Assembly: GCF_026571515.1 (NCBI RefSeq)
Contig: NW_026866030.1
Coordinates: 186,001 to 250,000, forward strand
Direction of reading: 5' to 3'
From: Ruditapes philippinarum
Lineage: Eukaryota
Length of the DNA stretch: 64,000 bases
This document shows positions 1 through 64,000 of the stretch, one piece after another (positions within the stretch are counted from its first letter, which is position 1; each line of letters starts with the position of its first letter). A program made the translations under genes and the position numbers. The notes beneath the pieces are model-generated. The model did not search any database. It was not told where the DNA came from and saw only the letters and a program-made list of their open reading frames with translations.

Positions 1-949
1 GTACAGTTTGGCGGCCATCTAGGATTTTGGCGGCCATCTTGGATTTTAAAAATGTGGATCCCAGGCTGAAATGAATTGAAATATCATTTCCTGTTACCAT
101 GCCAAGTTTCATGCTTTTCACAGAAGGTGCACAATTATTTCACTAATTTCTTGGACTATAGTTTACAAAAACAAAAATACTGTTTTAATTGTTTGAAAAA
201 AGAATGATACCCTTTTTTTAAAAAAAATTTTTTTGTTTGTGTATAATTTTCCCTTTAAAAACAAATGGGACATGCATTTATTTTAAACCCCTAAAAAAAA
301 ATTTAAAAGTTCAGTTTTAATTTTAATCCTTTTTTAAAATTTTTTTTTTACATTTCTTTTTTTCCCAATGTGTTTTTAAATAACTAGAAAATTTTTTTTG
401 GGACAAATTTTTTGAAACATTTTTTTAAAGCAAAAATAAATTTCTTTCAATGGAAATTTTTTCAAAAAAATTTTATTTTGATATAGCCTTTTTTTAATTC
501 CCGTTTTAAGGTGAAATTGACTCTTTACATGAAGTTGGAAAAAATTCGTTTCACTTTTGAATGAGGTCCTTTGTTATTTATCAACATTTTTCAATTCAGT
601 TAATGTAGGCTATAGCTTTTCTACTTTGTGTATACTCAAATTGTTTTAATGCGTTAAATTGCTCCCATCTTTCTTAGGATGTGTTTGGATTTTTATTTAC
701 AAATTAAACTTCCATGTGTTACACAAAATGTATATTAACTGCCATGGATTTTTTGACCTCATTAACTCCAGCAAGATTTGGGTTGAATGCTCTATTTTGC
801 CACAATTTATGTTTTGATTAACAAAGAGTTTTATAATTAGATCGTTGCCATTACACTTCCTCTCTTATTTTCTTTTAAATCCAAATAAATTAAAGTGAAT
901 GAAAAATGCAAACATAAAACAGAGATTTCGGATATTTCATTCCAAAAAA

Positions 950-1489
950 ATTTCATTTGGAAATTTTTTTTCTGGGCCTTTTGATTAAACTGTTCTTCTT
1001 TTAACAAATCTAATATATCGCTTGGCCACCAACCCTTGAATTACCGGTTTTAATTAAGAAGTGAAATATTCAAAATCCTTTTTATAATACTTAAACTCCT
1101 TATCAGATTCCTCTGCAATCATTGGTCAGGCCCAGATTGGAATTACTCCCTATCTTCTTTTTTCCAATTTTCCATCTTTAATCCTTTAGTTAAATTATTT
1201 TTCATGTTAGAAACATTGCTAAATGTCATTCTTTTAGGTTTTTGCAGTACCAAGAACTTAGAATGTGTTTTATTATAATTTATATGTTAAAATTTTTCCA
1301 GGCTCCTCATTGTTTTCTACCCACTGGTCTCAATCTCAGAAAATAGATCCCAGGCTGTAAAGTTTATGAATTTTCCTGTACCAACATCCTCAGTGAGGAT
1401 GTATCCCTCGCATGTCTGAGCTAGGTCTGTGTCAGCCTCAGCATGAAGAAGTACTATGTCTCGCCGCCCTTCCCTTGTTAAGCTTGATT
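950..1489 (-). CDS. TIR-domain exon of copy 1 (frameshifted as assembled)
   Basis: ORF 1317-1547 contains RDIVLLHAEAD, equivalent to DFVILHTDDD and DFVIIHTKAD of the paralogs. Reading across indels at 1130-1210 gives HE.IILTKGLKDGK..KEDR.VIPIW, matching EIVLIRGLK...RDRVVPV. Acceptor AG at 1490-1491. Confidence 0.75.
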
Positions 1490-4400
1490 CTAAATATTTA
1501 AGAATTGAAAGTTTAAGAAAATATAAAAAATTCAACTTTACTATCATAGATAAAAAAGAAAGCTGAACATAGTTCTTTTAGACCTGGAAATGAACTATAA
1601 TTTTAGCATTGTCCTAAAAATGAGAATGACAATAAAAAGGCCTTACAGTCTCTAAAAAAGACAGTGTGGATAGTGATGAGGAGACTTTAAATGAGACAAT
1701 GTGCAAAACCTTAAACTGGCCTTTTAAAGTCCTGAATGCAGACTTCCTTTTGTCGTTAAATTTTTACATTAAACAGAATGAATCGCATACCTTAATCTAG
1801 TTATTGTGAAGTGCATACCTTAATCTAGTTATTGACTACTTTGATATGTGCATTCTATGCATCTTTAGCAGGTGATGTTGTTTTTAGCTCTGGTGTTGTT
1901 AAAAGTTTGTAACACCCAATGTTAGCCAAAATCAATTTTACTGTTTCAGCTCCTTATAACCTAAATTGTGAAACGAAAAAAAAAAAACAACAAGAAAAAT
2001 CCAATGAACCTGTAAGCATTACTTAGTTTGCCAATCTACGTAATCTACCAAATTGGTGAATATTGTTGCTGTTTTGGATAGAAGCTCTGTCTGACCATCA
2101 TTCGATGACATTGTGGATTGGTTCAGGGAAGTCTCTGTTGAGGACATTGGTTAGATAAATGTTGAAGAATTTCTGTGAAGAGGTTGTAGGAAACATTTGA
2201 AGGTGAAAAACAGTCAACTTCTGGAGGTGACAGGTTTGTCTGTGAGTTGATTCTGCCTCTGGTCTACTGTCTTCCCAATGAGCCAAGGTCATTCAAATGA
2301 CGGGTGGTGTTCTCTACTACTTGTTGGCATCTGTAAAAATGCAAGAAATATCTAAAAGTGGTTTAAGTTCAGGCTTAAATTGGAAAAGTGTTTTGCATAT
2401 TTAAGTGAATATGTCATACCAAAGAGTGATTAAAAACTATTTTTCTTTTAAAAAAATTCCCTTTATTTTTAATTAATACAAAATTCAATATTTAAGACTT
2501 TAAAGCTTTTCCTTCTTTGGGCATTTTCCAAAAATTAAATTGGGTTTAATATTTTTAAAAAAGTCATGGTTTTTATAGAAAAATTTTTTTATAGGTAAAT
2601 TTTAATTTTACCTAGGGTTTATCATTCAATAAAGGAAGTAAACAAATGGCTCTAAAATATTGTGTCAATCAAATTTTTACAGAAAAACTATTGCCAGGAT
2701 TTGAATGAAAATCGTCTGTAAGCCCAACACTGAGCTAAATAATTAGATTACAAGATTTAGTTTATACAGAATTTACTTCAGTTTCATTGTGTAGGAATCT
2801 ATAAGCTTACAGACACACTTTCGAATCCATTTCTGGAAGTAGCCAGTACTAAGCAATGAGTGTAAAGTTTTTAGGAAACTATGGCTTGCCCTTAAGGCGG
2901 TTCAAACCCACACCGGCAGCAATCCTTAAGTTCCTAGTCTAATGTGTAAACTAAACCACTTAGTCACATCACCATGATAGAATAAAGGTTAATCATTGAC
3001 ATTTTGATTTCAATTGTTTTGAAATGTAACAAGCTACATTTCTTACCTGTTTTTTGTTTTATTTGGAATTTTGGAAAATTTTTTATCTCTCAACCCCCTT
3101 TTTCCTTTTTGTTTTTTGTAAATTGGGGTAAATTAAAGGGGTTTAAAGATGATTGGGTTGGGAATTTTAAAAAAATTTTTTAGGGGTTACATTTTGTGAT
3201 GATAATGAAAGAAGATTTGGGGTTTATACTGATGGTATTTTGGTATGTGGGTTTTTTTGGTGATAAATCCCCTTGGGAATGATGCTTTTGGGTACTTTCA
3301 ATTTTGTTTTGATGAAATTTCTTTTTTGAATGAGCCCAAAATTTGCTTATTTTTAAAAGTGCAATGGAGATTTTTAAATTTTTGGCTCTTTTTTGTGATT
3401 TGAATCTTTTGGGAAATTGGGTTTTTTGCCCCCTCTTGTGAAACGCTTCAAAGAGCCCGTTGGGTTTTAATCTCTTTTTATTTTTAAACTCTTTTTTTCT
3501 TCATTTGAGGGCAGTGTTTCTCCATGGAATGGCTCAATTTATTTTTTTACAGTTTTCATGCCATGTTTTCTTTGTAGACTTTTAAAATATATTTAAGGTT
3601 GGTTGAAGATGAGTGTAAAAGGACATTGGTTTTCCTTGTATGGGCATTGGATTGTTCATTCATACATAGTTTGTCTCTCTTGGAGGCTTATCCCTTGTTG
3701 GCTTGAACTGTTGTTTCTGTTTAATGGGAACGACAGAAATGTTTAGTTTTGATCATTTTGATTATCTTGTTATATAATTTTGAAGTGTTTGGGTAGCTTG
3801 TATAAGTTCTCCGATGTTGTTGTTGAGGTGACTCAATACTGGTTGGGTTTGTTGATAATAAAAGAACAGCTGAAATTTCGATATACAGTTGGTGGTGTTT
3901 GGTAACACAGACAGCGCTGATTTTTGATATAGTTGTTGGTTGTGGTAACACAAGTGATTTGATTTTTGATATAGTTGATTGGTGTTGGTAAAAAACGTTG
4001 ATCTTTGAATTCAATATAGTTGTTGGTGTGGTAACACAGTGATCTGATTTTGATGTAGTTATCGTTGTGGTAACACCGTCATCTGGATTCGATATTGTTG
4101 CTGGTGTGGTAACACCGTCATCTGGGTTCGTTGTAGTTGTCGGTGTGGTAACACCGTCATCTGGGTTCGATGTTGTTGCCGGTGTGGTAACACCGTCATC
4201 TGGGTTGAATGTTGTTGCCGGTGTGGTAACACAGTTCATCTGGGTTCGATGTTGTTGCCCGGTTTGTGGTAACACCGTCATCTGGGTTTGATGTTGTTGC
4301 CGGTGTGGTAACGACCGTCATCTGGGTTCGATGTTGTTGTAGGTGTGGTAACACCGTCATCTGGGTTCGATGTAGTTATCGGTGTGGTAAACACCGTCAT

Positions 4401-5823
4401 CTGGGTTCGATGTTGTTGTAGGTTTTTGGTAACACCGTCATCGCTGGGTTCGATGTTTGTTGTCGTTGTGTGGTAAACGAGTCATCTGGGTTTCGATGTT
4501 GTTGTCGGTGTGGTAACACCGTATCTGGGTTCGATGTTGTCTTTGCCGTGTGGTAACAACCGTCATCTGGGTTCGATGTTTGTTATCGGTGTGGTAACAC
4601 GTCATCTTCGGGTTCGAATGTTGTTGTAGGTGTGGTAAACACCGTCATCCTGGGTTCGATGTAGTTTGTAGGTGTGGGTAACACCCGTCATCTGGGTTCG
4701 ATGTAGTTATCGGGTGTGGTAACACCGTTCAAATCTGGATTCGCATGTTGTTGTAGCTTTTTTGGTAACAACCGTCATCTGGGTTCGATGTTGTTGTTAA
4801 AGGTGTGGTTAACCGTCATCTGGGTTCGATGTCGTTATCGTTGTTGTATACAACCGTCATCTGGGTTCGATGTTGTTGATGGTGTGGTAACACCGTCCAA
4901 TCTTGGGGTTCGATGTTGTTATCGCTGTTTGGTTAACCACCGTCATCTGGGTTCGATTGTTGTTTGTTAGGTGTGGTAACAAACCGTCATCTGGGTTCAA
5001 AAATTTTAGTTGCCGGTGTGGGTCTAACACCGTTCATCTTGGTTCGATGTTTTGTTTCCTCAAGTGTTTTTTTGGTAACAACGTCATCTGGGTTTCGATT
5101 TTGTTATCCCGGTTTTTTTTGTGGTAACCACCGTCCATCTTTTGGGTTCGATGGGTTGTTGTAGGTGTGGTTAACACCGTCATCTTGGGTTCGATGTAGT
5201 TAATTCGGTTGTGGTAACACCGTTCATTCTGATTTTGATATGATTGTTTCAGTTGTGGTAACACTAACACTTGATTTCCATTGTTAGAAGTTGTTTTTTT
5301 TCTTGTTTAACACTGTCAAGCTTTAACCAGTTGTTGCTGATGAGATCGAAATTGTTTGTTCAGTCAATCTTATTAGCATCCAATACTATCTAGAGAATCA
5401 GAAATGTTGGTCGATGCTTTGATCTGTTTGGTCTGCAATTTCTCTCATTTTCAAGAATGGACCATTGGCTACCCTTATTGATTTAGGACTTGAATTCTCA
5501 CAAAAAGACTGGGAATGCAGTAATGTTGCATTTTCTTTGGAATGTTTTGGCAATTCTGTAGTTGATTTAGACTTTCTAAGAACAGCATTCTTATTCTTCC
5601 CTCTTTTTGTTATTAGTGAATTGTTTGTAAGGGTAGTATTACCAGTGTTACTTAAACCAGTCTGCCTGAAGTTTTGAACATTGCTTCTTGATATATCATT
5701 TTCTGTATTGTTTCTCTCAATGTCTTTTATTTGTTTAGGATCAATAGGAAGCTGTTGCTTATTTATCTCTTTTGATGCTTTGACATTCTCCTCTTTGTCC
5801 AGTGTTGCTTCATTTTCTGCCAT
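950..5823 (-). CDS. TIR-domain gene, cluster copy 1 (long N-terminal exon with mucin-like repeat, possible death domain, TIR exon); reading frame broken by many indels
   Basis: ATG 5823 follows an AG acceptor (5836-5837). The peptide GKNKNAVLRKSKS matches KKNKNANLRQSKS in copy 3. Putative exons: 5835-3047 (GT donor 3045-3046), 2330-~2022, ~1960-1850 and 1489-~950. Indels are dense over 160-5400, consistent with unpolished long-read sequence, so gene versus pseudogene cannot be decided. The 3' end is uncertain and may extend to ~540. Confidence 0.6.
2802..2975 (-). mobile_element. Degenerate SINE fragment
   Basis: ccagtactaagcaatgagtgtaaagtt...ggttcaaacccac...aaccact reads as a reverse-oriented tRNA-type head plus body; strongly diverged. 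Confidence 0.45.
3890..5270 (-). repeat. 39-bp coding minisatellite encoding TTP(A/T)TTSNPDDGV, about 30 copies
   Basis: Unit ggtgtggtaacaccgtcatctgggttcgatgttgttgcc. ORF 3721-4281 shows the 13-aa period. Confidence 0.9.
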
Positions 5824-6682
5824 TTTGTTTTCTGACTGGAAAAAAATGATTATGTTTTATTAGATAAAATAAATCATAATCAATTGTATTATCATTTATT
5901 ATATGTGATTTTATTGCATTAATGGAAAAAGGGTGAATGGGAATACCTTTTATCTTAGTTATCCCTTTTTGAATTTTCATTTCATGACCTGAAGGTTTCT
6001 AATTTACCTGATAATGATTTTTGTGTCCCCACTATAGGGGGGGGCATTTAGATTTACCCTTGTCAGTCTGTCCGTCCGTTCCCTTTTTTTGTCGCACGTA
6101 GCTCAAAAAGTTATTGACCTAGAGTCATGAAACCTTACAGAAATATTGATCAGCATGTGAAGTTGTGCACCTGGGTATTTTCATGTGGATATATTTATTA
6201 GTATTTTTATTGTTATTGCTCTTGACTTATTAAAATTTGCAATTTTTAACTTGTGTTGCAGGTAACTCAAAAAAGATTTGACCTAGAGTCATGAAACCTT
6301 ACTGGAATGTTGATAAGCATGACTGTGTAGTTGTGCACCTGGGTATTTTTGTATGGATATATTTAGTACTTTTAGAGTTATTGCCCTTAAATTAGTAAAA
6401 ATTTCCAATTTTCAACTTGTGTCGCACGTAACTAAAAAAGTATTAGACCTAGAGTCATGAAACCTTACAAGAATGTTGGTCAGCATGTGTAGTTGTGCAC
6501 CTTGATATTTTGTGCGGATTTTTTAAGTATTTTTAGAGTTATTTTCCTTGACTTAGTAAAAATTTCCAATTTTCAACTTGTGTCGCACGTAACTCAAGAA
6601 ATAGTTGACCTAGAGTCATGAAACCTTACAGGAATGTTGATCAGCATTTGTAGTTGTTCACCTTGGTATTTTTGTGTGGATA

Positions 6683-7419
6683 TTTTTAGCTCACTTGTCA
6701 CAAAGTGACAGGGTGAGCTTTTGTGATCGCTTTTCGTCCGGCGTCCGTCGGGTGTCCGTCGTCCGTTGTCCATAAACTTTTACTTTAAATGACATCTCCT
6801 CATAAACCACTAAGCCAATTTCATCCAAACTTCGCAGGAATGTTCCTTTGGTGGTCAACTTCTAGTGAGTGTCTACCAAGTTTGTTCAAATAAAAGCCCT
6901 GGGGTCAAAATTGGCCCCACGCCCTAGGGGGTCATTGATTTTCCCTATATGCATATAGTAAAAACTTAAAAATTCTTCTTTTAAAGAACCCAAAGAGCTA
7001 GAGTTTAGATATTAAGCATGAAACATCTTCTAGTGTCTACAAAGTTTGTTCAAATAAAAGCCCTGGGGTCAAAATTGGCCCCACCCCGGGGTTCATTGAT
7101 TTTCCTTATATGTGTATAGCAAAAACTTAAAAATCTTCTTCGAAAAATCCGAATAGCTAGAGTTCAGATATTAAGCATGAAGATTGTTCAAATAAAAGCC
7201 CTTGGGTCCAAACTGGCCCTGCCTCAGGTGTGTCATTGTTTTTAACTATATGTGTAAAGAAAAAACTTGACCAGCTAGACCTTAGATGTTTAGCATGAAA
7301 CATCTTCTAATGGGTGTCTACAAAGTTTGTTCCAATAAAAGCCCTGGGGTTAAAACTGGCCCCCCTACGGGGGCCTATATACAGGTGAGCGACTTCAGGG
7401 CCATCATTGCCCTCTTGTT
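6683..7419 (+). mobile_element. Nested non-autonomous element family B (ttttagctcac...gtgagcga...ctcttgtt)
   Basis: Interrupts a family A core in a T-run. Has a subterminal inverted repeat gctcac/gtgagc, a cgtc microsatellite, internal cores and a 3' hairpin. The host core resumes at ~7420. Confidence 0.8.
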
Positions 7420-7562
7420 TGTTTTTTTAGAGTTATTGCCCTTGACTTATTAAAAATTTACAATATTTAACTTGTGTTGCACGTAACTCAAAAAGTTTAT
7501 GACCTGTAGGCCTGAAAGTTTACAAGAATGTTGGTCAGCATGTGTACTTATGCACCTCGGGG

Positions 7563-8504
7563 TTTTTGTGTCGCCTCTACGGAGTAGTGGCGACATATAG
7601 GGATCACTTCTCCGTCGTCTGTCTGTCGGTCTGTGTCTGTCTGTCCGTCTGTCCGTCCGCCCGTCATAAAACTTGTCCGGACTACTCCTCATAAACTACT
7701 GGTGCAATTTCATCCAAACTTTACAGGAATGATCAGTACCAAGTCTAGTTGTGCATATTGTCAGCATTTTCCGGTTCAATGATTTTTGTCAGAGTTATAA
7801 TTTTTAATTTTAAAGTTTGTCCGTACTATTTCTCTTATACCACTAATGCAATTTCAATGAAACTTTACAGGATTGATCTGTAGCTCAAGTCCTTGCGCAT
7901 ATTGCAAGGGTTTTCCAGTTGAATGATTTTTGGCCGAGTTATGGCCCTTTGATAAAAAGGTTTCTTTTTCTGTGTGTTGCCAGATACACAAAAGCTTGTC
8001 CGGACTACTCCTCATAAACTACAGGTGCAATTTCATCCAAAGTTTACAGGAATGATCAGTACCAAGTCTAGTTGTGCATATTGTCAGCATTTTCCGGTTC
8101 AATGATTTTTGTTAGAGTTATGGCCCTTTAATAATTTTTATTTTTAAAGTTTGTCTGGACTACTTCTCTTATACCACTAATGCAATTTCAATGAAACTTA
8201 ACAGGATTGATCTGTAGCTCAAGTCCTTGCGCATATTGCACGGGTTTTCCGGTTGAATGATTTTTGGCTGAGTAATGGCCCTTTGATAAAAAGGTGTTTT
8301 TTTTCTGTGTGTTGCAAGATACGCAAAAGCTTGTCCGGACTACCCTCATAAACTACTGGTGCAATTTTATCCAAACTTTACAGGAATGATCAGTACCAAG
8401 TCTAGTTGTGCACTGTCCGTCTGTCTGTCCGTCTGTCACAAAATTTGTCCCAACATGAAATTGGCCATCATGAGGCGACACATGTGATTACTGATCGCTC
8501 TTGT
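7563..8504 (+). mobile_element. Nested non-autonomous element family C (ttttgtgtcgcctc...gaggcgacaca...ctcttgt)
   Basis: Inverted tgtgtcgcctc/gaggcgacaca, gtct/gtcc microsatellite and alternating tandem cores. A second copy lies at 33154-33690. Confidence 0.85.
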
Positions 8505-10365
8505 CTTGTGGATGTATTCAGTATTTGCCTTTACTTAATAAAAGATTTTTAGTTTTCAACTTGGGCACATGTAGCCAAAAAAAAAAATTTGACCTAGAGT
8601 CATAAGATTGACAAATCGGTGGAGTGTGGGGGCACCCGTGTCCTATGGACACATTTCTAGTTATAATTTTTGCAGCTCCTGATAGATAATAAACTGAGCG
8701 AACTGTCTTTGGTCTCTTTTTCTGAACTTAAACCAGGGTTTTCTTTATAAACATATAAACACTGAAGTCTGTCCATGTACAGCCTTCAAAAATCACAAGT
8801 GCATGCCGTCAGACATACTTAGAGGTCATGGGTCAAAGATCAAGGTCATATATGACTGAGGGATTGTCTGCACAGATAAGACAAAAAACAAGTGTTGAAA
8901 TCTGTGCAAAGTTATGACAATTTTAAGCAAATTTCAATAATTTGACTTTTAAAGTAAAGGTCAATTGGAGGTCAAAGTCATATGAGAATAATTCAACATG
9001 TTGGTTTTATGTTCTTTTATCATAGTATAAATCAAATTTGTACATAAATAACATAGTTATGACAATTTAAGCAAATTTGAATAGTTTGACCTTGATTGTC
9101 AAGGTCAATTAAAGGCTAATGTGATATCATGTGATTTGTCATTTGTGTTCTTTTGTCCAAGTATAAATCATGTCTGTAAATAAATAACAAAGTTGCACTA
9201 ATTTCAATAATTTGACATTGATGGTCATAGTCATTGAAAGGTAAAGGTCATTATTGAATAACTTAACATGTTAGAATGATGTATTATATGTGTTCTTTTG
9301 TGCAAGTATGAATCAGATCCATAAATAAATAACAAAAATGTGGCCAATTGTAGCAAAATTCACTATTTTGACCTTTAGTGTGACAGTGTCATGGTCAAAT
9401 TAAAGTCAATGTCAAGTTCTATTCAATCTCCTTTAATGTCGTGTCCCAAAGATTGCTGTGCCCAAGACAATCTATTTATTACTAAAAATAGTATAGCCAA
9501 TTAGCAAAAAAAAACCCCACAAAAACCCCTGAAAATTTACACTCATTTGACCTTTAAGGTCAAGGTCATTTATAATTCAATGTCTAATACAATTCTTTAA
9601 GATATTGTCCAAGATAGTTATGCACAAGTATCAAGACATTCCATTTATAAATTATAGAAAAATTCAATAATTGAACCTTGAAGGTCAATGTCAATGAGTG
9701 AAGGTTACAATCAATTTGGCCTACATAAAGGTCTTGTCCAAATAATTGTTGTATGTAAATATCAAGACAATCCATTAAGAAATAAAAAAAAGATAATGGC
9801 CAATATTAAAGTTTTTGTTGGCAAAGCTGGGAACAGACTTCATGATTGTAGAAGAACCTCAAATGTTTTCTTTAAAAAAAAGTTTGGCAAATTTCAGTTG
9901 ATAGATATGAAATATTATTGTACTTTTGTAGAAAACTAAAAATTAATGCTACATGCCTTATTAAAGTTCTGGGCTTTTATAGTTTAGGAATTAATAATTT
10001 CAATAACTAAGTGACCCCCAGAGTCTAAACAATTTATTTAACTTTTGTAGAGGTCAACTAAGCAATGCCACATACCAAATATCTAAGCTGGGGCATTTTA
10101 ATTTCACATAATATTGACCCAAGGAGAATGATATGTATCAATTTTATGGAGGTTCATATGGCAATGCTACATAGGAAAAATTTAAACTGTTGTTGTGAAA
10201 AGAGGGCCACGTTACCGAGGTTAGACTGTATAAGACATACTCAGTTTTGAATTTGCTAAGGTTACTGACCATGTCAAGACTGGGTTAGAGGTTATAGTAT
10301 TAGGAAGCTAGGAAAAACAATTGCATTCTTAGATTTATTTTTTCTTTAAAATTCAAAACAAATGA

Positions 10366-10602
10366 TGAACAGGGTGAGCAAATGTGCAGCCTGAACATGA
10401 CTTGAACTCAGGACCCCAGAAATACCTTTCCACAGCTCTACCAACTGAGGTATACTGCCCTTTACACATTTTTCCCCTGTATTAAGTGAACAGTTCTGAA
10501 CCATGACATACTATCCCGTTATATTGAAATTCGTTCTCAAATTTCTATGGGTCACAAAGCAATTTGAATTAAACTCTGAACTCTATGCAGTCACGACCCC
10601 AC
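10366..10602 (-). mobile_element. TRIM-like miniature LTR element, copy 1 (internal region plus one tRNA-containing LTR)
   Basis: The reverse complement matches the internal segment 10981-11069, followed by LTR tgtcatggttcagaactg...ctcaccctgttca (10508-10366). The LTR has an A-box-like tacctcagttggtagagc and a B-box-like gagttcaagtc. Confidence 0.75.
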
Positions 10603-10741
10603 ATCTCCTTTTTTGTGGCCTTAAATTGGCAGAATAATACATGATTTAAGCATCAATCTTGGATCTGCTGTCAAGGGACAAAATGGGACCCAATTAAGGT
10701 TTCTGCCAATTTAAGGTCCCCCCCAAAAAAAGAAGATGTGG
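10599..10741. repeat. Short foldback/MITE-like inverted repeat
   Basis: ccacatct...ccttaaattggcagaa on the left pairs with ttctgccaatttaagg...agatgtgg on the right. Confidence 0.7.
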
Positions 10742-10825
10742 TCAGATCACTTCATACTGATAATTTTCATTAATTGATATATGATATTTATCTATGTTAA
10801 TTGATTTTAAAGGATATGATATTTA

Positions 10826-11087
10826 TGTCATGGTTCAAAACTGTCCACTATTCATAGGAAAAGTGGCAGGATAGCTCTGTAAGAAGATTCTCGGAACAAT
10901 ATTCTGAAGATCCCGGGTTCGAGTCCCGGTCAGGCTACACATTTTTCTCACCCTGTGACATTTGGCACCCAACGTGGGGCGGTGACAGTGCATAGTATTC
11001 AGAGTTAAATTCAAATTGCTTTGTGACCCTGAGAAATTCAAGGACGTATTTCAATATAGCAGGATAGTATGTCATGGCTCAGAACTG
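10826..11087 (+). mobile_element. TRIM-like miniature LTR element, copy 2 (LTR - tRNA-Lys PBS - 89-bp internal - truncated LTR)
   Basis: LTR 10826-10960 is bounded by TGTCA...TGACA and contains B box gggttcgagtccc. After 2 nt comes tggcacccaacgtggggc (17/18 to the tRNA-Lys(CUU) PBS TGGCGCCCAACGTGGGGC). The LTR start recurs at 11070. Confidence 0.8.
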
Positions 11088-12441
11088 GGACCCAATTAAG
11101 GCCTTACTACACCCCTGACAGTCTAAACTTTGGTGACACAACTGTAAATGATCAATTGAGGTGAAATATGGACCAAAAACTCGCCAGAATGCATCATTTT
11201 ATTCCTTCAAAATATAAATTTGCATTGTGCTTTTACCACCGACTGACTGCCCATTCGGCTAGGACTGTAACACTTATACAGTGACTTTAAAAAAAAAAGT
11301 GTAATCTTAATGTGAACTGGTGCAAAATTCTTTTCCTCTGTACGTGCACCAGTAAACCATTACAGCCCTACCCTCCCCCCTCACATTCTTTAACCTGAAA
11401 TCCTGGATCCACCCCTGAACACTAGTATAAAGTCTTACTGTATTCATGTAAAGTCTTACTTTATTCATAGAAATTATTTCAAATGAAATACATATATTCG
11501 GCTAAATTGGGAACAAATTTAGCACATTTTTACGAGTGAAGGGTTACAACTAAATAATAATTTTTTGAAATATACTTGCAATATGAATAAGGAACTTTTT
11601 ATGCAAACTGAAAAATGTATGAACAGACACGTGACCTAGATAGAGAAAAAACTTACGTTGTTCATAGTAGGCCTATTTGCAAAAGCAAAAAGAAAATATA
11701 GCTTAGTTAACTTAGTAAATAAGTTATAAAATATCATTATGTTCAAACCTAAATAAAATATTATTATGTTTAAACCATATAAAGAATATATTTACCAATT
11801 TGGTCAAAGTTAAATAGTCCTGCATTAAACTTATAAACTTCGTAAAATTCTCTCTATGAAAATCTAATAATAGAAAGCTAATTTTAGATTCAGGCAGCTA
11901 TAGGGGATTACCCAGTCTGTATATTTTTTTTGCATATTTAATTACGTGACATTGAACTTGTGTCATTTATTATCTAAAATGATATAAGACCAATATTAGT
12001 TTATATAGAACTTTATTTATGGCAACAAATAAATCAGAAGATTTTTTTTACAACTTTTTACAATATTTCAGTTAATCTCCAATTTTTGCCATTTATAATG
12101 TAAGTGTATAATTATAGCAAATATATTAATATGTATATAGGTTATGTACATAGAATCTAATTGCCTGATTTTAATTTATCTTGTAACGTTGAAAAATACA
12201 TTGAAAAAATACATTGAAAAATATAATTTTGACATTTTAAAAACGTAAATGTTTAAACACTTTGAAAACAGTTAATAATTATATTTATTTATGAAAAACT
12301 AGGCCTGCTTTAAAATTATCTTTGTTTCCCCACCTGCGACCCATGCCAGCTTGGGTAGGTAATCTAGGTAGGTCGATAAAATATTCTTTTTATCAAAAAT
12401 ATTTTTTTTCTGTCAATATTATACTGAGTTCAATACAAAAT

Positions 12442-12568
12442 TGAGCAGCGCCATGACAAAACCAACATAATGGGTGTGCGACCAGCATGGATCCAGACCA
12501 GCCTGCTCTGGATCCATGCTGTTAGCTATCAGTTTCTCTACTTGTTATAGGGTTTGTTAGCGAATAGC
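12442..12568 (+). mobile_element. Truncated MITE, same family as the core of 39584-39915
   Basis: Shares gacaaaaccaacat...tgcgaccagcatggatccagaccag with that element. Confidence 0.75.
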
Positions 12569-12617
12569 TTTATTGTCTATTAACCATTTTTCCACTTTAT
12601 TGGTCCGTTTAGTTTAA

Positions 12618-14252
12618 CCTTTTCCCTTATAGAAGCGAGAATCGCCGTCTTTTACCATTCCCTGATAGAAGCGAGAATCGACGGCTTTATCGATTACCGC
12701 ATGTAAGCGAGAATCGCCGACATGCATGATCTCAATGGAAGTGACTTTCGCCGACTTCAATATTTACCTGTCCAAAAATCAACAATTTTCCCGGAAAATA
12801 GACCTGTAAATTGTGTTATCGTAAAGATCAACATTTCATGAGGGGATTCCGTGCATAAAATTATGGTGTTACTATTTAAAGTTTTTGTATAATTAGCAAC
12901 CAACCAGGTGAGGGGTTTTCCTTATGTCACGCAGTTAATGAGTGCGCGGGTCAATGAAATAAATATAGAACGTATCGTAAGACAGGAACAAAAGTGTCTA
13001 AAAATAGCATCTAATGAATAAATAGTATTTATATGATCACGGGTCGTTCACGTGCCAGGCATGGTATAATGGATTTGATGTTTGTTTTGGTTTATGATAG
13101 CTGACATGTGTATACACGGATTAATTAACATCCTGACTAGGGGTATCTCTCTGGCCCCTGCAATAAAATATTTCCGGTAGCAGCGGCGATTTTTTTAAGA
13201 AAATGACCGACAAAGAAATGTTTATTAGTTTAAATTCTTTCATGTGCGCTATTGTTTTCATAACAGACACAGCATGGGGCCGTGTATTATACGACATGAT
13301 AAAATCATATCCCATATATCATCTTTGATGTCGGCAACATGAAAATGCCGAAAAGGCCGTGGAACTCGAGGATGTCTTTCCTTTATCATCATTTGATCTA
13401 AATTAGATCTATAAATGATAAAATTTAATTAAATTCATAATTCATGAAGAAAATATATGACCGTGACAGCAGAAATTCTGAAATATTTCATTCAACAGTT
13501 ATATACATGTATTACAGAAATGACAGTTACTATTATGAAATAAATTATAAAAAAAACTGATAAAATAAATAAAAAAAAACAAAGTGAGATTTCTTTTTAC
13601 TGGTATAAAAAAAGGTAAAAAATTAACTTGTTGTTATTTATTTCACTAAAAATGAATGCTGCATAAACCAAAAAAATTAATAATAAATTAGCCATATTTC
13701 CCTAATGAGAGAAAAATTATACATCATTTTATTGTTTATAACTACTGTAATTATACTGTTATAAAGCCCACAAATATAAAATTTATACCACTGGAAAGAT
13801 AATTCAAATCTTTACAAATCTTACATTGACATATATATTGTCAAACTTGTAATTAAACCATTTCACATTAGTTAAAACACATAAGTAGCCTAATTTATCT
13901 GAAACAATGGAGAAAAAAACACCATCAAGTATATAGTTTATTACTTTTTAACTCATTTAGACATATTTGTATAAACCCAACAAATATGATATTTATACCA
14001 TTGGAAAGGTATTTCAATTCTCTACAAACATTTTATGGATACAAAAATTGTCAAAACACAACTTAATACTTTATTTTCCAGTTAAAGTATATCGGTATCT
14101 AATTTGACCAATTTTACCTATAATTTATCATACCCTATATGGAGATAGTGTGTGACTCCTTATCAGTAGGATATTGATTATTGATTATCTATCTGGCTAC
14201 TGTATTATGGGGTGTAAAGCAGTAAATTAAGGGGGCTGTATCAGGGAAAAGG
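12618..14252. mobile_element. Non-autonomous piggyBac-like DNA transposon
   Basis: TTAA on both sides (12614-12617, 14253-14256). TIR ccttttccct(t/g)ata. About 39-bp subterminal repeats containing aagcgagaatcg. No transposase ORF. Confidence 0.75.
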
Positions 14253-14257
14253 TTAAT

Positions 14258-14434
14258 NNNNNNNNNNNNNNNNNNNNNNNNNNNNNNNNNNNNNNNNNNN
14301 NNNNNNNNNNNNNNNNNNNNNNNNNNNNNNNNNNNNNNNNNNNNNNNNNNNNNNNNNNNNNNNNNNNNNNNNNNNNNNNNNNNNNNNNNNNNNNNNNNNN
14401 NNNNNNNNNNNNNNNNNNNNNNNNNNNNNNNNNN
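14258..14434. other. Assembly gap (N run)
   Basis: 177 consecutive n. Confidence 1.
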
Positions 14435-15380
14435 TTTTCTATGACAATTGATCTTTGACATTGAGTCTAATGGTCGTTAATGTCTCTCACTTCTGTTTTA
14501 GAAATCATGATTGTGGGATAAGTAGTCAGTCACTTACAGAGAAATTGGTCATTTAACTGGTTAATTACTCAAGAATGCTGGACCGACAGCCAAGATATAT
14601 GACTAAAATATGTGTCAAATTTGAAAATTTGAAACCAGGCAATAACATTCATGAACAACTTTTGTCCTTGATGAGGCTTTATGAACAGAAGCTACAACTG
14701 ACAGTTTCAATGTTGCTGGATTGGACTTCTTAAAGGATCCTGTTTTTCTCTATTCAATCAAACCAATTAAGCCATCACCATGCCAATTTGCTACTGTTGG
14801 ATGGTCAAATTAAGGTCTAAGTTGTTCTGAATTGTCTGGTTCTAACCTGATCTGTTGAAAAAAATCCACTTGACAAATGACTGCTCTTTTAAATCTTGAC
14901 CAGTTTTTATAAGTCAAGATATAAGGTCAGATTTATTACATGTTGCTCATCTCTATATTTCTATATTATATTTCTATAAATTTGGTCTTGACCAAGGTAT
15001 GGTCTCAACATTAAGTCATACAAAAGTCTCTGCCTACAATGTATTCATAAAATCATTCATATAATATAATAATAATGCCAGTTTTAATGTACTTTAATAT
15101 ACAAATGTATAATTAGAAGCTGTCAAGCAAACTGTGTGGCTCCTGTGCTGGGGCACTATAACGAGTTGAATAAATTATGAAGGGTCAAAAACAAAAACAA
15201 TACATTCAGTATCATATAGAAATTTGATCGTAGTTTATTGCTATTCCTTTACTGAAATTCTTGTGTAAGATTAGTTATATCCAATTAAAAGTTGTTTTTT
15301 TTGTCTGCACCTTCTTAAAGTCATCAATAAACTATAGGCACAAGGAATTCCATTTAATCATTTATGGAAATTTTAACCGT

Positions 15381-15650
15381 GGCCGAGTCGTGGCCGAGTG
15401 GTTAAGGTTGTTAACTTCAAACCACTTGCCCCTCACCTCTGTGGGTTCGAATCCCAACAGGGACTTTTGATTCTTTCATGTGAGGAAGCTATCCAGCTAG
15501 CTTATGGAACTTTGGTGGTTCTACTCAGGTGCCTGTTTGTACCTGAAATAATGTATGGAAGGGCACCTGAGGTCTTCCTCCATCAGTAAAGCTGGACTGT
15601 CGGGATATGACCTATACTGTGTCGATGTGACGTAAAATCCAAAACGAACA
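15381..15650 (+). mobile_element. Full-length tRNA-derived SINE
   Basis: A box tggccgagtgg, B box ggttcgaatcc, body gtgaggaagctatccagctagc... and an aaac-type tail. Homologous copies at 25070, 59214 and 63635. Confidence 0.9.
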
Positions 15651-17424
15651 AATTAACCAAGTACAATGTTTTGCTTTTTAAAATTCAAATGTTATTTATA
15701 TTGAATAATTCTCAGTAAAAAAAGGTTCAAATCACTTAACAATTAGTCAGTATTTCCTTGGTAGTGGGGAAGTAGATGTACTTGAATTAAATTTCCCAAC
15801 CTTAGTAGATTAATTTTGCTTTGCATTCTCCAATTACATAATAAATTTAAGTACAAGACTGTTAATGATTACCATATGTAACAAAAATGTATAGACATAA
15901 TAGATTTATCTATTTATCAAGCATTTGAATAAGGACATGTTCATCATCTTAAACGTTACAATAAGAGCAGTTATCATTTAACTGTGTAAAATTATAAAAG
16001 AATGACTTATACCTAAATTACACATCAGCTACTGATAGGTCATTAAAGGGAAAATACATGATGCTACTTCAACAAAGTTACTGTATGGTATTAAAGATAA
16101 CTTTTTTCTAATTTGTTCACAAATATACTATAACCATAAGATGATATATCAGTTTTTTCATGCTTCATGTTGTAGGAATAACCTCCCTTATACCAATAAG
16201 CATGTCTTATTCATGCATTATCCCCATGTACAGACTCAATCAAACCGAGTCTGCAATTTTCATATAATTTTGTTGTGATTAATGCTTCCAAGGATTCATT
16301 TTGTTTCCAGAGTTTTTTTTTACAAAAATTAGTGTACATTGTAAATATGCAGCAAAAATTACTGAAGCCTTACATTATGTCTACCTCAACAAAGTTTCGT
16401 ACATCTATAGCTGAGGGCCGCCAGAAGGGCCTCACAGTTCTTTGGGGTCATGCAGGGAATTAGGCTGGCTGGGGTAGTGAGTGCCCTACACTGAGAAACC
16501 CTCAGTTGGCTGGGGTGCCCGAGATACTGGTTTAAGAGTTCCTTTTCTTGTATCAGTGACTCCCAGTATCCTTTGTAAATGATTGTATTTTATAACAAGA
16601 AAGTCCAGTGTTGAAAATATTTTATTTATTTCTTTATATGGTGATGGAAAGTTCTCAAATATAAAATGATAATATAATCCATATATACAGTTTCACAGCT
16701 AGCACCTGAATTTGCTTCAGTTATTGTAAAGTTGTAAGTATTCATAGTATAATTTGACTTGATGTTACAAGTAAACCAACATTCAAAATATTTAGATCCT
16801 TGCTCTTCAAAATTAGTTATCATTTAGACCAATTTAAAATATGAAAATCAAAAATATAAATTGAGAAAATTAATGGGTGCCTTCAGTTGCACAGCTCTCA
16901 AAACAAACCAATCAAGGATAATTGGTGGCATTGTTTTATGACCATAATTAGATAATCAGTGTTTTATAAGCTTCTTACACAAAGTTATATATCCACACTT
17001 TAATTTTGGCTCAATTAATTTTAACCACATAATAATAAAATTAACAAAAATTACATTCTCATACATCTTAATTAGTTTTTGATAAATAACAATATAAAAT
17101 TTAAAAAAGATATAGAAGATTAAATTACATGCACTTTAAAATCATCTGAATAGTAGCTAAGTTGATGTAAGTCAGTAAGCTGTTCAATGATTTTGTAGTT
17201 TTGTATTTATAAATAATCATCACAAGTTCATCTAAAACAAACCATTAGCTCAAAAAATTTTATGCTGGCCATAAAATGTTAAGAGCAAGATTTATCATAC
17301 TACTAGTTATTTTTATATGACTGGTTAAAGATTTTTTACATTGCCCATAAAAATTATTATCTGTACACTATATTGATAAATCAGTAGTCAATTGTTAAAA
17401 ATCATATGCAGTAAAGGGTTTAAA

Positions 17425-17835
17425 TATCCAAAAGCATTTATTTATATCCGTTTAATGTCCAAAGGTATGTATTTTATGCTCAAAGACATCCATTTAATAT
17501 CCAAAGCATTTTATGCTCAGAGGCATCCATTTGAATTATAATGTCCAAAGGCATCCATTTAATGACCAATGGTATGCATTTTATGCTCAAAGGCATTCCA
17601 TTTAATGTCCAAATGCATCTATTTAATGTCCAAAGGTATGCATTATATGCTCAAAGTCATCCATTTAATGTCCAAAGACATCCTTTTACACCCATTTCAT
17701 GCTCAAAGGCAATGTTCCAAGGCATTCATTCATATCCATCTAAGGTCCACAGGCATCCATTTAATGCTCAGGCATCTATTTAGTGTCCAAATGCATCCAT
17801 TTATATCCATTTAATGTCCAAAGGCATCCATTAAA
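17425..17835. repeat. Degenerate ~21-bp minisatellite
   Basis: Recurring atccatttaatgtccaaaggc; accounts for the ORFs at 17541-17814. Confidence 0.85.
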
Positions 17836-18261
17836 TGGCCCCTAATAATCAATGTAGCTATACAATCCTTTCCTTATTCATTGTTGGTAGGTAATACTGT
17901 TCTAATTAAGCCTGATGATACAGTAGTGACATCAGCTCAAGATATAATACTGTTAGAATATTGCATTGCTTTTTATTATGCCTCAAGAGAAACATTTTAT
18001 TCTTGTCTTTAAACTTGAGGTCACACTGCTGGTGACAGCCACTGTGCAGACCAAGATCAGCCCCCACATCTATGATGTCAGATCATGATCTTCATTTTTT
18101 GCTATTCAATCGGTACTTAGTTTATAATTTTCTTTTAAAATGATGAATTGTTTCCTGCAGGTCGAAAGATGAAGAAATCTGTTAAAGTATAGTAAAGGTT
18201 CAATATCACTATTTAAACACTTGTTTTTAATCGTTATCGTAGTAGTTGAAAAGTTGGTACC

Positions 18262-18906
18262 TTTTATTATGCCCCAACTATAGGGGGGCATTTAGATTTA
18301 CCCTTGTCCGTCTGTCCTTCCCTCAATCCATCCGTCCGTTCTCTTTTTGTGTCGTATGTAGCTCAAAAAGTAATTGACCTAGAGTCATGAAACCTTACAG
18401 GAATGTTGATCAGCATGTGAAGTTGTGCACCTGGGTATTTTCATGTGGATATATTTAGTATTTTTAGAGTTATTGCCCTTGTCTTAGTAAAAATTTGTAA
18501 TTTTCAACTTGTGTCGCACGTAACTAAAAAAATATTTGACCTAGAGTCATGAAACCTTACAGGGATGTTGATCAGCATGTGAAGTTTTGCACCTGGGTAT
18601 TTTTGTGTGGATATATTTTGTATTTTTAGAGTTATTGCCCTTGAATTAGTAAAAATTTACAATATTCAACTTATGTTGCACATAACTCAAAAAGTATTTG
18701 ACCTGTAGGCCTGAAAGTTTACAAGAAGTTGGTGTTTTCTTGGGGATTTATTCAGTATTTGTCGTATTTGCCCTTTACTTAATAAAAGATTTTTAGATTT
18801 CAGCTTGGGCACATGTAGCCAAAAAAAAAAATTTGACCTAGAGACATAAGATTGACAAATTGGTGGAGTGTGGGGGCACCCATGTCCTATGGACACATTT
18901 CTAGTT
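18262..18906 (+). mobile_element. Family A tandem-core element
   Basis: Same termini and cores as 6017-8662. Ends about 40 bp from the stop codon of TIR copy 2. Confidence 0.85.
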
Positions 18907-18947
18907 TAAATGTACCTTTTATGTTAATATTCCACAAGTTCAAAATA

Positions 18948-20555
18948 TTATGGAAATTTTACTCTTCCCATTTTAAAAAGACTTTTGACACTGTTAAGAT
19001 AAGCCTCTCTGAGGGAAGGTTTTGTAGACTTGAAATTAAAGTACCTTAAACTAGTTATACAACAAAGAACTTGGTCTTCATATTGACAACCTGTTAATAC
19101 AGGTACAACCCTATCTCTTTTTTCATCGTTATTTTTCTGGCCTTTTTCATTTTTCAGACCACGTATTAGTACTATTTCATTTATGAATTGCGTATACCAA
19201 TCATCTTCAAGGTTATCTGTCACAAATATCAAAATGTATCTAAAAGAATCGTGAAGAGTTGCTGCCTTTCGCAATTCAGATTTCCCAAGGCCAACATTAT
19301 CAAATGTCTCTACTGTGAGGTTGGAGATTCCAAAATCATTGTGTAAATGTTTCTTGAAGACTTGTACTCCTTCTGAATCAGCTTTTGTATGAATGATGAC
19401 AAAATCTTTCATATGCCCTGAAAATACAGGTTATTTTTGAAAATATCAAGTTGTTTTTTAGATATACATGTATTTTCAAACTGTGAGGTATGATAAATTA
19501 ACAGTTCTGGAGTGGGATAAAAGATTCAAAATGGAATGGACATCTAGATGCTATTAAGAGAAAGTGGCTTTGCAAAACCCTCTTTGGAACAATTTTGGAG
19601 TTACTGTTCTTTGTAATTTTTTGTAAGAGCATAATTTTAGTATCATCATGAATAGATGGATAGATATTTTTTGGACAAGTACAATACAGATGAACCAATA
19701 CAGAGATTTTATGCATTATTTTAGAGTTATTGACCTTTAAAATATTAATTTATTTTCATGATAAGTTTTTGTTTGAAATATAATAACTTGGAGACTACAT
19801 AATTATAGGGATTTGATTTCAGAATTTCAGGTTTTTTTTTCTAGCATCAGTTCCAGTTTACAAATTTAGAATATAATACCTTGCGATTTAGGTTGGATAG
19901 AAGATGCTGCCATACTGTAGCTGGATACTGACTTGTAAGATGGGGTTGTATTAAAATTTGGACCATTTCCATTTGGTCCATGGTTTTCAGAAATTTCAGT
20001 ATTTTTCAGGTCAGTTGGAAATGTACTTTTTTTTACATCACTTTTAACAGGGTGAATCCTGGCTCCTTTTCCTCTGTTATTTTTATTTTCTTTTTTTGTT
20101 TCACTTTGCACCTGATCCTTTGGAATCACAGAAACTGGTTGCGTACAACAGTGTTCTAATGATTGACCAACTTCATCACAGCCGTTTTGATCTGATGGTA
20201 ATTCTTGACCTTCTTCATCAGTTATTTCTAGACATTCAAATTCATTTTCAAATCTCTTATCACTGCCTTCAGAATCAGTATCACTGCCAGGGTTACCATC
20301 CTCTTCAAGTAAAGATACTTGTGTGTTTAATACATCCTTGTTGTCATTTGACAAAGGTGTACTTGTATCAGACTGAATGTTTGATTGTCTAATATTGCTT
20401 TTGTTATCTATTACTTTTGAGCATTTATTGTCTTCCGTAGATTTTTTTTCACTCGTGTTGTCAGGAACTAGTTCAGTCTTATCCCCAGATGATTTGATGT
20501 TGAGAGCTGTTTGCTCAGTCTCAGTCACTGTCTCAGTCACAGTTACTGTTGCCAT
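18948..20555 (-). CDS. TIR-domain protein, TICAM/TRAM-like, cluster copy 2 (intact, 381 aa)
   Basis: Exons 20555-19880 and 19417-18948 are joined by a phase-1 GT-AG intron, giving 1146 nt open. Acidic low-complexity N-terminus. C-terminal DFVIIHTKAD...LHNDFGI...ILIFVTDNLEDDWY...RVVPVL follows the TIR pattern of TICAM2 (FVILHAEDD...LQDDFGI...ILLLTENFLRDTWC...VIP). Confidence 0.88.
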
Positions 20556-20694
20556 TTAGTATTGATCAGTGAACAACATGAATTATAGTGTCTACAAAGC
20601 AAAAATAATATAACAGTTATAGAAATGCATTTGTAAAATGTAAAAGTTTTGTAGATTTTGAAAGGTGTTAATGCCTTTTATATGGTACACTTTC

Positions 20695-21640
20695 TTTTAA
20701 TACGCCCTTTTGAAAAACAGGTCTTATACTTTCCCCCCCTGGCAGACGGGCTGTTTGTTGGTTGGGCGGGCATACTGCGTCCAATTTTGTCTGGAGCATA
20801 TCTATCCATGCATTGAGGAATTTTTAATGAAACTTCATTGAAATGTTCACCAGTGTCAGAAGCTATGTCACACACATAAACCAAGTCTCTAGGTCGAAGG
20901 TCAAGGTCACACTTAGAAGTCATTGAAAATGCTTATCTGGAAAAAAACTTCTACATGCATAGAGGGATTTCAATGTAACTTGGCACAAATGTTCCCGTGC
21001 AAAATTCAAGTGCCTGTGGCCAAGGTCAAGGTCACACATAGGGATCAAAGTTCAGATAAAAATATGAAAATGTGTATTCAGACCATTTAGTCATCATATA
21101 TTGTGGGATTGAACCACAAATGGTCATTTGTTTGTTTGTTTGTTTCAATTTACGCCTTTTCCCAATATAGGCGGATAGTTTCCTAACCATCGTTCCTGGA
21201 GAGTTACACCAGTACTAGACCACATTCCTCCCTGCTAAACTACTTGGGATCGAACCCATGCCAGAGAGGTAACTGGATTAGAAGTCATCGACTTTAACCA
21301 CTCGACCACGGAGGCGGTTACAAATGGTCATTACTATGACTATCATTGTGAATCTTAGTATTGCGCACATAATTTAGGTCCCTGCTACCAAAGTCAAGGT
21401 CCCATAGAGAGGTCAAAGTTTGTGTATGGGGACCGCATTTAGTCATCATTTATTGATGGATTGTAACTCAAGTGTGACACATGTAATTTAGGTTAGTATT
21501 TGCAAGGTCAAGGTCACTAGAGATAATAAAATATTCAGATATTTTTTGGATATTGACCAGAGCATATCTCCTATATGTATATCTATAATGCCCAAAGCTT
21601 TGACGACGGGTGTATTTTGCGACAATGTTGCCCTTTTTCA
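20695..21640 (+). mobile_element. Degenerate tandem-core non-autonomous element (caaggtca-rich) with a nested SINE
   Basis: Starts ttttaatacgccc with a ggtt/gggc microsatellite. Segment 21371-21640 is homologous to 34715-35010. Confidence 0.6.
21127..21316 (-). mobile_element. tRNA-derived SINE (second family)
   Basis: ttgt tail, reverse B box ggatcgaaccc, reverse A box accactcgacca. A homologous head lies at 39941-40010. Confidence 0.75.
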
Positions 21641-24093
21641 AGAATATGGACTGCACATTGTGCTCTAAGGTTTGTACATCTATCAACAGCAGGAATGGAA
21701 CCAACATCATGGGTGAGAAAAGGAAGTGAATCAAACATAATCCTGATCGTTGGAGGCATACCACTTCTTACCCTGTCAATTCTCCCCGACTGGTACCCCT
21801 TCCCACACCACACTTACACCTTTAACCTTACAATCTGCATTTATTGTTTGGAAATTTAATTATAAATTTACACATGTTTTGTCATACATGTACTAAAACT
21901 AAAATAGTTATGTAAACTAGTACATTATAATTGTGTTTTGACTTTTCATAATCTGACGAAATAAAAAAAATTTAAGATTCTTTTTTGTCCCACAATAAAT
22001 TAGCAGCTATTTAAAAAAAGAAATACATATGTATTTAATAACAATAGATAAATTGTAAATAAATAACTGACATACCTTTTCTTTAAAAGTTCCATTTGTA
22101 ATAAATGTGTATATATTCTTTCATTTACTTGAATGGTTTATACAGGAAACTGGTGTTTGAGAGTTTATTTTATTGCCTGCATAAATTTTGCATACAAACT
22201 TCAAGAGTTTGTTGACACAAGATATATCGCATAATAGGGAAACCATTATAGTTATAAAAATAGAGTTTGAACGGTTCTATAAATAGAAATTAAGGAAATC
22301 CAAATGTGCTACTTAATATAGGTAAACTCTAAATCATTAAATATTTTAAATTGACTACAACTAAACCTGGCAGATTTACCTGTCAATGCATTTCTCTACA
22401 TTGTTGTCGAGATCTATACTGAGCTTTAACTGGAGGCTCATTTAAAGATTTTTGACATAAATATTTAATAAACCCTTTGGCAGCTAGAACTGAAAGTGAC
22501 TATCCTATATAAGCCACCAGCTAGTACGGTATATAGCCAGGCCAACCGACATTTCCATGGAGTCTGATTAGGCTCTTTACTGTCGGTAGCAAAATTTTAG
22601 TATTTTGATGCTGAAAGCCCTTTTAAGGTTCAAATGTACTGTTCCAAATTAAAAGATGGAAAAGTCCATCAATGCATTAAGTCTTCAGGTTAATAAAAGG
22701 TTAAATGCCAATATGCCTAAGCACTGTCATAGAGACTTCTCAAAACAAGCTAGGATTTTCGAAAATTATTTTTTCTGTACTAAACAAGCTACAGATGATT
22801 ATATATTTCCATAAATGACTTCAGTTTTGACACCAGGGGACCCATAAAATTCAACTTGACAAATTTCCAGGATATTTGGACTGAAAATGTTTCAAAAAGT
22901 GTTAACAAGGTTTTTCCTTGACCTAGAAATCATCTAAACAACCTTTTTGACCAATTTCCAGGATATTTGAACAGAAACAATAGCCCCTAGAGTGTTAACA
23001 AGTTTTTTTCATATTTGGGCTGTGTTACCTTAAGTTTTTTTGACCCAGGGTGAACCATATAGAAATCATCAAAACAACCTTTCAGGCCAATTTCCAGGAT
23101 AATTGGACAGAAACAGTAGCCACTGGAGTGTTAACAAGATTTTTCTATTTTTTATGACCTAGTTTTTCATCCGAGATGATTCATGTTAGAACTTATCTGA
23201 TCAATTACTTGGAGAAACATTCTGACTAAGTTTGATTACAATTGAAGCAAAAATGTGACCACTACAGTGTTAATGCACTAAATAAGGACAGACGACTAAA
23301 AGCTCAACATCAGCCAGCCCAGCTGGTGAGCTTAAAAAAAAAAGAAGGAAACAGTCCAGAGAATGACTGGTACTTTTTAATTTAAATTAGCATTCATCCA
23401 ATCATTTAAGAATTGAAGAATAAACCTCAAATTGTTTATTTGTAACACTATCGGAAATTTTTCTATATAAACAAAGAAGGCCCAAAACGTGCAGTATTCT
23501 ACAACAATGCACTCGCCGTTCTTATTATCTCCCTGTGTATTTTATTCACATTGAGGGCGCCATTTTGTTCAAGTTCTTTCAAATAGCATCAGAATTTTTT
23601 CTGCCTAAATATAAGGGCAATTTCTACTCGATGCTCTTGATTCTTATATTCATGTTTTTTGAAAATGTTACATCTTGTAGATCAAGCTTATCATATAACG
23701 ACCCGAGGTCTTCGTTTACATTTTAGGAAACATGACTTTCTCCGGTTCATCTTCATATGAAGAGTACTTCGTCAATGGCTACACAATTTAAACAACAGAG
23801 ACTTGCTGTAGAGAAATCAAACGTTGCTTTCACAAGAAAAGTAGACAGTTTAGAGAAAAATCTCCAGGTTGACTTTTTTTTAGTTTACAAAAATGGTTTA
23901 TTTATGATTCAAACTCACTTTGTTAAATCATAACAGGCAAAAGTTCATTAAATTTCCATTTTGAATGGGACAGACTCTAGGGAAAAGTATAATTGAATAT
24001 ATTTTGAGAACAAGACAAACCCAATAAGGTGCAATATTAAATATTATTTTATTACAGAAATAAACAAGAGATAAATTTATTTTTAGACTTGCT

Positions 24094-24548
24094 TCAAGGA
24101 AATTTAGCTCTCCCTGTTTTAACAAGATTTTTTACACAGTTAACATATGATTCACTCATGAGAGTGCTATTTGAACGGAAATTGAAATATTGTAGTCCAC
24201 CAAGTATACTTAGTTCTATAATGTTACAGTAACCTCTTCTGGTTAATACTGGCACTACTCTTTCTTCTTTCCCATTTGCTTCCCGTAGACCTAATGTCAA
24301 CACAATTTCATCCAAGTACCTACAATATTTATCACTTTCAAGATTCTTTGTTACATATGTCAAAATGTATCTATAATTATCATGTAAAGTTGCCAAACTT
24401 TGCATCCCAGGTTTTCCTGCATCAATGTTACTGAGCAAATCTACAGTAAGGTCTGGTATCCCAATGTCTCTTTGAAGATGCTCCATAAAAGAACCTGCAG
24501 CTTCCAGATCATCATCAGTGTGAAGAATGACAAAGTCTGACATTCCAC
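24094..24548 (-). CDS. TIR-domain exon of copy 3 (open frame)
   Basis: GMSDFVILHTDDDLEAA...YILTYVTKNLESDKYC...RVVPVL...GRAKFP is collinear with the copy 2 TIR. Acceptor AG at 24549-24550. Confidence 0.88.
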
Positions 24549-25069
24549 CTGAAATTGGTAAGAACAAAAAAGTTTTCATTAGTCTTAGTGTAAATTTGTT
24601 CATGCAGAAACACTAGCGAGATTCTTAAATGAAACAATCTAAGTCAAGTACAATGATAATTTAACGTTTAAAATAAATATTAGTGTTTAAAATAAATTTC
24701 CTTTCATGGTTTAAAACCCATATTTGGCTAGAAGAAAAAAGGAGAAAAAAAAACAAGAAGGAAAAAGAAAAAAAAGGAGCATGTAACTGTAACACTCTAA
24801 TTAGAATCGCCCTTCCATAGGTTTGATGTTTTTAACATGCTGCAAAATTCTTAGAGATTGAAAAAGAAATTCAGTTTTCTAAATCATTATTGGTTGCATC
24901 ATAATTGGTTGCAAAAAGAATAAGCTAGCAATAATTCTGTTGTGAAAAGCAAACTGTTAAATGATATTCCTGATTTTGATAAGACAGAGTTGCTTTGCAT
25001 ATTCATTTCAACTAAGGAATTGATCGTAAATCATATTTTCTAAAGAATACTGTCAGAAATTGATAAATC

Positions 25070-25319
25070 AGGTCGTTAACTTCAAACCACTTGCTCTTCA
25101 CCGCTGTGGGTTCGAATCCCGACAGGGACTTTGGATTATTTCATGTGAGGAAACTATCCAGCTAGCTTATGGAACGTCGGTGGTTCTACTCAGGTGCCCG
25201 TTAATGCCTGAAATAATGCACGGAAGGGCACCTGAGGTCTTCCTCTACCAGTAAAGCTGGAACGTTGCGATATGACCTATACTGTGTCGATGTGATTTAA
25301 AACCCAAAACAAACAAACA
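25070..25319 (+). mobile_element. 5'-truncated tRNA-derived SINE in the intron of TIR copy 3
   Basis: Closely matches 15405-15650; B box ggttcgaatcc. Confidence 0.9.
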
Positions 25320-27132
25320 TTGGTCAGAAACCAGTAAAGAATATATACTGACCAATGAAAGTCCTTAGATTTGAGTCAGAACTCGAGGCCTGGACTTACT
25401 TAATAAGGGTAAAAAAAACTACTGGACTACTTACGTCTTGAACAAGAAGACAGGGAAGATGCTGTAATGCTTAAAGCTAATGAAGATTCTCCACTCAGTT
25501 CTGGATTAACTCGTAAGTATTGTGCTTGAGATCTTTCTCCATCTATTTCTGTTTGTTCAGGCACCCTTTGATCTGATAGGTGACTCTGGAATACGTGGCA
25601 TTCTGGTTTTTCAGGGACAGGCTGTATCCTGTTCTGTTTGAATTTAACTTTCCTTTTAACATCATACACTTGAGTAGCGGTTGGTACAGGCACTTTTGGT
25701 GTACAATAAAATGGTGGTTGGCACTGGAACTGAATGAAGGACTGCGATAATCTGAGCCTTTTGCTTCTTCACAAACCTTTGGTGTTGTTTCTTCCAACTC
25801 AAGCTTAAGTAATGAATCAAGTGACATCCAATTGCTAGAACCTATAGCACTGTCTGTTTCACCATCAACTTCTGCCTTTGAAACTTGTGCTTCATAGGCA
25901 TGCTGATCTTTGGCCTGAGGTTCTTCAAGTTTTGTTTCTAAGTTTTCACAACTCTGTGCAGATTTTGATTGCCTTAAATTGGCGTTCTTGTTCTTCTTCC
26001 ATTTTTGAATAATTTAATTCAGGGCTATTTTCAGAATTCTGATTGGTTTTGTGTTCTGAAGACTTTATAATAACAGAGCTGGTTTCTGACTTTGTTCTTT
26101 GTTCAGATTTGGTAAATGTGATGGTTGCCATTGTTGATATATCCTGTAAAAGAAAACAAGTCTGCTGTAAGTATATCATAATTGTCATCAGATAAAGGCA
26201 TGTGTATATTAATTATTACTCCACACTTATGTATAAAAATTATAGATTTTATTACATATAGAACCTCTATACTTTATTTCATGGCATTGGTGATGGAAAT
26301 GTAAATAGAACCACTAATAATCTTCAGAAAACTATCAAGATAGCTCTTTCACATATTTTTGTCAATATTACTTAGCAGAACTGATTAACTTGTCAGAGAT
26401 GTCTGGGGGGAGGGTGCATGCATGTCATTTTCCAACTGTTTCAAAGCCGGAAAAAAATCTCTAAAATGGGTCAAACCCTCCATACTGAGTGAATTAGTAA
26501 GGGTAACATAAATTGAACCCACAACTGACATCTTGAAGTCATGCACTAAATTAATAGGGGACGTTTGCATAAATTGGAAAATTTTGTAGATTTTTATTCA
26601 TTATTCTGATTTATAGCTTAAGTGTGGAACTGAAATATATGCAGACAGTTTTTACTTATTACAAGTTGAATCTTTAAATGAGGTCATGTACGTAGTTAAA
26701 CTATTAACATTTGTCAGAGAGACATCAGTGTAATGTTTGGATGAGTGATGAAAATGTCTGTAAGAAAAGCATTTTAACTTAAAAATATTTTACAACAATG
26801 ACAATGTAACCCCCCCCAAAAAACATGTTATTACCTGAAATGAAAGTTCCCATTTTAATTTTTAAGTCTGTTAATACATGATTTGTGAATTATTCCTCCT
26901 TTTAAAGTTTTATGTGTATAGTACAGTTGTAGATCTACAGCAGTTGTACAGGTTAAACATTTGTTGGGAACCCAAATTACACAACTGAATGGGATCCCTA
27001 ACATTTTGTTTCTTTAAATAGAGTGAATAAATGTTGAAAAGGATATGTCTGTAATGTTTTGAAAAAGAAATTTTACCTGTAAGTATGATCAGTTATGTCT
27101 AAATCTTACTTCTTTTTCAATAAAAATGGTCT

Positions 27133-27160
27133 ACTTTCTTTTTCACAAAGGGGAATTCCC
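27133..27160 (-). promoter_or_regulatory. Adjacent NF-kB site and ISRE/IRF-like motif upstream of TIR copy 3
   Basis: Palindromic GGGAATTCCC at 27151-27160. GTGAAAAAGAAAGT (GAAANNGAAA) on the minus strand at 27146-27133. Candidate minus-strand splice donors at 27075 and 26833. Confidence 0.55.
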
Positions 27161-28902
27161 GTACTGTCTCTCTTGGATATTTTTAGATTTATGGGAGGTA
27201 ACTCTAAAGTGTCTTATAATGATGTTCATAAGGCTGCAGTATTTACTTCCCTTTCTTGAAATAAACTACATGTAATTAAATGTTAGTTTAATGTCTCATA
27301 TAAAGGCGAGTTTTTTTTTAGAAACAATATTACAATTAGCCATGTAATTTAAAATGAATGGGGTTATTTGTTGGCCCATGTTCAACATCACAAGTGACCA
27401 AGTTTTATTATAAAGTTAAAACCCGATGATCCCCAAGTTTGAAATGACATTAGCCTACATTACATTAATTATTGCCTGACCCTAACTCTTCCCAATCTAC
27501 CCTCCCTCAACATCCCGCTTTATATAATTAACATATTTTTGCTGTATCAATGACATTTATTGAAGAATGACATAAATCTAATATTTTTCCAATGTTTTGC
27601 CTTTAATATAAAAACTTCATAGGATGATGGATCTCATTGAGAAGAAGTGCAGTGCACAAGAACTTGTACTCTGCACTTCATGATTTTTGAGTTATTGCCC
27701 TTTGTTAATTTTCATACTTAATAGGCTTGGCCAGAGCATAACTTGGTCACTATGAATTTGATTGACTCCAAATATTGTATGCAAGCTTTTTTCATTGACC
27801 TGAAGTGCAGTGCTTAAGAATCCATCACAGAGTTCTCCATTTGATTTGTTAGTGTAAAACTTTTCCATGTTTTTGATAATATTAGTTTTATTAATCCTAT
27901 TGTAACATTGTTACAATAATTTCAAATGCCACTTAAGTTAAAGGTACATGTACATTGCAAGAACAGTGTTTATAAATAACCTATATTTTAAGAAGAAAAT
28001 GCCTAAGTGACAGCTATACTGTTCACAAGGCGACATATCCAACTTGCGGAGTTCTAGTTAATAACTTACCTTGCATTTCTGTGAGCTTGAATCCAGATAA
28101 AGAACATTCAAGTTCTTTAAAGCAAGCATAGGTAAGTGGTTCTACTGAGAGATGTGGGCTCGGCCCTGATGACACAAACAGCATATTTCTGTTCTAGCTT
28201 GAACTATACAGATACAATACTTAGGTCAGTTACAAACATTTTGTTATCTGTCTATACAGTGAAAGTGTTCTTTTATGTTACAGAGTAAATAGTTGAGTAA
28301 AACCATTTAACAGTCATGTATTATTAACTTGATATAATATTATAATACTCTCTTTCAGTGTGGATGGAATTTGTCACCTACGTGGTAAATGTACAAGAAT
28401 GGAAGGGAGTGCTTCCGAAGAATTACAGAATTGAGAAAGGTAAGAGACTGTGCTGTTGGTTTTCCAAACTTTGATATATGAGACTTTAAAGTGGCACACT
28501 TCCAGGTGAGTAAGTTTAAACATTACACTTGACAACATTTTTACTTATTTGAACAAATTTTTAACTTTTCAGAAACAATTTAACACTTATCTGGAGTTGT
28601 GCTGAATTTAACACTTCATTGTTAAAGTGGCATACATCTAGGCCCGTATTCAATATACATCTTAAGAATTTTCTTATCCTTACGTGATATTTTCCTTAAC
28701 TAAAGATAAGATATTTCTTATCCTTAAACAGTACTTAAAAAGCTACTTAAGTAATTTCTTAGCTAAAATTTTTCTTAAGGTTAAGAATTTTCTTATTTCG
28801 TTTGAGAAAATTCTTAAGTACGTTGCTAGGCTATTCTGGTTTTTCCATCGCTTAAAATAGTAATGGAAATGAGAATTATGCGCGCGCAGCGTCTCATTCA
28901 AC

Positions 28903-31900
28903 ATGGCGGAGGCAGCAGACGTAAAGAAACGCCGAAACGCCAATTTTTCGGCGAATGACTGCTTATTGCTGGCAAACATTATGGGGCAGTCATCAAACTT
29001 AAATAAAACACTGACGAATTACCAGTACGTTCGCCATAAGTTCAACAGCAGTAAGTATTTTGCCAATATTACGATGAAATGTTACATTTGACAGATGGCG
29101 GGAGTTGAAGGGAGATAACCAGCTACAATTCATTCTTCGATCTTTGACTAACGATGTATTTTAAACTCACTGAATCCGATTATTGTTATGTTGAAATAAA
29201 CTTTAACACTTAATAATAGAAGAAACATGCTTTTGTTGTTGATATAAAGTGACAGTGATTGATCGACAACCACTGAACAAAACAAAAATATATATCAGGA
29301 ATTATCTTGGCTGTCAGGGTTTGGTGGTTGTCTGCATTTGGTGGTCCCCACTCCCCAACCAGTACAGAATTATAAACACAGCAAAAACTTATACTTTTAT
29401 TAACCATTTAGTACTATCTAAATGCACTCATCTGTGGTGAATTTTTCTCTTTTTATGACATTTTGTTGCAAAAACGCAAAAACTACAATGTGTGGGATAG
29501 TAGGCATAGATAAGAGATACTAAGGAGGCAGGGTAATAAAATTGGATAAAAATATGATAACTTAAAAAAGGTGCATTTATTCATTTGTATGCTTTAATAT
29601 TGAATCCTTGTAAATATTAAAATTCCACAGTGCTACTGTAGACTAATATATCCCTTTATATAAATATACATGTATGGAGGATGTTTTTTTCTAGAAACTT
29701 AAAGATTACTGTAATTGTTGATATGAACTTTCAAGTTCCTGTTAACCAACATATACTATTGAAATTTAAATTTGATTCACTTTGTATTTGATTGTCTACC
29801 TGGCTGATAGAAACTACAGTTGACTCTCAATAAGTCAAAATCGCTTTACTCAAAATTCCGCGTTAGTCGAAGAATTTCTAAAGTCCCGTCAAATTTCCTT
29901 CTTTATCTTTGTATTTTAACTCCGCTTAGGTCAAATTTTGACTTACCGAGACTCCTGTTTAGTCGAAAAGAAAATTTGGTCCCGTCAATTAAAGTCCAAC
30001 ATATTTTCATTTCAATTAGTCGAAGTGTGAAAACAGACGACTGATCAAAAGTCGGCGACATCAAGGTGAGATGTTGTCACTCGTGATTTACACGTTTCAT
30101 AGTATTTTTTAATTGGTCATCATGTATTATTAACACGTCGTATAAGTGGCTTTAATCCGTTTCAGCACTTAATTGGTTTTAACAGTTAGATAACTAAATT
30201 AAAATTTAATTACATTTCTTTAAGAAAGGTGACTCGTGCCAGTATGACGGGTGTTAGTCAAATAACAGCCAAGGTATTGATTTGTGTTATCAACGTAAAT
30301 GACATTTGTATAATTAATGTTCGGTCATTTTGCATACATTTATTTGTACTTCCGGTTCACGATAGTTGCTACTTTCGTTTTCGTCCGATGATCAATTAAA
30401 TCAAATATAATTGTATGTTTATGTTTCACTATTTATATACTGTATTAAAATTTTGAATGATATATTTTTGTTCATTATGATTTGTAGTTGTAAGTAATTT
30501 ACCGTCATTTCAACGGTTAAATATTGCAGCATTGCCGCTAACAACAATAACAAACCTACTTCTTTGCACATTTAATCAGGCACATGTATAAATACATGTA
30601 CGACTGTCAAGGTAATTGCGGCAGTTCCACGTTACTCGAATTCCGTTTCTCTCGAAGTAAAATGCCCAGTCCCTTGGATTTCGAGTAACCGAGAGTCAAC
30701 TGTATATCCACAGTGTTTTCACATTTAAGAGAGACTCTGTATATATGGTGTTATAAATTTAGCATGTTAGCATGCTAAAATTTGAATTTTAAAATTATCA
30801 ATAATTGCTACACAGTCTCTTTGAATGTATAAAATAAAAATGTTTCGACTTCATTTAAAGTAGATATGTTATGTTTTGAACTCGTCATACTATAGGAGGT
30901 CACAATATGAATATATATATATATAGTGTCATTAAAAAAACTGGCAGTTTTTTAAGAAAAGATCAACTTCACTTGACATGTAATAGGGAATGCAGTTTCC
31001 CATACATAGTATTACAGTGTAGTATATTCATTATTTTATCAATTTTAAACATATTCAGTAAGAATTTCATGAATTTCAATACATTTCTAAGGTTAAAATA
31101 TCTTACCTACAGATGAGCATAGTATATCTTTAAAGTGTATGGAAACCCAAGCATTATATTTTATTGCTCATCAATATGCATTTCCTTTTTTGCTCAGGCA
31201 TAACATCATCAACAAAGAAAATAAACTGGACCAAAATAACTGAGAACTTTAATACTGTGGCAGAAGTTCCAAGGAAGACAGAGGACATTGTTAAAAAATG
31301 GGACAACCTGGTACAAACACACAGGTTAAAGTATCAGGACTTCCAGAGGGAACAGTCTGCTACAGGTAACATACAATTTTTTTAATATTCAAGCATGAGT
31401 AAAGCAAATGTTTATATTATGTGTTGTAGGTGTTTGAGGCTTTTCTATATTCAATCTGTTACTTGGATAATCTTGGATAATCTTATCATTATTACAAGTA
31501 TAAATAAGAAATGGAACCACATTGGCCCACTAGCACCAACGACATGTAGGTATAGTATTCAATCTTTTTTTAAAAATGTATCATTTAAATTAAGAAATTC
31601 CTTTACATCAATATTAACAATCAATGTCAAGAATAATGATAACATGATGCATATATTCACTTTATCTGAGTTATAGCCTAACTTTTTTATCTTTCAGGTG
31701 GTGGTCCACAACCAGGAAAGATGTCTGCAATTACTGAGGCAGTGATGGATGTAATTGGGAGGAATTCAGTAAATACAGTAGGAATTCCTGGTTCTACAAA
31801 TTATGATTCTTCCTTGATGATGTTAGAAAGGTATCATTTTATTAATCATTTAACACAGTAAACACTTAACCTATAAATGAATAGTTGTATACAGTTTGTT

Positions 31901-33147
31901 TTGTTTCATAATATTATGTAACAATACAGACATTTTATAAAACTTTTTCCATTAGCTGTCAGAAAATTGTGTTATCAAAATTCAGAATTTAAGAACATCA
32001 TAATCATGTCAGTTAAACCCAATTCTTTGATGCATAGAAAATACTTATTTACATCACAAAATTGTATAAACTGATAAAGGTATATTTTGTGTATGATAAT
32101 TTGATAAAGCCAGTCTGTTTTTATACAGCATACAAGATAACACATATGCTGTACATGTATGTACAAATGTACACTGAAAGTTCTAGACCTAGCAGGTGAT
32201 AGTTCATTTCAAAATAACAGTTCATCTGAAGCAGTTTTATTATATTTAAATTCTAAAACATTCATATTTATTGTGTTTTAACAGGCTATTGACATGTAAC
32301 AATTTTAATTTTCAATTACTGATTTTGCAATACTTTATACAAAAATGTTGGATGTGTCTAAGCCTATTATCTTGTAATGAACTTGAATTAATGGTCTCTT
32401 TTGATTACATCAACAATGCTTATCTGGAATTCAAAAAAATATCAGCTTTTCATAAAGGTTATCATTTATCCTTTACCATTTCTATGAAATAAAATGTGTA
32501 CAAACATTGTTTTCTTCAGTGATTCATAGAAATATATTGTAGTCATGTTTGAGTTTAATGTTACAAACTCTATTTTCACAAGATTTCATTTCTATTAATA
32601 CATGTATCTATTTTTTCTGTTTTTTGTCCAGACTGACACAGAAGACCACAGACAACACCAAAACAACAGAGGATATTGACATGTAAAATTTACTTTTAAA
32701 TTATTGATTTTGTAATACTTAATTGAGAAAATATGAGATATGTCTTTGCCTGTTATCTCAAAATTATCATAAACTATTTTTCAGTTTGTGTTAACTTTTG
32801 ATATTAAATGCTGTTTGTTCTCTGTTGGACAATGCTTATATCTGAATTAAAAAGAAACATCTGCTTTCCTTAAATAATATTTTATTGTGTACTGAAAAAT
32901 AACTTTTTACTCAATACATTTTCACTTTCCACTAAACTGATTCATTATTTACAGTATAACAGAAATTATGTTATCGGATCATGACAGTGAGGTAGATCTA
33001 GTGGGGCTGAAAACATCAAAAAGAAGTCTTCCATCAACATCAACATCTTGCGCAAAGTGCCAATGTTTAGACTGTTCAAGTATGAGACAACTGAAAAGAA
33101 AGAAACTTGAACTTCAAATTCAGTATTTTTCAAAAATTGAACAATGA
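28903..33147 (+). CDS. Harbinger Myb/SANT-like (trihelix, NAIF1/MSANTD-like) DNA-binding protein, ~230 aa
   Basis: Exons 28903-29050, 31198-31365, 31698-31830, 32632-32682 and 32955-33147, all GT-AG and phase-compatible (693 nt). Motifs KRRNANFS, W.KI.E.FN, KKWDNL, TGGG and C-terminal LKRKKLELQI. Exon 4 is least certain. Confidence 0.85.
29817..30702. mobile_element. Tc1/mariner/pogo-type MITE in intron 1 of the Myb gene
   Basis: TA on both sides; TIR cagttgactctc / gagagtcaactg. Confidence 0.85.
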
Positions 33148-33153
33148 ATGCTG

Positions 33154-33690
33154 GTTTTTGTGTCGCCTCTACAGAGTAGTGGCGACATATAGGGATCACT
33201 TCTCCGTTGTCTGTCTGTCTGTCCGTCTGTCTGTTACAAAACTTGTCCGGACTACTCCTCATAAACTACTGGTGCAATTTCATCCAAACTTTACAGGAAT
33301 GATCAGTACCAAGTCTAGTTGTGCATATTGTCAGCATTTTCCAGTTCAATGAATTTTGTCAGAGTTATGGCCCTTTAATAATTTTTTTTTAATTTGTCTG
33401 GGCTACTTTTCTTATACCACTTATGCAATTTCAATGAAACTTTACAGGATTGATTTGTAGCTCAAGTCCTTGTGCATATTGCACTGGTTTTCCGGTTGAA
33501 TGGTTTTTGGTCGAGTTATGGCTCTTTGATAAAAAGGTGTTATTTCTGTGTGTTGCCAGATACACAAAAGCTTGTCCGGACTACTCCTCATAAACTACTG
33601 GTGCAATTTCATCCAAACTTTACAGGAATGATCAGTACCAAGTCTAGTTGTGCACTGTCCGTCTGTCTGTCCGTCTGTCACAAAACTTGT
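33154..33690 (+). mobile_element. Family C element, 3'-truncated, directly after the Myb stop codon
   Basis: Near-identical to parts of 7563-8450. Confidence 0.85.
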
Positions 33691-34115
33691 TCATTCAGAT
33701 ATAGTCCGGCTACAGTGAAAATTATATTTTATAAATTTCACTAGTGATTAATCAGAATATAATCATCTGATATATTACAATAAAACACTGGAAAGCATGA
33801 AATAATGAAATGTTTCAAATTAGCTTAAACAATGTTTTTACAGACATATAAGTGAATAACATTTTATATTTGTTCTAGTAAACTTTATTAGCTGCTAAAT
33901 ATAGATATATTACTAACTTAGAAAAATTGTCACTTTGCCTGGAACTTACAATTACTTGTATACCAACAGGCACAATTTAAATGTCCAGCAAAAAGGAATC
34001 AAGAAGCACTTGGATTTAAAAGCATAATATTATGTCTGTTTATTAGTTTGAGCAAATGAACTTCATTTTTGAGTTTTTCATTTTGAATTATACAATAACA
34101 TTTACTTACTTATCA

Positions 34116-36198
34116 TCAAAAGTATGTCTGTACTATATGATCTCTGAATCTTAGACCATTCTGAAAAGCAGCATTGTTTCCATTGATTGTATTGTCTTGA
34201 GCATTACTGTTATCATCATTGTCATCATCATCATCATCTTGTAATGGCATTTGAATGTTTAGCCTCTTGCAAATGTTATGTAACACTGCACATGCTAGTA
34301 CTACTCTATAAATACATAAGTGCAAACAATTCCATATAAAATACATTTAAGCATATGCACACAATGCTATGATGAACTTGTAAATTAATGAAAATGTCAT
34401 ACATGCACATAATGTACTTTATTATAAAAAAAAAATTGCATTTAAGAACTTTCGGGACATTTACTGTATATGTATGTAAGGTATATATAAGGTGTCTTAT
34501 GACTTTTTATATTCAAAATTCAAAGATACATTTTGGCATTTCTTAGTTGTAGCAATATTGGTATTTCATATTAAATATTTGTTTTTTAAATGCACATTGA
34601 ATCATTATTTCTATGAATTTGTTCTAATATTAATGGGCCACTTCTTGAAACAAATTAATTGACAATCATATTTGATTTATCTAAACACAATAAATCACAA
34701 GTTTACCGATAATAATCCAGGTCCCTGCTACCAAAAGTCAAGGTCACATAGAGAGGTCAAATTTTGTTTGGGGAGCATTTAGTCATCATTTATTGATGGA
34801 TTGTAACACAAATGCTAATTATCATGACCATAAGTGGTACACATGCAATTTAGGTTAATATTTGCAAAGTAAAGGTCACTAGAGATGATGAAATATCCAG
34901 GAATTTTCCGGATATTGCCAAGAGCATATCTACTACATTTCTTTTATGCCCAAATCTCTGTCAAAACTTTTAAGGGTGTATTTGTCGACAATTTTGCCCT
35001 TGTATATTTTTTTGGACATGATTTATACTAGAACCAGCTGTTCGGGGGTTTATATGAAGAATAATAAGAAAAATAAATGTTTTTACTTGCAAACTTTTTC
35101 AGGCTTTAATGACACTTCTCGATGCAAAACTCCAAATCTCCGCTTCAGCTGTCCAATTCCACGTTCTACTTTGGCCCTTGTAATTTTATGACTCCTGCAT
35201 AGTTTGCCAAATTTTTCAGTAAGTTCAAAACTTGTATGTTGATAATGATGAAATATTATATCAAAGGCTTAATGGGCCTTTAATGTCAAATTCTTTCTAT
35301 TATATGTTTGTTAATTAACTTTACTGTTAAATGTATTGTACAAATATATATATATTAGTTAGATGTTCTGAATTCTTAAATAATTGTATTTAAAGAAATT
35401 GAATTACATTGAATAATATTTCTGACTTAAATAAAAAAGTTATTATAGATTAACTATTATAACATGTTTACTTATAATCTAGTTTATTTACCTGTTGTAT
35501 CCAATTTCACCACTAGTTTGGGGATTTATAAATGGTGTGAGCAACCATTTCTTACATGGATAGCCTGAATCTCCCAGCAGATGGTACTGTCCCACTGGCA
35601 TGTGTCCACCTTCAAATATTGTTGTTAAGCCACTTTGCTGTAGTATTCTGCTGTCATGAACAGATCCAGGCCATTTACATACTACATCTATGATCTGATC
35701 AAAGGGATCAAATGCTAGCTGAACATTCAATGAATGAAAGCCTTTCCGGTTAACATACAGCTCTTCATTATTTGCAGGTGCCTGTATTCTTATGTGTGTG
35801 CCGTCAATCACACCTACAACTTTAGGGAATTTGGCAATGCCATAAAATTCTTGTTGATTTTTAATCAGTTCCTCTCTGGTGCAAGGGAATTTGATAAATT
35901 GTCCAACAATGTCTGGACTGTTTAAAGCTGAGACTACCTCAGTCACAACTCTGCTAACTGTAGGCTGACTTACACCATGTATGTCAGCATCATTAAGCTG
36001 AATGGGTCCGGTGGCCAAGTACCTCAGAGTTACCAAAATCTTGTCTCTGACAGACAAACTGTTATTTCTCCTAGCCAGGGGTTGAATCTTGTTATACAAT
36101 AACTGCTCCAAATACCCTATTCCACCTTTGTCAAGCCTGTACCTATTTAGAACCTCTAAGTTAGGCATTGTGTCTATTGAAGTTAGGCGGTTTGTCAT
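34116..36198 (-). CDS. Harbinger (HARBI1-like) DDE transposase, at least 334 aa
   Basis: Exons 36198-35492, 35194-35087 and 34305-34116 (phase-2 GT-AG introns, 1005 nt open). Motifs LRYLATG, GVIDGTHI, NRKG.HS.NVQ, WPGSVHDS, LLGDSGY, VERGIGQLKRRF, LHN. An acceptor at 36201-36202 implies upstream exon(s). Confidence 0.95.
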
Positions 36199-37392
36199 TT
36201 CTGTTTAAGGTTTTAAAAAATAAAATGTAATCTTAAGTTCAGTAAGCACAGATTTTAGTTAAAATATAACAGTTACATAAACTATTTAACTCTCTATTAA
36301 GAGACAATCCCTATCAGTCACACTCTACTTTGTAAAACTAGAAAATATAACAAGGTGTTCTTTTAAGATTGGTTTTGAAAAAGATTGATTATACAAAATT
36401 TACTTGATTCAATTACATTACAATTTACATATCAAATGCAATCCGGCAAATAAATTATCCACACAAAAAGCCAGATAATACTTGGGTATAATGTGATGTA
36501 CATTTGTTTGCAATTCTGGTTCTTTTTATTAGTATAAGTTCCTCTAGCTGTCTTTTAATAATACTCATAAGTTTCAAGACAATTACATTCCTAGTTTAAG
36601 AGGTATACAATTTGAAATAAAAAAAAATAAAGAAAGGGAGACAATTAACGACAGCAACCAGACAGTTCCTGTATTTGTCTTACATGACATTTGCTTACAC
36701 TTTAATTTTCACGGTCATCATTTGTTGGAGTGGTATGCACTGAAATTAAGACATTAAATGCAGGGAAATAACTTCCATTTGTCATATATTATTCTTTTTA
36801 AATATACCCAGTAGGTTTCATGTCAATATGTTGTTTAACTATCAAGTTATGCTCAGGACAAAAATTTGTGACATACAGACAAAGACTTTTACCCTGGGGT
36901 AAATAATTTAACAGTACGAGATTTTAATATACATCCCTTCAGGTTTCAATGCTATAGACAGTAATACAATTTATTTATGACTACTCTTCAATTTGAGGTA
37001 ATGCCTCACTATATGTTATAAAGAAGAAAAGCCTAGAAGTTAAAATATTACAATTGAAGTGAATTCAATGCTAATTGGACAAAAGATAATTGTAACTCAT
37101 GATAAACACAGTGAATTTGGGTGTATGACAGATAACTGACAAAAAGCAATCATATCAACTAGTCCATGAGCATGTAATGTTTAAGCTACATTACATTAAA
37201 ATGAGTGATTAGTGATCACATGTGTAGCCTTATAATAGCCATGTTAGCAGTTGTATTGTGGGGCAAATGAACACCCTATATTTCAGGAATACTGTGTAGA
37301 ATATTTGCACCTTCTGCGCAGCAAGAGACACAAAAACAAAAATCATCAACAGGCTAAAACATCTTTTTTCTATTCAAGGGCCATTATTGAGT

Positions 37393-37884
37393 CAAACAGC
37401 AGAACTAGAGCTGTCAGTAGGATAGCAACGCTCGACTATTCTTAGTGCTCGATAGTAAAAGAGCCTTGATAATGTAAAAATTTCTGAGTTAATAACAAAA
37501 GGACAAAAGTTTTCATTAAATCCATGTTACAGTTATAGGCCTTGGAGAGAGTCCTATTATGCTCTCAAAGAATACTATAAAATTTCAACTTGTTTCAATA
37601 GAATATGAAAATTCTGAAGTGGTACGCAAACCTAAAAACACATTTTAATTTGAAAAAGGGGCATAATCTGTTAAAATGCTTGATACAGTTACCTCCTCCT
37701 GTCAGGTTGGGGTCATAATGGTGAACAAGTGTGCATAGTTGCAAAGCCATATGTCAATGGACTTTGAAAATATTTAAGGTATTACAAAAACTTTAACATA
37801 AGTGGTAACGCAGACACCAACGCTGACACTCGGGTGACTACATAAATAGCTTTACTTATTCTTCTGGAATAGTCGAGCTAAAAA
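37393..37884 (-). mobile_element. Family E tandem-core non-autonomous element (reverse orientation)
   Basis: Reverse complement of the termini and core of 50427-52113 (gctcgactatt / aatagtcgagc). Confidence 0.8.
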
Positions 37885-39583
37885 CTTTCACAAGTACTTG
37901 AGGTACCAATTAATCCTTGAACATTTCAGTTTAAATGCCCAAGTCATCTAAGAGAATACTGTGTCAGCTCTGTATACAATACAGTGGTCTATAGTAGGTC
38001 TAAGCCAGTAAAGATGTATTGCTTCAACTTTGAAGCAAGGTTTTTTTTCATAATCATAATGGCAGCATTTAAGTAAATGATGAATAATTCATATGGGTGC
38101 AACAACAAGCTCATTATATTGCAAAATTTTATTTATAAATTTATTCACTTATAGTTTCAATTATCATTGACTTGCTCTCTACACATATACTTCACAACAT
38201 ATTATAAATATCAAAATGTTCAATTTTTATAGGTTCATGTGGTGCTTTAAATACTGGATTATTTAATGAGATACTTTTTTAACTCAGTTCCAATTAAGAT
38301 TTTCATGGCAGGGGCCTTTTTGAACAATACTGAAATGCAATAATGAAATGTTCAGTTCATAAGTTCATAAAAATCTTGACTTGATTTTCTTTTAAATTCC
38401 TATTAATTAAATCGGCCATTCATTGAATGTTTCCTTAAACCGTGTCTTTCCTGCACAACAAGCTTTTGAAAAAAAATCACTGTTTGCTTGAAGAGAAAAA
38501 GTGTCCATCCAATAGTGGAACTTTTAGATGCAAGAATTCACGAAAATACATCATCCAGTGACTGAGAACCTGAAATAACAAAAAAAAATACATAATAATT
38601 ATATAAGACTTAAAATGATGTTAAATTACTAGTCTATATAGTCTGCATGAACTCAATATAATCATTATTTAATGGAAGCAAATAAAGTTATCATAAACAG
38701 CAATTTTAATGAACTTCAACACACGGCGGCACGAAATACCCTAACATACCCAAATCTGTTTTAATCAGTGATTTTTTTTTCAATTTTCCAAAAAACCTGG
38801 CTTTAAGGTGAAAATATAGAGTGATAAAGCAAAAAAAGGGGGAGAACCTGAAATCAAATTCCAGTAAATGAAAATGGACTTTACCCACAGATTTGATGTG
38901 AAAAAAAATAATATCAATTCAGTACATAGCAGAGGCTGTATAGGGGCAGATTTCTATCCTCTAGGTGATATAAGTCAGATGCAGATTCTGTTAAGTCATG
39001 GTTCTGGGAAAGAAGAATACAAGGCATTTTAGGGGAAAAATTAAATATTAGCATTTTTGGGGGAAAATATACCTATTTTGGGCTAGGGGAAACAGCCTTT
39101 CTACAACTGTAATATACAGTGAAAAAAATCACTGCAAATGCACCCAAACATAGCAATATAAATTTTTGTTTGTATAAAATTAGATTATAATAATAAAATG
39201 TTTGATATTAATAAAATAATATGACCTAGCAGGCTATAACTTTCATTAATTTCGTTGAAATGGGCAGTTCTGATGTTGTTAGAAAATAAACTTGTGACAT
39301 TTGCTTACCTAGGTTCATTAATGAATATACATGTGATTTAAAATTAAGGTATATATATTGTCTATATTTAAATGTTAATTGTAAAATTTTGTTAAAAATT
39401 CATACAAGTGTCCATTTAAAATTAATAGCTTTAATGGAGTATACTGTATTTGGGTATATTTTGGTTCAAAACACAATGATAAGAAAATGTATATTTGGGT
39501 ATTTTTGAATATACCTTTTTAAGGCTTAGTGAGAGTGTATATTGTAAATCATAATTAAAGTCTTAAACATTTATTTTTTAGTA

Positions 39584-39915
39584 TATTTCAAATTTTGGGT
39601 ATTAATATTTGGGTATTTCATGCATGCCGAACATACATATGAGCCGCATCACGACAAAACCAACATAAAGGGTTTGCGACCAGCATGGATCCAGACCAGT
39701 CTGCACATCTGCGCTGATGTGCAGAATCCATGCTGTTCGCAAACCAACTCTATAAAAAGTAGAGAAACTGATAGCGAACAGCATGGATCCTGATCGTGCA
39801 GGCTGGTCTGGATCCATGCTGGTCGCAAACCCTTTATGTTGGTTTTGTCCTGACGCGGCTCATATGTATGTTTGGCATGCATGAAATACCCAAATATTAC
39901 CCAAAATTTGAAATA
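39584..39915. repeat. Long foldback: MITE plus inverted flanks
   Basis: Arms of roughly 120 bp, near-perfect (catgcatgcc.aacatacatatgagccgc / gcggctcatatgtatgtt.ggcatgcatg). Confidence 0.9.
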
Positions 39916-41299
39916 AACGCTAAACTACCAAAGCATCTCCTGGGGATCAAACCTATGCCAGAGGTAACTGGATTAGAAATCATCAACTCTAACCCCTCGA
40001 CCACAGAGGCAGTCAAATACACATCATACATGATAAAAGACTAAGAGATGCTACGATATTTTACATGTTCCTACACACACACATATATATATATATATAA
40101 GAATATCTCCTGGACAAGACCCTGCTGTATATTTCAGGGGGAGGGGGGTTACTTGAATGTATCAATTAAAATACTAATGTACAATAAAGAAAACAGATGA
40201 AGATTTTATAGACAATAAGGTCTTTTCCATGATAAAGTGATATTAAAATCACGAAGTTTAAAGGTTACAAACCTGTAAATCCTCAACATCAACGGTGTTG
40301 TTCATATAAAAGTAATCCAGTGTGCCCATTTTTATATAAGCTTCCGGTTGAAGATGTGCTTTCATGCAGTGTCATCGTCGTTTTTATTTAACCAATTAAA
40401 CACTTCATTGTTTATAACTGGTAACAGTTACCGGAAGTTATTGTTGAAGAGTTTGTGGATCATAATATAATAGCATGTAAACAAGATGTTTAGTCTACTT
40501 CAATCATAGTTGTAAACTCGCGAATTCCGGTTACAAATCACATACGTAACCACAACAAAACATATGCGCATTTAGCCAATGCTATGGTATCTCTTGAGTC
40601 TGTTAATCATTTGTCTTCTAAATGTTCGCCTCCAATAGTGGCAATATTTTAGGAAAATTGAGCTTAAACGATGTAAACATTCGACCTGTGACGCGCGACT
40701 TTTACGGAACATTACATCGATTATCGCCCTTCAAATTAGCAAATAAGCATATAAAATCATTTTTGAACGAAAAATATTTCAATTAACACGCATGTACATC
40801 GTAAGATATATACTTGCCCGAGAAAATGGCGTCTTTGATGAATCAATCTAAATTCCTTATTTCTAAGAGCAAAGTTAAGGTTGCTATGTGGCTTCCTTAA
40901 AGTTAAGGACTAAAAATCATATTTTTAAGGAAAAACTTAAGATAAGACGTTTATTAAATATCACTTAAGATTTTTCTTAGAAAAAACGCTGACTTTAAGA
41001 TTTTCTTATCTTTGAGGTCATATTTAAGGATAAGATTAACTTAAGATGTATATTGAATACGGGCCCAGCTTCCATTTTGGGGACTATTCATTTTCAATAT
41101 TTGGGATATTGAGATGAAAATTTGAAATTTGGTCATGCAACAGTATAGTGCCTTGTCGGACTGCACAAATGTGCATACTGGTCTCAGGCTGTATTATACT
41201 GCGGTGACCTTGGCTTATTACATTTTGTTCTTTTAATCAGACATAGCAAAAATATGAAATGGATATCATTAAAATTTGAAATTATGTATGTAGGGTAAT

Positions 41300-41705
41300 G
41301 TTGTGGAAAGTCATTCTGGGCATTTAAAAAAAAAATTCCTGTAAGAATGTGATTATTGAAATTCATTCTGGGCGTTTAAGAAAAACAGTTACTATTTCCT
41401 GTAAGAATATGTGGAAATTCATTGTGGGCCTTTAAGAAAAACTATTTTCTGTATGAATATGTAAAAATTTGTTGTGGGCCTTTAAGAAAATCTATTTCCT
41501 GTATGAATATGTGAACATTTGTTGTGGGCCATTAAGAAAAACTATTTCCTGTATGAATATATGGAAATTTGTTGTTGGCCTTTAAGAAAAACTATTTCCT
41601 GTATGAATATATGGAAATTTGTTGTTGGCCTTTAAGAAAAACTATTTCCTGTAAGAATATATGGAAATTTGTTGTGGGCCTTTAAGATAAACTATTTGCT
41701 ATAAG
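41300..41705. repeat. 50-bp minisatellite, about 8 copies
   Basis: actatttcct recurs at 41541, 41591 and 41641. Confidence 0.9.
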
Positions 41706-43869
41706 AATTGGCTATAATATGAGGAGATTGATTGATGTAAGGGAAAATATTGATAAGCTGCAATGTTTTTTAACTTCTATACGCCTAGCATGCATGTATT
41801 TTATCAGATAAAAGATTAACGTTGATGTATGCTTAGCCAAGTAGACAATTCTTAATCTGCCTGTGTTGCTGAACACTACTTTTACTTTCAAGGTCATAAA
41901 TAAGGTGCATCTCAATGCACAGGTACAAAAAGAATATAAAATTTTAAGAGTTTCGCAGACATTTTTATAAGGTTTTAACAGAGAAGTTTATATGTTTTCA
42001 GAGAGATTTTGTTTGGTCTAAAAGAGAGGTTTTGAGGGTTTCATAGATTGTTATAGGGTTTTACTAAAAAATCTTTATAGAGATTTTTTAAGTGTTTGTG
42101 GAGATTTTTTTTGTGATATTTTATAATGTAGCTATGTCAGTGTAAAGTTATTAATTATGTAATCAGTGCTGACACGGCCAAGTGAGTCATGACAGTAGCT
42201 CTGCTTATTAAAAATTCTTTTTTCTAAAAATGTAATTTTGAAAATCTCCAGTAATAGCAAACAAACATATTTTATTTTGGCCTTATATAAATCTGTTTAA
42301 TTGGTACCATGAAGCATTTATTGTGTTATATTTTTCTTATTACTCACAGAAAGTTAGATAATAAGAAAAAAAGGTTATTATAACATTAAAAACTTGCATA
42401 AAAACCAGCATTAAAACCAGCATAAAGCAAAAATTTCTTTTAAGAATTTTGAATGTAAATTTTATGATAATGAAATAATAAGATACAGGGATTTCCTCTG
42501 AGATTAAAGGCAAAAAAAGAGTGTTGTTAACAAACAAAAAGGTATTGCATTCTTATCTGATTAAGTGTTTTTTTTGTAAAATTATGTATAGAAACCCCAT
42601 AAAATCATTTCTTGAGAAATATCCTCCAAACCCTAAACCCCCCCCCCCCAACAATACATAGCATGGTATATGCATGCATTTGCATTTTTTTTAAAATTTT
42701 TGAACTGTTGTAAAGAAAAATGTTGATTATAATAAAGACATTTATAAGCCAATAACATATATACATTTGTGTATTTAAGAGGTGATTTTTGAATTCTGGC
42801 TAAAATTTATTTCAAATACTGAGCTTTGAAATAAGAACATGGTCTTTTAAGACAGATGGCCATTAAGCACAGGTATGTAAAACTAGCAGATTTAAAAGGA
42901 GGACATCTATAGTGAATTTCCTTTTGTTCAGTTTTGAATAAGGAACAGGTATTTAGTTTAAGGACTATTTTCATAATTGTCTTAAATAAAATCAAAGAAA
43001 TTTTTGATATTCTTCAGGTTATATTTTATCTTTTATAATATAAGAAACAAATAATAAATTGGAAATGGCCTTGATGATAGCACATACTATATTTCTTACA
43101 AATATCTCTGAATTTGTTTTTATTTTTTTTTGTCTTTCGGTTTATAAGTATTAGTTGTATTGAGTCATATGGCACCTGAACATAAAACACCAATATGGTG
43201 ATTAATTTTTCCGGATTGAACTTTTCGTCAGCTTTCAATGTAAGAACATGTCTTACCTGGAATACTTGATTCATATCTATATAGTTGTACAGAGAATAAA
43301 GTAGTGAATAAAGTTTGTGGTCGTGATATCCGACTTGTAAAATGCACTTGCTGTTTTTATTGAATGATAAGTGTGCACTTGTAAGCGATCAAAATCCATG
43401 TAATGTTCGAAAGTATTGAAACCCTGCAGTGGGTAATGTTTTTTTGAAAATGAAAATGAGTTTTGCAAATAAGATTTTGTTCCAAAATATGTTCATGCAT
43501 TGCTTTTGGAGATACAGATAATTACTAGAAGAAAGGTAATATTTTGTTATATTTGTAGTTTAAATAGGCTATTTTTTTTATTAACAATGGTGATTATGAT
43601 GAATTTATAATGATGCTTATATTGATTATGTAAGTGAAATGTATTCCAGTGTTATAAAGATAATAGTGCTAGACCTTTAAAATATAATCTAAAAGAATAA
43701 TTCAAGTTTTAATATTAGTAGAATGCACAGTCTTTATGATTAATTATCTAAGTAAAAAAAACATATCAAACTTGGTCTTACAGACCACCCCTGTATTTAG
43801 GTAACATAAAAATTTGAATCTGAAATTTGTAATCTATTGATAGCAATGGAAATTAGTTAATAAGTTTTT

Positions 43870-46800
43870 ATGAGAGACATTATGAGTTGTGTAAAATTAT
43901 CTTTTCATAAGAGACATAAATAGTGTAAAATTATCTTTTTACGAGAGATATTTTGAATAGTTCATAAGAGACATTATAAATACTGTAAATTTATCTAATC
44001 CTGAGAAACATTATGAATAATGTGAAATTATCTTTTTATAAAAAACATTATAAATTGTGTAAACTTATCAGTTCATGAGGAACATTATAAATTGTGTAAA
44101 ATCTAAAATCAGTTAATGAGAGACATTATAAATTGTGTAAAGTTATCAGAACATACGTTATAAATTGTGTAAAAAGAACATTATAAATTATGTAAAATTA
44201 TCACTTCATGATTGTGTAAAAGTATCTGTTCATGAAGAACATTATAAATTGTGTAAAATTATCAGTTCATGTAGAACTTTATAAATTGTGTAAAAGTATC
44301 TGCTCATGAAGAACATTATAAATTGTTTAAAATTATCTGTTCATGAAGAACATTATAAATTGTGTAAAATTATCAGTTCATGAAGAACATTATAAATTGT
44401 GTAAAATTATCAGTTCATGAAGAACATTATAAATTGTGTAAAATTATCAGTTCATGAAGAACATTATAAATTGTGTAAAAGTATCTGTTCATGAAGAACA
44501 TTATAAATTGTGTAAAATTATCTGTTCATGAAGAACATTATAAATTGTGTAAAAATATCAATTCATGAAGAACATTATAAATTGTGTAAAATTATCTGTT
44601 CATGAGAGACATTATAAATTGTGTAAAATTATCTTTTTATGAAGAACTTTATAAATTGTGTAAAATTATCAGTTCATGAAGAACATTATAAATTGTTTAA
44701 AATTATCTGTTCATGAAGAACATTATAAATTGTGTAAAATTATCAGTTCATGAAGAACATTATAAATTGTGTAAAAGTATCAGTTCATGAAGAACATTAT
44801 AAATTGTGTAAAATTATCAGTTCATGAAGAACATTATAAATTGTGTAAAATTATCTGCTCATGAAGAACATTATAAATTGTTTAAAATTATCTGTTCATG
44901 AAGAACATTATAAATTGTGTAAAATTATCAGTTCATGAAGAACATTATAAATTGTGTAAAATTATCTGCTCATGAAGAACATTATAAATTGTGTAAAATT
45001 ATCTGTTCATGAAGAACATTATAAATTGTGTAAAATTATCAGTTCATGAAGAACATTATAAATTGTGTAAAATTATCAGTTCATGAAGAACATTATAAAT
45101 TGTGTAAAATTATCAGTTCATGAAGAACATTATAAATTGTGTAAAAGTATCTGTTCATGAAGAACATTATAAATTGTGTAAAATTATCTGTTCATGAAGA
45201 ACATTATAAATTGTGTAAAAATATCAATTCATGAAGAACATTATAAATTGTGTAAAATTATCTGTTCATGAGAGACATTATAAATTGTGTAAAATTATCT
45301 TTTTATGAAGAACATTATAAATTGTGTAAAATTATCTTTTTATGAAGAACTTTATAAATTGTGTAAAATTATCAGTTCATGAAGAACATTTTAAATTGTA
45401 TAAAAGTATCTGTTCATAAAGAACATTATAAATTATGTAAAAATATCAATTCATGAAGAACAATATAAATTGTGTAAAATTATCTGTTCATGAGAGACAT
45501 TATAAATTGTGTAAAAATATCTGTTCATGAAGAACATTATAAATTGTGTAAAATTATCAGTTCATGTAGAACTTTATAAATTGTGTAAAAGTATCTGCTC
45601 ATGAAGACCATTATAAATTGTTTAAAATTATCTGTTCATGAAGAACATTATAAATTGTGTAAAATTATCAGTTCATGAAGAACATTATAAATTGTGTAAA
45701 AGTATCAGTTCATGAAGAACATTATAAATTGTGTAAAATTATCAGTTCATGAAGAACATTATAAATTGTGTAAAATTATCTGCTCATGAAGAACATTATA
45801 AATTGTTTAAAATTATCTGTTCATGAAGAACATTATAAATTGTGTAAAATTATCAGTTCATGAAGAACATTATAAATTGTGTAAAATTATCAGTTCATGA
45901 AGAACATTATAAATTGTGTAAAATTATCAGTTCATGAAGAACATTATAAATTGTGTAAAAGTATCTGTTCATGAAGAACATTATAAATTGTGTAAAATTA
46001 TCTGTTCATGAAGAACATTATAAATTGTGTAAAAATATCAATTCATGAAGAACATTATAAATTGTGTAAAATTATCTGTTCATGAGAGACATTATAAATT
46101 GTGTAAAATTATCTTTTTATGAAGAACTTTATAAATTGTGTAAAATTATCAGTTCATGAAGAACATTTTAAATTGTATAAAAGTATCTGTTCATAAAGAA
46201 CATTATAAATTATGTAAAAATATCAATTCATGAAGAACATTATAAATTGTGTAAAATTATCTGTTCATGAGAGACATTATAAATTGTGTAAAAATATCTG
46301 TTCATGAAGAACATTATAAATTGTGTAAAATTATCAGTTCATGTAGAACTTTATAAATTGTGTAAAAGTATCTGCTCATGAAGAACATTATAAATTGTTT
46401 AAAATTATCTGTTCATGAAGAACATTATAAATTGTGTAAAATTATCAGTTCATGAAGAACATTATAAATTGTGTAAAAGTATCTGTTCATGAAGAACATT
46501 ATAAATTGTGTAAAATTATCAGTTCATGTAGAACTTTATAAATTGTGTAAAAGTATCTGCTCATGAAGAACATTATAAATTGTTTAAAATTATCTGTTCA
46601 TGAAGAACATTATAAATTGTGTAAAATTATCTTTTTATGAAGAACATTATAAATTGTGTAAAAGTATCTGTTCATGAAGAACATTATAAATTGTGTAAAA
46701 TTATCTGTTCATGAAGAACATTATAAATTGTGTAAAAATATCAATTCATGAAGAACATTATAAATTGTGTAAAATTATCTGTTCATGAGAGACATTATAA

Positions 46801-47415
46801 ATTGTGTAAAATTATCTTTTTATGAAGAACTTTATAAATTGTGTAAAATTATCAGTTCATGAAGAACATTATAAATTGTATAAAAGTATCTGTTCATAAA
46901 GAACATTATAAATTATGTAAAAATATCAATTCATGAAGAACATTATAAATTGTGTAAAATTATCTGTTCATGAAGAACATTATAAATTGTGTAAAATTAT
47001 CAGTTCATGAAGAACATTATAAATTGTGTAAAAATATCAATTCATGAAGAACATTATAAATTGTGTAAAATTATCTGTTCATGAAGAACATTATAAATTG
47101 TGTAAAATTATCAGTTCATGTAGAACTTTATAAATTGTGTAAAAGTATCTGTTCATGAAGAACATTATAAATTGTGTAAAATTATCAGTTCATGAAGAAC
47201 ATTATAAAGTGTGTAAAAATATCAATTCATGAAGAACATTATAAATTGTGTAAAAGTATCTGTTCATGAAGAACATTATAAATTGTGTAAAATTATCTGT
47301 TCATGAAGAACATTATAAATTGTGTAAAAGTATTCTGTTCATGCAGTTCATTAGAGCCATTATAAATTGTGTAAAATTATCTGTTCATGAGAACCATTAT
47401 AAATTGTGTAAAATT
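43870..47415. repeat. 37-bp satellite array, about 90 copies
   Basis: Unit catgaagaacattataaattgtgtaaaattatc(a/t)gtt; degenerate at the left edge. Confidence 0.97.
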
Positions 47416-49029
47416 ATTATAAAAATTCTGGTCTCCTTTGCAGAATGGTTAAATTTGCTGATATTTTTTTTCAAATTAATTGTCTCTTCAAAATATTGCT
47501 TTAGGTTGACTTTGAATTGTTTTGATTGGTGATCCTACATCCGTGCACCTAGCATTATTTCAGGCACAAGTAGGACATGGCACCTCGCATGGATAAGAAT
47601 ATAGTAGCTGGAAAGTAACCATTATTAAAAATTGAAAAAAAAGAAAAGAAAAAAAAAGAAAAAGAAAACAATGTCTTAAAGAGATTTACATTATTAGACA
47701 TTGCTATGAATTATTACTTTCCACATTGTAGTTAAGCACATTAATGTAACAGCTTTTACTGTATAATTATACCTAATGTATTAAAACCATTGAATACTGG
47801 CCTGGATAATTTTACTTACAGAAAAAAAAGAGCTATAATTGTTGTGACCCACTCATCTAAGTTGTTGTTAATTAGCTTTTTTGTTAACGTCCCTTTTCCC
47901 AGAAACTATCCAAGCTATTCACTTTAAACATGTTCAATCCTAAAATTAAAAAGTTATGCCCCTTTTTGGTCGACTAATTATACTAAGAAAAAATTGAGCA
48001 TGCTGTCCTCTGAAAGGCCTGAACTTACAAAAATCCATGATTTAGTGGCAGAAACCTTTACCATTATGTGCTATCACTACATTCTAATATAATTTCTGTA
48101 GCCATTTTAAATATATTTTTATCAGCAGCTAACCACTATGCAGCAGCAGACTATATTATAATGTTGGCTATTTGATTATTGTAATCCCCCAAAAAATATT
48201 AATGGACTGTTCTGTATTCAAAACGGGGCAAGTCTATTTAGAAAAATTCATTATATTACAGCTGACATTTTACATAAGAGTTGTAATGTTACATTCCTGC
48301 AACAAGACATTAATCCCTTACAGCACATTTATTACAAGTTTTATGAAAATGTTTGATTGAATTTACCACATGCTTGTGCCAATGATAATAAAGCTTTCAA
48401 GTTTTTGTATAATAAATGTTTCAATAAATAAATCCCAGACATACATTAACATATGGATGGGTTTTTTACCTGGCTTGAATGAATTAATAATGCCATAAAA
48501 ACATCAGAATGTAATTTATCTCTCCCACCGTCATGAGGCTTTGTAAGTTGGGCTTTGAACCCAGGAACCACTTGGCCACTGTTCCTACATGAGAAATTGT
48601 TGTGATGGTACTTAATTAAAAGGATGCAAATACATGTATTATGGAGCAATATTAAAAACATGTAAGAAAACTCAGAAATTTCTTCTTTGAGAATGAATTC
48701 AAGGGAAATAATTATCTCTTTTAAGAATTAACTCAATTAAAATAATTTGAGGGCAAAGTGATACACAGTTGTAATCAATTCTTTATATTAATCAATTCTT
48801 TATATTATTAAGTCTTTGCCTTACAACAGTGTTTGTAAACGTTGTTTCTCCTTTAACTGAATTCTCAGAAAAATTGCTTGTTGTTTTTTTTATTTTCAGT
48901 GTTTTATTGGCACTAACATGTTAAAACCATTTATTTTCATCTTGTTCCTGTAATAGTTGATTGAATCTGCATGAGGAAATATCTTTTGAAGTAAATGTTG
49001 TAACTCTCAATCTCTTGAAAGTATGGAAG

Positions 49030-50330
49030 CCTTGAAACGCTATTGTTAATTTGCTGAAAAAAACTGCAGGAAGTCTCAGAGGATGCTATTGTTGTTTTGG
49101 CTTAAAACCTATTTGAAGCCTTATGGTTTGGCTTAAAAATGGTGTGAAGCATGGACATGCTATTGCTGATTTCTTAAAAACTATCTGGCCTAAACGTGTT
49201 ATTATTGATTTGTCTTCAAGAAGACACAGGTTATGCTGATGTTAGTTTGGCTTAAAAATAGAAATTTTGAAGCCTGATAGTGCATTTTTTTTACAAATTT
49301 TGAAACCTGATAGTGCATAAAAATGGTGTGGAGTATACAGATGCTATTGTTGATTTGGCTTCAAAACTATTTGATCTTTGAGTACTATTTTTCACTTGGC
49401 TAAAAAATGGTGTGAAGCATGGACATGCTCTTGTGGATTTGCTTAAAAAACCATTTGGCCTAAAGTTGTTTTTGTTGATTTGTCTTAAAAAACTTCAGGA
49501 AGACTCAGGATATGCTGATGTTGATTTGGCTTTAAAATATTTAAAGCCTAACATTTAAGGGCGTAAAAATGGTGTGCAGCATGTAGATGCTATTGTTCAA
49601 AACCATTTGACCTTAAGGTACTAATTTTGATTTGGCTTAAAACTTATTTGAAGCCTGAAGGTACTATTTGTTGATTTTACTTAAAAACCATTTGGCCTTA
49701 ATGTGCTGTTGTTGATTTGGCTTCCAAACCATTTAGCCTAAATATGCTATTGTTGATTTGGTTTCCTTAAAAATGCTTCTGTTAATTTGGCTTCAAAACC
49801 ATTTGGCCTTATCATGCTGTTGTTGATTTTGCTTCAAAACCATTTAACCTTAATATGCTGTTGTTGATTTGGCCATAAGGTGCTATTGTTGATTTGGCTT
49901 AAAACCATTTGGCCATAAGGTGCTATTGTTGATTTGGCTTAAAACCATTTGGCCATAATGTGCTATTGTTGATTTGGCTTAAAACCATTTGGCCATAAGA
50001 TGCTATTGTTGATTTGGCTTAAAACCATTTGGCCATAAGGTGCTATTGTTGATTTGGCTTAAAAACTAAGCAAAGTCTGGTGATGCATTGATTGGCTTAA
50101 AAACTATTTGGAGTCAAAAAGTGCAATAATTGTTCATTTGGCTTAAAGATGATGTAAAGTCTGGAGATGCTATTGTTGTCTTAAAGATTATTGGAAACCA
50201 GGAGGTGCTATTTAGATTAAGCTTAAAATTTATGGGAAGCCTTAAAGTGTTATTTTGATTTGGCTGAACAACTATGGGAAGCTTAAGGTGGTAGTGTTAA
50301 TCTGACTTAAGAACTGTTAAAGGCCTAAAT
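49030..50330. repeat. 40-bp minisatellite with a homogeneous core and degenerate flanks
   Basis: tgctattgttgatttggcttaaaaccatttggccataagg, exact 40-bp period over 49881-50060. Confidence 0.9.
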
Positions 50331-50426
50331 ATACTGTTTTATATTATTGAAGAAGACTGTTGGTTCCAGCATTGAAATATTTTAAATTTACCATACCTTA
50401 TTTAAAAGCTAAAAAAATTTTTTTTA

Positions 50427-52113
50427 TTTTTAGCTCGACTATTCGATAAGAATAAGTAGAGCTTTTGTAGTCACCTGAGCGTCGGCGTCGGCGTAACCAC
50501 TTACGTTAAAGTTTTTGTAATACCTCAAATATTTTCAAAGTCCATTGACATATGGCTTTGAAACTTTGCACACTTGTTCACCATCATGACCCCAACCTGC
50601 AGACAGGAGGAGATAACTGTATCAAGCATTTTGACAGACTTATGCCCCTTTTTCGACTTAGAATTTACGTTAAAGTTTTTGTAATACACTTCAGCCTCAT
50701 TAAAACGCTCATGTTGGGGTCAAATGTCTCAACACCGCGTTCTAACGAGGCTCTCATTAGAACGCTCATTGCGAAATTACCGCATTACCCCACCCACTAC
50801 ATATATATTATAACGCTGATTTTTTTTACTTACTGTTCAATGAATATCGACATTATCTTTTTCTAAAACCATTCAATTATGTAAACATATATTATATTCA
50901 CAAATAATACTAATTATATTCAAAAGAAAGGAAAAACTTTCGAAAGAAAATTATAAATCATGAATGAAGTGTAAACAGTAAGCCATTACTGTAATGGCGT
51001 TAGATTAATTAGGGGACACAACTAAAGCTGGACTGTTAATTACATTGTAATTTACAGTCCAGCTTTAGTTGTGTCCCCTAGTAAATCAAACGCCAATTAC
51101 TTCCTGTCAATTGGCCGCTTTATTTACAGTGCAGGATTTTAAATTGATTTTGGGCTTGTGGGTTATTTCATTCAGCGAGGTTTACATGTCAAAGATATGT
51201 GTGTGAATTTTAGTTTATTTATACTCACCACCGGTTGCCATTGTCACAGTTATGATATGAATTTGAGATTTTGGAAACAATTTGAAGACAGGTAAAACAA
51301 CAAAAGAGCGGATAAACGCTTACCTGGGCATGTTTTTCACACCTTTGCCGCTCATAAATGTCCTAATAACAATTGTTTATTGTACTTGACTATCAAATTG
51401 AGCAAGTGTTATAGCGCGCTATAAATCTAAGTCTTCTTAAAAAAAAAAAATATTTTTTTTTGGGAAGTTTTTTTTTTTTTTTTGGGGAGCCAAGGTCTAT
51501 GAGCGCTATACTGAGATAAGCGCTATACTGAAGAGCGAGTTATCGAGGCTACAGTGTACCTCAAATATTTTCAAAGTCCATTGACATATGGCTTTGAAAC
51601 TTTGCACACTTGTTCACCATCATGACCCCAACCTGTAGACAGGAGGAGATTACTGTATCAAGCATTTTGACAGAGTTATGCCCCTTTTTCGACTTAGAAT
51701 TTACGTTAAAGTTTTTGTAATACCTCTAATATTTTCAAAGTCCATTGACATATGGCTTTAAAACTTTGCACACTTGTTCACCATCATGACCCCAATCCGT
51801 ACACAGTAGGAGATAACTGTATCAAGCATTTTGACAGAATTGTACCCCTTTTCTGACTTAGAATTTACGTTAAAGTTTGCATACCACCTCAGATATTTTC
51901 ATATACTATTGACATCTGGCTTTGAAACAAGTTGAAATTTTATACTCTTCTTTAAGAGCATAATAGGACTCTCTTCAAGGCCTATAACAGTAACATGGAT
52001 TTAAAGGAAAATTTGGCCCATTTGTTAACTTAGAAAATTTTACATTATCAAGGCTCTTTTACTATCAAGCACTAAGAATAGTCGAGCGTTGCTGTCCTAC
52101 CGACAGCTCTTGT
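50427..52113 (+). mobile_element. Family E tandem-core non-autonomous element with a nested MITE
   Basis: ttttagctcgactattc...cgtcgg microsatellite...~165-bp cores...aatagtcgagcg and a 3' hairpin ending ctcttgtt. Confidence 0.85.
50687..51556. mobile_element. Tc1/mariner-type MITE
   Basis: Splits the host core gtaata|cctcaaat with TA duplicated. TIR cact(tc/gt)agcctc. Internal hairpin at 50991-51100. Confidence 0.85.
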
Positions 52114-53055
52114 TACAATAACAATTTATTGATATATACGTTGCAAATATTACAATATTGTTCATTATTGTTTGATTTGCTATTTTGTTCAGTTTGAAAA
52201 CTTTTCTATATCACTGAAAAATTCTGTACCAGCTGTTTTATTGACTGCATAATTTGCTGATATAAGAAAAATGTATTGCAATTGAGTGATAAAGACTTTG
52301 TGAGTCATTCAAATCCTACAGATAGACAAGAGTCAGCAAATAACAGGCCATATGTTTTTATTCTCTATATAACAATATAGTATAATATATATTTTTTTAA
52401 TGAAATTTTCTTTCTTCAAAGAGAATTTTAACGTTAAAACTATCAACATATGAGGATCATAATAATTCGTTTTGATATGATAGAAGTAATAACAATGTTG
52501 TAAGTTTTCTGTTTTCAAGGGAGATAAAATAGTCCAAGAGTGACAGCTTTTTTCTTTATTATAGTTAAGGCTTCTGTCCCTTTGAGATCCACATAATAAC
52601 TGAACATGTTACAGGCTCTTCTATTGAGCCTATTCATGGATGGTAGTGGTAAATACAAGCCACTTTGCACCAGCTGAAGCTGTATTCAACATTTAAACAT
52701 GAAATATGTGAAAACATTAATTTGCTGATGTGCCAAAAAAAAAGAGAAAAAAGGGGAAGGAAACATGGCACAGTGCAACTCTTGCATGAGATAACCCATG
52801 AGAAAAACCACTTTAAAAGCAAAAAAAAAATTATGTTACTATTTCCTGTATAGAGGTTTCAAATTTAGTCACAGAGAATTAAGTCTCAAGTGGTCCCCCT
52901 TAAATAAATACATGCTTAATACTGAAGTATGTTGATTCCTTATCTTGGTGTATAGTACGTTTGATATCTCAGACAGCTAACGGAAAAAAACAGCTTGAAA
53001 GTTTCTTTAATCTGACACTCCACCCCTTTTCACATAAATTTATTGGGAAGGCATA

Positions 53056-53242
53056 TTAACCCTAAATATTTGAAATGGACTTGTCCGTCTTTCAATTGGG
53101 ACAAAACCATTCATCATTTTGAGAGAAGTTTTGTCAAAATAGCAAACAGTGCAGACCATGATCAGATGGCATGGACATATTGATATTCAGGTCTGCACTG
53201 GTTGCATGGGTAGATTGAGTTTCCGCTAGCAGGCAAAAGGTT
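53056..53242. mobile_element. Short TTAA-type MITE, degenerate
   Basis: ttaaccc...aaggttga ends with an internal palindrome cagtgcagacc/ggtctgcactg. Related relics near 22470-22700 and 41066-41220. Confidence 0.55.
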
Positions 53243-56200
53243 GATTAATTATAGTGTATACAGTGTTTTTGATAGCCCTTATTCAAAGCATGGTAAATCT
53301 TTAGCCCAGTAAACTGAAAAACAATTAATACACAGTACTAAAAAAAGTCTTCTTAGAACTGAATGTAAAGTATTTATCTTTATTGACTTGCAGGTTTTGA
53401 TAAATCTTTGCTAATGTCTCTAGTCATTTGGAACATTTTTATCTCTTTTGTATCATCATTATTAGCTGATAATTTGAAGAAGCATTCAGGTCCTGTTTTA
53501 ATGTGGCAAATTTCACTTTTTTATGTTCACAATAAATAATATATATGACATTATACACCACTGTATTCTTTAATTTGTCCCCTACTGACTTCACAGGAAT
53601 AGACTATAGGACTGGTGTCCCACCGGCTTTCCGTCTGTTTGCCATTCTGTCCATCAAGAAACGTTGGTTTACTCTATGGACGATAGAAAAGTGTTTCTGA
53701 AAAAAAAAAAAATGGATGGATTTTTTATGGATATTTCTTCGTTATAATTTCAGGCTTCCTTAAATTGAAGGTGGTCTTATTGGCAGGCTTTTTCACTAGA
53801 ATAAACTGGAGAATATATAAGAGCTTGATATTGCTAGAGTGGCACCTTATTAACTCAGATCAGAATAATATCATAAATCTGGCCATGGTTCTATTTTCTA
53901 ATTTCCCATATGGAAATCTGAACCAAATGTCATGGAGGTAAAAAGGGCAGATAAATCTTTCACCTCCTGTCAAAGCAGATACTTTTTATAGAGGGGAAAA
54001 GTGGTTTTTTATTAGGAATGCACTTCTTGAATGTCATTTTGTAGTGTTCCGGGGATGCATTAAGTACTTTCTTATTACCATATCTACGAATTAGGATCTT
54101 AAAACTCAGGGGTTTAATGGAATACTGCTTTAACTTAAGATACAGGAAGAATCAATTAAGACTTGTGTTGCGATGAAATCCAAGAAATGATGGTTACTAG
54201 AAACATGTGTTTTCTGCTTTACTTACCTGTACCCTATTAAATTAGATTTCTTTTAATGGATTAGCCATGGTTTGAAATTTGGAACAGTCCATAAAAATTA
54301 TGAAGTTTAAGGGATTTCAATAACGAAATACAAAAAATAAGCTATTGTCAGTAACAGCATGGATTTGGACACTGGCCTTGAATTTAGAATGTTGGCCAGT
54401 CTTTTTTATTTCCGGTAGGATTTCAATATCATAGGATTCAACAAGCCAACAGGTTGTACAGACCTGTAGGCCCAGGCCTGGCTTATTGTACTGGAATCAT
54501 CACCTTCGCTACCCACGGTACACATTCCATATATTCGGCATTTACCAGTACTGGTATATGGTAAATAGCCCCAGGGTTACAGAGGATGTGGAATCATAAG
54601 CCTTAATTTAATTAAAGCTACTAGTTATATCATGACTGTCTATAAGTGGAGAAAAAAAAAAAACATACAAAAAAATGTGAAATTTAACATCATACCTTTT
54701 TTACCAGCTCTTTTTATTTTCAAAGGTTGTTTTTGTGTTTTTTCCAGTTATTTTGTTTTTTTGTTTTCATTTATTTACCCATCTCTAAGCAAAGCATCTC
54801 AAATGCTCATTAGTTGAGCATATGTTTTGGTTGTCCCGATTACAGAGATAGGCCTTACAGGAATGTCATTTTACTCTCGATATCTCTATCTTCCTATAAT
54901 CTCTACTCGGTATGAAAACTGCATCTACTATGTCTGGCAGGAACTCAACATGTAATCCTGATTTACTTTTTTTTTCCTGATTTATTGATGGATGATTTAA
55001 ACGGAAATGTTAAAACATTTAGGTATGTATTCTTTCAGGATTTTTTTCCCCTTCTCCTTTCTGTCAGTATTTTTAAAAAGTCATTTGAATTGAGTTTAAA
55101 GTTAGTTTCATTCTTTCTTTTTCTTTCCTGAATCAGGAATTTCGTTAAATTATGTAATGTAATGTAAGTGTTGATTTTTTTCCCTATTTTTATTTTATAG
55201 AAAGTTGAAATTATACTTGTACTTACTTACAACTGTCAAGAGCCAATGTTTTGTCATTTTGAGTTATAGAACATATCTTTATACATGGATGTAATGGATG
55301 CATTATTTATGCAGATATCCTGTGGTGAACTGTTGAGTTATAGGAAATCATTTGTCAAATTTTGAATATTTATTTTGTTATTCTGGTAGGATATACTTTT
55401 ATGAATGATAAATGACAATGTCAGTTTTGGATATTCACAGTGCTTAATGTGTTAATATATTTAATCGATTTAAATTTTAGCTGATATTTGTATAATGAAA
55501 TAGTTACAATTTCTTACATTGGATCCGATTATGAATTAGAATTTTGTTGAATTTATAATGCTTTTAATGTATTAAATTAATGCATATTTTAAACCTCATT
55601 TATGGACACTTAAGGGATATAATTGATATTGACTGAATGGATGGATATAAATAGACTGGATTCAGGGAGTTTTCATGAAAGGGCGGCTGTCGTATGCCAT
55701 TTGGGGGGCCTCAAAACATAGAAAACAATCTATGTTATGTGTATTAAAACAAAAAAAAATTCAAAACAAACTGTCTATGTTTTTCTAATAACCCTCATTG
55801 GATTGATACATGTACTATATTAATTGGATTTGGATAAATGAATATATATTAATTGGAATGATTTATATATTATTGATTGATGTATGGATATAGAGTTGAA
55901 TTGGATGGATATATTAATGGTGAAGTTAAATTGCATACAAATAATGTTAAGGAACAGATTGTGGTAAGTTTATTACATATAATAAACATTTTTATTTGAC
56001 ATTTAAAAAAGTTACATCCTTAAAATATAGCAAAAAAGGAGTATTTTAGTCTTTTTCAAATATTTAGTTGATGTGCTAAACTATTTCTTAGTCACTATGT
56101 TAAATGAGTTTATATTAAATTTAAAGAACATTACTTGGATAGACAATCATGTATTTATGTATATATGTATAATTGTGTATTTTAGTATTGAGGGTGGTTT

Positions 56201-56269
56201 ATTTCTAATTAGCACAAATTATACTGGACAAGGTTTAGTCTTATTTATTCAAATATTTAGTCACAATTG

Positions 56270-56730
56270 ACTGGAAATATTATATAATGATAAGCCTAAT
56301 TTGTTCACAGCTGACTGGACTATGCAAAATTAAGCCTATAATATTCACAGCCGACTGTACTACAAAAAAAATTAAGGCAATTATATTCACACCTGACTGG
56401 ACTATGCAAGATTTAGCCTAATGTATTCACAATTGACTTGGCTATGCAAGAGAAAGCCTAATTCATTCACAGTTGACTGATCTACTCAAGAGTACACCTA
56501 GTTTATTCACAGATGACTGGACTTTGCAAGAGTAAGCCTAATTTGATTGCAATAAATTTGTTTATGCAAGAGTAGTCATATTTATACATAGTTGACTGGG
56601 CTATGCAATTAAAGGTATGCCTAATTTGTTCCAAGTAGACTAGGCCATGCAAAAATAAGCCTCATTTGGTCACAGCTGTCTTGTTTATGCAAGTGCAAGC
56701 CTTATTTATTCACAATTGACTATACTTAGG
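56270..56730. repeat. Degenerate ~40-bp minisatellite
   Basis: Recurring aagcctaat...ttcacag.tgactggactatgcaa. Confidence 0.8.
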
Positions 56731-57060
56731 GTAGGGATAGCCCAATTTATGGGTAGTTACCTGGACTGGGTCAGGGAAGTTTGAACTTTTTATTGGAGTA
56801 GACTTACTTTGTTAAGTTGATACCAAGTCCGGTTTTGATACATCAAAGGATAAATTGAGTGGCATACAATTATAATAATTGTTTTGTAAAACCTAATGTT
56901 AAATATCTGTTATCTTAGTCTTATGTCTGTATATATTTAAGGATAAGTGAAGGATTAAAGTAATCTCTATGTTGAATAAGATACATACTTTTGGGAAAGA
57001 TATTGATTTATAATTTGCTAGACTCACTGTCTGAAAATTTTAAAAGAATATTTCAGTGAT

Positions 57061-58580
57061 TTTTATACCCCCAAAAACGAAGTTTGGGGGGGTATATAGG
57101 AGTCACCCGGTGGTCGGTTGGTCGGTCGGGCGGTCGGTCGGTTGTCCGTTGCATTTTCCTTGTCCGGACCATAACTTGAAGACTAATGGTTGGAATTCAA
57201 TATAACTACATACAATGGTCAAGCACATTGAGAGGAAGTGCAGTGCACAAAAACCATAACTCTATCTTGACTAATTACAGAGTTATTGCCCTTTGTTACT
57301 TTTCCTTGTCCGGGGCATAACTTGAAAACTACTGGTTGGAATTCAAAACAACTTCATACAATTGTCAAACACAATAAGGGGAAGTGCAGTGCACAAGAAC
57401 CATAACTCTATCTAAAGTAATTACAGAGTAATTGCCCTTTGTTACTTTTCCATTGCTTTCTTTTGTCCGGACCATAACTTGAAGACTAATGGTTGGAATT
57501 CAATATAACTACATACAATGGTCAAGCACATTGAGAGGTAGTGCAGTGCACAAGAACCATAACTCTATCTTGACTAATTACAGAGTTATTGCCCTTTGTT
57601 ACTTTTCCTTGTTCGGGGCATAACTTGAAAATTACTGGTTGGAATTCAAAACAACTTCATACAATTGTCAAACACAGTAAGGGGAAGTGCAGTGCATAAG
57701 AACCATAACTATCTAAAGTAATTACAGAGTTATTGCCCTTTGTAACTTTTCCATTGCTTTCTTTTGTCCGGAGTATAACTTGAAGACTAAATGTTGGAAT
57801 TCATTATAACTGCATTCAATGGTCAAGCACATTGAGAGGAAGTGCAGTGCACAAGAACCATAACTCCATCTTGACTAATTACAGAGTTACTGCCCTTTGT
57901 TACTTTTCCATTGCTTTTTTTTGTCCGGAGCATAACTTGAAGACTAATGGTTGGAATTCAATATAACTTCATACAATGGTCAAGCACATTGAGAGGAAGT
58001 GCAGTGCACAAGAACCATTACTCCATCTTGACAAATTACAGAGTTATTGCCCTTTGTTACTTTTCCTTGTCCAGAGCATAACTTGAAAACTACTGTTTGG
58101 AATTCAATACAACTTCATACAGTTGTCAAGGACATTAAAAGGAAGTGCAGTGCATAAGAGCCATAACTCCATTTTGACAAAATACAGAGTTACTGCCCTT
58201 TGATACTTTTCCTTGTCTGGAGCATAACTTAAAACGTACTGGTTGAAATTCAAAACAACTTCATACAATGGTCAAGCACAAAAAGAGGAAGTGCAGTGCA
58301 CAAGAACTATAACTCCATCTTCACTATTTATAGAGTTATTGCCCTTTGTTCCTTTTATTTGTCTTTCTGGACTTATTACAGAGTAATTCAATAAAACTTC
58401 ATCAATGGCCAACCACATTGAAAGGAAATGCAATATACAAGAACCACAACTATCTTTAATTGCCCACAACCATAACTGTATATTTCAATTCTTTTACAAG
58501 ATATTCTGTTACTAGTAACATCCTCATTTCCAAAGCAGTCTTGTGGGGGTATTAATCACATTTAGTGATAGTTTTAGTTT
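57061..58580 (+). mobile_element. Family D tandem-core non-autonomous element (about 9 cores of ~145-160 bp)
   Basis: tttataccccca start, ggtc microsatellite, cores with gaagtgcagtgcacaagaaccataact, and tgggggtat plus hairpin at the end. Related core relic at 27620-28060. Confidence 0.85.
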
Positions 58581-58701
58581 ATCCTAAATTTATTTACTTA
58601 TTCTCATTATAACCTTAACAGAACAAAGAATATCTACATTTAATTTTAAGTGTTAGAATTTTAGTGTTTTCCTTATAGAGTCTGATATTCTTTTAACAGG
58701 C

Positions 58702-59062
58702 TTTTTGTGCCCCCACTTTAGTGGCGGGCATTTAGATTTACCCTTGTCCGTCAGTCCTTCCGTCCGTCCGTTCTCTTTTGTGTCGCACGTTACTCTAAAA
58801 GTATTTGACCTAGAGTCATGAAACTGTACAGGAATGCTGATCAGCATGTGTAATTGTGCACTTGGGTATTTTCGTCTGGATATTTTTAGTATTTTTAGAG
58901 TTATTGCCCTTGACAAGTTTACAAGAATGTTGGTCAGCATGTGTACTTATGCACCTTGGGGTTTGCTTGTGGATTTATTCAGTATTTGTAACCTAGAGTC
59001 ATAAGATTGACAGAACAGTGGCGCGGTGGGGGCACCCGTGTCCTATGGACACATTTCTAGTT
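58702..59062 (+). mobile_element. Family A element, short copy
   Basis: Same termini as 6017-8662. Confidence 0.85.
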
Positions 59063-59213
59063 GTCCATACATTTAGTTGAGTTGTTTTGAAGAGCAAAGT
59101 ATTAAAATTCTAGTAAATGTTTTATACTTCATGGATATGCCCAGACAGCTTATGATTATGTTATAAATATTAGTTCTATATGTATTCAATACATTTGTTC
59201 CAAAAGGGACCAA

Positions 59214-59435
59214 AGGGCGTCTGTGGCACAGTGGTTGAGGTTGTTGACCTCAAACCACTTGCCACTCAGTGCTGTGGTTTCATGTGAGGAAGCCATCCAG
59301 CTTGCTCATGGAACGTCTGTGGTTCTATTACAGTGCCTGTTTGTGCCTGAAATAATGCAAGAAAGGGTGCCTGAAGTCTTCCTTTACAAATAAAGATGGA
59401 AAGTCGCCATATGACCTTTACTGTGTTCGCAACCA
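59214..59435 (+). mobile_element. tRNA-derived SINE with the B box deleted
   Basis: Homologous to 15381-15650. Confidence 0.8.
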
Positions 59436-61399
59436 AAAAAAAAAAAAGAACATGTTTCTGATGCTCATTGATGTTAAATTACAACACTTAGAGTAAGGAA
59501 ATAGACCCATTAGGAATCTAAGATGTTTGTCTATTGCTTGCATATTTTTTTCCTAAATTGCTCTTGAATGAAAGGAGAAAGTCATTAAATCAACTTTGAT
59601 AAACTTGAAAAAAATGGTAATATATATGTTTAATTCATGCTTATTTATGTATTACCCCACCCACACCTGGTTACTATTGGTCAATATTTATATATTCTAA
59701 ATTTTCGAGAAGGATATTTTTATGGGTATTTTGTTAAAAAAATTGTACCAAAGAACATAAATTGGAAGAAATACGTTTGTATATTTCTATGTGTAAAATT
59801 ATGATTTAATATGTTAAACAAGTAGTTAAAAATGTTATTAAGTGCCTTCATTTTATTTTATTTTAAATCAATGTGTTATTTATTATCTAATAATTGGAGA
59901 CTCATTTTGTATATATTATCTTATAGAATATAACCTTAAGAATATTATGTTCAGTGTTACTATATATATTTTGCTCCTTAATGTTACTAAGTGTATATAT
60001 GGAGGATAAATAGAGGATATTTATTTTTTTCTACAAATGCAGGATTTATTTTCATCAAGTGGTGTGAAATATGATCATTTTCATACCACAAGATAAAATC
60101 CTATATTTATAGAAAAAACTTTCTGTTTATTACATACATTTTTCTCTTTCTTGTAATTACAAGTTGGAAGACTTCCTCTTAAATTTTGTGTATTATGGCT
60201 GAATAAAGAAGAAAGTAGTCCATTAAAACACCTGTTCAAATGCAGAAAATATGTTTCACTGCATTGAAAAATAAGTTTTTACAGTGAAAATACGGAAAAT
60301 AAAAATACACATTTTATTTCATCAATATTTCATATATTTCCTTTGTAAATATAATATAAATAAAACTGTAGTTACTATAAAGTTACTGACTCCAGCTGAA
60401 CCAGGAAGACCTTCCTGCTGCAACACAAACTAGACATGTATTCTTTTAAGTTCAAAGCAGGGCAAATTAAATCAGGAAATGAATAAATAAAATGCATTTA
60501 TAATCATGCAATGTAAAAATGTATTTCCTTTTTAGCTGACTTGGAAAACAAAGTGCTCAAAGGTGAGCTTTTGTGATAGCATGAAGCCTATTGTCTGTAC
60601 AGGTAGATTTTGACCAAACTTTACAGAAATAATCCTAAGGTGACCATCTATAAAAGGCATATGTATCATTAGGTTCCAGAAATGTTTGCATTGGTCACAG
60701 AGGCTAAAATAATAAAGACTAAGAAATGAAAACTACTTCTCAGAAACATCAATGCCCTGAGCATAGATATTAAGGATGCAAACATCACTTTGCAGTCTTC
60801 TTCAAAAAGTATATAAATAAGTGCAGCCCCCCTCCCCAGGGTCAAAAATGGCAGCACCCTACGGGTCCATTGTTTAACATAGACATGTCATTGTTGAAAC
60901 ATTGTTTATTTTGTTTCTGCTAGTAAAATTGTTTGAACTCTGAAACATTTTACACTCAGTAGGTGGGTTAGTGTTTTTTTCTAAATAACTTCATAGCGAA
61001 TTGTTTTTTGAATAAAACTGTTTTGAATTATGACATATGATAAAATTGTGGGAAAATTGTTGCAAATATGAGCTATTGACTGTACATGGACATTTTTCTG
61101 TCTGTATTGAAATGTCAGACCCACTGCCGTAAAGGTTATATTTAGATATGTGAAATGATGCATTGTGCATGATTTGTTATTAAATATTGAAAAATGTCAA
61201 ATGGATATCAAATTACACTGCATGTCATATCATTAAATATGCTGGTTTCAGGTCTATTTCCTTTTATAAAATTAAAAGGACCACTTGAGCTTGAACACTT
61301 GCCCCACAATGCTCTTGGTTTGAATCCTGCGAGGGATATTTGATCTAGATAATAGAAAGTTACTTGTGCTTCTCTGATGCCTACTTGACAGAAATAAAG

Positions 61400-62247
61400 T
61401 TTTCATTAAGTTAAACTATACCTCTACAGTTGTCATTAAGTTAAACTTAATACCTCTACAGTTGTCATAAAGTTAAATTTTATACCTCTACAGTTGTCAT
61501 AAAGTTATGCTTTACCTCTACAATTGTCATAATGTTAAACTTTATTCCTGTACAGTTGTCATAAAGTTAAACATAATACCTCTACAGTTGTCATAAAGTT
61601 AAACCTTATACCTCTACAGTTGTCATATAGTTAAACTTTACCTCTGCAGTTGTCATAAAGTTAAACTTTATACCTCTACAGTTGTCATATAGTTAAACTT
61701 TATACCTCTACAGTTGTCATATAGTTAAACTTTACCTCTGCAGTTGTCATTAAGTGAAACTTTACCTCTGCAGTTGTCATAAAGTTAAACATTATACCTC
61801 TACAGTTGTCATAAAGTTAAACTTTTTACCTCTACAGTTGTCATAAAGTTAAACTTTATACCTCTACAGTTGTCATAAAGTTAAACTTTATACCTCTACA
61901 GTTGTCATATAGTCAAACTTTACCTCTACAGTTGTCATAAAGTTAAACTTTATACCTCTACAGTTGTCATAAAGTTAAACTTTATACCTCTACAGTTGTC
62001 ATAAAGTTAAACTTAATACCTCTACAGTTGTCATAAAGTTAAACTTTATACCTCTACAGTTGTCATAAAGTTAAACTTTACCTCTACAGTTGTCATTAGT
62101 TAAGTTTTACTTCTACAGTACTGTTATCTTAAAATTAAACATTAAAAAAGTTAAATTTTATACCTCTACAGTTGTCATAAAGTTAAACTTTACCTCTCTA
62201 GTTGTCATAAAGAAAAACTTTACCCCTACAGTTGTCATAAAGTTATA
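61400..62247. repeat. 30/32-bp minisatellite
   Basis: Unit tacctctacagttgtcataaagttaaactt(ta). Confidence 0.95.
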
Positions 62248-62917
62248 CATGTACGAGTTTCAAAGCATTGCATAATAAATAAATAAATCTATGAACATGC
62301 AGTAAAGACATGCTTAAAATGATATTTTAATTGTTAAGCATGACTGCAATAGTGGGCAATATATTTTTTTTTGTCAGAAAAACAAGCTGTAATAAATGTT
62401 ATATTTTTGCATGTGATGATGTTAATATTAGCAGCAGGAACAAATGTTTGAAGGTTTCATGCTTGTCAAATATTTACACAAGAGACCAAATATCAAATAA
62501 ACTGACATCAGTGTTATGTAAACAGACATTTTCTTTCTTGTGAGTCATGCATGTACTGAATGTTTTACATTTTGCTTTATTCGTAATGATACGATTAAAA
62601 GTGCATGCATTTTAAAAGGTGATCAGAAAAATTGTGATTTAAGTCGAGCTTAATTAATAATGATTGTGCTTGTGGTTTATCGTGACTTCTGTTAATTGTA
62701 ATTTGTTGGGTATAAAGATGCAGGGAACCAGTCAACAATATCTGGCATTTGATTGGTTAGTTCTGAGAAAGGACTTGAAATTGACCAATAGTAACAACAA
62801 ATGTGCAGGCTGGTCTGGCTAACTATGCTAGTGGCAATGGCTAATTATTTTTGGATCTAGCAGGATACAGGTTAATATATTTTCACTATTTAAGGAAAAG
62901 TACGGTTACTTTTTTGC

Positions 62918-63180
62918 TTATTTATTTGGTTTTAACGTTGATTTTAACACATTTTGGTCATATCTTGGCGGTTGGTTACCCTAACCGGCTAACCAGCTAA
63001 TGACCAATTTCTCCACAAGTGACAGACTACTTATCCAGTTGATTTTCTGAATCAGCGGTACGAGACAAAAGACAATAAACTCAATGTCTGAGATCAATAA
63101 TTATTGTCGCTGAGACATTTAACCTCGCCCAAGGATCTAACCAACGACTTGTGGATAACAGTTCAGGAGGCGCTACATAA
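62918..63180 (-). mobile_element. Degenerate SINE
   Basis: ttta tail, ggttttaacg...ggtcatat 3' end and a decayed tRNA-like head at 63120-63180. Confidence 0.5.
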
Positions 63181-63634
63181 CACCAAATAAAACAATGTAT
63201 AGTTTATTGGACACAGCTTCATTTTAATGCCTCTTTTAAATAGGACATGCATCGATTCCAAGGAATTTCAAGACAACTTTCCAGTATATTAGAGTAATTG
63301 AAAATGTAGACTGGATAGCTTTTGTTACAGATAAGATCTTAATAATTTAATTTAGAGGCTTTAAAGCAAGAATTAACTTGTAATTTGCGAATTAAGATGA
63401 AAATAAGGGGATTTATTTCAATGTTTATTTCAAATGTTTCAAGTTTTAGTTTACTTGTTGTAACAAAAGAATGATTAATTTGTTTTTATGGACATCTGGG
63501 ATGTTTATTAAGACAAAAAGATAGAGAGTATTAAAATTAAAGTCTAGATAATTGGAGGAGAAATGTCTGAGCTACTTTTCACTACCCTACATTTTAGCAT
63601 TCATGTGTAATATAAAAGGGCCTGAGATAGTTTA

Positions 63635-63820
63635 AGTCAAATGGTTATATGATTGTTGACTTTGAATAACCTGCCCCTCATTGGTTTGGTTCCCATCCTG
63701 CCTGGGACTTGGAATTTGTTTTCCATTTGAGGTAGCTCTCTCTTCTCCTGCCAGATATATTGCATGAAGAGGCAACTGCCACCTTCTACCAGTAGGCTCG
63801 AAAGACCCCATATGACTTAA
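63635..63820 (+). mobile_element. Highly degenerate copy of the 15381 SINE family
   Basis: tgcccctca...gggactt...tgagg.agct...catatgac is collinear with the family. Confidence 0.55.
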
Positions 63821-63908
63821 AATTTGGGCATAAATTGTCGCTCTTGAAAAGGGTACAATCTCTAGTGGTTAGAAATTTAGTAGCCAAGACCCTTTTACCT
63901 GATATGCA

Positions 63909-64000
63909 ACATCAGGGTTTATGTCTGTTCTTACATCAGTGCTTATATCTGTTCTTACATCAGTGCTTATATCTGTTCTTACATCAGTGCTTATATCTGT
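63909..64000. repeat. 24-bp tandem repeat running off the window end
   Basis: ttatatctgttcttacatcagtgc, more than 3 copies. Confidence 0.9.

What the first reader, a model, noticed from the sequence alone, without database searches (positions are those of the whole stretch)
950..26131. Tandem cluster of three TICAM/TRAM-like TIR adaptor genes with fast-evolving disordered N-termini in an invertebrate
Seen: three same-strand paralogs share a terminal TIR exon and short N-terminal motifs (MAT.T.T...IKSS; KNKNA.LR.SKS; RI.PV), while the remaining sequence has diverged strongly. Known: the FVILH..DD/L..DFGI/IL..T.N...D.WC/V.P pattern is that of TICAM1/TICAM2, which are best characterised in chordates; bivalves have expanded cytosolic TIR families. 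Inference: this is a lineage-specific, diversifying innate-immune adaptor or effector family with no LRR or transmembrane segment. It is the best candidate here for an undescribed system.
Basis: partly seen in the sequence, partly recalled or inferred. Interest (0 to 1): 0.8.

Follow-up and report, generated by a model that had tools for sequence, protein, structure and literature searches.

The report
Clam TRAM-like TIR adaptor gene cluster
A Manila clam gene cluster encodes cytosolic immune-type adaptor proteins whose TIR domain most resembles vertebrate TRAM and TRIF; two copies are intact, one is decayed, and none has been tested experimentally.

Summary
The window is Ruditapes philippinarum contig C14517:186001-250000.

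- **Gene B (18948-20555, minus strand)** is intact. It matches RefSeq XP_060573133.1, "uncharacterized protein", piece by piece.
- **Gene C (24094-26131, minus strand)** is transcribed and spliced as predicted. One of its two frameshifts is an assembly error, contradicted by all 4 read sets. The other is probably one as well.
- **Gene A (about 966-5823)** has a decayed TIR exon: a stop after about 50 codons and 34 small indels against its intact tandem paralogue D, 21 kb upstream of the window.
- **The N gap (14258-14434)** lies between A and B and touches no exon.

The terminal exon models as a TIR fold (pLDDT 82.5). Its nearest solved relatives are:
- human TRAM by sequence profile (E 3.9e-12, against about 1e-6 for MyD88);
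- human TRAM by Foldseek;
- TRAM and TRIF by VIA-align (Z 16.7 and 15.6, against 13.5 for MyD88).

All 19 named relatives among 30 looked up are bivalve proteins. One is already named "TICAM2-like" by NCBI, and clam and mussel transcriptome papers list TRAM hits. I found no sign of diversifying selection (dN/dS 0.14-0.54). TICAM orthology was not tested by phylogeny.

Verdict: new members of a known kind, of moderate interest.

The parts
19880..20555 (-). Gene B, coding exon 1 (ATG at 20555). It encodes 225 full codons plus the first base of a split Gly codon. The region is disordered and rich in S/T/N/E/K.
   Evidence: Its translation equals residues 1-225 of RefSeq XP_060573133.1 (P0001). 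It lies on the disordered side of the charge-hydropathy boundary, and the maximum Kyte-Doolittle 19-residue window is 0.18.
19418..19879 (-). Gene B intron (GT...AG, phase 1).
   Evidence: Donor context CAAG|GTATT and acceptor context TTTCAG|GGCAT.
18948..19417 (-). Gene B terminal TIR exon (stop codon at 18948-18950).
   Evidence: The translation of 18951-19415 equals P0001 residues 227-381. It is 47% identical to the gene C TIR exon.
25435..26131 (-). Gene C N-terminal coding exon (ATG at 26131). As assembled it is read in three frames.
   Evidence: Open frames. An RNA contig of 947 letters covers 25433-25999 and continues directly at 24546. The copy on C6706 and the independent protein P0106 are open in a single frame.
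25999..26001 (-). Probable assembly error: one extra G (ATGGAAG here, ATGAAG in the C6706 copy). It causes the first frame change in gene C.
   Evidence: Two RNA contigs (147 letters over the 148 positions 25980-26127) and one DNA contig of X3 (281 letters over 282 positions) each carry one gap. The exact place was not displayed.
25718..25719 (-). Assembly error: one base is missing from the assembly. It causes the second frame change in gene C.
   Evidence: read laying reports 'put in behind 25718 G' at X1 3.96 of 3.96, X3 36.4 of 36.4, X17 20.2 of 20.2 and X24 3 of 5 reads. The C6706 copy has the base.
24549..25434 (-). Gene C intron (GT...AG, phase 1). It holds a high-copy SINE-like repeat at about 25030-25450.
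   Evidence: The RNA contig joins 25433 to 24546; the GT is ambiguous by 2 bases. Read depth there is 1e5-1e6. The same element occurs at 15377-15586.
24094..24548 (-). Gene C terminal TIR exon (stop codon at 24094-24096).
   Evidence: Pfam TIR_2 E 1e-4. AF2 model pLDDT 82.5. TRAM is the top structural match. It is covered by the spliced RNA contig.
5401..5823 (-). Gene A exon 1 (MAENEATLDKEE...KRGKNKNAVLRKSKS...). It is still an open frame of 141 aa.
   Evidence: It is 56% identical over 136 aa to exon 1 of the paralogue D.
3724..5306 (-). Gene A Thr/Pro-rich coding minisatellite (39-base unit, about 25 copies at 4019-5055). As assembled it is open only in pieces.
   Evidence: Tandem Repeats Finder. 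Open frames. It is colinear with D's TTPTTTSKSGDGVS repeats.
966..1500 (-). Gene A remnant of the TIR exon. The first 90 columns are identical to D. A stop follows at 1317-1319, and the rest is broken by 29 small insertions and 5 deletions.
   Evidence: Pairwise alignment to D's TIR exon gives 425 of 540 columns identical. In the genome, only this stretch itself and D match it.
14258..14434 (.). Assembly gap (177 N) in the spacer between gene A and gene B.
   Evidence: No long open frame abuts it and no family similarity lies near it.

Best explanation
The locus is part of a tandem cluster of bivalve-specific genes for soluble TIR-domain adaptor-like proteins in Ruditapes philippinarum.

ARCHITECTURE
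- Each intact gene has one long exon for a disordered N-terminal region of about 225-240 residues.
- That region carries conserved short motifs: MAT.T.T; IKSS; a polybasic NKN..LRKSKS; xE[VI]DG; [KR]I[QH]PV; SSL..CSR.
- A phase-1 intron follows, then a terminal exon for a TIR domain of about 150 residues.

GENES
- The window holds intact gene B (RefSeq LOC132731049).
- It holds gene C (LOC132731061), whose apparent frameshifts are largely or wholly assembly errors. They have distorted the RefSeq model.
- It holds gene A, a decayed duplicate of an intact long, repeat-rich member (D) 21 kb upstream.

TIR DOMAIN
- Among solved structures, the TIR is closest to the vertebrate TLR adaptors TRAM (TICAM2) and TRIF (TICAM1), ahead of MyD88.

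INFERRED MECHANISM (not shown here)
- The C-terminal TIR joins activated receptor TIR domains, such as those of the many bivalve TLRs, by homotypic TIR-TIR assembly, as TRAM and MyD88 do.
- The disordered N-terminus supplies docking, localisation or cleavage motifs for downstream partners.

SHOWN HERE: gene structures, splicing of C, low-level transcription, TIR fold, relative similarity to TICAM TIRs, a distribution in which every named relative is bivalve, and purifying selection.
For: IDENTITY AND GENE MODELS
- P0001 = XP_060573133.1 [Ruditapes philippinarum] sits on a contig of 533,831 bases. It equals the two B exons piecewise.

SPLICING AND TRANSCRIPTION
- An RNA contig of 947 letters in run X17 joins 25433 to 24546.
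- Raw RNA reads of X24 cover the C exons at depth 0.4-4.4 and B exon 1 at about 2, with about 4% of the run read.

TIR DOMAIN
- AF2 gives pLDDT 82.5 and pTM 0.81.
- Foldseek ranks TRAM 9dlg and 9dki first and second (E 3.8e-5 and 6.3e-5).
- VIA-align gives TRAM Z 16.7 (rmsd 2.2, 135 aligned), TRIF 15.6, TRAM 14.4, TRIF 14.1 and MyD88 13.5.
- The 21-sequence family profile against PDB sequences gives TICAM2 E 3.9e-12 (49.6 bits), MyD88 about 1e-6 (32 bits) and TICAM1 7.4e-5 (25.9 bits). No TLR, TIRAP or SARM1 chain appears at E up to 10.
- The protein atlas lists a chordate 'TICAM2' cluster at score 0.88, which is a lead only.

FAMILY RANGE
- 62 representatives of 1.84 billion reach E<=1e-3.
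- Of 30 looked up, 19 carry names, and all 19 are bivalves.

ORTHOLOGY WITHIN VENERIDAE
- C groups with Mercenaria P0002 (support 99/97).
- D groups with Mercenaria P0003 (100/95).
- B groups with the C6706 B-like copy (100/99).

SELECTION
- dN/dS is 0.14 for the TIR and 0.45 for the N-terminus between C and its C6706 copy.

ARCHITECTURE
- No other Pfam domain was found in 10 of 10 full-length relatives.
- There is no hydrophobic segment.

MOTIFS
- The strict NKN motif stands N-terminal to the TIR in P0002, P0003/63/64, P0016, P0020 and P0036, and in A, C and D.
Against: - No function was tested. Induction by infection was not examined.
- No phylogeny with TICAM, MyD88, TIRAP and SARM1 reference sequences could be built, because the tools gave me no such sequences.
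- Pfam TIR_2 is below its gathering score for C (23.2 against 28 bits) and is not detected for B.
- The 2-sequence profile listed no protein known to be a vertebrate TICAM among its 62 hits; 11 of the 30 looked up, and the 32 not looked up, carry no name known to me.
- The structural margins over MyD88 are modest: about 1 to 3 Z units.
- Features of TRAM and TRIF outside the TIR are absent. The proteins start MAT, MEN or MAE, so there is no Met-Gly start. Pfam found no TRIF N-terminal domain or RHIM. The B/C-type proteins have no L.IS motif and no P.E..[FWYDE] motif.
- A Glu at the position that I recall as catalytic in NADase TIRs is present in 15 of 21 family members, so an enzymatic role is not excluded.
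- B was not seen in the RNA contigs of X17 (depth 0 at 20250-20649). The X24 reads on B carry 7 or more differences.
Confidence: 0.6

Rival explanations
1. The proteins are negative regulators or decoys. Their TIR caps or competes with productive TIR assemblies, as short MyD88 isoforms do, and the fast-changing N-terminus has no signalling output.
For: No known effector-recruiting domain or motif was found. A paper on oyster truncated MyD88s acting as a 'plug' appeared in a search listing (PMC7381170, title and abstract start only). B's TIR evolves fast (dN/dS 0.54 against the B-like copy).
Against: The N-terminal region keeps a chain of conserved islands across venerid species and is under purifying selection (dN/dS 0.45). 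That argues it does something specific.
Confidence: 0.2
2. The TIR is an NAD+-cleaving enzyme of the SARM1, plant or bacterial type, and the proteins are effectors rather than adaptors.
For: A Glu at the position that I recall as catalytic (E80 of the C TIR exon, in ...LDEIVL...) is present in B and C and in 15 of 21 family sequences. SPARTA and SARM1 TIRs appear among the structural matches (Z 11-13).
Against: The Glu is not invariant: 6 of 21 have V, Q, A or H. The adaptor TIRs (TRAM, TRIF, MyD88) rank above every NADase TIR in all three comparisons. No SARM1 chain reached E 10 with the family profile.
Confidence: 0.08
3. Gene A is really an intact third gene, and its breaks are assembly errors like those in gene C.
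For: The assembly demonstrably contains single-base indel errors in gene C. The indels in A are strongly biased towards insertions (29 against 5), as in uncorrected long reads (my recollection of error profiles). A's exon 1 is still open.
Against: A differs from D by 10-20% mismatches in every 100-base bin but one (1400-1499, no mismatch), in exons and introns alike. Indel density in the exons equals that in the introns, which is the pattern of neutral decay. 34 indels in 540 columns is far above the 2 in about 700 seen in C. No second copy of A exists in the assembly.
Confidence: 0.12

Closest known systems
TICAM2 / TRAM (vertebrate TLR4 bridging adaptor)
   Same: It is the best sequence-profile match among solved structures (E 3.9e-12) and the best Foldseek and VIA-align match. 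The TIR is at the C-terminus behind a non-globular N-terminal region. A basic motif stands in the N-terminal part. NCBI already names one family member (Dreissena, P0051) 'TICAM2-like'.
   Different: There is no Met-Gly start, so no N-myristoylation signal. The N-terminal region of 225-240 residues (over 560 in the D type) is much longer than I recall for TRAM. Identity in the structural alignments is only 18-20%. Named family members are all bivalves, and papers treat TICAMs as chordate or gnathostome inventions (PMC7075850 and PMC9334734, passages). Orthology is untested.
TICAM1 / TRIF
   Same: TRIF TIR structures rank 2nd and 4th by VIA-align (Z 15.6 and 14.1). The profile match has E 7.4e-5.
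   Different: Pfam found no TRIF N-terminal domain and no RHIM. The B/C-type proteins have no L.IS motif. The TIR is terminal, not central.
MyD88
   Same: It is a TIR adaptor with a C-terminal TIR. It is the second-best sequence family (E about 1e-6) and has Z 13.5.
   Different: Pfam found no death domain in B, in the Mercenaria orthologues of C and D, or in D's middle exon. Sequence similarity is weaker than to TICAM2.
Expanded bivalve TIR-domain-containing (TIR-DC / ecTIR-DC) families (Gerdol et al. 2017, Dev Comp Immunol; recalled and cited by PMC6321704; the paper is not held)
   Same: These are bivalve cytosolic TIR proteins without LRR or transmembrane segments, in multi-copy and lineage-specific sets, proposed as alternative adaptors.
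   Different: I could not read that classification. I cannot say whether this family is one of its named groups.
A second bivalve TRAM-like TIR family (P0052 type; clam copy at G000:C13818:15458-16519)
   Same: It also hits TICAM2 best among PDB sequences (E 1.9e-6). Gene C is the third-best match to it in the clam genome.
   Different: Its TIR is near the N-terminus and has a ...DKWCEF... box. A long C-terminal tail follows. The clam copy is matched within one open frame of 581 aa.

Membership tests
TIR domain superfamily | TIR fold (parallel beta-sheet flanked by helices) | tested here: met
   AF2 pLDDT 82.5, pTM 0.81. The listed Foldseek and VIA-align matches are overwhelmingly TIR domains, with a few related SEFIR domains; the best is TRAM at Z 16.7.
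TIR domain superfamily | Significant sequence match to TIR models | tested here: met
   The family profile against PDB sequences gives TICAM2 E 3.9e-12, MyD88 about 1e-6 and TICAM1 7.4e-5. Pfam TIR_2 alone is below its cut-off: 23.2 against 28 bits for C, and no hit for B.
TICAM2 / TRAM | TIR domain closer to TICAM2 than to other TIR families | tested here: met
   TICAM2 is top by profile (17 bits above MyD88), top by Foldseek and top by VIA-align. The comparison covers solved structures only.
TICAM2 / TRAM | Orthology shown by a TIR phylogeny with TICAM1/2, MyD88, TIRAP, SARM1 and TLR references | not tested
   No reference sequences could be obtained through the tools. Two protein searches did not return TICAM2.
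TICAM2 / TRAM | N-terminal myristoylation signal (Met-Gly; feature recalled) | tested here: not met
   B, C and Mercenaria P0002 start MAT. D and A start MAE. P0003 starts MEN.
TICAM2 / TRAM | Bridges an activated TLR to TRIF | not testable with these tools
   This needs binding and reporter assays.
TICAM1 / TRIF | TRIF N-terminal helical domain and C-terminal RHIM | tested here: not met
   Pfam gave 0 families at E<=0.01 for P0001, P0002 and P0003.
TICAM1 / TRIF | pLxIS motif for IRF3 recruitment (feature recalled) | tested here: not met
   The regex L.IS has 0 matches in P0001, P0002, P0107, P0106 and P0109. Among the 13 proteins scanned, the only match is LYIS in P0012.
MyD88 | Death domain N-terminal to the TIR | tested here: not met
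   Pfam found no Death domain in 10 of 10 full-length relatives or in D's middle exon.
SARM1-type NADase TIR | Invariant catalytic Glu (position recalled) | tested here: inconclusive
   Glu is present in 15 of 21 aligned family sequences, B and C included. V, Q, A or H stand there in 6.

The most novel reading that the evidence does not exclude
Bivalves keep a true TICAM-type adaptor lineage. On this reading the TIR of this family, and of the second P0052-type family, shares a specific common ancestor with vertebrate TRAM and TRIF. The TICAM-type TIR would then predate chordates, and these genes would be the missing MyD88-independent adaptors of the very large bivalve TLR repertoire. The conserved N-terminal motifs (polybasic NKN..LRKSKS and two xE[VI]D-G sites that look like caspase sites) would be their localisation and regulation switches.
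Probability: 0.25. Interest if true: 0.7.

Novelty: new member of a known kind. Interest (0 to 1): 0.4.

Why it matters
Reviews and surveys state that TRIF and TRAM arose in chordates and that molluscs lack them (PMC7075850 and PMC9334734, passages). Yet bivalves have a very large and diversified TLR repertoire (PMC10279657, title and abstract start) and components such as TRAF3, TBK1 and IRFs (PMC3308963, passage).

A defined, expressed gene family whose TIR is closest to TRAM and TRIF gives concrete candidates for MyD88-independent signalling in bivalves. These can be cloned and tested.

On the practical side:
- Single-base assembly errors distort the RefSeq model of LOC132731061. It loses the conserved basic motif and carries 15 wrong-frame residues.
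- The locus differs strongly between contig C14517 and the short contig C6706. The B-position gene has only 57-59% TIR identity between them.
- That difference matters for studies of immune-gene presence/absence variation in clams.

Tried and rejected
D's corresponding intact exon and the Mercenaria orthologue P0003 give no Pfam hit. The stretch is Ser/Thr-rich low complexity. Rejected.
- **Diversifying selection.** All pairwise dN/dS values are below 1. Site models were not run because there are too few close sequences.
- **Fetching vertebrate TICAM2 for a reciprocal search and a phylogeny.** The profile search found only family members (21 hits among 1505 candidates). A search with Mytilus P0034 found 2 hits among 75 candidates. 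Abandoned.
- **The gap as a hidden exon.** No support.
- **TRAF6 and pLxIS motifs.** Absent from the B/C-type proteins.
- **Literature for a described bivalve TICAM family.** Seven searches found three things:
  - a 'weak hit for TRAM' in Mytilus edulis (PMC3308963, passage);
  - TRAM listed among Manila clam haemocyte transcripts (PMC3334963, passages);
  - a figure legend listing TRAM/TICAM2 for Chlamys farreri (PMC12521104, passage).
  Gerdol et al. 2017 is not held.
- **Supplements.** I did not ask for them. The contig tables of PMC3334963 and PMC3308963 and Supplemental Fig. 3 of PMC7075850 could show whether the published 'TRAM' contigs are these genes.
- **Gene A.** No reads were laid on it and its transcription is unknown.
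- **Status of C6706.** Whether it is the other haplotype or a duplicated locus is undecided. It is colinear with the window at 72-93% identity.
- **Synteny in Mercenaria.** This rests only on a shared contig and near-consecutive accession numbers. Not tested.

Full report
**Where we are.** The window is G000:C14517:186001-250000 of a 1.41-Gb assembly in 15,874 contigs. The best database match to the TIR exons, P0001, is XP_060573133.1, [quoted passage not shown]. It lies on a contig of 533,831 bases, which is the length of C14517. The organism is therefore the Manila clam.

**The gap, tested first.**
- The only N run is 14258-14434, 177 letters. It lies between gene A (up to about 6022) and gene B (from 18948).
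- In the six frames, no stretch stays open for more than 22 codons next to the gap on either side. The two 1-kb flanks share only 11-base chance matches.
- tblastn with all family exons found nothing better than E 1.4 within about 400 bases of it.
- It touches no exon of the family. It does mean that the A-to-B distance and adjacency rest on scaffolding.
- I did not fill it or look it up elsewhere.

**Gene B (intact).**
- The ATG is at 20555.
- The coding exon runs to 19880 and ends on the first base of a split codon. The donor context is CAAG|GTATT and the acceptor context is TTTCAG|GGCAT.
- The TIR exon is 19417-18951, with the stop at 18950-18948.
- Translated piece by piece, without joining, 20555-19881 equals P0001 residues 1-225 and 19415-18951 equals residues 227-381. 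The split codon gives Gly226.

**Gene C (intact in nature, damaged in the assembly).**
- The ATG is at 26131.
- As assembled, the N-terminal exon is read in three frames:
  - MATITF...NYSK;
  - KKNKNANLRQSKS...SSSA;
  - PPFYCTPK...SCSR.
- The donor follows at 25434-25433 and the acceptor at 24550-24549. The intron phase and position are the same as in B.
- I laid four runs on 20250-26249 (4 of 4 laid): X1 and X3 (DNA contigs), X17 (RNA contigs) and X24 (raw RNA reads, about 4% of the run read).
- A 947-letter RNA contig of X17 lies on 25999-25433 and continues at 24546-24178. This is the predicted GT-AG junction; the GT can be placed on either side.
- At 25718 all four runs put in one base:
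  - X1: 3.96 of 3.96;
  - X3: 36.4 of 36.4;
  - X17: 20.2 of 20.2;
  - X24: 3 of 5 reads.
  The second frame change is therefore an assembly error.
- The first frame change is an extra G at about 26000, ATGGAAG here against ATGAAG in the C6706 copy.
- Two X17 contigs (147 letters over 148 positions, 25980-26127) and one X3 contig (281 letters over 282 positions) each carry one gap there. The indel table showed only 12 of 30 rows and did not list the place, so this error is likely but not proven.
- Independent support comes from three sources:
  - The copy on C6706 is open in one frame for 241 codons from its ATG.
  - A JGI record, P0106, is 92% identical and is also a single frame.
  - P0082, from a contig of the same length (2718 letters), carries the matching TIR and is 97% identical.
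- The RefSeq model for C (P0108, LOC132731061, 298 aa) skirts the errors. It jumps from ...KSEQRT to NKRLRLSQSFIQFQCQPPFYCTPK... It loses about 110 residues, including the basic motif. It also contains 15 residues (KRLRLSQSFIQFQCQ) of the wrong frame upstream of 25718.

**Gene A (decayed) and gene D (outside the window).**
- Window 156-6022 is colinear with C14517:164179-168730 at 72-87% identity over exons, introns and a coding minisatellite.
- That upstream gene, D, has three recognisable parts:
  - an open exon 1, MAENEAILDKEE...KGKNKNAVLRKSKS;
  - long TTPTTTSKSGDGVS repeats;
  - an intact TIR exon in an open frame of 175 aa.
- A's exon 1 (5823-5401) is still open and is 56% identical to D's.
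- A's TIR exon is identical to D for the first 90 aligned columns. It then accumulates 29 small insertions and 5 deletions in 540 columns (425 identical). A stop follows ...DLFSEIETSG.
- Mismatches run at 10-20% per 100 bases, and indel density is similar in exons and introns. This is the pattern of neutral decay. The identical patch at 1400-1499 looks like a conversion tract.
- The genome holds no other copy of this stretch.
- The insertion bias, together with the proven errors in C, leaves a minority chance that part of the damage is artefact. No reads were laid there.

**Other copies.**
- The B+C profile finds 9 places in the genome at E<=0.01: B, C, D, two on the 35.8-kb contig C6706, and four distant ones.
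- C6706 is colinear with the window in reverse:
  - the flanks are 89-92% identical;
  - the C gene is 88-93% identical;
  - at B's position stands a gene, P0107 (LOC132752507), whose TIR is only 57-59% identical to B's and whose N-terminus is C-like.
- C6706 is either a very divergent second haplotype or a duplicated locus.

**What the terminal exon is.**
- Pfam gives only a sub-threshold TIR_2 hit for C (E 1e-4, 23.2 against 28 bits) and nothing for B.
- A single-sequence search of PDB sequences gives human TICAM2 as the top hit: E 0.011 for C and 0.74 for B.
- I built a 21-sequence alignment of TIR exons and TIR-only relatives (A2). Its profile matches:
  - TICAM2 at E 3.9e-12 (49.6 bits);
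  - MyD88 at about 1e-6 (32 bits);
  - TICAM1 at 7.4e-5 (25.9 bits).
  No TLR, TIRAP, IL-1R or SARM1 chain appears up to E 10.
- The AF2 model from A2 has pLDDT 82.5 and pTM 0.81.
- Foldseek puts the two TRAM TIR structures first (E 3.8e-5 and 6.3e-5; TM 0.62-0.73), then MyD88, MAL and TRIF.
- VIA-align re-ranking gives TRAM Z 16.7, TRIF 15.6, TRAM 14.4, TRIF 14.1 and MyD88 13.5. TLRs and SPARTA score about 12-13 and SARM1 about 11.
- The protein atlas lists a chordate "TICAM2" cluster at 0.88, which is a lead only.
- It is not shown to be orthology. I could not obtain reference sequences for a phylogeny and typed none from memory.

**The family.**
- The 2-sequence profile finds 62 representatives of 1.84 billion at E<=1e-3, 20 at 1e-10 and 5 at 1e-30.
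- Of 30 looked up, 19 have names, and all 19 are bivalves: Ruditapes, Mercenaria, Mactra, Mya, Dreissena, Sinanodonta, Potamilus, Mytilus, Pecten and Tegillarca. The other 11 are unnamed.
- Nearly all are called "uncharacterized". [quoted passage not shown]
- In a TIR tree of 29 rows:
  - C groups with Mercenaria P0002 (support 99/97);
  - D groups with Mercenaria P0003 (100/95);
  - B groups with the C6706 B-like copy (100/99).
  On this tree the C and D lineages predate the Ruditapes-Mercenaria split.
- Some more distant members (Mytilus, Potamilus) have an N-terminal hydrophobic anchor instead.
- A second family (P0052 type, with the TIR near the N-terminus) also hits TICAM2 best (E 1.9e-6). 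It has one clam copy, on C13818.

**N-termini.**
- They lie on the disordered side of the charge-hydropathy boundary.
- About 70-76% of their residues are S, T, N, Q, E, K, D, P, G or R.
- They have no hydrophobic 19-residue window above 0.95.
- Pfam finds no domain in them.
- They are not random. Seven venerid sequences align throughout via conserved islands: MAT.T.T, IKSS, KKNKNA.LRKSKS, AEVDGE.DSAIGSS, SLDSLL, PPF.CTPK.PVP, [KR]I[QH]PV, EIDG and SSL..CSRG.
- The strict NKN motif recurs in Mercenaria and Mya members.
- xE[IVLFM]DG occurs in 7 of 13 proteins scanned.
- Between C and its C6706 copy, dN/dS is 0.14 in the TIR and 0.45 in the N-terminal exon, at dS of about 0.09-0.10. For B against the B-like copy it is 0.54 in the TIR.
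- This is relaxed constraint, not demonstrated positive selection.

**Expression.**
- C is present as a spliced contig in X17 (word depth about 20).
- C exons are covered at depth 0.4-4.4 in the sampled X24 reads.
- B exon 1 has depth 0 in X17.
- B exon 1 has depth about 2 in X24, from reads with 7 or more differences. These probably come from another allele.
- Induction was not tested.

**Literature.**
- Surveys state that TRIF-like TIRs are chordate-only and found no TRAM group (PMC7075850, passages).
- An Aplysia study found no TICAM orthologues (PMC9334734, passages).
- Philipp et al. 2012 report "one weak hit for TRAM" in Mytilus edulis (PMC3308963, passage).
- Moreira et al. 2012 list TRAM among Manila clam haemocyte transcripts (PMC3334963, passages).
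- The resemblance has therefore been glimpsed but never analysed or tested.
- Gerdol et al. 2017, the main bivalve TIR classification, is not held and may already name this family.

**Mechanism and verdict.**
- The best-supported reading is a bivalve family of soluble TIR adaptor-like proteins with a TRAM/TRIF-like TIR.
- They would act through homotypic TIR assembly downstream of TIR receptors, with the disordered N-terminus carrying the partner, localisation or cleavage motifs. This part is inferred, not shown.
- The decoy and NADase readings remain possible.
- The finding is real and partly mis-described. It is a new member of a known kind and is moderately interesting as a concrete candidate for MyD88-independent signalling in bivalves.

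Noticed in passing
window 25718 and about 26000; RefSeq LOC132731061 (P0108): Single-base assembly errors distort the RefSeq protein model of gene C. The model skips about 110 residues and carries 15 wrong-frame residues.
   Followed up: yes
G000:C6706 (35,783 bases) against window 15677-44440: This short contig is colinear with the window in reverse at 72-93% identity. About 12 kb (window 28641-41065) is absent from it, and the gene at B's position is very different. It may be a divergent haplotype, showing presence/absence variation, or a duplicated locus.
   Followed up: partly
G000:C14517:164179-168730 (21 kb upstream of the window start): Intact paralogue D of gene A. It has TTPTTTSKSGDGVS mucin-like repeats and an intact TIR exon, and it is orthologous to Mercenaria LOC128552781.
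   Followed up: partly
G000:C13818:15458-16519: A second kind of TRAM-like TIR protein, matched within one open frame of 581 aa, with the TIR near the N-terminus and a DKWCEF-type box. It is 45% identical to the unnamed P0052.
   Followed up: partly
window 43960-47417: AT-rich satellite with a 37/74-base unit and about 46-92 copies (GC 0.22-0.24).
   Followed up: no
window 35488-36198 (-): An ORF of 236 aa with a ...GVIDGTHIRIQAP...LLGDSGYPCKKWLL... pattern. From memory this looks like a PIF/Harbinger (HARBI1-like) transposase fragment. Not searched.
   Followed up: no
window 20650-21650, 22850-23850, 25050-25450; also 15377-15586: Very high-copy repeats (word depth 1e3-1e6 in DNA and RNA runs) lie between B and C and inside C's intron. 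The intron element is shared with 15377-15586 and looks SINE-like.
   Followed up: no
window 1400-1499 against C14517:165350-165449: A patch of 98-100% identity between A and D sits inside an otherwise 72-80% identical duplicate. It may be a gene-conversion tract at the TIR exon's 5' end.
   Followed up: partly
window 20250-20649 against 24050-26249, run X3: Word depth over B exon 1 (about 15-17) is roughly half that over the C exons (about 34-50). This would fit B being present on one haplotype only in that individual, but depth is a poor measure here.
   Followed up: no
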